Under the pieces are notes generated by a model. The model saw only the letters and a list, made by a program, of their open reading frames with translations. It was not told the DNA's origin and did no database searches. A DNA stretch of 57,963 bases, filler included, from Jimgerdemannia flammicorona (Eukaryota): assembly GCA_003990765.1 (NCBI GenBank). It is 2 parts of 2 records of this genome, joined end to end, with 100 filler letters (N's around TTAATTAATTAA, not from the genome) between each part and the next. Parts side by side here need not be neighbours in the genome. Positions count along the whole stretch, not along the records: positions 1 to 28,941 come from RBNJ01000532.1; positions 29,042 to 57,963 come from RBNJ01000533.1. One strand, given 5' to 3'. The position numbers and the translations under genes are program-made. Below are positions 1 to 57,963 of the stretch, piece after piece (within the stretch, counting starts at the first letter, position 1; each line of letters starts with the position of its first letter).

Positions 1-1703
1 AAAAAAGCAGAGTGGGGGATGGGGGGGTGGGAAATAAGGGGAGGGGTGAGAAGTGAAGTTCGGACCTCAAGCCAATCAACCAAACTCAATTGAGCAGTTA
101 TAACATCAATAGGGTATTCTTTCCTGTGAACCAGGAATTTGGCCAAAAACCAACACTCATCAAGCCAATCACGGCGAGATGAGCAGAGTAGTGAAAGGCG
201 GTGGGCTTCGTTCACAATGCATAGACGGAGCGTCTTCCTAGGATGATTGCTCAACCAGTCGAAAAACTGAGTACTACGCGGAAATTTAGCGAAGCGGCCT
301 GTGCGGAATGGTGCGACTTGGATTTCTAGGTCTAAGTAATGGCACGGTCCGGCGGACAAGACTTCCCATTCGATACGATGGTGTGGAGGGTACACGGCAG
401 CAAAGATCGAGGCCAAGTCCATGATCACGGGCGTAAAGACAATAAGATCATCAATATACTGGCGGAACTTTAGCCCGGCAGCGACGGCTCGGCTAAGCAG
501 ATGATCGGGTGCTTGCAAGGTATACAGCTCATGAGCAAAACCGACAAGATTGGCAAGATCCGGAGCACAATTAGTGCCCATAGCAATACCAGTCACAGAG
601 CGGAAGGAACTGATGGCAGATGTAAATGTCGTATGAGTTATGACTATGCGGACAAGGCCAAGAACGGCTTCAAGCGGCAAAGAGCCAGGGGGGAAGGCCA
701 CTGTCAACAAAAAGGTGAGGCAGTCAATGCACTCATCTAATGTGATCCTGGTATAGAAGGCGGCGAAATCTCCAGTAGCAATGTATAAACAATCTGACAC
801 GTCAAGGTAATCCGAACGAACCAATTGAAGCAGTTCGAGTATATCACATAGAGGTGAATAACGAGAGTAACCCACATTATGGTGCAGATGGGCCGACCAC
901 AGATGGAGAAAGCGAGATAGGAAATGCGAAATCTCAGTCGTGGGAGAGTTAAACGCACCAACGATAGGGCGCCATACCACGCGAGCCCCTTTGTGTACCT
1001 TGGGCAGAGCATGAAACATGGGTAGCTTACAATCGATGGGCTCCATGAGGTGTTCCCAAATCGGCATATAATTATGATCGCCGATGCAGAATTCGAGTAG
1101 ACCAAGAAGGTCCAGCCTCACTGATTCCTTAACATTATCAATCGTAGAGGGATCATTCACGTACGCAGGATCATGAAGGAGGGACCGAAGACCATCAAGA
1201 TAAAGAGTGCGCGGTATAATGGCGAACCCCAGATTTTTGTCGGTAAGACAGACAGTGAAGTCATCATGAGTACGGACACCTTTAAGAAGGCGGCGGAACT
1301 TCTTCAGTACAAGCGCGCCAGACACATTCGTCGTGGGTCAGACAGCTTGATTCAAAGCGGCACTCATATGGAGCATAATTTGCATATTTTCCATACAGTG
1401 TGGCAGTCGCCATTTAGATGGCACCCAGGCGGAGATCTCCGGGACGTCATCAGGATTACCCATAGAGGTCCAGAAGGTGGCAAGGTCGAGACGCTGTTGG
1501 AACGACGACAACGAAATCGGGTCGATGGTACTGTTCATCGATGCCGACCCGGGGAGAACGAACTTAGGGCCAAAGTTCAGCATATACGTGAGCTCAGGGG
1601 TAAGCCAAGGTGGAGGTATATCGGTAACAAAGCCCTCCTCGGTAAACATCCAAAACCGAGGGACAAAAAACTGACTTAAGCAGGAACCGGGAAGAGAAGA
1701 CAT
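1..1703 (-). pseudogene. Penelope-type reverse transcriptase, left copy, partial
   Basis: Motifs LNFGPKF, DKNLG, LPKVHK..RPIV, GIAMG, RQYIDDL, YLDL and SNHP. In-frame TGA at 1338-1340. Confidence 0.88.
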
Positions 1704-1813
1704 GAAGGCAAAATCCTCAATTGGTGTCGAGGCCGCTACCCCACGTAGAATGGGGACATCGGGGCCAAACCACGCTGCCAGGAAGTCATATAAGACTTCC
1801 GGGCTGGGGACCT

Positions 1814-2974
1814 CTAGTTTTTTGATGCTAGAGGGCAGGCATCGCCAGCATTATGCTAGACAACATGACGTTTCGCGGCAGTACACTCGTTGCACTGTAG
1901 TACAAACGCCCTGGCGGCGCTCTTAGATGAGCGGCTCGAAGTCGATGAGTGGCTGGTCCTGGTAGAAGCAGAAGAAACGGACGGGGAAGGTGAAGCCTTA
2001 TGCGCTTGCTTGACCCCTTTTACAGAACCCTCCATCACAGCGGGGGCTAGGGGGCAAGGACCCCGGTGGGCCTTTATAGGCACACCAAGGCGTCCAGAAC
2101 AGCTATGGCAGTTCGGCACAACAGAGGCCGAGGTCACCTTCACCGCCTTCCCCTTTCCTGCAGCCCCCGCAGGCGTGACAGTAGAGGGTAGGGGGGTGGG
2201 GATGCTCTTTTTTGGTCGGGCGGAACCAGCGGCAGCAGAAGCAAATGTGCGTTTGGCACCCGGAGTAACGATCTCGGGGCGCTTCCCAAGCTCCTCAACC
2301 ATGGCTTTGCGGGCGGCGGCAGAAATCCCATCTTGCAGGGAGAAGGATGCAGGGGCTGTCGGGTGGACGGTGGCGGCAGTGGCTTTGGCAGCAGCGGCGG
2401 TGGCGAGACGGCGAGACTGATGCATGACAACGTCAAAACCACGGAACAAGAACAAGTTCATCTTGGCCCAGTCAGTGGCAGCGAGGGTAGCGATATTCTT
2501 GCTAACCCCCAGAGTGATATCAACGGATACGCCAAAAAATTGGTAAGCATCGGAAGAACCACCCAAGGCCTTGTCGATTTTAGCACGCTGGTCCTTAGCA
2601 TGCTGGGCGGTGGCTTCTTGATCAGAAACAGCAGCCTCGATCGCGGCAGTGGCACAGCACTTAGCTTCTGCCGAAGCAGTAGCAAGGGCGGCATCATGCT
2701 GCTCCTCAGGTAGGAGGGCGATGGTAGTGGCTACCTTCTTGGAGGGAGTAAACCTCCAATCGGCAACCTGGGCCCGTAAGAACTCGGCATGGCGTTCCTT
2801 CGCGGCGGTGACCTCAAGGGCAGAAAGCACTCCGGTGCAAGCAGCACGGAAGTAAGCGGGGACCTCGGCAGATGCAGCAGCAACATAGGCTGCAAGGTTG
2901 TCGAACTCCGCCAAATCAGCGAAGGAAGCTTTGGAGATGGCAGCATCGCTATCTACATTCATATTATCTGTCAT
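1814..2974 (-). pseudogene. ORF1 of the Penelope-like element (Ala-rich helical N-terminus, two CxxC..H..C motifs)
   Basis: 372-aa ORF ending at a TAG where the right copy has TGG. The consensus continues WHNAGDACPLASKN*. Confidence 0.75.
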
Positions 2975-4182
2975 GTTGTGTATTATAAAACGAGTAGATA
3001 ATAGCGGAAGAGTTTAGAGCGAGATGTGATACTGTTACGGCAGATATGAAGGTCGGCGGTAAAAGGTCAAACAGTTATGAAAAGCTTATGTGAATTTTCA
3101 CGACGGAACAGAAAGTGGAATAAAGTGTTTTCCGAAGCAAGGTGCAATAGATCTGCAACCTGCTCACGGCACCGCAGTTTGTGATGGTCTTTATTTAAAT
3201 TTGAGAACAAAGTTCGGATAAACAAAGACATGGATCTAACCCCGGAATTCCGGAATCGGATAGGTGCATAAGTACCCGAACCTTGCCCCGATCCAAACAA
3301 AGGTCTGAATCGGGCTTCGTCAATCTACACACGTGACGGGCCATTAAAAACCCGATATAGTAACAATCGGGAAAAGGTACCGGTCATGTGATCTAATGTT
3401 ACACAATCAGTAAACAATGCCAAAAACGGAACTAGACCAATGACGCAACACATGTTATCACATGATTGTCACTTATAGGTTTAAAAACCTAAAAATCATC
3501 AGCACCCGAAGGCGCAGGCGTCAGGCCTAGAGCCTTGTGACCGGAGCGGAGTAGAGCCTCGACACCGGAGCGAGCAAAGTGAGCAGAGGTAGACAGGCAT
3601 CACGGAGCATAGGTATACAGGCGTCAGGCCTAGAGCCTCGCGCCAGAGGTTGTCCAGCGATTTTTCGCGTTTTTAAACCTATAAGTGACAATCACGTGAT
3701 AACACGTGTTGCGTCATTGGTCTAGTTCTGTTTTTGGCATTGTTTACTGATTGTGTAACATTAGATCATGTGACCGCTACCTTTTCCTGATTGTTACTAT
3801 ATCAGGTTTTTAATGGCCCGTCACGTGTGTAGATCGACGAAGCCCGATTCAGACCTTTGTTTGGATCGGGGCAAGGCTCGGGTACTTATGTACCTATCCG
3901 ATTCCAGAATTCCGGGGTTAGATCCATGTCTTTGTTTATCCGAACTTTGTTCTCAAATTTGAATAAAGACCATCGCAAACTGCGGTGCTGTGAGCGGGTT
4001 GCCGATCTATTGCACCTTGCTTCGGAAAACACTTTATTCCGCTTTCTGTTCCGTCATGAAAATTCACATAAGCTTTTCATAACTGTTTGACCTTTTACCG
4101 CCGACCTTCATATCCGCTGTAACAGTATCACGTCTCGCTCTAAACTCTTCTGCTATTATCTACTCATTTTATAATACACGAC

Positions 4183-5342
4183 ATGACAGATAATATGAAT
4201 GTAGATGGCGATGCTGCCATCCCCAAAGCTTCCTTCACCGATTTGGCGGAGTTTGACAACCTTGCAGCCTATGTTGCTGCCATGTCTGCCGAGGTCCCCG
4301 CTTACTTCCATACTGCTTGCACCGGAGTGCTTTCTGCCCTTGAGGTCGCCGCCACAAAGGAATGCCGCACCGAGTTCTTACGGGCCCAGGTTGCCGATTG
4401 GAGGTTTACTCCCTCCAAGAAGGTAGCTGCTACCATCGCCTTCCTACCTGAGGAGCAGCATGACGCCGCCCTTGCTACTGCTTCGGCAGAAGCTAAGCAC
4501 CGTGCCACTGCTGCGATCGAGGCTGCTGTTTCTGATCAAGAAGCCGCCGTCCAGCATGCTAAGGACCAGCGTACTAAAATCGACAAGGCCTTGGGTGGTT
4601 CTTCCGATGCTCACCAATTTTTTGGCGTATCCATTGATATCACTCTGGGGGTTAGCAAGAATATCGCTACCCTTGCTGCCACTGACCAGGCCAAGATGAA
4701 CTTGTTCTTGTTCCATGGTTTTGACATTGTTGTGCATCAGTCTCACCATCTCGCCACCACCGCTGCTGCCAAAGCCGCTGCCGCCGCCATCCACCCGACA
4801 GCCCCTGCATCCTCCTCCCTGCAAGATGGGATTTCCGCCGCCACCCGCAAAGCTGTGGTTGAGAAGCTTGGGAAGCGCCCCGAGATCGTTACTCCGGGTG
4901 CCAAACGCACATTTGCTTCTACTGCCGCTGGTTCCACCCGACCGAAAAAGAGCGTCCCCACCCCCCTACCCTCTACTGCCATGCCTGCGGGGGCTGCAGG
5001 AAAGGGGAAGGCAGTGAAGGTGACCTCGGCCTCTGTTGCGCCGAACTGCCGTAGCTGTTCTGGACGCCTTGGTGTGCCTACAAAGGCCCACTGGGGTCCT
5101 TGCCCCCTAGCCCCTGCTGTGATGGAGGGTTCTGTAAAAGGGGTCAAGCGAGCGCGTAAGGCTTCGCCTTCCCGTCCGTTTCTTCTGCTTCTACCGGGAC
5201 CAGCCACTCGTCGACTTCGAGCCACTCATCTAAGAGTGCCACCAGAGCATTTGTACCACAGTGCAACGAGTGTACTGCCACGAAATGTCATGTCGTCTGG
5301 CATAATGCCAGTGATGCCTGTCCTCTAGCGTCAAAAAACTAG
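4183..5342 (+). pseudogene. ORF1 of the Penelope-like element, right copy
   Basis: Collinear with the left ORF1. A 1-nt deletion near 5171 shifts the frame. Confidence 0.75.
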
Positions 5343-5452
5343 AGGTCCCCAGCCCGGAAGTCTTATATGACTTCCCGGCAGCATGGTTTGGCCCCAATGT
5401 CCCCATTCCACGTGGGGTAGCGGCCTCGACACCAATTGAGGATTTTGCCTTC

Positions 5453-7345
5453 ATGTCTTCTCTTCCTGGTTCCCGCTTAAGTCAGTTTTTCATCCCTCAG
5501 TTTCGGATGTTTACCGAGGAGGGCTTTGTTACCGATATACCTCCACCTTGGCTTACCCCCGAGCTCATGTATATGCTGAACTTTGGCCCTAAGTTCGTTC
5601 TCCCCAGGTCGGCATCGATGAACAGTACCATCAACCCGATTTCGTTGTCATCGTTCCAATGGCGTCTCGACCTTGCCACCTTCTGGACCTCTATGGGTAA
5701 TCCTGACGACGTCCCGGAGATCTCCACCTGGGTGCCATCTAAATGGCGACCACCGCACTGTATGGAAAATATGCAAATTATGCTCCATATGAGTGCCACT
5801 TTGAATCAAGCTGTCTGACCCATGACAAATGTGTCCAGCGCGCTTGTACCGAAGAAGTTCCGCCACCTTCTTAAAGGCGTCCGTACTCATGATGACTTCA
5901 CTGTCTGTCTTACTGACAAAAATCTGGGGTTTGCCGTTATACCGCACACTCTTTATCTCGACGGTCTTCGGTCCCTCCTTCACGATCCTGCGTACGTGAA
6001 TGATCCCTCTACGATTGATAACGTTAAGGAATCAATGAGGCTGGACCTTCTTGGTCTACTCGAATTCTGTATCGGCGATCATAATTGTATGCCGATTTGG
6101 GAACACCTCATGGAGCCCATCGATTGTAAGCTACCTGTGTTTCACACTCTGCCCAAGGTACACAAAGGGGCTCGCATGGCATAGCGCCCTATCGTTGGTA
6201 CGTTTAACTCTCCCACGACCGAGATTTCACGTTTCCTATCTCGCTTTCTCCGTCTGTGGTTGGCCCATCTGCGCCATAATGTGGGTTACTCTCGTTATTC
6301 ACCTCTACGTGATATGCTTGAACTGCTTCAAATGGTTCGTTCAGATTACCTTGATGTGTCAGATTGTTTATATGTCGCTACTGGAGATTTTGCCACCTTC
6401 TACACCAGGATCACATTAGATGAGTGCATTGACTGCCTCACCTTTTTGTTGACGGTGGCCTTCCCCCCTGGCTCTTTGCCGCTTGAAGCCATTCTCGGCC
6501 TTGTCCGTATAGTTATGACTCGTACGACGTTTACATCCGCCATCGGTTCCTTCCACTCTGTGACTGGTATTGCTATGGGCACTAATTGTGCTCCGGATCT
6601 TGCCAATCTTGTTGGTTTTGCTCATGAGCTATGCGCCTTGCAAGCGCCCGATCATCTGCTTAGCTGAGCCATCGCTGCCGGGCTAAAGTTCCGCTGATAT
6701 ATTGATGATCTTATTGTCTTTATGCCCGCGATCATGGACTTGGTCTCGATCTTTGCTGCCATGTACCCTCCGCACCATCATATCGAATGGGAAGTCTTGT
6801 CCGCTGGACTGTGCCATTACTTAGACCTGGAAATCCGAGTCGCACTGTTCCGCACAGGCTGCTTCGCTAAATTCCCACATAGTACTCAGTTTGTCGACTG
6901 GTTGAGCAATCATCCTAGGAAGACGCTCCATCTATGCATTGTGAATAAAGCCTGCCGCCTTTTACTACTCTGCTCATCTCGCCATGATTGGCTTGATGAG
7001 TGTCGGTTTTTGGCCGAATTCCTGGTTCACAGGAAAGGATACCCTATTGATGTTGTAACCACTCAATTGAGTTTGGTTGATTGGCTTGAGGTCCGAACTT
7101 CACTTCTCACCCCTCCCCTTATTTCCCACCCCCCCATCCCCCACTCCACTTTTCCTCCCCTGTTGCTTGTCGTCCAATACGACACAGCCCGATGGCTACA
7201 TCAACAGCCCGACAAGACTCTACGTACCGCTTTGCTTCGTTTTGGTTTCCCTGTGACCGCCCGATGACCAATCATCGCCCGGAAGAACAGTTTTACCATC
7301 CTTAATGCCGTCTCAAATACCAGCTTCGCTCTAAGTTCTCCTTGA
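5453..7345 (+). pseudogene. Penelope-type reverse transcriptase (~630 codons, several in-frame stops)
   Basis: One frame throughout: GPKF, DKNLG, LPKVHK, GDFATFYT, GIAMGTNCAPDLANL, YIDDL, YLDLEI, SNHP, GYP. Stops are consistent with CGA>TGA and TGG>TAG changes. Confidence 0.92.
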
Positions 7346-7375
7346 AGGCCACACTGCTAGTACGTGCCGTGCGAT

Positions 7376-8073
7376 GTTTAAAAACGCGAAAAATTGCCGG
7401 ACAACCTCCGGCGCGATGCTCTAGGCCTGACGCCTACATACCTATGCTCCGTGATGCCTGTCTACCTCCGCTCGCTTCGCTCGCTCTGGTGCCGAGGCTC
7501 TACTCCGCTCCGGTCATGAGGCTCTAGGCCTGACGCCTGCGCCTTTGGGTGCTGACAATTTTTAGGTTTTTAAACCTATAAGTGACAATTACGTGATAAC
7601 ATGTATTGTGTCATTGGTCTAGTTCTGTTTTTGGCATTGTTTACTGATTATGTAACATTAGATCACATGACCGGTACCTTTTCCCGATTGTTACTATATC
7701 GGGTTTTTAATGGCCTGTCACGTGTATAGATCGATGAAGCCCGATTCAGACCTTTGTTTGGATCGGGGCAAGGCTCGGGTATTTATGCACCTATCCGATT
7801 CCAGAATTCCGGGGTTAGATCCGTGTCTTTGTTTATCCGAACTTTATTCTCAAATTTGAATAAAGACCATCGCAAACTGCGGTGCCGTGAGCGGGTTGCA
7901 GATCTATTGCACCTTGCTTCGGAAAACACTTTATTCTGCTTTCTGTTCCATCGTGAAAATTCACATAAGCTTTTTATAACTGTTTGACCTTTTACCACCG
8001 ACCTTCATATCCGCCGTAATAGTATCACATCTCGCTCTAAACTCTTCCTCTATTATCTACTCATTTTATAATA
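7376..8073 (+). repeat. 3' terminal repeat: IR-bounded cassette (7376-7575) plus pseudo-LTR body
   Basis: Reverse complement of about 2981-3678. The body also repeats 3669-4176 directly. Confidence 0.9.
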
Positions 8074-8095
8074 AAAAAAAATAAAAAAAAAAAAA

Positions 8096-8269
8096 TCTTG
8101 TGTTCTGTGACTTCGTATTGACTCAGCTTTGTGTGCTGTGACTTTGGTTTAACTCAGCTTTGTGATCAAACAAGTGATTTCCAGATTTATTCAGAGGTCA
8201 CGTGTGATTTCAGTGGCTTGTTCAGAGGGTGACATGTAATTTCAGTGGCTTAGAGGTTGTGTGCTTACA
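8096..8269 (-). mobile_element. 5' end fragment of a family-C LTR, truncated by the Penelope-like element
   Basis: Matches about 15692-15865, including the gcttaca terminus. Confidence 0.85.
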
Positions 8270-8393
8270 GTATACCTATCAGAACTCTTGCTTGATGCTA
8301 TAGTGATAGTACTTTTTCTCCTAGTTGTGTCAAAAACTATTGCTTGAAGTTTTGTGTAATATGAATTATACAGAAGAAAGGATGCCTGTATAA

Positions 8394-8860
8394 TGTGACG
8401 GTATAGCTGAATTAGGAAGAAGGAAATAGGAAATAGATACTTGATCACACCCATTTCCAAAGTAGTATAGCTTTATAGTTAGTAGTTCTTGATTTCGACA
8501 TTGTCTAAATTCTTAGACATTATCCAAATCAAACATCCCGATTTAGTATAGCATTTAGACATTATCCAAATATTTCGACATTGTCTAAATGACTCATAAC
8601 TTAGCTGTGTAACTCAGTAGCCATCTCATAGCTAGCAAACTTGTATAAATAACCCAATATCTTCGAGTGAATAAACCTCAGATTGAAATAGTTCAAAGTA
8701 AAGAGATAGTAAAGGAACTAGTAAGCCTGTGGGCAGATACACTTCGAACTCACCCACCCTCCCCCACAACTTCAAGAGACTCTGCGAGAGTCAGAACAGT
8801 CAAGTTTTCAAGATACAGAAATCCGACATACTTTCAAGAGTAAGTGCCCACTACATTATA
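8394..8860 (+). repeat. Family A 5' LTR
   Basis: Direct repeat of 16707-17173. TG start; the CA end is mutated to TA. Contains tataaata and aataaa. Confidence 0.93.
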
Positions 8861-8912
8861 ACTTGGTGCCCATTGGCTGGTGATTCAAGATAAATTTCTC
8901 ACCTTCAAGCTG
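8861..8912 (+). promoter_or_regulatory. Primer-binding site and conserved leader
   Basis: TGG-initiated tggtgcccattggctgg 3 nt after the LTR. The same block occurs at 35247, 46676(-) and 55761. Confidence 0.75.
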
Positions 8913-8979
8913 AACAATGAACAACCACTACTATCTGAACAACCATACAAACCGAGCCCCAATACCCAGACAAGATAGA

Positions 8980-11900
8980 TATGAGACCACCAGTATTCCA
9001 TGGATATACCTCAGATAAATCAATTATCACCTTCATTGACAATTTCAAGTAGTATGCTGCTGTAAGGACTCTGACAGTAGCACAGCAAGTAGCCCTCATG
9101 CCCTTCAGCCTACGAGGCCCTGCCAGAGCAGCATTCACAGCTGCAACCTATGCAGAAAATGATGCCGATGCCATACTGACAGCACAGAAGACCTGGCTCC
9201 GAAATACATATTACACAGACGAGATCAAGCAAGCCCTAAAGGATCAGCTCAACACAATATGCCAAGGAATGAGCGAGGATCCAAACACATTCTATACTAG
9301 AATTCGATATCAGATAATCCTTGCAGATTATGCTGCTGCCATCCGAGATCAAGTAGCCGAAGCAACCTTCATAAAAGGAGTCCATCCAGAAATAGCCATG
9401 GCCATCCACTCATCACCAGTGATTCTGGATCTACCACAGAAGGTCACCTATGCTCAGTGATACTGGATAGTGAGACACCCACAAGACCATACAATGGAGA
9501 GAGTTACAGGAGTCAGAATCAAGGCACCCAAGGCAACCAGTGTGATCTCCACCACAATGATCAATTGAAACACACCTCAGCCAAAAGCTACAGAGCAGCA
9601 AAAGAACAGTGACCCTATGGAGGAACTTGCCAAAAGATTTGCTAAAATGACTGCCCATCTGGGAGATATGGTAAAGGAAATCTGAGGAAGAGATTACTGC
9701 CCTGTTCAGAAGTTTGCCGCCACCTCAGACAAGAAGAAAGGTACCTGCTACAGCTGTGGAGAAGAAGGCCACTACTCCTACAAATGTATGAGTGAAACCA
9801 AATGCAAGACTCAACCAAGCAATGTCACACGAAACAAGGAGCAGGCCAATACAATCATCTTTGAAGAAATCGGAGAATCCGATGAAGAGGAATGGGAGGC
9901 CTATCCTGCTCAGACCACCAAGAAGGATGCTCACAAAGAACCCTACAAGAGACCGCCAGGAAGACCCAAGAAGAACCCAGTGGAAAAGTAGATGGAAACT
10001 GCCACAGAAAGTCAAGCCGAAGAGATGGACCAAGATATTGAGCTGGAGCAAGCAGTTCAAGATATCATTCAAGAAACTACTCCAGCCAGTGAAGGGGAAA
10101 AAGAAAAGAAGCTTCGTAAGATCAAGACCTTCAAATATGATATCTTCAAGGATCTCAGTCAACAAAAGGTCAATGCAACCTTTGGTCAGCTCGCAGAAAT
10201 CCCAATATTCAGACAGCAAATGAGGTTTAGACTTGCCAAAACAACCAAGGAACAAGGATGGAAGATAACCAAGGCCAATAATGTTCAAGAGGACTCAGGA
10301 GAAGAAAGTGAGGACAATCACAAAACCTCTGCTTATGCAACATACCAAATTGAGGATCGAGTCTTTAAAGCCATCATTGACACAGGAGCAGGAGGATGTC
10401 TCCTCAGTAAGAAGGCAGCAGACCACCTAGGTTGGGATGTGGAAGAAGCAACTAAGCTAGTATTTGTCACAGCCAATGGCACAAGAGCCACACCTCTGGG
10501 AAAGATCTGAGATGTTCCCATCAAGATTGGAGGAACAACAATCCCAGTAGATGTAATTGTAACCAATGCCACCAACTATGACATCCTCATCAGCAATTAA
10601 TGGCTTTACAAAGCCAAGACAGTAATTGATCTCAATACTCAAAAGATGCAAATCACCTACCAGGGACAGAAGATACGAATTCCCATCAACATCAACAAAG
10701 GAGTCCTACCTGATATGGAGGAAAAAGAGAGTGAGCAAGAGGAAGCTTATATGGTGACTACCCCAAAGAAGAAGAAAGTCAGATGGATGAGTGAAGAAGA
10801 ATGGTGCAAGAAGATTGCAAAAGGCTATGCCACACAAGGAGTCTGTCCTCATGGAATCAAGATGTACTGTATGGAGCATATCAATGATTGCTACCAGTAC
10901 ACCATCAGAACCAGGAAGATCTACCAGAAAAGAAGCCAGAAAGCTCTCGAAAAACAGATCAGAGAAGAAGAGAAGGAGGAAGATAACGAACCACCAGCCC
11001 TCCTGGAGGATAGTGATGATGAAGAAGAAATCAAGGTCAAGATTCAAAAGATCCACCCTGATGCAGTCTTGCTAGAATATAAGTCAGAAAATGCAGCTGG
11101 AATGGACATCGCTATAGTAGAAGAAACTGTACTGGAACCCCAGATAACCATCCTACTCACAACTGGACTAGAGATGACCATCCCAAAGGATCATGTCAGG
11201 ATTCTCAAGACAAGAAGCAGCCTGGCTAGAAGTGAAATCACAATCGAAGGAGGAGTCATTGATTCAGACTATACTGGAGAAATTCTACTCATTGCTAGGA
11301 ACCACAATCCTACAATTCTATTCCCAGTCAAAAAGAAGGACCGATTGGCATAAATATTGATCTTCCCAATCATACAGCCAAGAATCATAGAAGTCAAGAA
11401 TCTGGAGGAGATGAAAAGAGGAAAGAAAGGATTCAGATCGATAGAAAGAAGAGTATTTGCCAGCACCAAGATCACTGAACTTGAGCATAAGAAGGAGGAA
11501 AACATGAGCAAGCACAGTTATATCATTGGAGGCGAATTCCCACTCAAGGAGGAACTCAAGAAAATACTCCACAAATTCGAGGATATTCTTGCCATAGATT
11601 TCAAGGATATCAAGGGAAAGACCCCACACTACTATTATGAGGTAGATACCAGAGACACTGAACCAATTTACCAGAAGGCAAGACCTGTCCTGCCAGCCTA
11701 CCGAGAATGGCTCAGAGAAGAAATCAAGCAGATGGAAGAAGCCAGCATCATCAAAGAAGCCAGTAGCCCCTGGTCTTCACCAGTCATACTAGCCCCAAAA
11801 AAAGGAAGCAAACCTGGAGAATTTGCCCCAAGGCTCTGTATCGACTACAGAAAGCTCAATGTAGTTACCAAGAAGGATCGTCAACCACTACCGCTCATCA

Positions 11901-12966
11901 GTGACATTCTTATAACACTAGGAGACGAAGTACAGTACTACAGCACCCTGGACTTATACTCAGGATTCCACCAAATTGGACTCACAGAAATGGCAAGTGA
12001 AAAGTCAGCCTTCATCACCCCAGACAGAACCTACATCTACCTACGAATGCTATTCGGAATGTACAATACACCAGCAAGCTTTCAGCAAATGATGAACAAA
12101 ATCTTCCACTATGATATGGGAAGATGGATAATGGTCTATGTCAATGATGTAATCATCTACAGCAAGACACCTGAGGAACATCTACAGCACATACAGCAGA
12201 TAATGGAGAGACTAAGACAATATGGCCTTTATATCAAACCCAAAAGTGCAAGTTTGTGGAAATTGAGATCTCCTATCTTGGCCATATCATCAATCGAGAT
12301 GGAACACACATGGACCCCCTCAAAATACAAGCAGTAGCAGCATATTCAAGGCCCACTACTGTCACAGAAGCCCAAGCCTTCATGGGACTTGTCTCCTACT
12401 ATCGCAGATTCATTAGAGGATTCTCCAACATCACAGGCCCAATCTACGAACTCAATAAGAAGGATACCAAGTTCCAGTAGACTGGTAGACAACAAAAAGC
12501 ATTTGACGAACTCAAGGTCAGACTAACTCAGGCACCCATCCTCAGATAACCCAATTGGACCCAAGAATTTATCCTTCAAACAGATGCAAGTGCACAAGGA
12601 CTGGGAGCAGTCCTAGCTCAAAAAGAAGACAAAAAAGAGTATATCATTGCATATCTTAGCCGCAGAACCCAAGGAGCTGAAAAAGAATACGAGTCCTACA
12701 AGTTGGAATGCCTTGCAGTCATCTGGGCTGTGGAAAAGTTCCACTACTATCTGGCCGGAAGACACTTTACCATCCAGACAGACCACTCAGCTCTTACCTG
12801 GCTACTGACAACTAGACAACCCAAGGAAATCTATGCCAGATGGATAATGAAGTTACAAGCCTATAATGTAACCATCATACACCGCCCTGGAAGAACAAAT
12901 TCCAATGCAGATGCTCTCTCACAGATACCTCGAACTACCTCTAACCAACAAATCAATCATGAATAA
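8980..12966 (+). pseudogene. gag-pol of family A: Gag with CCHC knuckle, aspartic protease, dUTPase, RT, RNase H
   Basis: CYSCGEEGHYSYKC; IIDTGA; AAGMDI/RSSLA/GGVIDSDYTGEI; RLCIDYRKLN, YVNDV; TDAS, TDHSAL, NADALS. Confidence 0.93.
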
Positions 12967-13803
12967 GGAGCTCTACTATGGAATCATCACATACCTGAGG
13001 CAGCGAAAGATGCCCCAACATCTGGAAGAATGGACACAAACAATTATCAACAGAACATGGAAACAATTCAAAACCGACAGAGAAATACTGAAGAAAGGAA
13101 AACTACTAGTCATACCAGAACACAAGAAGGAGCAAGTGATGAAATCAGTACACGAACTTGGCCATCTAAGAGGAATGAATACATATGATAAGGCAAGAAG
13201 AACAATATGGTGGCCAGGGATGGAGGAAGATATCAGACAATTTGTCAAAACATGTAATAAATACCAGAAATAGAACAAGACCAATGAAATCAAGCCCCAG
13301 GATCAGCACACATAGAACCAGTACTATTTGCCCATATAGCAATAGATGTAATTGGTCCTCTACCCTTGATCCTGACTGGTAACCGATATATCATTATCAT
13401 CGTAGACCTTTTTACAAAGTGGATAGAAGCAGGACCCCTCAAGGAAGCCAACACACAGTCAATTGCTGATTTCTTCTACAAGGAAATCATCTGCCAGTTC
13501 AAGACCCCAACACAAGTAACTACAGATAGAGGAACAGAATTCATGAACCAGCTCTTTGAGGTTCTCTATAAGAAGTACAAGATCCAGCACATTCAGACCA
13601 CAGCCTATCACCCCCAAGAAAATGGACAAGTAGAAAGAACCAACAAAACCCTCAAGAATATTATTGTCAAGATCTGTGATAACTACGAGAACTGGAATTA
13701 CTATCTGCCAATAGCATTATCTACTCTCCAGGATATCCAATCACAAAGTACCCACTTTACTCCTCAAGAAATGCTGTTCAGAGAAAAATATTCTCAAGGA
13801 ATC

Positions 13804-15865
13804 TGTAAGGTGGTTACTTTTTAGGGTAACCATTACGTAGTTCTAGAAAGGTTTTCTGGATATTCTGGATATTCTGGAAGACCGTTTTCTTATGGTCAAG
13901 ATCAATTTCATATGGAGTACATCCTCTACGCTTATTGATTTCAAGATCGGATTGACGTCTCAACCAAAGTCCTTTTTCGGACTAGTTCTGGATGTTCAGG
14001 ATTTTCTATATTTCAGGAAGTTCAAGAAACTAAGACTAGCTTAGTTGAATTGGCGTATCGCTGCAGACAATACCCAATTAGGAAATTTTATGATGGGGTT
14101 AGAAGTGGGACCTAACAGGGAGCAGATTTACTTAAAAGTGGTTTGTGGGTTATGGAATAAGTTTATTTGTTATTCATGATATTACTATACTAGGAGTATT
14201 AGTGTGAAGGAATATTATGGGGAAGTATTCAGGAATGTTCTTGTGTGTTTGAGTCTGAGATTCTGAGGTCTGGGGGAGGGGGTATTTATACTAGTGAGGG
14301 GCTATCTGGACTATGCTAGATATGGATGTAGCACTAAGTGCTTTGCTGAGTCAGAATGCAGTCACATAGTACAAGTGTGATCTGACATGTCAAGAGATCA
14401 TCTGACTACTGAGTCAGTTTACAGTCACATCGTATAAGGCTAATCTAACTATACTATGACTGCTAGGCTATTTATAGGTTTAGGCACTGTCTGGGTAGTC
14501 TTCGATAACATTACCATCGATTGCATCATCTCTGATGAAGTAGTCATCTAGGAAGAGTGGTTTACAGATTATTTCTCCTTGTTCGCTGAGATAGTAATAC
14601 ATTGGGACTTCATCTCCATTCCACAGGATAGCATCGTCTGTCTCGTAGGCTGGATAAGGTGTTGGTGGGCAAAAGATAGATGTATTGTCTTCGCTTTCAT
14701 CAGATTCACTGTCTGCATACCTTCTATAGGTTATAGCACTATGAGTTGCAGGATTGTAGTAAGCTGGTGGCTGTGGTTCATGTCACTCATACTCAGGTGG
14801 TGGAGTGGTTGGTTCAATCTCGAGGGTTATCTGGAGGTACAAGTTGTGTTCTCTGGTCTCTTCATTGTAGTTGAAGTAGTCAGGGGTAAATGTGGGTTGG
14901 TATTTGTGCCAGTGGTCATTGTCCCAATAAATCTCGTATATTGTTATGAATTGTTGTAAGTTCATTGGTAAAGTTGGCGGAGTGATCAGGGTTGGCAGAG
15001 ATCCTTGGCTAGAGGTCATGTCGGCATCAGAGAGATCATTGTCTTCTGCTTCATCTTCATCGAAGTGGATTATATCATAGATGTCCTTCATGGCATATCC
15101 AACTTGGGACATTTGCAGGATTTGATCATTAGGGTGTGGGAAGGTTCTGTCTGTGGTTTCAACATACTCGAGGTACTTGTGGTTGAGTTCTTGTATCATA
15201 TCATCAATTTGGCCATAGGACAGGGCAGCAACCATTTCGCTGGTAGTAACTCGGAGGCAGGGAATAATAGTGCTGTACTCATAGAAGAGTTCTCGATATT
15301 TGCGGGCGATGAGCTTCTGGTGTTGAGACATCTGGGTAATATCTGTATTATGGTAGTGTTCACCCATATCTTTCAGAAGGCAGCTGATCTGGTAGTAGCT
15401 TGAGATTTGTCCAATTTGGTGGGCCTTGCTAAGCATGTTCAGAGCATTTCATCAGGCTTCCACAAAGTAGAGGGGTGCCAGGCTATGGATATTCATGAGG
15501 GGCAGAGGGGGTGTGGCTTGGTTGACAATGGCATTCCAAATGTCAGCACGGATACGGTTGTAGATCATGGTGGTCATGTTTGTATGTTTGGAAGTTGTGG
15601 TTGTTGTTTGTTTTGGTTCTCTGATTCAATGTGTCTCAGTGCTCGATATATATGCATTTGGTCCTGATTGGTAAGATTTCGTTTGTATAAATCTTGTGTT
15701 CTGTGACTTTGTATTGACTCAGCTTTGTGTGCTGTGACTTCGGTTTGACTCAGCTTTGTGATCAAGCAGGTGATTTCCAGATTTGTTTGGAGGTCTCGTG
15801 TGATTTCAGTGGCTTGTTCAGAGAGTAATGTATAATTTTGGTGGCTTGGAGGTTGTGCGCTTACA
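13804..15865 (-). mobile_element. Family C solo LTR (2062 bp) containing a long ORF
   Basis: tgtaag...cttaca ends with a 5-bp TSD gaatc/gaacc. TATA (~14285) and aataaa (~14165) on the minus strand. No pol. Confidence 0.85.
14480..15577 (-). pseudogene. LTR-encoded accessory protein, family C (~365 aa)
   Basis: Single frame ATG..TAA with three TGA codons, all plausibly CGA. Similar to ORF3 of A and the LTR ORF of B. Confidence 0.75.
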
Positions 15866-16207
15866 GAACCCTATCATCCAATGGAGATGCTGTATGGAAA
15901 TATATGAACATGGAAATATGGAGACTACACCAAATCAGGAAGAAGGCTGAGGATTACATAACCAAGGTGCAGACACTACAATGGAGGAATGCAGAAAAGA
16001 TCCACAAGCTCTTGGAGATTATCAAGATAGGAGACAAGGTCCTGGTGTATCGGAACATGGTAGAAGCTTCATAGTCACGAAAACTGGAGCCCAAGTAGGA
16101 AGAACCTTACCTTGTGCAAGATATAAAAGGGATCACCTTTTGGCTACGAAAACCCTCAGGTACAATAATCCCCACCACCATTCACCAAAACCAACTCAAG
16201 AAATATC

Positions 16208-16669
16208 ATGGCCAGTAACAAAAGTACCATGATGGCACTCAAGATCACTAGTGCTACTCAAAGAGCCATCGAAAGACAATGGTACACCACCGAGCCTCTG
16301 ACCATAGAGCCATACTATGAGAATATTCAGAGTATTGTGCAGACTTATCTCTCTCAGATCTTCCACTTTAGAGCCTATCAATATCGGGCAGAATTCCAAG
16401 AGTACTTCAAGCTTGGATAGGTGCTCAATCAGGATCCAGCAAAGACCAAAGAGGACTGGATTGCCGAGTGTCAACTCTCCCACTCACAGATCACTATTGC
16501 CAACAGGATCCACAAGTTATTCCAAGAAGATGAACCAGCAATAGACCACCTAAGAGGAGTAACCCCCACTGACTTTGAGAAAGTGAGGAGACATCATTGG
16601 GAAACAGTCATGCAGCAAATTGCACAGTACAAGACCATACAGACAGTTGAAGTCTGGGAGTTTGAATAG
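16208..16669 (+). pseudogene. Accessory ORF3 of family A (~153 aa)
   Basis: Two in-frame ORFs joined by one TAG (likely TGG). The ATG overlaps the integrase end. Ends just before the PPT. Confidence 0.75.
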
Positions 16670-16706
16670 ATGCCTCAGAGATGAGACCATCTATTCAGGA
16701 GGAAGT

Positions 16707-17173
16707 TGTAATGGTATAGCCGAATTAGGAAGAAGGAAATAGAGAATAGACACTTGATCACACCCATTCCCAAAGTAGTATAGCTTTATAGTTAGCAGTC
16801 CTTGATTTTGACATTGTGTAAATTCTTAGACATTATCCAAATCGAATATCCCGATTTAGTATAGCATTTAGACATTATCCAAATATTTTGACATTGTCTA
16901 AATGACTCATAACTTAGCTGCATAACTCAGTAGCCATCTCATAGCTAGCAAACTTGTATAAATAACCCAATATCTTCGAGTGAATAAACCTCAGATCGAA
17001 ATAGTTCAAAGCAAAGAGATAGCAAAGGAACTAGTAAGTCTGCAGACAGATATACTTCGAACTCACCCACCCTCTCCCACAACTTCAAGAGACTCTGCAA
17101 GAGTCAGAACAGTCAAGTTTTCAAGATACAGAAATCTGATGTACTTTCAAGAGTAAGCACCTGCTACATTACA
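16707..17173 (+). repeat. Family A 3' LTR
   Basis: TG...CA ends; direct repeat of 8394-8860. Confidence 0.93.
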
Positions 17174-17656
17174 ATAAATACCCCCTCTCTCAGATCTCAG
17201 AATCTCAGACTCAAATATATAACAACTTTTGAATACTTCTCACAATACTCCTTTATATAACTACTCCTAGTATAGCAATAATATAAATAGCAAATAAACT
17301 TATTTAATAACCTACAAACTACTCTTAAGTAAATATATACCCTATTAGGTCTCACTCCTAACTATATCATGAAATTTCCTAATAGGGTATTGTCTACAGT
17401 GATATGCTAATTCAACTAAGCTGGTCTTAGTTTCTTAAACTTTCTGAAATATAGAAAATTCTAAATATTTAGAACTAGTTCAAATAAGGACTTTGGTTGA
17501 GATATCAATCTAATCTTGAAATCAATAAGTATAAAAAATATACTCTATATAAAATTGATCTTGACTTAAAGAAAACAGTCTTTCAGAATATCCAGAACTT
17601 CCAGAAAACTTTTTCAGAACTATGTAACAGTTACTCTAACAAGTAACCCTCTTATA
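17174..17656 (+). mobile_element. Degenerate 3' half of a family-C-like LTR (target of element A)
   Basis: Reverse complement of 13804-14290 with many C>T and G>A changes. Confidence 0.85.
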
Positions 17657-18264
17657 ATTTTTCTTTAAAATATATAATATATATTTATTTAATAATAAAA
17701 CTATTACTTATTATAGTTTATAAATTTATAACTAAAATTTATTAAAAAATATATATATAATTAAAAATTAAAGATATAAAAACTCTTATATACTAATAAT
17801 AAGATTAATATTATTAATATATTTAATATATTTAATTAAAATAAAAATCAATATATAAATTAAATTAAAAGTTTAATTTAAATATATTTATATAAAAAAT
17901 ATATATTCAAATTTAATAAATTTAGTTTATTGAATTTATTTTATATTAATAAATTTAAAATATATATTAAAAATATTAAATTTAAATATATTTCATTAAA
18001 TTATTATACTTTAAAGTTTAAATAAAAAATTTATATTAAATTAAAACTCTAATTTAATTAAAAGTATTAATTATATTATATTTATATTATATTTATAATA
18101 TAAATATATTTTATTATTTTAAATTAAATTTATTTAATAATTTTTAAAAAAGTAATAATTTTTATAAACTTTCAATATTTAAATTAAATCTATAAATTAA
18201 GTTTATTTTTTTAAACTCTAATCTAAAATAATATATTTAATTAATTATACTTTAATATTTTTTA

Positions 18265-18539
18265 TCCCTTTGACTGTTTTGCACCTATATTTAGAGGCAA
18301 GATTTTAAAAGTTTATAACTTTTAAAATTATAATAGCTTTTAAAAAAAATTTACCAATAATTTTTTATATAATAATTCTACCTTTGGTAAAAATTTTACA
18401 AAAAAAAAAAAAATTTGTTTTTAAACAAATTGAGATATATTTTTAATAGAAAAACAATGTTTCAAAAAATCATTTTTTTCAAACTTTAATTTGTCTGCTA
18501 AATGATTTTAAAAGATGATCTTATCTACAGACAAAGGGA
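18265..18539. mobile_element. Probable MITE with TA flanks
   Basis: TIR tccctttgactgt / acagacaaaggga, flanked by TA on both sides. Confidence 0.55.
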
Positions 18540-19929
18540 TATACTTATTTTTAAAAATTATAAACTTTTGTATTTTCAGTTATAATATTAATAAATTTAT
18601 TTTTTAATAATACTTAAGTTAATCTTAATAATAAATTTAGTCTTTTATAAACTATATTATCTTATTAATAAATATTCTATAAATATTTATAATAAAGTTA
18701 AGTTACTTATTTAATAATTCTGATAAAATAAAAATAGCTCATTACTATAGAATCTTAACTAAGATATTGTATATCTGTTTTATGTTACTCATATTTATAG
18801 ATAATGCTATGAGCCAGTATGAGATTTGTGTAGAAATGTGTGATACATATATACAGACATAATGTATTACCCTTTATATGTAATTATCTGGTATGACCAC
18901 CCCGTCAATGATACGAAAAGTGTTTTTTTTTTTTTTTTTTTTCCGAAAACACTGTTGGGGTTACAGATTTCCGGGTGCATGGTATGATGACGTTAGAGTG
19001 TTGAGCCCACCCATCGAGCGACAAACTGGGTATGTTGAGAGAGGGATGGATGCGTCGGAGCTAAGAATTTGAAAACGGCTATTTTGTCAAACTGCTGTTG
19101 ACAGTTGACAGTTTATGTCATGACTTTTGAAAGCAATGATTTCGACTGGACTTGCCTTGAGATCCAGTATTAGAGCATTGGTGGATCCGATCTCATCTGA
19201 CATGCCACGCCCAAAAGTTGACAAAAGACTGTTCTTTCAAAGTAGTTGGTGAACATGGCGCCACGCACTTGACATAATGGGTATGGGCATAGTGTATCTG
19301 TACTGTGGGTCTATCGAATCCATCTTTTCATTACCACAAGGAGAAACAAGGATGTGCGCTTGTACCAGGTGTGAAAAGCCACGTGTTTCACGTGAATCGT
19401 TGATGAGTCGCCTGGAGATAGATGTAATTAATATTGGATGGATCCCAATCTCCATTATCATCATTTTTATCATTTTTACACAGAAGAGGATTGTGTCATT
19501 AAGAAACCACCCTCCAAGGGCCGATTCCACAAACAAGCAAACTATGGAACTTGTGTCCAAATGCTGAGCGATTCTTTCGCAATGTGGTTGTGGATTGGTT
19601 CGAGGATGGATGTGTTTACGTTTGCGTCAATTCACTGGTTGGCAGGCTGTGATGAGCTACTTACACAGACCTGTGGTCCTGTGGTTTACAAGGGTAGTGA
19701 TCGTGCACATGGCACGCCTACGTCAGGGTTGGGGGGCGGTGACTTGATATGTGGTCTCCGACACTAGGGCACTAGGCCTGAGCTTGAAACGCAGGACGCT
19801 CCTTTCACTCCCCAAACACCAAAATAATTCCCGCCCTTTGTGACTTCCCATTCATTGCCTTGTAACTTCACAACAAGACACGTCACCTCTCCTCCTCTTG
19901 CTACTCTTTCCGACTTCCTCTCTACAATA

Positions 19930-22900
19930 ATGTCGTCCACGGTAAACAAACCCAGCGGCCGCCCTCGGGGCGTGATTAAGGGACCCAAGAAACCCGTACG
20001 TAGATCTTCGCGGGGTGGTGGTGGTCTCAGCGTGTGGTGGAGACAGTGGGATCTCGAACTAGACCCTTGTGATGGGCGAAGTGGGCTGGGTGGTTCCGTT
20101 ATACAGCTGATTCAATTACTACTGCGGCATCTCCGTACTTGACGACATTGGAAAAAAAAAAATATGGAAAAAGAGAAAAGGACAGCGAATTGTGGCGTGA
20201 GGCCTTGCTTTGCTCTGCATTTTACAACACATTTGACGCAGCAGGATTTCCACCGTGCACATGATAGGATCCGGTCACGATCAGGCGTCAACCTCGGGTT
20301 TGACACACTTTGAAAACTCGGCAAACAATTCAAGGCGGATTTGAGGTGTCATAAAACCTTTCTCATGCCACCATTCGCTTCCATTCGTCCTTCCTCGCAG
20401 TCTGGCACCGACCAACACTTCAATGACACCTGGGATCGCCTTGCCCAAGCGATCCGAGAGATCTACAAAAAGAACGCTTCCGTCCTGTCGTTCGAGGAAC
20501 TCTACCGCAACGCCTACAATATGGTTCTGCACAAGTGCGGCGACAAGCTCTACCAGGGAGTGCGCGACGTTATCACCCAACATCTTGAAGAAGTGGCCCG
20601 CGAGCAGATCGTGCCGGCATTTGGGGTCGGGACCAGAGCTGGGGGGACTGGAGCCGGAAGCGCCAGAGGTGCGTCATCGGATAGTGGGGCGGCATTCTTG
20701 AAGGTTCTGAAGAAGGTCTGGGAGGAGCATTCGACGTGCATGCTCATGATACGCGACATATTGATGTACATGGTGTGTGATGTTTTTTTCTTATCATTAT
20801 TTGATCTTCATGCGAAAATTTCTATCTCTCCATGAATTGCGCGTGTCCATCGCCATGCATCTGACCCATCCCTCTCCCCTCAGGATCGTGTGTATGTCAA
20901 AACCGCCAACGTCCCCCTTGTATATGAACTCGGTCTGGACCTCTTCCGCGACACGGTGGCCCGTTCTCCGCGGTTCCCCATCCAGCAGCACCTACGCCAG
21001 GTGATGTTGGAGCAAATCCAGCACGAGCGCGAGGGTGAGGTCATCGACCGCAGTGCCGTCAAGTCCGCCACCGACATGCTGCTCGACCTAACGGACGAGT
21101 CCCTAAAGGACAGCGTGTACGTGGCGGATTTTGAGGAGCATTACCTGAAGACGAGCGCGGCTTTCTACAAGTTCGAGAGTCAGATGCTCGTGGCTAAATG
21201 CGATACACCAGAGTATATGAAAAAGGTGAGTGGGTTTTTGGTAGAGCGGGGTTTATGTAGGGTGGGAGGAATCGAGGATGTTGTGATGTTGCTCTCTATA
21301 TCAATTGTCAGTTAATAACATGGCCAAGGGATTAAAAATGCTCGCCATTTCTGCTATTGCTCTACCTCGACTTACTCGCATACAATCGACCCACTCTAGG
21401 TCGAGAAGAGGTTGAATGAAGAACAGGAGCGAACTCGACATTATTTATCCGGGATGACCGAGCCCAAGATACAACATATTGTCGAAGAGGAGTTGATCAC
21501 GAATCATGTCAAGACAATTATGGAGGTAAATTGAATATTTCGGAGAACTCGTTTCGATCGTGGAATATGTGTGTTTTGGAGGGATTTTGCGGATTCCACT
21601 AATGATTTATTATCTTTCTTTGTAACCAACTCTATGATACATGTGCATGCAGATGGAAAACTCTGGTCTAATTCCAATGCTGACCAACGATAAAATTGAT
21701 GGTACGAATTAATGATTGGCTGGGTGTGCCTTCTGCTATGTCGATTCGTGTTGTTTCCAGTGCTGTTCCGACAATCGGCTCCATACGCCATCTTGGTGAA
21801 ATCGAGAATATCTTCCCTCCGCTAACTTCATCCACCGCGCGCCGCGACAGATTTATCCCGGATGTACAAACTCTTCTCCCGCGTTTCCACCGGCCTCCCC
21901 GAGATGCGTGCGGCCATCAGCGCTCACATAAAAAATCTAGGCAAAGACATCAACGCCAACGTGAGCTCGGGCTTTCCCTCGTCATCCGCACCTTCGGGAT
22001 CGGCCAAGGGTAAGGAGAAGGAAACGGAGAAGGAGAAGGACGACGAAGGGAAGGGTGGAAATTCGCAGGTGGCATTGCGGTGGGTGCAGGAGGTACTCGA
22101 CTTGAAGGACAAGTTCGACAGAATTTTGGAGCAGGCGGTGAACAAGGATAAAGCTTTCCAGACGGCATTTAATGAAGCGTTTGAGCGTTTCATCAACGAG
22201 AACCCTAAGTCGCCGGAATTTATCTCGTTGTTCATTGACGAGAATCTCAAGAAAGGGCTCAAAGGAGTACGTTGAACTACAATATGGATGCGTAGTTTCT
22301 GTTTCTGCTAGCTTGACCAAAAAAACTAATTTGGCTTGTATACCTCCGCCTAATTAGAAAACGGAAGAGGAAATCGACACAGTCCTCGACAAGACGATTA
22401 CCCTGTTCCGCTTTATCCAGGAGAAGGATGTGTTTGAGAGATATTATAAGCAACATTTGGCAAAACGGTTGTTGCTTGGTCGCAGTGTATCGGATGATGC
22501 GGAAAGGGGAATGATTGCCAAGTTAAAGGTGAGCACCCCTATTTTTATTATTTGTTGGGAGCGAGGGGAGTGGGTATCTGTGTTCAGTGATTCCTGAGGC
22601 CGGGGTAAAAAAATATCCTAACATTGCCATGTCCATTCATCATAACCATACTTATAATGTTTTTCTTAATCTGGAATAGGTGGAGTGCGGATATCAGTTT
22701 ACCACCAAATTGGAAGGCATGTTCAATGATATGCGAATCTCCACTGATACAATGACTGCATTCAAAGATTTCCTGGAAGTGTCAGGAGTGGAGGTTTGTT
22801 CCGACATCTTTTGCTTTTTTTTTTTTTTTTTTTTTTCTCCCCACGGAAAACACATTTTCTGATGCAATCATCTCCATTCCACCAGCGCCCAAAAATGGAC

Positions 22901-23889
22901 CTCGGTGTGACGGTGCTGACGTCTACCTTCTGGCCCATGAATGTGTCCTCGTCGCCACACTGCGTCTTCTCGCCGGAATTGGTGAAAGCGTGCCAAACTT
23001 TCGAGAAATTCTATTTTGGTCGCCATAACGGTCGTAGGTTGACGTGGCAGCCGAATATGGTATGAAAGATCCATTTAATGATATTTGGTATTTACGCACG
23101 GAAAATGTGTCTGGAGGATGTAGAGGCTAGGGATTGGACGATATTATACCACTGGTTCCGAGTATCACGGGTTATCTCTGGAGATTCTTTATTCACAAAG
23201 AGGTTGCATTTGCAGGGCAGCGCCGATGTCAAGGCACAATTCAAGAGCAACAAGAAACACGAAATCAATGTTTCCACGTACGCGATGGTATTGCTGCTAC
23301 TGTTCAATGATTTGCCAGAGGGAAAATCCTATTCGTTCAAGGTTTGTTCTACGTCAGTCTTGGGACTGACTCATTATTCACATGGTTTTATGAGAAAGAG
23401 TTGGGGAATAAAGATGGTTGCACTCACTATTAACCTATCAATATCGCGCCATATACAGGAACTACACGAACACACGAAAATCAACGATGCTGATTTAAAA
23501 CGCACGCTGCAATCCTTAGCATGTGCGAAATACAAAGTCCTTACTAAAGAACCAAAGGGTAAGGACGTCAACACGAACGACCAGTTTTACTACAACGCGG
23601 ACTTCACTTGTCCTCTTGCCCGCATCAAGATCCAGACGGTGGCAAGCAAGGTAGAAAGTGAGGGCGAGCGCAAGCACACGCAGGAGAAGGTGGACGAAGA
23701 GCGCAAGCATCAGACCGAGGCCGCGATTGTGCGCATCATGAAGGATAGGAAGACCATGGAACACAACCTGTTAATCACCGAGGTTACCAAGCAGCTGGCG
23801 CCGAGATTCATGCCAAGTCCGAGCATGATCAAGAAGCGGATCGAGGCTTTGATTGATAGGGAGTACCTAGAGAGGGCAAATGGAGATCG
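19930..23889 (+). CDS. CUL3: Cullin-3. Exons 19930-19995, 20401-20772, 20884-21225, 21400-21525, 21653-21701, 21851-22266, 22358-22528, 22680-22793, 22886-23059, 23216-23341, 23459-23889; last short exon not found
   Basis: [58 protein letters not shown], neddylation region [28 protein letters not shown] introns keep the frame. Confidence 0.95.
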
Positions 23890-23979
23890 GTAAGTAAATA
23901 TGGGATTCGAGTGCTTGTTCTGTGTTGGCCGCTTCAATACCAGATGCTTTACGGGTGTGGTTTGATGTCATATGCGTTC

Positions 23980-24022
<43 letters not shown>

Positions 24023-24069
24023 CTTTTTTGTTTTTTTTTTTTTTTTTTTTTTTTTGTTTTTTTTTTATT

Positions 24070-24108
<39 letters not shown>

Positions 24109-25236
24109 TTTCATGTCTTGGACGTCGATCGTGGTACAAGTTTCAATGATTTTCTATCTCATTCTCTCTCTCTTTCGGTATCTGTTCTCTATGCTTTGTG
24201 TTTGGTTTTTGTTCCTTGTCTTGCCGCATATACCTTTGTGCTGCCGTGTCCTGGGTGTTGGTCGACAAATCGATTCAATCTATCTTTCTGCAATCCCTAG
24301 CCGACTTCGCCTTTTTGTAATTAGTAATATGTTGAAACACGCAAACATTTCCCTCTTTTTACGCTTTGTGGCCATCACTCGCTCTGTTTTTTCTTTCTCA
24401 ACATAAACGCGGACGCCAACTTGTCCTCCCTATAAAGGTACCACACTCAACAGGCCTGCCTAGGAACGTCTATGATGGGCAGGCAAAATCAAACGGGATG
24501 GTATGCGTTGTATCTTGGGTCTGTTTATATAAGCCGCTTTTATCGTTAGGGAGAGGGGGGGGGGGAGCAACTCGAGAGACATTTACAGTCAAATTGCGAT
24601 CTCACCTTTTGGTGGTTTTGTACAATGTGCCCTGTAGATCCAATTCTTTAAATTTATTTAGTAAGTTTGATAATTCAAGAGTTATACAAAAGAGCTATAA
24701 GACTGACGAGTTATTTTCTTTTTTTTAAATTATTATTATAAAAAAATAAAAATAAAAAAATAAAAATAATAATAAAAAAAAATCTTATATTAGACATTCA
24801 TATTATTGATAGTATAATTATTTTTAAAATAAATATTAAAAATTAGAATTTTAGTTTTGGTATTAATCATTATAAATAATTATACTCTTTAGGTTTTATT
24901 TATTTATTTTATAAACTAATATTTATATAAAACTAATAACCCTTAAATACTCAAGAACGCGCACGCCATTTTGAATGGTGCAGCATACCCATCAATTCAT
25001 CCGTCGCCGTCCACTCCCTCTCGAGGATGAAGTGTAGAGAGCCAAACATGGTAACAACCTCCTCACACCTAGACAATGTTGAATTGCATCACACAGTATC
25101 AAACAATGGCTAATTATACTATCGTATGATATAAATGTCTAATGAGGGATAGAACCGTTTCTAAAAGAATAGTTTACTTTGAGCTGATTTCATCGAGCTC
25201 AACTCACTTCTGCGTTGCCAAGAGTGACGACTATAG

Positions 25237-25361
25237 TTAAATTGGATGGGACTTGAAAGTTTCCCCTCTGTACGTGAATGTTCCATTCTCGAAGAGGTCG
25301 TCCAACTGCTGTTCCAATGGTAAGTTGGCGCCGCGACACCCTGTCGTAGTGGGGGAAATTT

Positions 25362-25410
<49 letters not shown>

Positions 25411-26288
25411 TGTCAAGCGATTTCACGTCTCGCTTCCCAGCCGATGTTACATGCAAATACACACCATCCACGACTTTCTTCGACCAGACGAAGTACTCGT
25501 GCACTCTTTGTTTGGACCATCCTTGAGGGATAGCGCGTTGAATGTCACGGAGGTTGTACAGCTTGTCGGCAAGTTTGACCTGTTTTGCCTACGGAAGTGA
25601 CATTGAGTGAGCAATGGGATGATATTCGTGCGAGAGAGCAAAAGGAACAATGAAAGAAGATCTGTAAAGTTTCTCGGAAAACACAAAAAAAAAAAAAAAA
25701 AAAGCGGAATGCTGGATGGCATCTCACCTTGAGCGACTTGTGAGGTGCCAATTCGATTTGCAGACGTTTGCGCTCTGACCTGGGCAGGCTCGTGTCGTCC
25801 GTGCATTCCGCAACGATCGATCTCACCTCGGCGCCAAACTGTTCCTCGAGCTTGATAAGGAGACAAAGAGTCTTATTAGAATCGTTCAACCACCAAAGCA
25901 AGACTGGTAACCTCAATCGATTGCCCGAATAATACTGGCAAACACAGGCCGATGGCTCGCCTCTTCAAAACTCGTGTCGGTGTCCTCTACAGTGTCGTGC
26001 AGAACGGCCGCCTGCAGCGTCGCCAAATCCGTTACGCCGGCTTCGCCCAACAGCCTCGCCACGCCAATGGGATGGACGATGTAAGCTAACGAGATGCATC
26101 GAGCGCGTGCGGAGAACGTTGTGAGCCGAGGAGGTTCCCAAAAACCATCTGTGATCCAATAAAAAGCGCTGCAAGGTCCTATTCGAGCGAAGGATATACG
26201 CACGCGAATTCTCGGGGTCCTTGCGCGTCTGCCTAACGTGTTTCCGTGCGGCGAAGTCGATGGCGTAGAGAAGCTGAATGTGATCCAT
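25237..26288 (-). CDS. HDDC3: MESH1/HDDC3-type HD-domain hydrolase. Exons 26288-26204, 26085-25961, 25850-25728, 25588-25465, 25340-25237
   Basis: [53 protein letters not shown]. Confidence 0.9.
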
Positions 26289-26873
26289 GGTATATTTGCT
26301 GGGCAAAGATTTTTTCCAAGGAACGTGCTCATCTCCATATCCATCTTAGTTTATCCTAATTACGTCCCAAAACTCGGAATCCCCTGTCACACCACTGACA
26401 GATGAATCCCAGAATAGCGAGACTATCACGTGACCTTCCTGGGCAAATATTACTCACTCCCTTTTTTTCATTTGTTAAGCTTTTAAACCCTTTTATTACT
26501 GGTGTATTCAAAGAAAATAGTGATTATATTCTAAATAGTATATTATATTATCTCATGTATCAATTATCTAACTCTAAACTAATATAAATAAAAAGAAAAA
26601 TATAATAATACTGCGAGTTTGCTGAATGAAACAGCTCTTAATGACCAATGTTGTCCGAGTTCGACTTAAGCCATCCGCTTGATATTCTGAATTCCTTGAT
26701 CAGCTTACCTGCGCGCTTTCATCAGGTATATTGAATCATTTACTTTTATAATTTGTTATCGCAATGCTCACTTCACTGTCATCTATGTGAATATCAATTC
26801 CAAAGATCCAAGACAACGCAACCCATCCTTCCTTCCCATCCTTCCTTCCCATCCTTTCCCATCCTTCCACCCA

Positions 26874-28201
26874 TCAAAACCCAATGATCCTCTTCTTTTT
26901 CTTCTTTCCACCTTTCACACCGAACGCCCCGGGTTCCGGCTGACTCGCCGCCACGGCCCGGACCTGCGTCTGCTCAGGCTGCTCCGTCGTTGCGACTTGC
27001 GACAGGAACCCGCGCGTCACGGCTGTGGGTATGCTCGACCTCATGACAATCTCCGGGACATGGTCTTCTTGGTCGGACGAGGGAGGAGAAGAGCTCCGCG
27101 TGGCCCTCTTCGCCTTGCGGTTTCTCCCCCCAATCTGCTCGAGGTCAATGGGCTGATGGTCCGGGTTAACGTACTCATACAGACTCGGGTCCTCGCCGAC
27201 GCGCCATTCGGTAAGCAGGGCCAGCGCAGAATTGGAAACGGTAGGTGTTGGTTGCGGGGGAAGCTGTGCGGGGGGCAGAGTCATGTCGTCGTCGCTGTCG
27301 TCGGTGAGATTGATGTTCCGGTGTGCTCGGGATGCGTTGGCGAAAATATACTTGAACGCGAACGGGGGCCTCGCCGAAGTGTATGTGGCGGCGACAGGCG
27401 CGGACGACGATTCCCCCTGCCCGGGTTGAGACGGCGGTTCGAGCCTGGGTTGCTTGCGTTGGAAGGCCTGCATGGCGCCGCGGATGTCCCGGGCGAGGTT
27501 GGCGATAGCTTGATGCCGTGCGGAGCGAGCCAGTGCCAGGGGAAATCGAGTGGACGGTGAGAGTTCATCATTACCACCATTCTCGGATCCATCATCTACG
27601 TTAGGAAATATGTACACCGCCTCCATCGCCCGGACAAGCTCTTCCACCGAACCCGCATTGCCCTCAACGCCGAAAATCCCCGTCTGCGGTACGACGGGCC
27701 AAGACGCGACCCTCGGCCCTAGCTGCATGAGGGTGTTGGCCAGGTGCGCCTCGAAGTTTGCGTCCGAGCCCGCCGTGGTAGAACTGCGCGACGATGATGG
27801 AGAGGGGTAATGAGGTTTCTTGCCTTTCAATACGTCGCTCTTGGTTTCGTCGCCAGGGTCTTTCAGGATCTCGTAGCTAGAGTGTTGATTTGAAAGAATG
27901 TTATAGAACAAGGAAGTACATTAAACTTATAAAAGAGGCTAAATCCGCCGACACCGAAACATAAAACTGACTAGATAAGGCTACTTACAGCGTAAGCGGG
28001 TACGAGACAGTGTCCAATTTCTCCTGGACACTCGTCCCCATCGGCGACAATGGCGCAGCGCCGCGACATATTCTCTCGCCCGGAAGCAATTCATCTGTTA
28101 AATCTGTATGCATCAAAAGCAATAAAATGGGATAACCGTTCAGACAGACCGCCCATCTCCTCACACCAAAATGTTATCCACAACAACCCCCCTCACACCA
28201 A

Positions 28202-28237
<36 letters not shown>

Positions 28238-28900
28238 CACACTCAAGCACCCCCTCCATATTCACGTGCCGCCGCTTCCTGCGCCCAATTTCGTCCCACG
28301 CCCGAGCCTCGTCCTCCAAATCCTTCACCCTCTTCGCCAGTTGGCACACGTGCTTTGACCATTTGGGTCTCGTCGCCTCCGCCGCTGCCGCCGCCACCAC
28401 GCCACCATCGTGACCGTTGACCTTGGTGCGGAACAGCTGCTCATAAACTTCACCCGATTTGGCCAGCTGGAAGATCGTGAAGCAGTGAGCGTCACCACAA
28501 TTGCCCACATCCTCTTTCTCTTCATTCTCTTCCTTTTCACCCTCTTTATCCTCTTTATCCTCTTCTTCATCCTCTTCCTCTTCATTCTCTTCCTCTTCAC
28601 CATCTTCCTCTTCATCCTCTTCATCCTCACCCTCTTCCTCTCCATCCTTTTCCTTTTCATCCTCCTTCACGGGACACGCCCTCCCGGCGAAGACACGCAG
28701 CCCCACGAGCGGCGGGATGACGATCTCGTCGTCTGCGGGGGTGTGACGCGGGCTGATGTCGTCCTCGAATGGTGAGGAGCGGGCGTGAGATGGGAAGGCA
28801 GGGAGGGCGTATGGATCTGCGATCGAGATGGGAGGGTGAGCGCCCGAAGCGGAGGAGATGAAGCGGTGGGCGACGATCGTTGGGTCACGACGAGACCAGG
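26874..28900 (-). CDS. Probable RRN6/TAF1C-like Pol I initiation factor, 3' exons only (5' end lost at the gap)
   Basis: C-terminus SQPEPGAFG..KKKKKRIIGF, plus LLTEWRVGEDP..YEY and IFQLAKSGEVYEQ, resemble Rrn6-family motifs. Multi-exon; boundaries approximate. Confidence 0.65.
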
Positions 28901-28941
28901 CTAGGAGGGTGGCTGAATTTTTTTTTTTTTTTTTTTTTTTT

Positions 28942-29041
28942 NNNNNNNNNNNNNNNNNNNNNNNNNNNNNNNNNNNNNNNNNNNNTTAATTAATTAANNN
29001 NNNNNNNNNNNNNNNNNNNNNNNNNNNNNNNNNNNNNNNNN
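28942..29041. other. Artificial contig linker
   Basis: 44 N + TTAATTAATTAA (stops in all six frames) + 44 N = 100 nt. Confidence 0.95.
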
Positions 29042-29095
29042 AAAAAAAAAAAAAAAAAAGGAAGAAAAGAAAATAAAGGATGGAGTCCAAGTGAC

Positions 29096-29192
<97 letters not shown>

Positions 29193-29251
29193 AAAGAAAA
29201 AAAAAAAAAATAGAAGGGAGTATTGTTAATAAAGGATGGAGTAAAAGTGAC

Positions 29252-29330
<79 letters not shown>

Positions 29331-29334
<4 letters not shown>

Positions 29335-31856
29335 GCACAGAATTTGTCAATAGATTTCATGAGATAATATATCAGAAATATAAGATTCAGTACATTAAGA
29401 CTACTGTATACCACCCTCAAGGAAATGGACAGACAGAGAGAATCAATAAGACCCTCAAGAACATCCTGACAAAAATCTCAGAGACATATGAGAATTGGGA
29501 TAACTATCTCCCAACTGCCCTCTCTGTCCTATGAGATATATAGTTACAGAGCACACACTTTACCCCAAGAGAACTGCTCTTCAGAGAAGAAGATTCTGAC
29601 AGAACCTCAGCTACAAATCTAGACTTAACTTGGAAATGAGTTAATGCAGAAATCCAGAGACTATATCAAATCAGGAATAAGGCTGAAGATTATATTATCA
29701 AGTCATAAGTACTGACAAAAAAGAATGTGAAAAAGAATTACAAGACCCTAGAACCCATCCAAATCAGAGAAAGATCCTGCTGTATCAAAATATGGTAGAA
29801 GTCTTATGGTTGCAAAAACTAGAGCCCAAATAGGAAGAACCCTTCTATGTACAAGATATCAAGGGAACTATATTCTGGCTTAGAAAAATCTCAGAGACTA
29901 TACTGCCTACTATAGTATACAGGAACAGACTCAAGAAGTACCATGAACCTATACAAGAGAAGTAAAATGTAATGACTGCCCATGAGGTTCTAGTCCATGA
30001 ATCATAACAGCATGTCCTGTGACCAGCAGGCTATCTGTCTGGACCATTCTCTAAGAGATATAGCACCAGCAACTACTCATTCATGAGACTTTCAAAGTCA
30101 GAGAAGTTAACTGATTGGTCAAGATCAGAATTAGGCCCTTGCTCTATATGAAGGGAGCAATCCTTCACCATTATGCCAAAATATATAGGGAAGACACTAG
30201 CCCATAAATACCACTTTTCAACCCCTTGCCAGAGGTTATAGGATCAGCAAATTTTTCAGGACTGGACCAATGAATAAGGATGCTCAAGAAAATCCTTATT
30301 CAGGAGGAAGATATGGTGGTGGCCCTAGGATAATGACATCAGCAAAGGAGATAGCCTTTTCTTACAAGCCACCAGATCAGAGCACAAGAAGATCATATGG
30401 CATATGAGATAAGCAATGATGACCAACTGTGAGTCATTGTGACCACAGTATGAGCATCTTGAGGAATATAAAAGAAGGATCAAGGAACTGCAGTAGCAGC
30501 AACCAACAAGACCCATCAATCCCAAAATAGCTCAAAGACTTACCATAAATGAAATGCCTGCTACTCACCAAACCTCAAGATCAAGGAATTACCAAGGCAC
30601 CTCAGTTGAAGAAAGGATATTCTAAGACATCAGAAGAGCCATGGGGACTCATACAAGAAGGACTCCTAATGTCAACCTGAGTACTGCAGACCCTTATCAC
30701 TATATCCTCTACCACTGTAAAATAGAAACAAGGATCACCATTGCTACTGAATGCCTTCAAATATAGCAGGAGTATAAAATAGGAAACCTCCTCTGTCAGG
30801 AGTTTCCACAGGCCAGCCCTCAAGAGCTATAAGATACCACTCCCATGGATATATATGAGATAAGGATAGCTAAGAAGATCTATCAAATCTTCAGGCATGC
30901 ACCATGGTCAATCTCCAACTTAGAGTATATTAGAGTCTCAGACTTCAGAGACCTGTTATTCCACTGTATCAATGCACTAGAAATCAGGGTGGCTACAGAG
31001 GCCCAGTCCACTATCACCCTCAATAGTAATAAAGTAGAAGACTTCTGACATCCTATCCTTCAGGATAACCCAGACCAATTCCTATAAAGATTGATCTCAG
31101 TATTCCAAGACCCAAGTATCTAGGTTAGATCTCCCCAAGACCCCACATTTGTCTCTTATTTTGTGGAAGAGAACCTCATAGACTAGAGAACCCCAGACCT
31201 CCTTCCTGCCACCACTGAATATGATGATGTCATTGGTAATGACATCATCCTGCATGACATCGAAGTATGCAAAATATACAATCTATGTGATGATGATGAA
31301 TTCACAGATCTCATCTCCTTTAGTGACAATGAGAATGAAGCCTCCATGGTCCTAAACATTCTGCTCTAAGTTCCTTAGTGACACTGAATTGTTCCAGCAC
31401 TGGTATTCTGAGGTGATACTGAATTGTTTCAGCACCAGCATAATACTGAATTATACCAGCATCCTGAACCTATGCAACCATCAGTACTAACTCTGGAACT
31501 TAGCAGTTTTTCCTGTCCTGGCATTTTATTTTAGTTATTGGAATTTATATTTAGCTTTATATCTTAGCAACTATTGAATTATATTTTGTATAAATATCCA
31601 TCTTATTTCCTCTGAAATAAAGTCAGTTCCTCTCAGTGCAATACACACACTTTCTTGCAAGCAATCTAAGAGATAACAAGACAGTTTAAAGATAAGAAGT
31701 TTGAGGACTATAAGACCTTGAGAAGGTACTCCAATAAAAACTTACTTATAACAAACTTATAGTTAGTTATGTATAACAAACTTATAGTTAGTCTAAGAGA
31801 TATACCTTGAAGAGAATCTGATGTATTTGAAGAACTCAATATCCACTATATGATAA
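29331..31856 (+). mobile_element. Family B element, 3' part (integrase end, PPT, 3' LTR from ~30312)
   Basis: TEFVN..YHPQGNGQTER; aggaggaaga PPT; LTR homologous to 39608-41159. Confidence 0.88.
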
Positions 31857-32292
31857 TATGTATAATATAGTCTACTTAGTGCAATATATACAATTTCTTA
31901 TAAGCAATCTAAAGAGATAACAAGATAGTTTAAAGATAAGAAGTTTGAGGACTATAAGACCTTGGGAAGATACTCCAATAAGAACTTGCTTATAACAAAC
32001 TTGTAGTTAGTCTAAGAGATACACCTTGAAGAGAATCTGATATATTAGAAGGACTCAATGCCCACTACATGACAATGTGTATAATATAGTTCTTCTCAGT
32101 ACAATATACACACTTCCTTGCAAGCAATCTAAGAGATAACAAGACAGTTTAAAGATAAGAAGTTTGAGAACTATAAGACCTTGAGAAGGTACTCCAATAA
32201 GAACTTACTTATAACAAACTTGAGTTAGTCTAAGAGATATACCTTGAAGAGAATCTGGCATATTTGAAGGACTCAGTGACCACTACGTGATA
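31624..32292 (+). repeat. Three tandem copies of the R/U5 end of the family B LTR
   Basis: Units of ~220-245 bp start near 31624, 31869 and 32088. Each ends in the cactacatgaca-like LTR terminus. Confidence 0.85.
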
Positions 32293-32462
32293 ATAGATAT
32301 CACTCAATATATATATATTTCTTAGAATTAATATATACTAGATTTGTCAAAATTGACAACTCAACTGTATATTGATTGATTTTATCAAGCTATCAGAATC
32401 TCATTCAGGTAAAAATCTTACTAATACAAACTATATTTGAGATTTTGATATATAGATAAAGA

Positions 32463-32886
32463 TAGTGCTCCCAATGAATCGAATTGAATCAAATTTGGCC
32501 CAAACTTGATTTGATTTGATTGAATCAAGGGTCCAATTCAATTTGATTCGAATCAAATCAAAGGTCCAATTTGATTCAAAGTTCAATTTGAATCTTAATT
32601 TTCAAAATGTAATAATTCGATGAAAACTCATCTAAATTTAACATATTTTAGCTTGTTAGATTCACTATATTAATGTGATTCTAACAAGCTAAAGTACATT
32701 AGATTTGGATGAGTTTATGCTGAGTTATTGCATTTTGAAATTTAGGGTTCAAATCAGACCCTCAATTTGATTCGACTTTTGATTCAATTTGAATTGATTC
32801 GAATTGAAAAATCCCCAATTCAATTTGACTCATTTAACCCTCAATTTGATTTGATTCGAATTGATTCTACTCATTTGGGAGCACTA
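32463..32886. mobile_element. hAT-family MITE
   Basis: TIR tagtgctccca / tgggagcacta, exact 8-bp TSD gataaaga, subterminal gattc/gaatc repeats. Confidence 0.92.
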
Positions 32887-32909
32887 GATAAAGATATATA
32901 GAGAATAAG

Positions 32910-33058
32910 CTTTTCAAAAAGATTATATTTTAAAAAGATTGGGTTTTTAAAAAAGATCTGATTTTCAAAAAAGATCAGATTTTTTATTTTTGAAAAAGGT
33001 TGGATTTTTGAAAAAGATTGGGTTTTTGAAAAAGATTAGGTTTTTGAAAAAAAGATTA
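32910..33058. repeat. ~18-bp minisatellite ttttgaaaaagattggg
   Basis: About 7 degenerate tandem units. Confidence 0.7.
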
Positions 33059-33915
33059 TCTTATATTTGAATTATTGATTTTTTACTCTAGATATTAGCT
33101 ATAATAATAGATAATGTATCCAACAATACTATATTTTTTCAAACAATCAGAACAGAGTTTGATCATACTAGTCTCAACTATTAGCTAATATAATATATAT
33201 ACTACTTAGTTCATATCATTAATTTGGTTGTTCAGGACTTTTTAGTCTATTTAAAAGCTAATGATAATATATATAAGTAAAGATAGTTCTAGAGAAATAA
33301 TTTTAAAGCTTTAATTAATTATTATTAAGATCTGGTCATTACTATAATATTGAGAGAGATTTATTGCACAATATTAAGCTTTTAGAGTCTGCAATCCAAA
33401 AGAATTTTTTTTAGATATTAAAACTCAATAGAATTCAATATATTTAATAGTTAAACAGACTTTAGAATTATCAGAGATATATAAGCTAATTATATTATAT
33501 TTAATTTTTTTATTAATAATCTTTAATCTCAATAATTATAACTAATAAAGATTTGCAAATATACTGTAGAAGACTATACTTAGTAGATACTAAAAGATAT
33601 TATTGATATACTAAAGTACTTTAAACAAGTAATAGATCTTATAGCTTATTATAAATATTGTAACAGTGATCTCAGAATGATAACATCAGTACAGGAGATA
33701 GCCTTTCCTTATAAGCCACCAGATCAGAGTACAAGAAGATCATACAGCATGACTCACCCAGGCTATAAGATGAGCAATGATGACCAACTATGAGTCATTG
33801 GGACCACCAGACAGATATCTTGAGAAATATAAAAGAAGGATCAAAGAACTGTAGTAGCAGTAACTCAATAAGATCTACTAATCCTGAAATAGCTCAAAGA
33901 CTTATCACAAACAAA

Positions 33916-34737
33916 ATGCCTGCTGTTTGCCAAACCTCAAGGTCAAGAAATCACCAAGGCTCCTCAATCCAGAAAAGGATGTTCTAAGACATCTGAAGAG
34001 CCATAAGGACCCACACTACAAGGACTCTTAGTGTCAATCTGAGTACTGGTGACCCTTATCATTATATTCTCTACTACTGCAAGATGGAAACAAGAATCAC
34101 CATTGCTACCAAATACCTTCAGATGTAGTAAGAATACAAAATAAGAAACCTCCTCTGCTGGGAATTCCCTCAAGCCAGCCCTCAAGAGCTATAAGATACC
34201 ACTTCTATAGATATATATAAAATAAAGATAGCCAAGAAGATTCATCAGATCTTCAGATATGTACTATGGTTGATCTCCAACTTAGAGTATATCAGAGTCT
34301 CAGACTTCAGAGATCTATCAGCCTGCCATATCAATATACTAGAAGCTATAGTGGTTAAAGAAGCCCAGTCAACTATCATCCTCAATAGTGATGAGATAGA
34401 AGAGTTCTGGTATTCCATCTTCCAGGACAACCCAGATCAATTTCTGCAAGGATTGATCTCAGTATTCCAAGGCCCAAGTATCCAGATTAGACCTTCCCAA
34501 GACCCTACATTTATTCCTTATTTTGTGGAAGAGAACCTCATAGACTAGAGAGCCTCAGATCTCCTCACTCTCTCTACTACCAAACATGATGACATTATTG
34601 GCAATGATGTCATCCTGTGTGATATATACAAAATATGTGATAAAGTACATGAAATGGATAAAATATTTGTAGACCTCATTTTTTTTGAGAACAGCAATGA
34701 GGACAAAGTCCCTATGGTTCTGAACTTTCTGCTCTAA
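33916..34737 (+). pseudogene. LTR-encoded accessory protein, family B (copy in 5' LTR)
   Basis: MPAVCQTSRSRN...MVLNFLL*. Homologous frames at 30554-31369, 40084-40917(-), 47153-47986(-) and ~49822-50615. Confidence 0.7.
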
Positions 34738-37700
34738 GTTCTTAGTGATACTAAATTCTGCCAGCATTCTTTTTCTATATAACAGTTAATTCTTCTACTA
34801 GCATTCTGATCCTGTATAACTCTGAATTTTTCCAGCATCCTTTTCCTATATCACTGAAATTCTACCAGCACCCTGAACTTGTGCAATCATCTATACCAAT
34901 ACTGGAATCTGTACTGACAACTGTAGTTTTCTGTGTTCCAGTATTTTATTTGATTATTGGAATTTATATTTAGCTTTATATCTTAGCAATAATTGAATTA
35001 TATTTTGTATAAATACCTCTCTTATTTTCTTTGAAATAAAGTCAGTTCTAGTTTACTTACTCTCAATTCCATGCAAGCAATCTAAGAGATAACAAGACAG
35101 TTTAAAAATAAGAAGTTTGAGGACTATAAGACCTTGGAAAGGCACTCTAATAAGAACTTGCTTATAATAAACTTGAGGTTAGTCTAAGAGATACACCTTA
35201 GAGAGAATCTGACATATTTGAAGGACTCAGCGATCACTACATGATAACTTGATATCTATTGACTGGTGATTCAAGATGAATTCCTCACTTTTAAGCTGAA
35301 AACAAATAACTACCACAACAACTACTCTGATTACAAGAGTTATCCCTGCAAGAATTCAAGATAAGATGGAAATATGTCCCCCTATATTCTATAGATATAC
35401 TACTGAAGAGTCAATCCTGACCTTTATTGAAGACTTTGAACAATTTGCTACCATACAAGCCCTTGGTGTGGATGTACAATTGTCTCTTCTATCAGTTAGC
35501 CTCAGAGAGCCTGCTAGAGATAAGTTCAATATAGCCACTATTGCTGATACTGATATAGCCAAACTTGCCAACATGAAGACCTTCTTCAGAACTACATACT
35601 ATATCAAAGAGATCAAGCAAGCTCTCAAGAATCAACTTAACACTATCTGCCAGAGACTTAGTAAAGATCCCAACTCATTCTATACCCAAATCTGCTATCA
35701 GATTATTTTGGCTGGCTATGATAACTACCTCAAGGACCAAATAGCAGATTCAACCTTCCTGAAAGGAGTTCACCCTGAATTGCCCTAGCAATCTGGTTTA
35801 CCCCAGCTACTCTGACCCTTGACCAGAAAATGGTCTTTATACAGAGATATTGGACTGCCAGACATCCTGCTGAATACTCAATGGAGAAAATAACTGGCAT
35901 CAAGATAGAGCCATTAAAGCCAACCAGTATCATAATCACTATAGTTGTAAACAGACAACTATCCCCACCTATCCCCAAGATAGCCAAAGCTGACTCAGTG
36001 GAGAAACTTGCCAAGCAGTTTGCCAAGATAACTGTACACCTTAGTGATGTTATTAGAGAAGTCCAAAGCACTAATAAGAGATCAGTATAGAGATTTACAG
36101 TTGCTACAGAATGCAATATCATATGCTTCAGATGTGGAGAAGAATGTCACTATGCAAAGAGTTGCATGACTGAAACAAGATACAAAGCCCAACCAAGCAA
36201 TACTATCAGAACCAAAGAACAAACCAATACAGTAGTCATCAAGGAGATTGGTAATACTGATGATGAAGAATACTATGAGGAGTCCAAATTCTACCCTGTT
36301 ACTGAAGATGCCAGAACCCAGTCCAAGCTCTATGATAAGAAGAGCAACCATAAGCCAGTTGGAAGACCAAAGAAGACCCCAGCTGTCACTATTCAAAGTA
36401 AGACCCAATCTGAGGAGATTGATCAAGACATAGAGCTAGATGAAACTGCCTACCAAATTATCAAAGACACTACTCCAGTCTCAGGAGAAAGTGAAAGCAA
36501 GAAAGAACAGAAGCTGCACAAGACTAAGATCCATCAGTATGATATCTACAAGGATCTCAAGGAATAGAAGGTCAATACTACTTTTGGATAGCTAGCTGAA
36601 GTCTCTGCCTTTAGATAGCAGTTGAGAGTAGAACTTGCAACTACTACCAAGAATCAAGAGTACAAGATTGTAGAAGCTCACAATGCATAAGAAGATAATC
36701 AAGAAGATTCAAGTAAAGAATCTGAAGATCAGTACAAGACATCAGCCTATACTCCATATCAGATTGAAGATTGTATCTTAGATGCCATCATTGATACTGG
36801 TGCTGGAGGATGCCTTATGAGCAAGAAGGCAATTGACTACCTAGGCTGGGACATTGAAGAGTCTATCAAGATGGTCTATATCACAGTAGATGGTACACAA
36901 GCTACCCCCCTTGGTAAGATCTGAGAAGTCTCTATCAAGATTGAAGAAGCTACCATCTCAGTAGATGTGATTATTATAAGCACTACTAACTATGATATCC
37001 TCATTGGCAACCAATGACTTTACAAGGCCAAGGCCATCATTGATCTCAATGCCCAGAAGATACAGATCAACTATAGAGAAAGAAAGGTATGAGTCTCTAT
37101 CAATGTCCACAAGGAGTACTGCCAGACATGGAGGAAGGAGATGAAGAGAACACAGAAGTCTTCATACACTTAATATATAAGAATAAAAGCAAGACACCCA
37201 AGCTTACAGATGAGCAGTGGTACAATAAGATCATCAATGGCTATGCCTCTCAAGGAAGATGCCCCTATGGTACTAGGATATACTGCTCTAAATATCTAAA
37301 TGACTACTGGTCCTGTATCAGTAAAGTCAGGAAAATCTGCCAACAAAAGCATGAGCAAGAAGCTACTGAAGCAAAAAGAGAAGCTGAAGAAGATAACCAA
37401 CCCCCAGAGCTTCAAGCTAACAGTGATGATGAGGAGGAACAAGAACCAGACATTACTCTCAAGGTTAAGAAGTTCTACCCCAAAGTCAAGATCCCAGAAT
37501 ACAAGACTGAAGGAGTCATAGAAATAGACCTTGTCAGTATTTAAGATACTAATCTTGAACCCCCAGACCACCACTCTACTTAGCACTGAAATTGGAGTCA
37601 AGTTGCTAGAGAACTATACCAGAATTATCAAGACCAGGAGAAGTCTGGCCAAAAGCAAAATCTCAGTTGAAGGAGGAGTAATTGACCCTGATTACACTGG

Positions 37701-39607
37701 TGAGATCTTTCTCATAGTCAGGAATTACAACCCCATCACTCCATTCGAAGTCAAGAAGTATGACAGGATTGGCCAGATGCTGATTCATAAAGTCAAGAAG
37801 CCTAAGATTACTGAAGCTATTGAACTCATCAAGACCAAGAGAGGAGAACAAGGCTTTGGATCTACTGGAAGAGGAGCCTATGCTGTCACTAAGATTACTG
37901 AACTTAAGTATAAGAAAGACAAGGGCCAGAACAAGCACATATGTATATACCATTGGAGAAAACTTTCCTCTAGAAGAACAACTTCTCAAGATCCTGTACC
38001 AGAACAAAGAAGTACTTGCTACAGACTTCAGGGATATCCATAATCAAAAATCCAAGTACTACCATGAAGTTGACACCAGTGATACCAAGCCCATCTATCA
38101 GAAAGCCAGATCTATACCACCTGCCTATAGAGAATGGCTGCGAGCAGAACTCAAGAAAATAAAAGAAGCCAGAATCATCAAGCAAGCTATCAGCTCTTGG
38201 ACTTCACTCATTGTCCTCACCCCCCAAAAATAAAGCAAGTCTGGAGAGTTTGCCTCAAGACTCTGCATTGATTACAGAAAGCTCAATGTAATCACCAAAA
38301 AGGATAGGCCGCCTTTGCCAAATATTTAAGAAATTCTTACCACTCTTAAAAGTGAAGTCAAATACTACACCACCTTGGATCTGTTCTCAGGCTTCCATCA
38401 GATTGGTCTCACTTAAGATGCCAGTGAGAAATTAGCCTTCATCACACCTGATGCCACCTATGTCTACCTGCAAATGCCATTTGGAATGTACAATGCTCCA
38501 GTAAGTTTTCAGCAAATGATAAATAGAGTCTTCAGCAATGAGATTGAAAAATGACTCTTTGTTATATTAATGATGTGATCATCTTCAGTAATACTGTATG
38601 GGAACATATCAACTATATATAACTAGCTCTCAAGAAGCTCAAGGAGTATGGCCTCTACATCAAGCCCAAGAAGTGCAAGTTTGCAGTCTGAGAAATTGCC
38701 TACTCAGAACACATCATCAATCAGACCAGAATTTATATGGATCTCATAAAGATTGAGACTGTTGCAGCCTACCCAAGATCCAGGATAACTACAGAAGTCC
38801 ATGCCTTTCTTAGACTGGCCTCCTACTACAGAAGATTCATCAAAGGATACTCTAACATTACAGCACCTATCTATGAGCTAAAGAAGGAAACTAAATTCAA
38901 ATGAACCAAGAAATGTTAAGAAACCTTCAATGAACTCAAGATCAGATTGACTCAAGCACCTATCCTCAGAAGACCAGATTGAAACCTAGAGTTAATCCTG
39001 CAAACAGACACAAGTACTATAGAACTAGGAGCAGTCCTAGCTCAGAAGAAAGATGAACATAAATATATCATCTCTTATGCAAGCCAAGGTATCTGTAGAG
39101 CAGAACAGGACTATGAGTTATACAAGCTTGAATAGTTAGCAGTAGTTTGGGCAGTAGACAAATTCTACTACTACTTAGCTGGAAAATACTTCACTATTCA
39201 AACAGACCATTCTGCTCTTGCCTAGCTATTCCACACTCTGAACTCCAAAGGAATATATGTCAGATAGATCTACAAACTGCAAGAGTATGACTGTACTGTC
39301 AAACATTGCTCAGAAAGAACTAATGCCAATGCTGATGCACTCTCAAGGACACCCAAAACACCCCCATCAAGACTATTCAATATGAATAAGGAGCTATACT
39401 ATGGATTAATCAGCTATCTTGGGCAGCAGAAGATGCTCAACCCTCTCAAACCCTGAACTATCACTATCATCAACCAGACTTGGAAACAATTTGAACTAGA
39501 CAACACTATACTCAGAAAAGGAAGAAAGCTCATAATATCCAAACATAAGAAATATTAAGTAATGAAGGAAGTATATGAACAAGGACACTTAGGAGAAATC
39601 AATATAT

Positions 39608-42600
39608 TGTCACATAGTGGTCGCTGAGTCCTTCAAATATGCCAGATTCTCTTCAAGGTATATCTCTTAGACTAACTCAAGTTGTTATAAGCAAGTTCTT
39701 ATTGGAGTGCCTTCCCAAGGTCTTATAGTCCTCAAACTTCTTATCTTTAACTGTCTTGTTATCTCTTAGATTGCTTGCAAGGGATTGTGTATTGCACTGA
39801 ACTTGACTGACTTTATTTCAGAGGAAATAAGAGGGGTATTTATACAAAATACAATTCAATGGTTGCTAATATATAAAGCTAAATATAAATTCCAATAACT
39901 AAAACTACTAAGTTCCAGAGTCGGTACTGATGGTTGTACAGGTTCAGGATGCTGGCATTATTTAGTATCACATCAAAATGTCAGTGCTGGAACAATCTTG
40001 CATCACCTCAGAATACCGGTGCTGGCATTATCCAGTATTACATGAGAATACCAGTGCTGGTATTATCTAGTATAACACAGAACTTAGAGCAGAAAGTTCA
40101 GGACCATGGGAGCTTCATCCTCATCATCATTATCACTGAAAGAGATGAGATCTGCAAATTCATCATTTTTGCATACTTCATTATGCATCTTGCATATGTC
40201 AATGTTGCATGGAATAACATCATTGCCAATGACGTCATCCTGTTTGGCTGTGGTGGGAAGATCAGGAACAAGATCTGGAGCTCTCCAGTCTATGAGGTTC
40301 TCTTCTACAAAATAGGGAACAAATGTTGGGTCTTAGGGAGGTCTAACCTGGATGCTTGGGTCTTAGAATACTGAGATCAATCCTTACAGGAATTGGTCTG
40401 AGTTGTTCTGAAGGATAGGATGCCAGAAGTCTTCTACTTCTTCACTGTTGAGGGTGATAGTGGACTGGGCTTCTGTAGCCACCCTGGCTTCTAGTGCATT
40501 GATATGGCAGGATGATAGGTCTCTGAAGTCTGAGACTCTAACATACTCCAAGTTGGGAATCAACTATAGTACATGCCTGAAGATCTGATGGATCTTCTTA
40601 GCTGTCCTTGTTTTGCATATATCCACAGGAGTGGCATCTTATAGCTCTTGGGTGCTGGCTTGTGGGAACTCCTGGCAGAGGAGGTTTTCTATTTCATACT
40701 CCTGCCACATTTGGAGGCATTTAGTAGCAATAGTGATCCTTGTTTCCATTTCATGGTGGTAGAGAATGAAGTGATAAGGGTCTGCAGTACCCAGGTTGAT
40801 ACTAGGAGTCCTTCTTGAGCAGGTCCTCATGGCTCTTCTAATGTCTTGGAACATCCTTTCCTTGACCGAGATACCTTGGTAATTCCTTGACCTTGAGGTT
40901 TGGCAGGTAGCAGGCATTTCATTTGTAGTAAGTCTTTGAGCTATTTTGGAATTGGTGGTTCTTGTTAGTTGCTGCTACTGTAGTTCCTTGATCCTTCTTT
41001 TATATTCTTCAGGATGTTTGTACTGTGGTCACAATGACTTACAGTTGGTCATCATTGCTCATCTCATATGCTGTATGATCTTCTTGTGCTCCGATCTGGT
41101 GGCTTGTAAGGAAAGGCTATCTCTGGTACTGATGTCATCATTCTGGGGTCACCATTACATCTTTCTCCTGAATAAGGATCTTCCTGAGCATCCTTATTCA
41201 TTGGTCCAGTCTTGAAAAATTTGCTGATCCCATAACCTCTGGTAAGGGGTTGAAAACTGGTATTTATGGGCTAGCATCTTCCCTTTGTATTTTGGCATAA
41301 TAGTGAAGAGTTGCTCCCTTCATATAGAGCAAGGGCCTGATTCTGATCTTGACCAATCAGTTGACGGTTTGAACTCCTCTAACTTCGAAAGTCTCATAGA
41401 TGAGTAGTTGCCAGTGCCATATCTCTTAGAGAATGGTCTAGACAGATAGCCTACTGGTCATGGGACATGCTGTTATGATTTGCAGACTAGAACCTCATGG
41501 GCAGTCATCACATTTTGCTTCTCTTGTATAGGTTCATGGTACTTCTTGAGTCTGTTCCTATGTACTGTGGTAGACAGTATGGTCCCTGAGATTTTTCTAA
41601 GCCAGAAGGTAGTTCCCTTGATATCTTGCATATAGAAGGGTCCTTCCCATTTGGGCTCCAGTTTTCACGACCATGAGGCTTCTACCATATTTTGATACAG
41701 TAGAACCTTTTCTTTGATTCAGATGGGTTCTAGGGCCTTGTGATTCTTTTCCGCATTCTTCCTTATCAGCGCTTGTGACTTGGTGATGTAATCTTCAGCC
41801 TTCTTCCTGATTTGGTGTAGTCTCCAGATTTCTGCATCAACCCATCTCTAAGTTAGGTCTAGATTTGTGGCTGAGGTTCCATCAGAATCTTCTTCTCTGA
41901 AGAGCAGCTCTCTTAGGGTAAAATGTGTGCTCTGTGACCATATGTCTCATAGAACAGAGAGGGCAGTTGGGAGATAGTTATCCCAATTCTCATATGTCTC
42001 TGAGATCTTTGCTAGGATGTTCTTGAGGGTCTTGTTGGTTCTTTCTGTTTGTCCATTTTCTTGAGGGTGGTATGCAGTGGTCTTGATGTGCTGGATCTTA
42101 TATTTCTGATACATTATCTTGTGGAATCCATTAACAAATTCTGTACCATGGTCTGTTGTGATTTGCTTTGGTGTCTTGTAGCAGCAGATGATTTCTCAGT
42201 GTAGGAAGTCAGCTATAGAGAGGGCATTGGCTTCTTGTAATGCTCCTGCCTCTATCCATTTAGTGAAGAGGTCTACAATAACTATAATATAGCAGTTTCC
42301 TGATAGTATTACTGATAGTGGTCCAATGATATCCATTGTGATGTGGTGGAAGGGGATAGGCTCAATTCTTAATGATCCAGGTGCCTGGTCTTGCTGATCT
42401 TGTTTCTGTTTTTGGCACTTGTCACACTCTTTGACAAATTGGTGCAGGTCTTCTTCCATCTTGGGCCACTACATGGTTCTTCTTACCTTGTCATATGTGT
42501 TGGTTCCTCCTAAGTGTCCTTGCTCATGTACTTCCTTCATTATTTGATACTTCTTGTATTCAGGTATTACTAGCTTTCCTCCTTTTCTGAGTATAGTGTT

Positions 42601-45600
42601 GTCTAATTCAAACTGTTTCTAAGTCTGGTTGATGATGGTGATTATCCAGGGTTCGAGATGGTTGGGCATCTTCTGCTACCCAAGGTAGCTGATTAATCCA
42701 TAGTATAGCTCTTTATTTATGTTGAGTAGTCTTGATGGAGGTGTTTTGGAGTGTCCTTGAGAGTGCATCAGCATTGGTGTTGGTCTTTCCTGAGTGGTGC
42801 TTGACAGTACAGTCATACTCTTGCAGCCTGTAGATCCATCTGGCATATATTCCTTTGGAGTTCAGAGTGTGGAATAGCTAGGCAAGAGTGGAATGGTCCA
42901 TTTGAATGGTGAAGTGTTTTCTGGCTAGATAGTAGTGGAACTTGTCTACTGCCCAAACTATTGCTAAGCATTCAAGCTTGCATGACTTGTAGTTCTGTTC
43001 TGCTCCATGGGTACCTCAGCTTGCATAGGAGATGACATATTCATGTCCATCTTCTGAGCTAGGACTGCTCTAAGTCCTATAGCACTCACATCTGTCTGCA
43101 GGATGAATTCTAGGTTCCAGTCTGGTCTTCTGAGGATGAGTGCTTGGGTCAACCTGGTCTTGAGTTCATTGAAGGTTTCTTGGCACTCCTTGGTCCATTC
43201 GAATTTGGTCTCCTTCTTCAGTAGCTCATAGATAGATGCTGCAATATTGGAGTATCCTTTGATAAATCTTCTGTAGTAGCTGGGCAGTCCAAAGGAAGGT
43301 GTGGACTTCTGTAGTTGTTCTGGGTCTCAGGTAGGCTGCAACAGCCTCAATATTTATGGGGTCTGTGTGGATTCCAGTCTGGTTGATGAGGTGTCCTAGG
43401 TAGGCAATTTCTTGAGCTGCAAACTTGCATTTCTTGAGCTTGATATAGAGGCCATGCTCCTTGAGCCTCTTGAGGGCTAGCTGTATGTAATTGATATGTT
43501 TCCATATAGTGTTGCTGAAGATGATCACATCATCAACATAGATAAAGAGCCATTTTCCAATCTCGTTGCTGAAGACTCTGTTCATCATTCACTGGAAACT
43601 TGCTGGGGCATTGCACATTCCAAATGGCATTCGCAGATAGATATAGGTAGCATCAGATATGATGAAGGCTGATTTCTCACTGGCATCTTAAGTGAGACTG
43701 ATCTGATGGAAGCCTGAGAACAGATCCAAGGTGGTGTAGTATTTGGCTTTACTTCTAAGAGTGGTAAGGATTTCTTGAATATTCGGCAAGGGCTGCCTAT
43801 CCTTCTTGGTGATGGCATTGAGTTTCCTGTAGTCAATGCAGGGTCTTGGTACAAACTCTCCAGGCTTACTTCCTTTCTTTGGGGCAAGGACAATGGGTGA
43901 GGCCCAGGGGCTGATAGCTTGCTTGATGATTTTAGCTTCTTCTATTTCCTTGAGTTCGGCTCACAGCCACTCTCTGTAGGCAGGTGGTATGGGTCTGGCT
44001 TTCTGATAGATAGGCTTGGTATCACCAGTGTCAACTTTATAGTAGTACTTGGGTTCTTGATTGTGGATATCCCTAAAGTCTGTAGCAAGTACTCCTTCAT
44101 TCTGATACAGGATCTTGAGAAGTTGTTCCTCCAGGGGAAAGTTTTCTCCAATGATATATGTGTGCTTGTTCTGGTTCTTGTCTTTCTTGTGCTCAAGTTC
44201 AGTAATCTTGGTAGCAGCATAGGCTCCTCTTCTAGTAGATCCAAAGCCTTGTTCTCCTCTCTTGGTCTTGATAAGTTCAGTGACTTCTATGATCTTGGGC
44301 TTCTTGATTTCATGGATCAGCATCTGGCCAATCCTGTCATACTTCTTAACTTTGAAGGGGGTGGTGTGGTTGTGATTTCTGACTATGAGAAAAATCTCGC
44401 CAGTGTAATCAGGGTCAATTACTCCTCCTTCAACTGAGATTTCACTTTTGGCCAGACTGCTCCTAGTCTTGATAATTCTGGCATGGTTTTCTGACAACTT
44501 GACTCCAATTCCAGTGCCAAGTAGGATGGTGGTCTGTGGTTCAAGGGTAGCATCTTGGATACTGGCAAGGTCCATTTCTATGGCTCCTTCAGTCTTGTAT
44601 TCTGGGATCTTGGCTTCAGGGTGAAACTTCTTGACCTTGAGGGTGATGTCTGATTCTTGTTCCTCCTCATCGTTACTGTCAGCTTGAAGCTCTGGGGGCT
44701 GGTCATCTTCTTCAGCTTTCCTTTTTGCTTCAGCAGCTTCTTGCTTATGTTTCTGTTGGCAGATTTTCCTGACTTCACTGATACAGGACCAGCAGTCATT
44801 CAGGTGTTCAGAGCAGTACATTCTAGTACCATGGGGGTATCTTCCTTGAGGGGCATACCTATCGATGATCTTGTTATACCACTGCTCATCTGTGAGCTTG
44901 GGTGTCTTGTTCTTGTTCTTGTTCACTAAGTGCATGAAGACCTCTGTGTCTTCTTCATCTCCTTCCTCTATGTCTAGCAGGACTCTTTTGTGGAAATTGA
45001 TAGAAACTCATACCTTTCTTCCTCTGTAGTTGATCTGTATCTTCTGGACATTGAGGTTAATGATGGCCTTGGCCTTGTGAAGCCATTGGTTGCCAATGAG
45101 GATATCATAGTTGGTGGCACTTATAACAATCACATCTACTGGAATGGTAGCTCCTCCTATCTTGATGGAGACTTCTCAGATTTTGCTAAGGGGGGTAGCT
45201 CGTGTACCATCTGCTGTGACATAGACCATCTTGGTGGACTCTTCAATGTCCCAACCTAGGTAGTCAATTGCCTTCTTGCTCATGAGGCATCCTCCAGCAC
45301 CAGTATCAATGATGGTATCAAAGATACAGTCTTCAATCTGGCAGGGGGTATAGGCTGATGTCTTGTGCTGGTCTTCGGATTCTTCACCTAAGTTCTCAGA
45401 TTCTTCTTGTGTATTGTTAGCTTCTATGATCTTGTACTCTTGATTCTTGATGATAGTTGCAAGTCCTACTCTCAACTGCTGTCTGAAGGCAGGGACTTCA
45501 GCTAGTTGCCCAAAAGTGGCATTGACCTTCTGTTCCTTGAGGTCCTTGTAGATATCATACTGGTGGATCTTGGTCTTGTGCAGCTTCTGTTCCTTCTTGC

Positions 45601-48228
45601 TCTCACTTTCTCCTGAGACTGGAGTAGTGCCTTCGATAATTTAGTGGGCAGCTTCATCTAACTCCATGTCTTGATCAATCTCCTCAGACTGGGTCTTGCT
45701 TTGAATAGTGATAGCTGGAGTCTTCTTTGGTCTTCCAACTGGCTTGCTGTTGCTCTTCTTGTCATAGGGCTTGGACCAGGTTCTGGTACCTTCAGTAGCA
45801 GGATAGAATTTGAGCTCCTCCTGCAAATCTCTGCACTGGTCTCCTGTTGGTGCTTCAGACTTCTCTAACAACATCACCGAGGTGTGTAGTCATCTTGGCA
45901 AACTGCTTGGCAAGTTCTTCCACTGGATCAGCTTTGGCTGTCTTGGGAGTAGGTGGGGTTGGTTGTCTGTTTATAACTATGGCAGGTAAGATACTAGTTG
46001 GCTTTGATGGCTCCATCTTGATGCCAGTTATTTTCTCCATTGAGTGTTCAGTAGGGTGTCTGGCAGTCCAATATCTCTGTGCAAAGACCACTTTCTGATC
46101 AAGAGTCAGTGCAGCTGGGGTAGACCAGATTTCTAGGGCAATTTCAGAGTGAACTCCTTTGAGGAAGGTTGAATCCGCTATTTGTTCCTTGAGGGTATCA
46201 TCATAGCCAGCCAAGACAATCTGGTGGCAGATTCTGGTATAGAATGAGTTGGGATCTTCACTAAGTCCCTAGCAGATAGTATTGAGTTGATCCTTGAGAG
46301 CTTGCTTGATCTCTTCAGTATAATATGTTATTCTGAGAAAGGTCTTCATGTTGATAAGTTTGACTGCATCAGCACCAGCAATGGTGGCTGCATTAAACTT
46401 GTCTCTGGCAGGTTCTCTGAGGCTGACTGGTAGAAGGGCCAATTGAGCATCCACACCAAGGGCTCGTATAGCAGCAAATTGTTCAAAGTCTTCAATAAAG
46501 GTCAGGATTGACTCTTTAGTAGTATATCCATAGAATGTGGGGGGATGCATTTCCATCTTATCTTGAATTCTTGCAGGGGTGACTCTTGTAGTCAGGGTAG
46601 TTGTTGTGGGGGTTGTTCGTTTTTCAGCTTGAAAGTGAGGGATTCATCTTGAATCACCAGCCAATGGGCACCAAGTTGTCATGTAGTGGTCGCTGAGTCC
46701 TTCAAATATGCCAGATTCTCTTCAAGGTATATCTCTTAGACTAACTCAAGTTGTTATAAGCAAGTTCTTATTGGAGTGCCTTCCCAAGGTCTTATAGTTC
46801 TCAAACTTCTTATCTTTAACTGTCTTGTTATCTCTTAGATTGCTTGCAAGGGATTGTGTATTGCACTGAACTTGACTGACTTTATTTCAGAGGAAATAAG
46901 AAGGATATTTATACAAAATACAATTCAATAGTTGCTAAGATATAAAGCTAAATATAAATTTCAATAACTAAAACTACTAAGTTTCAGAGTCAGTACTGAT
47001 GGTTGTACAGGTTCAGAATGCTGGCATTATTTAGTGTTACATCAAAATGCCAGTGCTAGAACAATCTTGCATCACCTCAGAATACTGGTGCTGGCATTAT
47101 CCAGTGTTACATGAGAATACCAGTGCTGGTATTATCCAGTGTAACACAGAACTTAGAGCAGAAAGTTCAGGACCATGGGAGCTTCATCCTCATCATCATC
47201 ATCACTGAAGGAGATGAGATCCACGAATTTATCATTTTTATATACTTCGTTATGTGTCTCATATATGTCAATGTTGCGTGGAATGACATCATCACCAATG
47301 ATATCATCCCATTCAGCTGTGGCAGGAAGATCAGGAACAAGATCTGGAGCTCTCCAGTCTATGAGGTTCTCTTCCACAAAATAGGGAACAAATGTGGGGT
47401 CTTGGGGAGGTCTAACCTGGATGCTTGGACCTTGGAATACTGAGATCAATCCTTGCAAGAATTGGTCTGGGTTGTCCTGAAAGATAGGATACCAGAAGTC
47501 TTCTACTTCTTCACTGTTGAGAGTGATAGTGGACTGGGCTTCTGTAGCCACTCTGGCTTCTAGTGCATTGATATGGTGGGATGATAGGTCTCTGAAGTCT
47601 GAGACTCTAACATACTCCAAGTTGGGGATCGACCATAGTGTATGCCTGAAGATCTGATGGATCTTCTTAGCTGTCCTTATTTCATGTATATCCATGGGAG
47701 TGGCATCTTGTTACTCTTGGGTGCTGGCTTGTGGGAACTCCTGGCAGAGGAGGTTTCCTATTTCATACTCCTGCCACATTTGGAGATATTTGGTAGCAAT
47801 AGTGATCCTTGTTTCCATTTCACGGCAGTAGAGAATGAAGTGATAAGGGTCTGCAGTACTCAGGTTGACACTAGGAGTCCTTCTTGAGCAGGTCCTCATA
47901 GCTCTTCTGATGTCTTGGAATATTCTTTCCTCAACTGAGATACCTTGGTAATTCCTTGACCTTGAGGTTTGGCAGGCAGCAGGCATTTCGTTTGTGGTAA
48001 GTCTTTGAGCTATTTTGGGATTGGTGGTTCTTATTGGTTGCTGCTACTGTGGTTCCTTGATCCTTCTTTTATATTCTTCAGGATGCTTGTGCTGTGGTCA
48101 CAATGACTCACAGTTAGTCATCATTGCTTATCTCATATGCTGTATGATCTTCTTGTGCTCTGATCTGGTGGCTTGTAAGAAAAGGCTGTCTCCAGTGCTG
48201 ATGTTATCATTCTGGGGTCACCGTTACA
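39608..48228 (-). mobile_element. Ty3/Gypsy family B element, full length, nested (LTRs 46677-48228 and 39608-41159, 1552 bp each)
   Basis: TG...CA LTRs, intact PBS at 46676, PPT aggagaaaga, apparent TSD ATAT. IIDTGAG, GGVIDPDYTGEI..RGEQGFGST, YVDDV, VDLFTKW. The gag CCHC region appears deleted. Confidence 0.95.
47153..47986 (-). pseudogene. LTR-encoded accessory protein, family B, best-preserved copy (~278 aa)
   Basis: 91-aa and 180-aa ORFs in the same frame, separated by one stop. tataaaag lies ~80 nt upstream. Confidence 0.8.
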
Positions 48229-51200
48229 ATATATAATAAAGCAAAAGAACTATGTAGTGGTCTAAGATAAAAGAAGACCTGTACTAATTTGTCAAAGAGT
48301 ATAACAAGTGCTAAAAACAGAAACAAGATCAGTAAGACCAAGCACCCAGGTCATCAAAAATTGAGCTTATTCCCTTCTACCACATTATAATGGATATCAT
48401 TGGGCTGCTACTAGTAATACTATCAGGAAACTGCTATATTATAGTTATTGTAGACCTCTTTACCAAGTGGATAGAAGCAGGAGTATTACAAGAAGCCAAT
48501 GCTCTCTCTATAGCCAACTTTCTATACTAAGAAATTATCTGTCACTATAAGATACCAAAGCAAATTACTACAGACTGCAGTACAGAATTTGTCAATAGAT
48601 TCTATGAGACAATGTATCAGAAATACAAGATTCAGTACATCAAGACCACTATATACCACCCTCAAGGAAATAGACAGATAGAGAGAGCCAACAAGACCCT
48701 CAAGAACATCCTGGTGAAGATCTCAGACACATATGAGAATTGGGATAACTACCTCCCAACTGCCCTCTCTGTCTTACAAGATATGATTACAGAGCACACA
48801 CTTTACCCCAAGAGAACTACTCTTCAGAGAAGAAGATTCCAAAGAAACCTCAGCCACAAATCTAGACCTAACTTAGAGATAAGTTGACTTAGAAATCCAG
48901 AGACTATACTAAATCAGGAAGAAGGCTGAAGATTACATCATCAAGTCACAAGCACAGATAAAAAAGAATGTAGAGAAAAATTACAAGATCCTAAAACCCA
49001 TCCAAATCAGAGAAAAGGTTCTACTGTATTGAAATATGGTAGAAGCCTTATGGTCATAAAAACTGAAGCTCAAATAGAAAGGACCCTTCTATATGCAAGA
49101 TATCAAGAGAACTACCTTCTGGCTTAAAAAACTCTCAGAGACCATACTACCTACTACAGTGCACAGGAACAGACTCAAGAAGTACCACAAACCTATATAA
49201 GAGAAGAAAAACATGATAACTGCCCATGAGGTTCTAGTTCATAAATTGTAATAGCATGTTCTGTGATCAGCAGGTAATCTATCTGGTCCATTCTCTAAGA
49301 AATATAGCACTAGCAACTACTCATCTGTGAGACTTTTGAAGTCAGAGAAGTTCAAACCATCAATTGATTGGTCAAGATCAGAATCAGGCCCTTGCTCTAT
49401 ATGAAGAGAGTGACTCTTCACCATCACACCAAAATATATAGAGAAGACACTAGTCCATAAACACTACTTTTCAACCCTCTGCCAGAGATTATGAGATCAA
49501 CAAATTTTTCAAGACTGGATCAATAAATAAGGACATTCAAGAAGATCCTTATTTAGAAAGAAGATATAATGGTGACCTCAGAATGATGACATCAGCACAG
49601 GAGACAGTCTTTCCTTACAAGCCACTAGATTGGAGCACAAGAAGATTATATGGCATGACTCACCCAGGTTACAAGATGAGCAATGATGACCAACTATAAG
49701 TTATTAGAACTATAAGACAGATAGCTCAAGAAATATAAAAGAAGGATTAAGAAACTACAGTAGCAGTAACTCAACAAGACTCACTAATTCCAAAATAGCT
49801 CAAAGACTTACCACAAACAAAATATCTACTGTTTTCCAAACCTCAAGATCAAGGAACCACCAAGGCTCCTCAGTTCAGGAAAGGATATTTCAAGATATAT
49901 GAAGAGCCATAAGGACTCACACTACAAGGACTCCTAGTGTCAACCTGGGTACTGGTGACTCTTATTATAATATTCTCTTGATAGAAACAAGAATCACTAT
50001 TGCTACCAAATATCTCTAGATGTGGTAAGAATATGAAATAGGAAACCTCCTCTGCTGGGAATTCTCTCAAGCCAGCCCTCAAGAGCTATAAGATACTACT
50101 CCCATGGATATATATGAAATAAGAACAGCCAAGAAGATTCATCAGATCTTTAGGTATATACTATAGTCAATCTCCAACTTAGAGTATATCAGAGTCTCAG
50201 ACTTCAGAGATCTGTCAGCCCACTGTATCAATGCACTAGAAGCCATAGTGGTTACAGAAGCCAATAGTGATAAGGTAGAAGAGTTCTGATATCCCATTCT
50301 TCAGGACAACCTAGATCAATTCCTACAAGAATTGATTTCAGTATTCTAAGGCCCAAGCATTCAGATTAGACCTCTCTAAGACCCCACATTTGTTCCTTAT
50401 TTTGTAGAAGAGAACCTTATAGACTGAAGAGCCCTGGATCTCCTTGCTCTCTCTACCACCAAATGTGATGATGTCATTGGCAATGATATCATCTCATGTG
50501 ATATATGCAAAATACATGACAAAGTATGTGAAATGGACAAAACATTTGCAGATCTCATCTTCTTTGAGAAGAGCAATGAGGACAAAGCCCCCATAGTCCT
50601 GAACTTTTTGCTCTGAGTTCTTGGTGATACTGAACTCTACTAGCATTCTTTTTCTGTGTAACAGTTAATCCTTTCACTGGCATTCTGATCTTGTGTAATC
50701 TGAATTCTTCCAGCATCCTTTTCCTGTACTATCAAAATTCTATCAGTACTCTGAACTTGTACAACTATCTATACTAATACTGGAATCTGTACTGACAACT
50801 GTAGTTTTCTGTGTTCCAGTATTTTATTTGGTTATTGGAATTTATATTTAGCTTTATATCTTAGCAACTATTGAATTATATTTTGTATAAATACCCCTTT
50901 TATTTTCTTTGAAATAAAGTCAGTTCCAGTTTACTTACTCTCAATTTCATACAAGCAATCTAAGAAATAATAAGACAGTTTAAAGATAAGAAGTTTGAGA
51001 ATTATAAGACCTTAGGAAGGTACTTCAATAAGAACTTGCTTATAACAAACTTGAGATTAGTCTAAGAGATATACCTTGGAGAGAATCTGATGTATTTGAA
51101 GGACTCAGTGACCACTACATGATAATATTTAATGATTTATTCTACTATTCCTATTTATAACTTTCTAATGGATATATTGGAGGATAATGATCAAGAAATT

Positions 51201-52389
51201 CAAAAACATATAAAAGAGCTAAATATTATTCATCTAATACTAACTATAGCTATTATTAAGTTAAAGATATATTATTCAATAACAAATACTCTAATTTATT
51301 ATATTGGTACTAATAAGTAAATATTTCAAAATTTACTTGATATTAGAGATAATATAAATCTATTTCAAAATTTGCTTGATATTAGAAATAGTATAAATTA
51401 CTTATTAGCTATGTACTACTAATTTATTTTAAATTTATTTTATTTTATTTTTTTATAAAAACTAGTACTTGATCTCAGGCTTAAGTTAGAATATTATTTA
51501 TTACATAATTGGGAAGATATTTAGATTGAAGAGACTAAAGACAAACTTTATATAGTTTATAATAAAAACTATATACCTCTATCTAAATTAATTAATCAAA
51601 TAAGTTCTGAAGACTATAAAGAAGTAGGAGATAATATCATTGTTATACTATATGAACATATATTCAACAAAAAACAAAAACTGATAACAAATTCTAAGCA
51701 GAAGGTAGATGCTTATTTGAAAAGTAAAACTGTTAAATTTAAAGCAGAAGTTGATATATTATTTTAGTGATAAGTGAGTTGGGAATTTATATTCAAATTA
51801 GATCAATTCAAATATTATTTGAGTTTTTCTAATTGATTTAATTGATTGGGAATATTAGGGCTATAGTGGAGATTTTCTAAATTTAACAAAAATAGCATAT
51901 GACTACTTAGCTTTTCCAGTAATAAGTACTCTAATTGAGAGAGGTTTTTCATATAATAAAGATCTTATAGTAGCTAAAAGAGATACTTTAGACTCTGAAA
52001 CAATTTGTGAATATATATATTTAAAAGTACAGTAATCAGTCTAGTATTCCAATAATAATAGCCAATTCCAAATCTTGAAATATAGTTAAATTTCAAAATA
52101 CTAAATGAATATAGTACTTAGATATATATTATACAGGTATGACTCAGAACTTATAGATATACTATATCTGAATATATATCTAATTGTTATATTCAAATAT
52201 AATTTTTGTTATTTCCAGCTTCAATGAGATGAGTGAGATATTATTATATCTATCCAGAAGTACTAGGGATTAATGATAAGTAGTATGAATTACATAATAT
52301 ATAAAATTTCAAATATATTCAAAGCTTAAGGATATATATTATATATATATACTTAGTCACTATATCTGAAATACTTATATATACTTGTA

Positions 52390-53000
52390 AGCTCATAAGC
52401 CTATAATTCTACAAGTAACAAGTATAAGTTGAGAGCTTTGAATATTACAATAAGCATAAGGCTACAATTCTATAAGTAATAAGTATAAGCTAAGAGCTTT
52501 GAATATTACAATAAGTATAAGCCTATAATCCTATAATCAATAAGCATAAGCTGAGAACTTTAAATATTACATATAATAAATATAAACTTACAATTCTATG
52601 AGCAATAAAAGTCTATAAGTCTACAATCCTTTAAGCAATAAGTATAAGCCAAGAGCTTCAAATATTGCAATAAGTAAAAGTCTGTAATCTTATAAGTAAT
52701 AAGTATAAATAGAGAGTTTCAAATATTACAACTAGAGTAATAAGCATAAGCTAAGAGCTTTGAATATTGTAATAAGTATAAGCCTACAATTCTGTAAGCA
52801 ATAAGTATAAGCTGAGAGCTTCAAATATTACAACAAGTATAGTCTACAATTCTATAAGTAATAAAAGCCTACAAGTCTGCAATTCTGCAAGCAATAAGTA
52901 TAAGTTAAGAGCTTTAAATATTGCAATAAGCATAAGTCTGTAATCTCATAAGTAATAAACATAAGCCAAGAGCTTCAGATATTATAATAAGTATAAGTAA
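52390..53000. repeat. ~60-bp tandem repeat array
   Basis: About 9-10 degenerate units of ataagcataagcctacaattctacaagcaataagtataagctgagagcttcaaatattgca. Confidence 0.8.
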
Positions 53001-53324
53001 AATATATATAAATAAGCTAGCTTTAATAATAAAAAACAAACTAAAAACCAAAAATTAAAAAATAACCTCACCTTATAAAAAACTTCAATTCTATATTGAT
53101 CATCTTTCTGAAGTCTTTGAGGATATAAACAATGCTATTAATAAGATTGTCATCTGATTGGATGATGAAGAACTCAAGACTAATGATGAATGCAAGAAGA
53201 AAAAGAAGAAGATTAAAGAATAATTAAGCAATTCATCTCAAGGATTACATCTGAAGCTACTTTCTCAGATGACTCCTGAAGCCTCCACTCCTGAGGCCTC
53301 TGAAGCTTCTGAAGATGCCACTTA

Positions 53325-53640
53325 AGCCCAAGCCATTACTCAAGCTCAAGCTACTGTTACTCTAGGCCAAGCTACTATCTAAGCCCAAGCTGTTACCCAA
53401 GCTATCACCCAAGCTTAAGCTACTATCTAAGCCCAAGCTACTGCCCAAGTCCAAGCTACTGTTCAAGCCACCACTCAAGTCCAAGCCACCACTCAAGCCC
53501 AAGCTACTACCCAAGCCCAAGCTACTGTCTAAGCCCAAGCTATCACCTAAGCCCAGTTCAAGTCATCACTTAAGCTCAAGTCACTATCTAAGTCTAAGCT
53601 ACTGCCCAAGCTCAAGCCACTATTCAAGCTACTACCTATC
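53325..53640 (+). repeat. 18-bp repeat caagcccaagctactgcc (decayed QAQATx coding repeat)
   Basis: Periodic units with frequent CAA>TAA changes. Confidence 0.7.
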
Positions 53641-53989
53641 TAAAAACTAAAGGTTGATCTTATATAAGCTGTAATAATTATAGAGAATATAGAAAACTAT
53701 ATTATACTCTTCTCAAAATCTATCAATAACTCAATCTATTGATCTCTGATCTTCTGCTGAAAAAGAGGTCATATAATAATGCTTGCTGGACAGCTGCTAC
53801 TATGGCCAAGTATGGCTGAGATCAGGACCAGGATCAGAGTTATATATGTATATATATAAGAATTTCAAAAATATATATTAGTTATGTATAAATTTTAGTT
53901 AGATATAAATTTCAGTTATGTGTTCATATATAAATTTCAAGTGATATATCTTTTAAATAATGAACTAATTATCTCATAAGCTACTAAGA

Positions 53990-54177
53990 ATCTTGAATTG
54001 ATATTCAATTCAATTTAACTAACTCAAATTAGACTCTTAATTTAATTTAAATTGAATTAAATCAGATTTTAATTTAATTTGAATTAAATCAAATCAGACC
54101 CCAATTCAATTTGATTTGATTTAAATCAATCCCAATTTGATTTGATTCAAATTGATTTAATTCATTTAAGAGTACTA
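53990..54177. mobile_element. hAT right end (subterminal repeats + TIR)
   Basis: tcatttaagagtacta is a decayed form of the MITE end tcatttgggagcacta. Confidence 0.65.
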
Positions 54178-54889
54178 ATTAAAGTTATGAGAGACTTATT
54201 TTTACTATATATTGACTAAATTTCTTATAATTTAGATTTAAAGAGATATATTTTTTTAGATTTATATATATATTAGTTCTTAGTTCTGATAGAAGTTAGC
54301 TAGACTTCTAGAGTTTGGTCAGAAATACTAGAATAACTTAGAGTTCATTACTAAGAAACTCAGAGAAGTATGGTTAAAGGAGAATTTATACTTGACTAAG
54401 AGCTAGTTTATTTCAAATACAATTGCTGAGATATTTATATATATTGGCTAAGTAATATTTTATAGATTTCTAGCTATCTGTGTATAACTAATTGAGTATA
54501 TAACTACTTTAGTTATTTGTTTACAAAAGGAATATTCTTTATATTTAGGATAATTACTTTTAATAATATATTAGTTAAGTAATATTATTACTGTAGCTCT
54601 GATGCAGACTTTAGTATTTAGGGAATTTGGTATCTTATTTTCTATATTTGTCTTATTTATTTTATTCATCTTATTCACATATTACTTATTCATAATATTA
54701 TTACTTACCAGATCAGTGATCACTATTTGTAGTATATTATAGATATAATTCTTATTATATTTCTCTCTCTTTAGAAATCAATATATATATTGATTTTTGT
54801 TTATTTATCTTAAAGTTAAGGACTAAAGGAATAATATTCTCATTCTCATCATCAGCATCACTCTGATTAGTATAAAGATTAGTAGAGAT

Positions 54890-55052
54890 TAGTACTTCTA
54901 AATAAATTAAATCAATTCAAATCAAATTGAATTAAGAGTCATTTGAATCAAATTGAATTGAAGATTTTTCAATTTGAATTAAGTTTGAATTGAGGGTTCT
55001 AATCAAATCTTGAATTGAATTAGACCTTTGATTTGATTCATTGGAAGTATTA
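54890..55052. mobile_element. Short hAT MITE
   Basis: Decayed tagtgctcc-type TIRs and an exact 8-bp TSD gtagagat. Confidence 0.85.
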
Positions 55053-55071
55053 GTAGAGATATTAATATCAA

Positions 55072-55113
<42 letters not shown>

Positions 55114-55293
55114 ATATTAATATTAAGAGCAGAGAAATCAATAAGGTCTACAAATAGTTCTTATTGGTCTAGAGTTATGGAGTTCTCTTGCTAGTCTGAG
55201 ATTATTTGGGATAGGGTTAGAGATCACTATCTAATATAGTTGATATTATCTATATAGGAGACTTGATCTTCATTACTTGGGATATCTATTTGC

Positions 55294-57233
55294 TATGATG
55301 GCTGATCTAAATTAGTAATATGAAACAGAGGAATTAGACATTTGATTGTAGTACCTGAATCCAATTCCCAAAATAGCTTAGCCTTATAAATAGCAGTCAT
55401 ATTCTGCAAAGTATAGAAACTTTAACATTTGCAAAGATTTAGGAGATGTTAGAATGTTTGCAATTAGTGCAATCCTAGCAGATGTTAAAAAATTCAATAC
55501 TTATGAAATGACTCATAACTTAGCCACCTTATAAGAAAGCAAAACTTGTATAAATAACCCAGCATCTTAGAGTGAATAAACCTCAGATCAAAATAGTTCA
55601 AAGCAACAAGAAAGCAAAGAAACTAGTAGGCCTACAGGCAGATACACTTCGAACTCACCCACCCCTGCAACCCTGAGGACTCTATGAGAGTCAGAACAAG
55701 TCAAGTTTCAAGATACAGAAATCCAACATATTTCAAAGATTAAGCATCCACTACATTACAACTTGGTGTCCATTAACTGGTGATTTAAGATGAATCTCTC
55801 ACTTTCAAGCTGAACAATGAACAACTGCCACCACTCAAACAACCATACAAACCAAGTCAAGATATCTAGATAAGATAGATATGAGACCACCAGTATTCCA
55901 CAGATATACCTCAGATGAATCAATCATTACCTTCATTGATGATTTCAAGCAGTATACCACTATAAGGATCCTAACAGCAGTACAGCAAGTAGTCCTCATG
56001 CTCTTCAGCCTACAAGGTCCTGCCAGAGCAGCATTCATAGCCACAATCTATACAGGAAATGATGCTGATGCCATACTGACAGTATAGAAGATCTGGCTCT
56101 GAAATACCTATTATACAGATGAGATCAAGCAAGCTCTGAAGGACCAGCTCAACACAACATATTAAGGGATAAGTGAGGATCCAAACACATTCTACACCAG
56201 AATCTGATATCAGATAATTCTTGCAGATTATGCTGATGCTATCTGAGATTAAGTAGCTAAAGTAACCTTTATGAAAGGAGTTCACCCAGAAATAGCTATG
56301 GTCATTCACTTATCATTAGTAGTTCTGGATCTACTACAGAAGGTTACCTATACTTAGTGATATTGGATAGCCAGACATCCACAAGACCACACAATGGAAA
56401 GAGTCACTGGAGTTAGAATCAAAGTACCTAAGGCAACCAGCATGATCCCTACTACAATGATCAATCAAAACACATCTCAGCTAAGAGCTACAGAGTAGCA
56501 GAGAAACAGTGACCCTATAGAGGAGCTTGCCAAACAGTTCACTGAAATGACTGCCCACCTAGAAGATATAGTGAAGGAAATCAGAGGAAGAGACCACTAT
56601 CTAGTTCAGAAGTTTGCTGCCACTGCAGACAAGAAGAAAAATATCTACTATACCTGCAGAGAAGAAGGCCACTACTCCTACAAGTGCATGAGTGAAACTA
56701 AGTACAAAGCTCAACTAAGTAATGCCACATAAAATAAGGAGCAGGCCAATATAATTATCTTTGAAGAAATTAGAGAATCTGATAAAAAGAAATAGGAGGC
56801 ATATTCTGCCCAGACCACTAAGAAATATGTCTACAAAGAACTCTACAAGAGACTGCCAGAAAGACTTAAGAAGAACCCAGTGGAAAAATAGATGGAAACT
56901 GCTATAGAGAGCCAAGCTGAAGAAATAGACCAAGATATAGAACTGGAACAAGCAGTTCAAGATATTATCTGAGAAACCACTCTAGCCAATAAGAGAGAAA
57001 AAGAAAAGAAGCTTTGCAAGACCAAGATCTTCAAGTATGATATTTTCAAGGACCTCAGCCAACAAAAGGTCAATGCAACCTTTGGTCAGCTTACAGAAAT
57101 CCTAACATTCAAACAGCAAATGAGGTTTGGACTTGCCAAAACAACTAAAGAACAAGGATAAAAGATAACTGAGGCCAATAATGTTCAAGAGGACTCAGGA
57201 AAAGAAAGTGAAGACAACTGTGAGACCTCTGCC
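55294..57233 (+). mobile_element. Family A-related element: 5' LTR (55294-55760), PBS and decayed gag; interrupted at 57234
   Basis: Collinear with 8394-10332 and with the same 467-bp LTR length. The U3 part is diverged. Confidence 0.88.
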
Positions 57234-57963
57234 TAGTGCTCCGCAAACCCGACCCAATTAACCCGAAACCCGACCTGTAAAACAGCCAACCCGGAATTAG
57301 ACATCACCCATCTTTAACCTGACCCGGAATAATATGTCACCCGTCTTTAACCCGACCCGGAATAATACGTCACCCATCTTTAACCCAACCCAGAATTTTA
57401 CGTCACCCATCTTTAACCCGACCTGGAAACATACATCACCCATCTTTAACCCAACCTGAGAAATATACGTGACCCGACCCGAGAAATATACGTGACCCGA
57501 CCCGAGAAATATACATGACCCGACCCTGACCCGTATTTAACCCGACACAGACCCGTCTTTAATCCGCCTTTAAGCTACAAGGCACCAAAAAAAATATATT
57601 GCACATCTAAGATATATATTTAGAATAAACAAACAGAAACATAATTAGGAATCAGAAATCAAAATGAAATCGGAAATAAATAGGAAGTAAATCAGGAAAA
57701 TAAAGAACTTACCAGTGTGAACAGATCTTACTCTTCATCGCTATAAACCAACTGATCCTCCTCTTCATCGCTATAAACCAACTGATCCTCCTCCTTCTCA
57801 TATTCTGAACCATCTTCCTCCATATATTCCGAACCACTTTCCTCTATATCCTCCTCCTCCATATCCTCCTCTGGGCTGACCTCCTCTACGCCAACCTCCA
57901 TTTCGTCCTCTGCGCCGACCTCCCCATGTTCCTCTGCGCCGACCTCCCCCGCGCCGACCTCCC
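57234..57963. mobile_element. Younger hAT-like element end with aacccgacccg subterminal repeats; acidic ORF C-terminus on the minus strand (stop 57728-57730)
   Basis: Starts tagtgctcc like the other hAT TIRs, has ~33-bp tandem units and retains CpG. The other end is outside the window. Confidence 0.65.

Follow-up and report, generated by a model that had tools for sequence, protein, structure and literature searches.

A head-to-head dimer of a nuclease-less Penelope-like element in Jimgerdemannia flammicorona, with its inversion junction at the foot of the element's own hairpin

The stretch of DNA analysed here (57,963 nucleotides from Jimgerdemannia flammicorona, GCA_003990765.1; the window) opens with a large palindrome formed by two inverted copies of a Penelope-like element (PLE). 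The palindrome is real, old, methylation-decayed DNA, and its inversion junction falls precisely at the foot of an inverted repeat that belongs to the element itself and closes a hairpin. In the explanation that we favour, and to which we give about an even chance, a single old insertion of this endonuclease-less element was laid down as a head-to-head dimer by way of two converging cDNAs, which became joined at the foot of the hairpin.

Architecture of the palindrome

By blastn, the inverted arms pair window positions 3669-7153 with 3488-3 at 93.43% identity over 3486 bp, with one indel. A repeat search resolves the pairing into two blocks, 3-1985/5171-7153 at 93% and 1984-3495/3662-5173 at 94%. 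An earlier reading made from the sequence alone (the sequence-only reading) had described a head-to-head palindrome, and both methods confirm its inverted arms at 3-3488 and 3669-7153. The left arm (3-3478, minus strand; blastn and repeat search) is a copy of the element comprising the 5' repeat segment, ORF1 and the reverse transcriptase (RT) ORF. The window start truncates it at the point corresponding to right-arm position 7153, and about 0.94 kb of predicted outer end, together with the flank, would lie beyond the window; the predicted size of the whole dimer is 9.03 kb.

The 180-bp centre of the palindrome represents one copy of a module that is also found at 7376-7575. As the sequence-only reading had noted, the centre recurs reverse-complemented in the intact 3' end, where 7376-8073 corresponds to the reverse complement of 3678-2981 at 93.8% (repeat search, blastn). 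Direct reading of the sequence confines the switch between the arms to a 10-mer at 3669-3678: leftward, the sequence matches the reverse complement of 7376 onwards, and rightward it matches 7576 onwards. This junction 10-mer forms the first 10 nt of the right-arm repeat segment and, read as its reverse complement, also opens the hairpin module; the motif is seen five times in the window, against 0.25 occurrences expected. The junction thus falls within the outer 10-bp arm of the inverted repeat, as previously claimed, and the dyad axis of the hairpin, at 3578.5, is the axis of the entire palindrome.

Pseudo-LTRs from partial tandem copies are present, as is an inverted copy adjoining the upstream pseudo-LTR; the PLE literature describes an inverted 5'-truncated copy in this position as typical of the class (PMC8557442). 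The upstream pseudo-LTR of the right arm (3660-4176, plus strand) is a copy of the last 517 nt of the element and matches 7558-8073 at 94.0% (blastn). The latter interval, also on the plus strand, is the 3'-terminal segment or downstream pseudo-LTR, as delimited by blastn and by a three-copy comparison. A TATA-like motif, CTATAAG, is present in it at 7576-7582. At the internal boundary 4176/4177, direct reading shows no A-run ahead of the body. The left arm bears 700 nt of upstream 3' sequence.

The single outer end within the window terminates in an A-run of 8 A, T and 13 A (8074-8095, plus strand). From direct reading and from comparison with the flank repeat's other copy, which begins at 15689, we interpret it as what is left of a poly(A) tail, grading into an A-rich target. 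The right flank repeat (8093-8270, plus strand) has this other copy at 15689-15866 (90%) and forms the border of an LTR-type element that carries dUTPase and RT; host genes are found 15-20 kb from the element.

Beyond 8095, blastn detected no element sequence anywhere in the window. That unrelated DNA follows the outer A-run argues against a nested second insertion. Had two independent insertions occurred, the second copy homing into the hairpin of an older, oppositely oriented one, the displaced remainder of the older copy would be expected beyond the newer 3' end. AT-rich sites within their own pseudo-LTR are possible targets of Penelope-like proteins (PMC11167929), and the junction 10-mer is AT-rich, which would suit such homing. 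Yet this would require that one copy's 5' end and its target site in the other copy happen to match the two arms of a single inverted repeat, and the three copies of the repeat are equally diverged (see Age of the inversion). We consider two insertions very improbable.

The hairpin module

The native hairpin module (HP; 7376-7575, plus strand), which lies after the 3' UTR and before the terminal segment, carries a 10+8-nt inverted repeat that closes a rod-like hairpin. Its outer arms, at 7376-7385 and 7566-7575, are respectively GTTTAAAAAC and the exact complement of that 10-mer, and the inner arms are 8 nt long; the imperfect inverted repeat reported in the sequence-only reading to bound the module was found with precisely this sequence. 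That reading had also called the 180-bp spacer asymmetric. The central segment stands, but it is not simply asymmetric: 7376-7575 folds as a single rod with 71 centre-spanning pairs (RNA fold, -75.8 kcal/mol), the best single fold-back among the 200-nt windows of the unit. Measured against shuffles, native HP has a z of -3.2 as RNA and of -2.6 as DNA. The central copy of HP, which is the 200-nt reverse complement of 7376-7575 (3479-3678, minus strand), also folds as a single rod (RNA fold, 69 centre-spanning pairs, -77.6 kcal/mol).

Among 1000 dinucleotide shuffles of the unit, 525 contained a bare 10-nt inverted repeat with a spacing of 50-400 nt and one contained the 10+8 composite. In the real unit, a single 10-nt inverted repeat falls in this range of spacing, and the junction sits on that pair. 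Pairing between two minus-strand cDNAs from the same element is possible only where the element has inverted repeats, and the presence of one such pair in the unit supports a joining of cDNAs at this point. Against such a joining, HP was not among the eight best windows in a GC-corrected stability scan and is no outlier there. A BLAST-based hairpin finder did not pick up the bulged inverted repeat of HP.

In closed metagenome units of relatives, a rod comparable to the 69-71 centre-spanning pairs of the window was present in one of 22 (L075, 69 pairs), and we rejected HP as a clade-wide feature on these grounds. Occurrences of the 10-mer at 2 of 77 loci of relatives (L028, L036) were judged to be due to chance. 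A long inverted repeat (469 bp, 90.6%) was seen in just one relative, L028, which was rejected as an example of the nuclease-less branch because it carries a domain resembling GIY-YIG (E 1.7e-4; 22.3 bits, cut-off 22.6).

Coding capacity and classification

The RT open frame of the left arm (3-1337, minus strand; P0001, 441-445 aa, open to the window edge) contains a DKN motif and the YIDD catalytic motif, which appear in translation as 'TDKNLG' and 'YIDD'. DKN is a named PLE marker (PMC13159263), and D29 and K30 are nearly invariant in an alignment of 150 sequences. A HMMER search with P0001 yielded 2642 relatives, and an A1 profile scored 384 bits on the left-arm RT frame; the Pfam profile RVT_1 scored 16.3 bits on P0001 itself, below the cut-off of 29.6. 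The nearest Atlas clusters are annotated with RVT_1, HTH_animal and DUF8422 and represent rotifers and arthropods, and one relative with 34% identity (P0004) comes from the fungus Racocetra fulgida. A profile search against PDB did not single out an affinity to telomerase (group II intron RT 1.5e-6, TERT 0.013) and was not used for classification. The homologous-protein search in 'longer' mode gave no match.

In the right arm, the RT coding region (5315-7267, plus strand) is a single frame broken by in-frame stops into the pieces 5315-5818, 5819-6184, 6185-6667 and 6698-7267. It has no nuclease domain at its end, which lies 108 nt upstream of the hairpin. Nuclease families matched none of the 85 ORFs of at least 45 aa between positions 1 and 8100 at E ≤ 0.05. 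The closest relatives, P0002 and P0003, likewise end without an endonuclease, and 3 of 56 scanned relatives (P0043, P0087, P0141) have RVT_1 followed by GIY-YIG. With RT motifs of the PLE type and no ORF matching a nuclease, the earlier assignment to an endonuclease-less PLE is upheld: the sequence supports classification of the element as a Penelope-like RT element without detectable nuclease.

ORF1 precedes the RT in both arms. In the left arm (1859-3013, minus strand) it comprises 385 aa from stop to stop, is rich in alanine and matched no Pfam family; in the right arm (4183-5328, plus strand) it comprises 381 aa from the ATG.

Searches for hammerhead ribozymes gave no Rfam match at the gathering score in the whole window, nor at E ≤ 1 in positions 1-8300. 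In the account given in PMC8557442, Naiads are also without canonical hammerheads. A scan of all 57,963 bases for telomere repeats found no (TTAGGG)2 with up to one mismatch, the motif being an assumed one for this organism.

Age of the inversion

The arms differ at 231 of 3492 sites, by 226 transitions and 5 transversions, with 1 indel; the differences are mostly at CpG and evenly spread. A spectrum so rich in transitions, centred on CpG and with a single indel, indicates that the arms were near-identical at birth and speaks against an artefact of assembly. Inverted contig ends can arise from long-read assemblers, and the palindrome does reach the window start, as a fold-back chimera at a contig end would. 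However, 231 differences in 3492 sites, 226 of them CpG-concentrated transitions, form a pattern unlike that of read errors or chimeras, and an assembly artefact is hardly credible. RIP-like or other hypermutation was set aside, as the spectrum is CpG-centred and ordinary 5mC deamination suffices. The insertion is dead and CpG-decayed.

The three copies of the 517-nt segment are 93.1, 94.3 and 94.4% identical and have 18, 18 and 11 private changes. They are thus equally diverged in a star pattern, as expected if all were made in one event. Further, the divergence between the arms equals that between the two pseudo-LTRs of one arm, so inversion and insertion date from the same time, to within about 1%.

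This equality in age bears on the possibility that a single inserted copy was inverted later by the chromosome. If a strand annealed to itself at the inverted repeat after a break or stalled fork beside the hairpin and was then replicated, this would represent a fold-back of the type known from Tetrahymena rDNA, yeast and mammals. A short inverted repeat lies exactly on the axis, in agreement with such an event, and the outer end of the left arm is beyond the window, so that the arms could reach into host DNA. The inversion should then postdate the insertion, whereas the two are of the same age within the limit given above, and the event would either have duplicated the whole flank in inverted form or have yielded a dicentric chromosome. 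We regard a chromosomal fold-back as distinctly unlikely.

Origin of the dimer

In the explanation that we favour, two cDNAs would have been primed from both 3' ends of a single chromosomal lesion and would have grown towards each other. Each arm consists of a full unit with the 3' part of another unit ahead of it, the partial tandem that forms a pseudo-LTR; this would be expected from reverse transcription past one unit on a multi-unit RNA, or from reverse transcription after a strand transfer. One cDNA may have crossed the hairpin while the other halted at its foot. Their minus-strand 3' ends would then have paired through the only good inverted repeat of the element, the 10-bp foot of the 200-nt rod hairpin just upstream of the terminal segment, and both, annealed there, would have been completed each on the other. 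Later, the arms decayed independently by deamination of methylated CpG. The anatomy, the place of the junction, the absence of a nuclease, the CpG decay and the equal divergence of the three repeat copies are direct results; we infer the priming from two ends, the form of the RNA template and the sequence of steps.

Work with a purified Penelope-like protein has demonstrated cleavage and extension of the two target strands, and the protein is modelled as a dimer on multi-copy RNA (PMC11167929). This published two-strand extension was obtained with an endonuclease-bearing element, however, whereas the element described here has no nuclease to make two 3' ends. It also counts against two converging cDNAs that the left outer end and flank lie outside the window, which puts a target duplication or two-ended priming out of view, and that the same centre is predicted for a single cDNA that snapped back on itself.

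The latter mechanism had been proposed in the sequence-only reading. A minus-strand cDNA would copy through the hairpin, its 3' end would fold onto the hairpin foot and self-prime the second strand, and the resulting hairpin DNA would be unfolded, copied or integrated to give the duplex palindrome. The predicted product has the order reverse-complemented unit, hairpin, unit, retains the imperfect hairpin once and switches arms in the perfectly paired last 10 bp, exactly as found; the near-identity of the arms at birth also fits. RT self-priming from a 3'-terminal cDNA hairpin is well documented for HIV-1 minus-strand strong-stop DNA (PMC6088434). For the PLE class the idea of self-priming is not new, having been proposed for the inverted junctions of endonuclease-bearing Penelope elements, where it was inferred from the palindromes at inverted pseudo-LTR junctions (PMC3846280).

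While the geometry is precisely that predicted by snap-back, two converging cDNAs annealing through the same arms of the inverted repeat give an identical junction. Moreover, a snapped-back cDNA must end exactly at the equivalent of position 7376, which calls for an RNA 5' end or precise trimming there, and the sequence by itself gives no transcription start at that point; its hairpin-capped product would still have to be converted, in additional steps, into a duplex with two arms and a target junction at either side; and a comparable rod hairpin is present in only one of the 22 closed units of relatives. We judge a single snapped-back cDNA to be rather unlikely, and two converging cDNAs, at about even chances, to be the better fit.

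Programmed fold-back replication, as proposed in that reading, is not shown: nothing points to a replicative hairpin intermediate, the product is dead and CpG-decayed, and the hairpin is as rare among relatives as stated above. It appears unlikely that the family regularly uses the 200-nt terminal hairpin to turn its first-strand cDNA, with hairpin-ended or palindromic dimer DNA as the normal substrate of integration. If it did, this would constitute a step resembling a rolling hairpin in a retroelement, and a way of entering chromosome interiors at breaks without an endonuclease. The hairpin and its 10-bp foot offer a concrete sequence with which self-priming may be told from two-ended priming at the bench.

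Comparison with known systems

The tandem and inverted layout of PLEs has been ascribed to the cleavage properties of the GIY-YIG endonuclease (PMC8557442), and fungal and protist endonuclease-deficient elements are said in PMC3846280 not to share this organisation. The fungal element in the window is nuclease-less and shows the layout, probably at full length, at one chromosome-internal, not telomeric, locus whose left outer end is outside the window; the position of the inversion is set by the element's own hairpin. Together, these observations point to RT and nucleic-acid structure, not a nuclease, as the makers of the layout.

With canonical endonuclease-bearing Penelope elements, such as Pen2a_Av of Adineta vaga (PMC3846280), whose general layout is given in PMC8557442, the element shares pseudo-LTRs from partial tandems, a PLE-type RT with a DKG/DKN motif, and a palindrome at the inverted junction. 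In both, an inverted copy abuts the upstream pseudo-LTR; the inverted and direct pseudo-LTRs of Pen2a_Av overlap by 15 bp, with palindromes reported at such junctions (PMC3846280), against an overlap of 10 bp here. The element differs in having neither a GIY-YIG endonuclease nor an Rfam hammerhead, in its fungal host and in an outer end formed by an A-run. Its inverted copy spans at least 3.5 kb and is probably full length, in contrast to the short truncated pseudo-LTR described for the canonical elements, and its palindromic module measures 200 nt, compared with the 18-38 bp given for them.

Endonuclease-deficient PLEs of the Coprina/Athena type (PMC8557442; Coprina-1_Alen, PMC13159263) resemble the element in coding for RT only, in the DKN motif, the thumb domain and an upstream ORF, and further in LTR-like repeats (R1/R2 in Coprina-1_Alen, PMC13159263) and a fungal host. 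Those elements are located at the ends of chromosomes, with telomeric repeats on either side, and contain hammerheads as well as telomere repeats in reverse complement. In contrast, the 58 kb studied here have no telomere repeats, and the element ends in an A-run beside an LTR-type element and forms a head-to-head dimer.

Self-priming of HIV-1 cTAR, in the description of PMC6088434, involves a hairpin at the 3' end of the nascent minus-strand cDNA, and the RT extends on its own product, which is the chemistry that a fold-back needs. There it is a dead-end side reaction in vitro that is suppressed by nucleocapsid protein, whereas here an integrated product would be required.

Palindromes guided by short inverted repeats, as cited in PMC2444050 for Tetrahymena rDNA, yeast and mammalian amplicons, likewise have a short spaced inverted repeat on a multi-kilobase axis and keep the spacer once. 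They are described as forming from chromosomal DNA at a free end, with duplication of everything distal. In contrast, the right arm of the palindrome described here ends at the element's own A-run, and its inversion is as old as the insertion.

Structure of the inverted repeat

The window opens with an inverted repeat of 7.15 kb, in which a repeat search found inverted pairs at 3-1985/5171-7153 (1983 nt, 93% complementary), 1984-3495/3662-5173 (1512 nt, 94%) and 2976-3678/7376-8078 (703 nt, 94%). In blastn, the right arm (3669-7153) matched the left arm (3488-3) on the opposite strand with 93.43% identity over 3486 bp, in line with the sequence-only reading, which had the arms meet at 3488/3669. 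The 200-nt hairpin module (HP, 7376-7575) with the terminal segment behind it (7376-8073) matched its left-arm copy (3678-2981) on the opposite strand (93.8%), and the terminal segment (7558-8073) matched its upstream copy in the right arm (3660-4176) on the same strand (94.0%). Besides these three matches, a comparison of 3662-8100 with the window gave only short A-runs.

HP is bounded by an inverted repeat, whose outer 10-nt arms, here called the foot, pair exactly: 7376-7385 reads GTTTAAAAAC, and 7566-7575 is its complement; the inner 8-nt arms come after bulges of 3 and 2 nt. At the centre of the palindrome, the sequence left of 3669 is the reverse complement of 7376 onward and the sequence right of 3678 is that of 7576 onward, so that the arms switch inside the 10-mer 3669-3678. 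This places the junction in the outer arm of the inverted repeat, where the sequence-only reading had put it, and direct reading agrees with the earlier spelling of the centre and of 7376-7575. When the unit was shuffled 1000 times with its dinucleotides preserved, a bare 10-nt inverted repeat with a spacing of 50-400 nt arose in 525 shuffles and the 10+8 composite in 1; the real unit has exactly one 10-nt inverted pair at this spacing, and the junction sits on it. The junction 10-mer is found five times in the window (0.25 expected), four of them within the palindrome structure.

The spacer between the arms, previously described as asymmetric, is itself a long imperfect palindrome. Native HP folds as one rod-shaped hairpin with 71 pairs across its centre (RNA fold, −75.8 kcal/mol) and the central copy (3479-3678) adopts the same fold with 69 pairs, whereas the best unrelated 200-nt window of the unit, at 4885, has 57 and none comes nearer to HP. 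Against shuffles, the fold had a z of −3.2 as RNA (1 of 200 as good) and −2.6 as DNA (0 of 200); in a GC-corrected energy scan HP was no outlier. Its dyad axis coincides with that of the 7-kb palindrome (3578.5). Directly after the HP foot, a TATA-like CTATAAG (7576-7582, also 3679-3685) opens the terminal segment and, by analogy to Penelope, could be a candidate promoter mark in a pseudo-LTR.

Beyond the element's 3′ end, at 8073, comes an A-run (8 A, T, 13 A), which passes into a flank with a second copy at 15689. Since the terminal sequence joins the body directly at 4176/4177, without an A-run, the unit consists of body (4177-7375), hairpin (7376-7575) and a terminal segment ending at 8073. 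In each arm, a full unit follows the 3′ part of a further unit; this part is 517 nt long on the right and, comprising HP and terminal segment, 700 nt long on the left. As judged from sequence, these upstream parts are the partial-tandem pseudo-LTR of Penelope-like elements (PLEs). If the left arm mirrors the right, the complete structure would be about 9.03 kb long; the analysis concerns this single locus, whose left flank lies beyond the window start together with roughly 0.94 kb of the left arm. A nested second insertion is disfavoured as the source of this arrangement because, in blastn against the window, no element sequence returns past 8095.

Divergence and age of the arms

The arms are not identical: 231 of 3492 paired sites differ, by 226 transitions and 5 transversions, and there is one internal indel (1 bp, at 1986/5170). 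The transitions include 78 G/A after C, 58 C/T before G and 51 in which the adjacent base differs as well, which shows that the decay is nearly all from CpG to TpG/CpA. It is evenly distributed (92.2-94.8% identity per 500 bp). An assembly chimera is excluded by the 226:5 ratio of these CpG-type differences, their even spread and the single indel. We conclude that the arms were near-identical when formed and that methylation has acted on the element; the spectrum points to cytosine methylation of the repeat in the host fungus, not to a RIP-like dinucleotide bias. The CpG observed/expected ratio in 3-7153 is still 0.83-0.88.

The 517-nt segment is present in three copies, which are equidistant from one another (93.1, 94.3 and 94.4%), with 18, 18 and 11 private changes and no pair showing a surplus of shared ones. 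The inversion thus has the age of the two pseudo-LTRs within an arm, which makes a later chromosomal fold-back of the kind outlined for Tetrahymena or yeast (PMC2444050) less likely and fits a single event at insertion.

Identity of the element

The reverse transcriptase (RT) frame of the left arm (3-1325, minus strand) is open and translates into a 441-residue protein, P0001; in the right arm the RT is one frame interrupted by stops. ORF1 and RT are mutually out of frame in both arms (4144-5328 and 5315-7267; 1859-3013 and 3-1850), with unequal offsets due to the single 1-bp indel at 1986/5170; the ancestor may have had two ORFs or a frameshift. Against Pfam, P0001 matched only RVT_1, below threshold (16.3 bits, cut-off 29.6). 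HMMER searches of 1.84 billion representatives yielded 2642 relatives at E ≤ 1e-3, the top one with 46% identity. In three of 56 scanned relatives (P0043, P0087, P0141), a C-terminal GIY-YIG domain comes after RVT_1, as in the canonical Penelope architecture; the remaining 53 have RT alone or no domain. Among protein-language-model clusters, the closest are those of RVT_1/HTH_animal/DUF8422 proteins from rotifers, arthropods and nematodes. The relatives also include a fungal sequence, a partial protein from Racocetra fulgida. P0001 carries a DKN motif, and across an alignment of 150 sequences its D29 and K30 hardly vary; a paper on a fungal Coprina element lists DKN among PLE markers (PMC13159263).

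The proposed lack of an endonuclease was upheld: none of 85 ORFs (45 residues or longer) in 1-8100 matched a nuclease family, and the RT frame ends at 7267, 108 nt upstream of HP. The two closest relatives likewise end without a nuclease. The element had no match to hammerhead or other Rfam families. The 57,963-nt window contains no telomere repeats of the motif assumed for the host, and genes for a cullin and an Rrn6-like protein are located 15-20 kb from the element. At the sequence level, these features identify it as an endonuclease-less PLE in the chromosome interior.

Origin of the inverted dimer

The observed order is reverse-complemented unit, one whole hairpin, unit. Minus-strand cDNA, whether two molecules of one element or one molecule with itself, can pair only at an inverted repeat of the element, here the HP foot. 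The snap-back origin of the sequence-only reading, in which one cDNA crosses HP, folds back on the foot and copies itself, yields exactly this order, and self-priming of RT at a hairpin in the 3′ end of a cDNA has been well studied for HIV-1 cTAR, a precedent outlined in PMC6088434. However, the hairpin-capped product of a snap-back has to pass through additional steps before it is a duplex palindrome attached to target on both sides, and the same order results if a pair of cDNAs were to start from two 3′ ends of the target, converge, anneal via the foot and each be completed on the other. For this reason, and because a purified Penelope-like protein extends both target strands (PMC11167929), we favour two converging cDNAs, to which we give about an even chance, and consider a single snap-back rather unlikely.

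Tandem and inverted copies in relatives

Relatives with 21-34% identity are encoded at 77 loci in metagenome contigs. Twenty-two of these are closed units of 3.0-5.5 kb, counted regardless of nuclease content. Exact terminal overlaps of 60-127 bp in 21 of the 22, and a 3.4-fold tandem of 3196 bp at one locus (L036), indicate that these contigs are tandem arrays or circles, which fits tandem master copies or, equally, circular assembly artefacts. Only one of the 77 loci (L028), which has a GIY-YIG-like domain, contains a long inverted repeat; structures of this kind would in any case rarely be assembled in short-read contigs. The rod hairpin, present in 1 of 22 closed units, and the junction 10-mer, present in 2 of 77 loci, are not conserved.

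Endonuclease-bearing Penelope insertions share the pseudo-LTRs, the adjacent inverted copy with short overlap and the palindrome at the inverted junction, the last of which PMC3846280 already reads as a sign of self-priming. The layout itself is thus known, yet our element departs from two published statements: that endonuclease-deficient elements of protists and fungi are without such organisation (PMC3846280), whereas this fungal one has it, and that the layout is due to the cleavage properties of the endonuclease, with endonuclease-minus elements placed at chromosome termini (PMC8557442), whereas here it occurs without an endonuclease and in the chromosome interior.

Other features of the window

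An LTR-type retroelement (8093-17006) abuts the PLE A-run. Its ORFs, a dUTPase (10601-11353) and an RT (11354-12337), are flanked by the repeats 8093-8270/15689-15866 (90%) and 8394-8693/16707-17006 (94%), whose spacings differ by 717 bp. A second dUTPase-bearing retroelement, by appearance, lies on the minus strand at 39950-47146 (ORF 43961-45007), bounded by arrays of one 35-nt tandem repeat (39950-40082, 47019-47146). A 130-nt T-run (23977-24123) and a 233-nt A-rich run (29085-29331) are inverted relative to each other at a distance of about 5 kb, with an Rrn6-like ORF between them; two 44-N blocks (28942-28985, 28998-29041) immediately precede the A-rich run.

Follow-up and report, generated by a model that had tools for sequence, protein, structure and literature searches.

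Extra genes are rare in LTR retrotransposons, and they show how retrovirus-like complexity is acquired. The window analysed here, 57,963 nucleotides of Jimgerdemannia flammicorona DNA (two parts of assembly GCA_003990765.1 joined by 100 filler letters), contains nested Ty3/gypsy elements of the domain order gag-PR-dUTPase-RT-RH-IN. A sequence-only reading of this DNA proposed that three different LTR families, A, B and C, carry one uncharacterised accessory protein, perhaps a helical regulator. Is there such a protein family, where does its gene lie in the host elements, and what might the protein do?

Element A (8394–17174, plus strand; gag with CCHC motif, PR, dUTPase, RT, RH and IN) has 468 bp LTRs (8394–8861 and 16707–17174) that are 92.7% identical. 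Its primer-binding site (PBS) directly follows position 8861, and its polypurine tract (PPT, aggaggaagt) is located at 16697–16706, downstream of the accessory gene. The latter has 153 codons (16208–16669, plus strand), begins with MASNK and is interrupted by one in-frame TAG (16418–16420). It directly abuts the integrase, after the GPY/F end of that protein, and lies internally, ahead of the PPT, which makes it a true ORF3. An intact homologue of 153 aa (P0010) has the same start and end.

The B LTR, 1,553 bp long, has five copies in the window. Element B1 (39607–48228, minus strand), a Ty3/gypsy element with the target-site duplication (TSD) ATATA, is nested in the integrase of B2; its LTRs (39607–41159 and 46676–48228, minus strand) are 92.8% identical. 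The B1 PPT, AGGAGAAAGA (41169–41160, minus strand), is upstream of the ORF, which therefore lies within both LTRs of B1, as it does within both LTRs of B2. The least decayed copy, in the 5′ LTR of B1 (47153–47986, minus strand; LTR positions 243–1076), has a single in-frame TAA (47713–47711), and the copy in the 3′ LTR (40087–40917, minus strand) has five stops. On the plus strand, the copies in the 5′ LTR of B2 (ORF 33868–34734, LTR 33666–35247), in its 3′ LTR (ORF 49777–50613, LTR 49572–51125) and in the LTR of the truncated element B3 (ORF 30497–31366, element 29334–31856) have six, nine and seven in-frame stops, respectively. P0005, an intact relative of 271 aa, starts and stops as the window ORF does.

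C is a solo LTR of 2,063 bp (13803–15865, minus strand) with TG...CA ends and the target-site duplication GAATC/GAACC, inserted in the integrase of A. Its ORF (14480–15577, minus strand; LTR positions 289–1386, ATG at 15577) contains two adjacent TGA codons at 15454–15449 and a third at 14785–14783. The N-terminal domain matches the intact homologue P0019 and the tail matches another relative, P0009. A fourth, heavily decayed copy (54744–55310, minus strand) encodes a C-terminal tail with the motif P-L-V-L-N-F and resembles L001, a metagenome relative; its decayed PPT and LTR start (54794–54744) follow the ORF, as in A. In L001 itself a PPT-like tract and the TGTAAT with which the LTR starts come directly after the stop codon of a 291-codon ORF.

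The gene is thus a sense ORF downstream of pol in bona fide LTR elements, for which LTR pair, TSD, PBS and PPT were mapped (C being a solo LTR with its TSD). A location inside the LTR held only for B and C, the A copy being internal.

Do these ORFs encode one protein? All nine pieces of the peptides that had been aligned by hand were found at 16391–16585 in A (plus strand), 47779–47585 in B (minus) and 15406–15221 in C (minus), and the pattern RI..DI..A...P..N....P..F, said to be shared by B and C upstream of them, was in register in the family alignment. The three ORFs indeed had no nucleotide similarity to one another. Pairwise protein similarity was weak. A and B matched with 30.4 bits (E 1e-5 in pairwise blastp, 0.002 in tblastn against the whole window), B and C with E 0.009 (1.8–3.1 against the window), and A and C with E 0.12; on such scores alone the membership of C would not be convincing.

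Membership, including that of C, was settled because external relatives allow profiles that leave out one family at a time. The search set for these HMMs comprised 4,985 sequences, of which 3,600 were shuffles, 1,364 were six-frame pieces of the window, 18 were family proteins and three were window read-throughs. Of seven external A members, the profile lacking A matched six (best E 1.1e-12, 46 bits); it also matched the window A at 2e-11, the best shuffle scoring 0.023. Without B, eight of nine external B-like proteins (best 5.4e-10) and the window B (2.4e-8) were found, against 0.11 for the best shuffle. Without C, the profile matched P0019 (2e-6, 25.6 bits) and the window C (5e-5; best shuffle 0.18). 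Comparison of deeper profiles with hhalign supported the family and gave probabilities of 89.9% for A-B (E 1.7e-6), 96.2% for B-D, 83.4% for A-D and 53.3% for B-C (E 1.3e-4, 118 columns), with 30.1% for C-D; the direct A-C link reached only 2.1% (E 0.023). By this pattern C is joined to the family via B and D, and not directly to A.

The family spans at least five sub-lineages: A, B with its B2/E relatives, C, D and the L001 type. The description of the protein as uncharacterised was borne out: eight of the nine external members scanned had no Pfam match at E<=1, the ninth (P0008) had only an NpmA match of 14 bits against a cutoff of 60, and no relative was found among PDB sequences (best E 0.15). 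The window ORFs had no Pfam match at E<=0.01, the Chromo model included, in agreement with the view that the domain is not a chromodomain. Intact homologues come only from short metagenome contigs, where they are annotated as "hypothetical proteins".

Every window copy examined (7/7) contains stops: one in A, three in C, and one, five, six, nine and seven in the B copies. All are pseudogenes, decayed through CpG-type transitions. That this genome damages its repeats was confirmed by a CpG observed/expected ratio of 0.08–0.40 in the elements, compared with 1.03–1.16 in host genes, and by the dominance of transitions among the changes. Evidence of coding comes from the relatives, in which the frames are open over 153–342 codons, with conserved ends, down to 42% identity; the starts and stops of P0010, P0005, P0019 and the L001 ORF agree with those of the window ORFs. 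The dN/dS ratio proved uninformative as a measure of constraint, the neutral control (two LTRs of one element) giving 0.27–0.35 and the comparison between lineages 0.29. Differences between lineages are most frequent in third, then first, then second codon positions: 26/13/41 for positions one to three between the inferred pre-insertion states of B1 and B2 (p 6e-4), and 126/87/160 between L001 and B (p 2e-5), which share 42% amino-acid identity; one neutral control, the two LTRs of B2, had some third-position excess too (36/24/52, p 0.005). Conservation of coding sequence beyond one element family is indicated by the leave-one-out profiles, the shared ends and the codon-position bias together. 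We are highly confident that the gene is real, a hitherto unnamed accessory gene of a single dUTPase-bearing Ty3/gypsy clade, encoding an all-helical domain of about 135 residues.

How did the gene come to be in these elements? The families are not all unrelated, A and B being 65–68% identical in nucleotides across gag-pol. A and B also have a common domain order and PBS, and the LTR of C agrees with theirs in its TGTAA... terminus and its GTATAAATA core promoter. Vertical inheritance within one Ty3/gypsy clade, combined with a relocated PPT, explains the distribution better than three independent acquisitions. In every lineage no further sense ORF follows the accessory gene in the genomic RNA; what differs is the start of plus-strand priming. 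Where the PPT comes after the ORF, as in A and the L001 type, the gene is internal. Where it comes before, as in B and C, the gene and a leader of about 240–290 nt have become part of U3, and consequently are copied into both LTRs and into each solo LTR. The LTRs of B (1.55 kb) and C (2.06 kb), compared with 468 bp in A, are unusually long because the last ORF lies in U3. The lineages thus form a natural before-and-after series of a gene shifting from the internal region into U3 by PPT relocation.

Promoter-like features accompany the ORF. A TATA-like box, TATAAAA (48067–48073, minus strand), precedes the B start codon by 87 nt and is identical in all five B copies. Counterparts are found 86 nt upstream of the ATG in A (16122, inside the integrase coding sequence), 80 nt upstream in L001 and, as a weak TATATAT, 75 nt upstream in C (15652); at a motif density of 0.0019 per base the chance of such a box is 0.024 per 13-nt window, in a test made post hoc. 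Over a 29-nt leader that surrounds the ATG, B and L001 are 93% identical, even though their coding DNA can no longer be aligned. A tandem repeat of 35 bp, 3.7 copies long (47019–47146, minus strand, in U3), separates the B ORF from the main promoter, in what may be an enhancer-like position. The main core promoter of the LTR, GTATAAATA, occupies 46880–46913 (minus strand, box at 46913), with AATAAA 27 nt downstream (46886); the corresponding boxes are at 16957 in A and 14290 in C. The B and C ORFs lie upstream of this main TATA (LTR positions 1316 of 1,553 and 1576 of 2,063, respectively). Among metatranscriptome contigs, whose kind is uncertain, two pieces from soil and none from root fell on B elements.

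The predicted structure agrees with the expected helical protein. The AlphaFold2 model of P0010 has seven helices (mean pLDDT 86.3, pTM 0.78), and that of P0005 has the same helix order at residues 18–149, with a tail (217–271) below pLDDT 50; the agreement is not independent, because both models used the same family alignment. The domain is also predicted to be dimeric, the model passing its controls: the median score was 0.47 against 0.00 for the best control, the interface comprised residues 40–94, the runs shared at least 81% of contacts, and the pLDDT of the partner was at least 63. The predictor is language-model based and was benchmarked on solved structures only; of the microbial ones, 21 of 30 homodimers and 0 of 23 monomers attained its mark, and of the eukaryotic ones 17 of 29 and 0 of 30. 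The most conserved motif is a short helix, a 3-residue turn and a 14-residue helix, and in the family alignment helix 4 has a conserved pair of positive residues and a conserved F.

The A protein consists of the domain alone (153 aa) and has no acidic tail. B, C and their relatives add to the domain a tail that is long, acidic, rich in proline and disordered and that in B-like proteins ends in the short hydrophobic motif P-x-V/I-L-N-F. The acidic tails reported for B and C were found (pI 4.1); five of six tailed relatives scored had a tail pI of 4.1–4.3 (5.9 in P0022), with 9–24 prolines. The domain itself is not basic (pI 5.9–6.9). The highest 19-residue Kyte-Doolittle mean across eight proteins was 1.05, in line with the claim that there is no TM segment and that the protein is not env; in place of a signal peptide and transmembrane anchor, the models have a soluble helical domain and a disordered tail.

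Foldseek gave no match at E<=0.001 in PDB or BFVD, and fold comparison gave no significant match to any DNA-binding domain (best Z 4.1 for the A model and 4.8 for the B model). No capsid chain was among the structural matches listed, and the family HMMs did not match the gag frames of the window. Like the ParB/VirB/SopB and TetR-type helix-turn-helix (HTH) domains, the protein is helical and a predicted dimer, and a short helix, a turn and a further helix make up its most conserved motif. VirB (3vwb) scored Z 3.6 with the A model and 3.5 with the B model, and SopB (3mky/3mkw) 3.5/3.2 with the A model only, the alignments, all weak, covering residues ~60–153. No sequence signal links the family to those domains, and its own domain is not basic. 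The best Z scores with HTH domains (3.2–4.1; 3.2–3.6 for VirB, SopB and TetR-type) fall far short of the Z of 8, or about 13 for helical proteins, below which the tool warns of noise; the resemblance is a lead only.

A gene of this kind, an ORF3 or a U3-embedded accessory gene, is already known; the protein is a different one. In complex retroviruses accessory genes overlap the U3 of the 3′ LTR: tas/bel of foamy viruses, which has an internal promoter, sag of MMTV and nef of HIV. The last ORF of B (243–1076 of 1,553) and C (289–1386 of 2,063), but not that of A, likewise overlaps U3, and upstream of the ORF there is a candidate dedicated promoter. This likeness is one of gene organisation, and the hosts here, unlike complex retroviruses, are env-less retrotransposons, in one of which (A) the gene lies outside U3. 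As in DNA-binding activators, a structured domain is combined with an acidic tail, transcription, DNA binding and activation all being putative here. Like the ORF3s or additional ORFs of LTR retrotransposons, the gene is sense, downstream of pol and non-env, has dUTPase-bearing Ty3/gypsy-like hosts and recurs across several element families. It differs from them in the protein, which lacks any esterase, exonuclease or env signature and belongs to no Pfam family, in lying inside the LTR in two lineages, and in that its hosts are related, which makes inheritance simpler than capture. One of the 'add. ORFs' of PMC2864245 may be a relative. Another extra, uncharacterised gene of a fungal Ty3/gypsy element is brtn, which Boty-like Gypsy elements carry in Botrytis cinerea (Zhao et al. 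2011, as cited in PMC8365987); by that account it is antisense, the ORFs here being sense.

What might the protein do? A transactivator or anti-silencing role, as suggested from the sequence, is compatible with the evidence. Our tentative preference, still short of probable, is an element-encoded dimeric regulator, analogous to a transactivator, acting on its own LTR promoter. The protein would be made from its own transcript, started at the TATA-like box 75–87 nt upstream of the start codon, and would dimerise antiparallel through its long second helix. The dimer would present two helix-turn-helix-like lobes, with the invariant basic pair on the fourth helix, and act in trans on the LTR promoter of the element, the acidic tail serving as an activation or recruiting module. 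Tail-dependent activation cannot be general, because A has no acidic tail.

An unlikely but serious alternative is an antagonist of host defence, in which a helical dimer scaffold carries a fast-evolving, acidic and proline-rich tail that would bind and neutralise a component of host silencing, be it methylation, heterochromatin or RNAi. The elements are under attack, as their strong CpG depletion (0.08–0.40) indicates; the disordered acidic tails differ greatly from lineage to lineage, both in sequence and in length, but retain a short C-terminal motif, a pattern that may be typical of host-interaction modules, and a DNA-binding fold could not be assigned. However, no homology or fold match to known suppressors was found, A-type proteins keep the domain without the tail, the window copies were not protected from decay, and nothing ties the protein to a host target.

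Rather less probable is an RNA-binding adaptor (a Rev/Rex-like export or translation factor) or a particle-associated helper of packaging or reverse transcription, as the 3′ ORF of a retroelement encoding a predicted dimeric helical protein with a conserved basic pair, and with an arginine-rich first helix in B-type proteins, might suggest. Conservation of the arginine-rich stretch does not extend to A, C or D, however, the pI of the domain is near neutral, no capsid or RNA-binding protein was among the fold matches listed, and an acidic tail would be unusual in an RNA binder. We consider it improbable that the protein is an integration-targeting or chromatin-tethering factor replacing the chromodomain of many fungal Ty3/gypsy integrases. 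Pfam detected no chromodomain in the integrase tails of A and B, and the A ORF directly abuts the integrase end, but the B/C gene is set apart from pol by the PPT and ~240–290 nt, no fold match to chromatin readers was found, and nothing points to interaction with integrase or chromatin. That the frames are fortuitous, and their similarity due to common non-coding ancestry or chance, can hardly be right: it would accommodate the stops in all seven window copies, a dN/dS that cannot tell selection from the neutral control and the marginal pairwise scores of C, but the leave-one-out E values (1e-12 to 2e-6, against 0.02 or worse for shuffles), the relatives' open frames of 153–342 codons with conserved ends, the confident predicted fold, the codon-position bias between lineages and the protein similarity of the A, B and C ORFs persisting after nucleotide similarity is gone all disfavour it.

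Returning to the dimeric regulator, a bolder and rather doubtful extension would make the B/C LTR a self-contained gene comprising TATA, ORF, U3 repeats, main promoter and poly(A) signal, so that any LTR, solo LTRs included, could supply a dimeric regulator activating the family. It would be the first regulatory gene in the style of complex retroviruses in an env-less retrotransposon, created when the plus-strand primer site moved upstream of an older ORF3. The protein family has no known relative and a confident predicted fold, and since intact sequences exist in public metagenome data, it is testable now. Should the protein turn out to control its own LTR or to oppose silencing, it would offer a handle on how retrotransposons persist in a methylating, mutating genome, and solo LTRs would not be inert.

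The window is eukaryotic and rich in repeats, with nested LTR retrotransposons flanking three intron-bearing host genes identified by Pfam: a cullin gene (20314-23890), a gene for an HD-domain protein and a gene for an Rrn6-like protein. The element map was drawn from self-comparison of the window and inspection of the junctions. The self-BLAST repeat map missed a 3-kb inverted duplication (3-3013 / 4144-7153), which was seen by direct comparison, so further matches may be absent. The segment 4144-7153 (+) is 93% identical over 3,011 bp to the reverse complement of 3-3013; these are head-to-head copies of an LTR-like retroelement (window 1-8073) with direct repeats at 3660-4176 and 7558-8073 (94% identity). 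Its ~1,000-codon frame gave only a weak RVT_1 match (E 0.008) and has a YIDD motif; gag, protease and integrase were not found in this frame. Unlike A, B and C, the LTR elements carrying the accessory ORF, the 1-8073 element is not depleted in CpG (o/e 0.87, GC 0.51).

A and B are Ty3/gypsy elements with the order gag (CCHC), aspartic protease, dUTPase, RT, RNase H and integrase (Pfam, 140 stop-free frames). Element A (8394-17174, + strand) has 468-bp LTRs of 92.7% identity, a primer-binding site (PBS) after the 5′ LTR and a polypurine tract (PPT), aggaggaagt, which abuts the 3′ LTR at 16707. Element B1 (39607-48228, - strand), with 1,553-bp LTRs of 92.8% identity and the target-site duplication ATATA, is nested in the integrase of the older copy B2 (33666-51125, + strand), which it interrupts; a third copy, B3 (29334-31856), is 5′-truncated. 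At the truncated edge of B3, where the assembly is uncertain, two runs of 44 N each (28942-28985 and 28998-29041) precede a degenerate array of short-period repeats (29024-29386). C is a solo LTR of 2,063 bp (13803-15865, - strand) with TG...CA ends and a GAATC/GAACC duplication, inserted in the A integrase. C-type LTR pieces in differing orientations flank A (17175-17654 and 8093-8270); the former comprises the 480 bp at the 3′ end of such an LTR, in whose TATA box A landed. The upstream part of this right-hand LTR would be expected in the left flank of A (8271-8393), but the sequence there does not match it. A 1.5-kb LTR of A with a deletion in the 5′ copy was considered and rejected: the match between 8093-8281 and 15689-15876 is the end of C-type LTR fragments. 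The LTRs start with TGTAATGG in A and B and with TGTAAG in C, and all three have the same core promoter, GTATAAATA, with AATAAA after it.

The dUTPase domain lies between protease and RT in A (10601-11350), B2 (37528-38040) and B1 (43964-45007), with Pfam E values of 2.5e-16 to 5.9e-26. Some basidiomycete Gypsy elements are reported to have this arrangement (PMC2864245). In the B elements ~390 nt without a recognised domain separate the GPY/F module of the integrase from the PPT (41160-41550, -; 48900-49570, +; 30000-30326, +), and profiles of the accessory family matched weakly within this region at 48930-49124 (E 0.007-0.011).

The peptides quoted in the sequence-only reading, which had claimed one accessory protein family carried by three different LTR families, were found exactly where it placed them. 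The A ORF (16208-16669, +) starts with MASNK directly after the integrase GPY/F module, in a different frame, and has one TAG. The B ORF (47986-47153, -) lies in the 5′ LTR of B1 and has one TAA; four more B copies have 5, 6, 9 and 7 stops. The C ORF (15577-14480, -) has three TGA codons. Nucleotide similarity between the three ORFs was not found, in agreement with that reading, and pairwise protein similarity was weak: 30 bits for A-B, E 0.009 for B-C and E 0.12 for A-C in the pairwise space, with A-B alone remaining below 0.01 when searched against the whole window. The first, shallow profiles connected C no better. hhalign gave probabilities of 62% (A-B), 1.5% (B-C) and 0.9% (A-C), and family-only HMMs built from 5-6 close sequences gave A-B bit scores of -2.5 to 4, with no C match and at most 4 bits across families.

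Significance across families arose only once more divergent relatives were added. Word-indexed searches yielded intact close homologues of each ORF, all of them unnamed or "hypothetical" predictions on metagenome contigs of 0.5-4.8 kb. P0005 (271 aa) matches B at its start and end, P0010 (153 aa) does the same for A, and P0009 spans the tail of C. When a mixed A+B+C profile was run with HMMER against all 1.84 billion representatives, it matched only 11 proteins; the gains were P0019, an intact N-terminal domain of C, the more distant B-like proteins P0016, P0017 and P0020, and P0022, which represents a further lineage, D. Viral contigs scanned with P0010 and P0005 contained no relatives.

Family unity was assessed with leave-one-family-out HMMs on 4,985 sequences (18 family proteins, 3 window read-throughs, 1,364 six-frame window pieces and 3,600 shuffles). 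With A left out, 6 of its 7 external members were found, the best at 1.1e-12, and the window copy scored 2e-11 against 0.023 for the best shuffle. Leaving out B recovered 8 of 9 external B-like proteins (best 5.4e-10; the missed one is a tail-only fragment), the window copy (2.4e-8) and a best shuffle at 0.11. With C left out, P0019 was the best external match (2e-6), followed by the window copy (5e-5), and the best shuffle was at 0.18. A B-like-only profile found D at 1.8e-12, A at 9.6e-6 and C at 6.7e-4. With the deeper profiles hhalign gave 96.2% for B-D, 89.9% for A-B, 83.4% for A-D, 53.3% for B-C (E 1.3e-4, 118 columns), 30.1% for C-D and 2.1% for A-C. The test is slightly circular because the bridging sequences came from a profile containing all three families. 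A, B and D certainly form one family, and C very probably belongs to it as the most divergent member. The claim of a single protein family thus stands for A and B and very probably for C, but the carriers are not three unrelated element families: by their sequences A and B are related elements, with 65-68% nucleotide identity in gag-pol and an identical PBS.

On the genomic RNA the ORF comes after all other sense ORFs in every case, and its position relative to the PPT differs. In A the PPT is downstream of the ORF, which is therefore internal. In L001, a metagenome contig relative, an intact 291-codon ORF is directly followed by a PPT-like tract and the LTR start TGTAAT, and a heavily decayed remnant (54744-55310, -) also has the ORF before the PPT. 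The surrounding segment, 51200-55500, which holds the ORF tail of the remnant (54812-55310), is very AT-rich (GC 0.27-0.29), has tandem ~150-bp repeats at 52369-52996 and looks like repeat DNA in an extreme state of decay. With the PPT upstream of it, the ORF of B and C lies in U3. The B ORF occupies LTR positions 243-1076 of 1,553 and the C ORF positions 289-1386 of 2,063, with the main TATA downstream of the ORF at 1316 and 1576, respectively. The U3 behind the B ORF (~240 bp) is as long as the whole U3 of A (~250 bp). The simplest history would be that an ancestral ORF3 lay before the PPT and that a later upstream relocation of the PPT swept it into the LTR.

A TATA-like box precedes the start codon by 87 nt in B, 86 nt in A, 80 nt in L001 and 75 nt in C, where it is weak; in B it is identical in 5/5 copies. 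Given the motif density of the window, the probability that any one 13-nt interval contains such a match is ~0.024 (post hoc test). B and L001, whose coding DNA can no longer be aligned, are still 93% identical over a 29-nt leader surrounding the ATG. An origin of the B LTR leader by duplication of the integrase 3′ end was rejected (z 2.3-2.4, not significant). B also carries a 35-bp x 3.7 tandem repeat with the ORF on one side and the main promoter on the other. L001 has a 28-nt direct repeat (86% identity) at 170-197, upstream of the ORF, and at 1481-1508, ~220 nt into the presumed LTR. Expression runs were chosen via the cullin gene. Two small runs of uncertain kind from 'organism A' (that they are RNA is a guess) contained B-like contigs with high word depth over the LTRs; pieces of the B element were present in 0 contigs of a root metatranscriptome and as 2 small pieces in a soil metatranscriptome, from which neither expression nor absence follows.

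AlphaFold2 with the family alignment predicted an all-helical structure for P0010 (mean pLDDT 86.3, pTM 0.78; helices 2-21, 40-75, 81-88, 92-105, 109-114, 120-124 and 128-151), in keeping with the helical protein that had been proposed. The P0005 model has the same seven helices in the same order at 18-149 and a tail (217-271) below pLDDT 50; the two models are not independent because one alignment was used for both. The most conserved motif falls on helices 3-4 and consists of a short helix, a 3-residue turn and a 14-residue helix with an invariant basic pair and a phenylalanine, a spacing which resembles a helix-turn-helix (HTH). With a pI of 5.9-6.9 the domain is close to neutral; the proline-rich tails are acidic (pI 4.1-4.3; 5.9 in D). 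By hydropathy, the ORF proteins have no TM-like segment, as had been stated. The homodimer prediction passed its controls, with a median score of 0.47 against 0.00 for the best control, at least 81% of contacts shared between runs and a partner pLDDT of at least 63; of solved structures from microbes, 21/30 homodimers and 0/23 monomers attained the mark, as did 17/29 and 0/30 of those from eukaryotes. In the predicted interface the long helices of the two chains run antiparallel.

Taking the family, its anatomy, the fold prediction, the acidic tails and the motif positions as established, we tentatively propose that the product is an element-encoded dimeric regulator of the transcription of its own element. 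It would be expressed from a dedicated promoter at the upstream TATA-like box; the helical domain would serve as the module for dimerisation and nucleic-acid binding, and the acidic tail may act as the effector, presumably in activation. Foamy-virus tas is among the retroviral accessory genes that overlap U3, and the organisation of the ORF may be likened to that of these genes. Against a regulator, the domain carries no marked charge, A is without a tail and no known fold matched it in the structure searches. An antagonist of host silencing, which the sequence-only reading had named beside a transactivator in view of heavy mutation of repeats, is a rather unlikely alternative. An RNA adaptor or particle protein seems a little less likely still, and a tether for integration improbable.

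CpG is strongly depleted, and specifically so in these elements. Its o/e ratio, 1.03-1.16 in the host genes, falls to 0.08-0.12 for B, 0.27 for A and 0.40 for C; TpG+CpA is over-represented and transitions dominate the copy-to-copy differences. The pattern is consistent with deamination of methylated repeats rather than with a process that targets CpA. The window C has two TGA codons at the R-W of P0019, which would be the expected product of CpG-type transitions.

All ORF copies in the window are dead. The proposed check by dN/dS, run among the B copies, was uninformative: the between-lineage ratio was 0.29, yet LTRs of one element, which differ only by post-insertion mutation, gave the same ratio (0.27-0.35), which the transition-heavy mutation spectrum explains. 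Differences at codon positions 1/2/3 were more telling, with 29/17/28 between the two LTRs of B1 (p 0.17), 26/13/41 between the inferred pre-insertion B1 and B2 (p 6e-4) and 126/87/160 between the L001 ORF and B (42% amino-acid identity, p 2e-5); the test is not clean, since the neutral pair of B2 LTRs was somewhat biased too (36/24/52, p 0.005). In the diverged relatives frames of 153-342 codons are open with conserved ends, and among the A, B and C ORFs protein similarity outlasts DNA similarity, which together with the confident fold prediction argues for a real, once-functional gene; that the ORF has no function is scarcely credible.

An already described retroelement protein was not recognised by Pfam, the PDB profile search, Foldseek or the literature. 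Pfam gave no match on the accessory ORFs among 140 window ORFs and 9 intact relatives, the best E in the PDB sequence profile search was 0.15, and Foldseek gave no match at E<=0.001 against PDB (both models) and BFVD (A model). In a wide VIA-align search with both models nothing rose above noise (best Z 4.1 and 4.8); VirB, SopB and TetR-type HTH domains recurred at Z 3.2-3.6, within noise. The ESM Atlas returned unnamed clusters only, and the several neighbour clusters common to A and B were not counted as evidence. Published work depicts fungal Gypsy elements with extra ORFs of unknown function (PMC2864245), reports an antisense gene, brtn, in Boty elements (cited in PMC8365987) and describes several ORF3 types shared across lineages of rotifer LTR elements (PMC5408684). 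In a search of open-access article texts, neither the ORF protein nor an LTR-embedded ORF from a fungus was found described. We rate the ORF as a new protein family in the niche of ORF3 and U3 accessory genes, whose element lineages lay out the relocation of the PPT as a clear natural series.

Follow-up and report, generated by a model that had tools for sequence, protein, structure and literature searches.

Inside U3 of the long terminal repeats (LTRs) of a Ty3/Gypsy retrotransposon family of Jimgerdemannia flammicorona lies an open reading frame (ORF) that was under purifying selection while the elements multiplied, and a TATA box precedes it at a nearly fixed distance. Related ORFs with a similarly placed box are found in other lineages, just upstream of the polypurine tract (PPT) in some and just downstream of it, in U3, in others. 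We interpret them as an accessory gene of fungal Ty3/Gypsy elements that travels as a cassette of TATA box, 60–90-nt leader and ORF, and we give this reading, in which the box is a promoter and the product a regulator, a probability of roughly 0.6.

A Ty3/Gypsy element with an ORF in U3

The window (the whole stretch of 57,963 nt that was analysed, filler included) is repeat-rich, and self-comparison revealed nested LTR elements in it. The reference LTR belongs to subfamily B1 of a family that we call B, is part of an element that carries a dUTPase, and runs on the minus strand from 48228 to 46677; TATAAAAG is followed 87 nt on by an ATG, a 277-codon frame with its stop at 47155–47153, TATAAATA and AATAAA. 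The features of this element and of the other family-B LTRs are listed here, those on the minus strand beginning at their higher coordinate.

46677–48228, minus: 5' LTR of the B1 element, 1,552 bp, TG…CA ends; 112 differences in 1,552 from its own 3' LTR, 109 of them transitions
48066–48073, minus: TATA1 (TATAAAAG), candidate promoter for the U3 gene, at the same position in five other lineages
47153–47986, minus: U3 accessory ORF, one TAA at codon 92 (47713); basic N-terminus, predicted helical core (aa ~18–150), acidic tail
46906–46913, minus: TATA2 (TATAAATA), putative promoter of genomic RNA, at the presumed U3/R border
46881–46886, minus: AATAAA poly(A) signal, 27 nt past TATA2 and 1,187 nt past TATA1
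46661–46676, minus: primer-binding site (PBS; ACTTGGTGCCC…); a PBS adjoins 12 of 52 fetched LTR copies
43961–44935, minus: pol fragment with dUTPase domain, same element (Pfam PF00692, E 5e-26)
41160–41170, minus: PPT before the 3' LTR; a PPT precedes 18 of 52 fetched LTR copies
39608–41159, minus: 3' LTR of the B1 element; TATA1 41004, ORF 40917→40084 (5 stops), from self-comparison and the read-out of copies
33659–35246, plus: 5' LTR of an older subfamily-B2 element that hosts the B1 element; TATA1 33828, ORF 33916–34737 (6 stops), from self-comparison and copy alignment
49565–51124, plus: 3' LTR of the same B2 element; TATA1 49734, decayed ORF 49822–50616, from self-comparison and copy alignment
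30314–31855, plus: fifth family-B LTR, the 3' LTR of a truncated element; TATA1 30467, ORF 30554–31369 (7 stops), from self-comparison

Family B is a Ty3/Gypsy LTR retrotransposon. Its direct terminal repeats have TG…CA ends, a PBS follows the 5' LTR, a PPT precedes the 3' LTR, and ATATAT is duplicated on both flanks of the complete B1 element. The dUTPase was detected in family B itself; the pol order protease–RT–integrase, with a Ty3-like RT, comes from Pfam and Ty3 RT matches to frames of a second family, A, which are collinear with family-B pol at 66–68% DNA identity. The ORF is situated wholly in U3, as sag is in MMTV.

The B2 element has the B1 element inserted within its pol, and the window holds five family-B LTRs (48228→46677, 41159→39608, 33659–35246, 49565–51124 and 30314–31855). 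A preliminary description had credited each of them with a TATA box ~80 nt before a complete ORF of ~278 codons. The box is present in all five, 87–88 nt before the start position, and a frame of 795–834 nt follows it; the length is 277 codons in the reference copy, and none of the five is open, with 1, 5, 6, 9 and 7 internal stops (LTRs starting at 48228, 41159, 33659, 49565 and 30314, respectively) and ATA instead of ATG in the copy at 49565. The second TATA box and the AATAAA that had been described past the stop are there in every one of them, 27 nt apart.

Several other sequences share the window. Behind the fifth LTR, at 31869–32298, a ~200-bp piece from the 3' end of the family-B LTR occurs twice in tandem, and host genes stand among the repeats at 20365–27728: a cullin gene (plus), an HD-domain gene (minus) and an RRN6-like gene (minus), the first and last of which suggest fungal DNA. 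At positions 3–8073 another element is present as an inverted pair of ~7.1 kb (92% identity); it has ORFs of 372 and 381 aa that have no Pfam family, as well as RT-like fragments, and judged by eye, we take it to be possibly Penelope-like.

Signal retention among genome copies

A search of the 231-Mb assembly gave 3,690 first-look candidates for family-B LTRs, of which 40 were scored and the 30 best examined for open frames; the frame is open from ATG to stop in 3 of these 30 best matches, a sample that, like the other genome samples, is biased to copies resembling the query. For alignment we used 57 LTRs, 5 from the window and 52 fetched from the genome, omitting L001, L019 and L058 as duplicates of window copies. 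They fall into two star-like subfamilies, B1 (30 copies) and B2 (26), and one intermediate copy. TATA1 is retained in 54 of the 54 copies that cover it, TATA2 in 46 of 47 and AATAAA in 47 of 47. Family-B insertions are mostly at TATA/ATAT-rich sites and have 4-bp target duplications, and five of the 52 fetched LTRs are solo copies flanked by such duplications.

The U3 ORF was under purifying selection

To separate the history of the subfamilies from later damage, we calculated net divergence between B1 and B2, that is, between-subfamily divergence minus within-subfamily decay. In the ORF frame, net dN/dS (30 B1 versus 26 B2 copies) is 0.18 [0.11–0.27]; the two remaining sense frames give 1.40 and 1.67, and the antisense frames 0.95, 1.97 and 0.31, the last being expected of a shadow frame. 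An integrase control, measured in 19 copies linked to a 3' LTR, gave 0.16 [0.07–0.35]. All four subfamily-diagnostic indels inside the ORF have lengths divisible by 3, unlike many of those elsewhere; three in-frame stops lie 5' of the ATG in every full-length B1 copy read in register, and homologues begin with 'MP' at the same place as the family-B ORF. Frame-specific low dN/dS, frame-keeping indels, fixed upstream stops and a shared start together show that this frame was a selected gene, under purifying selection during the multiplication of the elements.

The 242 nt upstream of the ATG (47987–48228, minus) are likewise low in net dN/dS (0.20–0.23) when read in the ORF frame, despite the fixed stops, a value that depends on 7 diagnostic sites and is accompanied by no third-position excess. 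An upstream extension of the ORF, as a nef-like overlap from the internal region, was considered and is ruled out by the fixed in-frame stops before the ATG, by a 14-bp plus 1-bp indel pair between the subfamilies, and by stops fixed in each of the 3 frames from integrase to PPT. For that stretch in family B, a second selected ORF is unsupported, all intervals including 1. Net dS between B1 and B2 is 0.32 in the LTR ORF and 0.12 in integrase, a disparity that hints at module exchange by recombination between the LTR and internal regions.

Inserted copies decay neutrally

C/T and G/A account for approximately 92% of the differences within subfamilies, mostly at CpA/TpG, and in family-B LTRs CpG is depleted to 0.15 and 0.01 of expectation, versus 1.03 in the neighbouring cullin gene; this spectrum resembles methylation-driven or RIP-like mutation of repeats. 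After insertion, C→T changes that create nonsense codons are as frequent as synonymous ones (B1, 0.076 vs 0.089, p 0.41; B2, 0.228 vs 0.226, p 0.84), and inserted copies thus decay neutrally. The ORF had been expected to be preferentially open in young copies. This is true between subfamilies, the younger B1 having a mean of 1.6 stops per copy (n=29) and B2 6.1 (n=25; one short copy was dropped from each), but not within B1, where stop number is unrelated to divergence and the copies with least divergence are not the open ones (rho 0.01, p 0.94). In none of the five solo LTRs confirmed by target-site duplications is the frame intact from ATG to stop. Solo LTRs could express the gene, as a by-product and not as a selected function: the neutral decay of inserted copies argues against a selected role for them and, with the broken frames, leaves the idea that such expression matters unsupported.

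Homologous ORFs on either side of the PPT

Protein searches returned homologues at 33–81% identity, all from metagenome collections, and homologues extend down to ~30% identity across other lineages and samples. Two of the metagenomic homologues led to abundant families, D and E, in the same genome, and a further lineage, L123, is represented by a metagenome contig. Two other families with related ORFs are present in the window itself.

16122–16669, plus: family A; TATAAAAG inside the integrase coding sequence, then a homologous 153-codon ORF (16208–16669) that ends just before the PPT, outside the LTR
13804–15865, minus: family-C solo LTR (~2.06 kb) that interrupts the integrase of a family-A element; TATATA box at 15652 and a distantly related 365-codon ORF from 15577

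The family-A ORF is homologous to the U3 ORF (HHalign E 2.3e-6; score above 999 of 999 shuffles), overlaps the end of integrase, and has its 153 codons open in 7 of 12 fetched copies. Kinship of the family-C ORF is weak: HHalign gives E 0.0019 at a probability of 14%, and the score exceeds all of 999 shuffles by a small margin. Its LTR has 4,029 first-look candidates genome-wide. The 3' part of the family-E LTR (copies L103–L122) consists of variable short tandem repeats, and the end of that LTR is hence unfixed.

With respect to the PPT, the lineages fall on both sides. In A, D and L123 the stop of the ORF abuts or just precedes the PPT, and the ORF is consequently internal, a sense-oriented additional ORF between pol and the 3' LTR; in B, C and E it is downstream of the PPT, inside U3. 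The cassette is therefore a mobile 3' module rather than a feature of LTRs only, and since the family-D integrase has a chromodomain, it spans distinct lineages. It had been proposed that the gene is duplicated in each element. Where the selected gene is wholly in U3 there are indeed two per element, but with the cassette outside the LTR in three lineages the duplication is a consequence of position and not essential.

A TATA-type box at a similar distance in six lineages

A TATA-type box is found 62–88 nt before the ORF start in all six lineages examined. It is at −86 in family A (12 of 12 copies), −87 in B1 and −88 in B2, about −75 in family C (TATATA, every covering copy), −71 to −73 in family D (18 of 18 copies with enough upstream sequence), −62 in family E (TATTTAA, 14 of 14) and −80 in L123. 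In one copy per lineage, each box is the sole one in 160 nt upstream, with a chance of 0.005–0.036 per lineage in shuffled sequence; the background is 41 of 1,422 window ATGs of like composition (2.9%). The pattern counted here was widened after families C and E were seen, and with a strict TATAWAW only A and D pass among four independent families (C, 2 of 14 copies). The upstream regions cannot be aligned between lineages, save for a 20-nt leader common to B1 and L123, which makes L123 not fully independent of B1. The family-A box is spelled by the integrase codons ATA AAA; at this place all three window copies of family B have ATC AAG/AAG.

TATA1 is thus far above chance, because homologous ORFs in five other lineages have a box at the same distance, and to that extent the putative two-promoter LTR of the preliminary description has partial support. 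The arrangement of TATA2 followed after 26–27 nt by AATAAA recurs in families D and E. Contigs of two runs, whose RNA type we guessed, were compared with 41200–48300. Such contigs carry no information on start, strand or level, and the cover in X1 extends over the entire LTR, upstream of TATA1 and downstream of AATAAA as well, which speaks neither for nor against a TATA1 transcript.

A predicted helical protein with an acidic tail

No match to the U3 ORF protein was obtained in Pfam, PHROGs or PDB sequences (no Pfam family at E ≤ 10 for seven family-B-type proteins, and no PDB match below E 1.4). An initial AlphaFold2 model, of the family-B protein from 9 sequences, was set aside at pLDDT 42. 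From a 23-sequence alignment headed by a family-D copy, a helical core at residues ~18–150 was confidently predicted (pLDDT 80, pTM 0.73). Residues ~68–154 of this model yielded weak, compact structural matches to VirB (Z 4.2 and 3.6), SopB (3.6) and ParB (3.2), with rmsd 3.6–6.7, and unrelated helical proteins scored equally; Foldseek returned nothing at E ≤ 0.001 from the PDB and viral libraries, and VIA-align nothing at Z ≥ 5.

Language-model searches point weakly to DUF3102. A first ESM search returned unnamed clusters only; among 30 named ESM matches, 11 are DUF3102 clusters and the top ones are other families. In the viral-structure list DUF3102 ranks eighth (E 0.88). The DUF3102 profile has no match in the genome or in the U3-ORF proteins, and none of 47 pattern matches in viral contigs was confirmed. 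In charge, the N-terminus of the family-B protein is basic (+0.13 per residue, aa 1–60), and past residue 150 an acidic tail (−0.14 to −0.19 per residue) is present in all but family A. The models make it conceivable, at somewhat below even odds in our estimate, that the protein is a DNA-binding regulator, either a transactivator or an anti-silencer.

A proposed mechanism and its rivals

An ORF at the 3' end could not be translated from genomic RNA, a difficulty that a promoter of its own would solve. We think it likely, from the recurrence of the box, that TATA1 is a real promoter from which an mRNA of ~1.2 kb would be made, ending at the AATAAA of the LTR. As AATAAA is only 27 nt past TATA2, the start of genomic RNA would lie at the signal or beyond it, whereas RNA from TATA1 would contain it and could end in any LTR. 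The protein, with its predicted helical core, possible ParB/VirB-like helix-turn-helix arrangement and acidic tail, would then switch on or de-silence the main LTR promoter, much as Tas does when made from the foamy-virus internal promoter, and expression from solo LTRs would be a by-product. For the U3 position we lean slightly towards a shift of the plus-strand priming site across the cassette, which could have gone in either direction. A broader version, in which several chromoviral and non-chromoviral fungal Ty3/Gypsy lineages share a regulatory cassette (promoter plus ParB/VirB-like anti-silencer or transactivator) that crossed the PPT into U3, forming a foamy-virus-like two-promoter circuit in which any LTR could supply the activator in trans, is tentative and on present indications rather doubtful.

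Other explanations differ in what they deny. That the ORF is a chance or relic frame without function might seem to follow from the many broken copies and the failure to match Pfam, PHROGs or PDB, but its probability is negligible, refuted as it is by a frame-specific net dN/dS of 0.18, by indels that keep the frame and by homologues as distant as ~30% identity. A gene placed in the LTR for the sake of continued expression from solo LTRs, to the benefit of element or host, which is the strong form of the original proposal, could draw on thousands of first-look candidates (3,690) and on the five solo LTRs, in which the whole TATA1–AATAAA unit is present; with every one of those frames broken, nonsense C→T changes matching synonymous ones after insertion, and the gene outside the LTR in three lineages, we find it very improbable. 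It is also improbable, if less so, that the gene is real and TATA1 incidental, expression coming from spliced or read-through RNA of the ordinary 5' LTR promoter. Spliced messages are the typical source of ORF3 products in LTR retrotransposons, according to the excerpted text of PMC5408684, and two of the boxes are non-strict variants; yet all six lineages have just one TATA-type box, at −62 to −88, against a 2.9% background, and the family-A box lies within integrase codons and is absent from the sister family B.

The main alternative accepts both gene and promoter and has the protein act on RNA or particles, in export of unspliced genomic RNA, packaging or suppression of RNA silencing, as accessory proteins of other retroelements do. 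We regard it as unlikely, although the basic N-terminus in family B and the lack of a significant DNA-binding fold match speak for it. The CERV protein of Cer1, reportedly an RNA-export protein, counts on the same side, as does the inclusion of transport among the roles proposed for additional ORFs (PMC7264820, in excerpt). Against it, ParB-type DNA-binding domains are the only structural hints that recur, and a separate promoter and an acidic tail would better fit an early regulator of transcription, which is the role that we prefer.

Comparison with known systems

Among known systems, the proposed circuit is most readily set beside that of foamy viruses, in which Tas/Bel1, the product of a 3' accessory ORF, is made via an internal promoter inside env, binds DNA and activates the LTR promoter (PMC7390438, as excerpted). 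Foamy viruses have two promoters per element and the present elements two putative ones, the second lying inside a gene coded upstream (env in the viruses, integrase in family A) and, here presumably, serving a 3' accessory ORF. Unlike foamy viruses, the present elements are fungal Ty3/Gypsy elements without env, in B, C and E the whole unit is in U3, and promoter activity and transactivation are here putative; no sequence homology to Tas/Bel1 was found in the Pfam and PDB searches described above. The sag gene of MMTV is alike in placement, an accessory ORF in the U3 of an unusually long LTR (about 1.3 kb there; 1.55–2.06 kb here), and differs in that its product, a type II membrane superantigen, comes from RNAs that are alternatively spliced (excerpted text of PMC9147501), whereas the present protein models as a helical domain and has no Pfam match, to superantigen families or any other. 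At the level of the protein, the ParB/SopB/VirB helix-turn-helix core and DUF3102, both of bacterial or phage proteins, offer a weak likeness, structural over ~80 residues and through language-model neighbours, that is below significance and without a profile match.

Extra ORFs are also present in other retrotransposons. Maize Grande gene23, in the internal region of a Ty3/Gypsy element, has its own promoter, is antisense and encodes a nuclear protein (PMC7264820); plant additional ORFs of this kind are, like ours, conserved and near the 3' end, but they are internal, none being described inside an LTR in the excerpted account, while the present ORF is in sense and on either side of the PPT. 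In bdelloid rotifers, extra 3' ORFs (ORF3s) that encode enzymes or env-like proteins are common to distant lineages, in elements that bear a dUTPase (PMC5408684), and the excerpted text does not use the terms 'promoter', 'TATA' or 'within the LTR' of them. ORF0 of Retrosat2 is upstream of gag-pol and not comparable (PMC3485330, in excerpt). In the literature searched, which did not extend to Repbase-type annotations or most subscription papers, we came across no gene said to lie wholly within an LTR of a Ty3/Gypsy element, and an earlier description is possible.

The LTRs of retrotransposons are treated as non-coding, and such genes consequently escape annotation even at thousands of copies. 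A conserved module of ORF and putative promoter on both sides of the PPT offers a direct, testable case of an LTR growing and capturing a gene, which is how U3 genes of retroviruses, sag among them, are usually assumed to have arisen. Should the product prove to be a transactivator or anti-silencer, retrotransposons would have in it a counterpart to the regulation of complex retroviruses, and it could help to explain the expansion of these elements in a genome that heavily mutates its repeats. The U3 gene is sag-like in placement and, in its proposed working, foamy-virus-like, and is a member of neither family; with an extra gene and a promoter-like TATA box in the LTR, these fungal elements, their copies decaying, resemble complex animal retroviruses more than ordinary retrotransposons.
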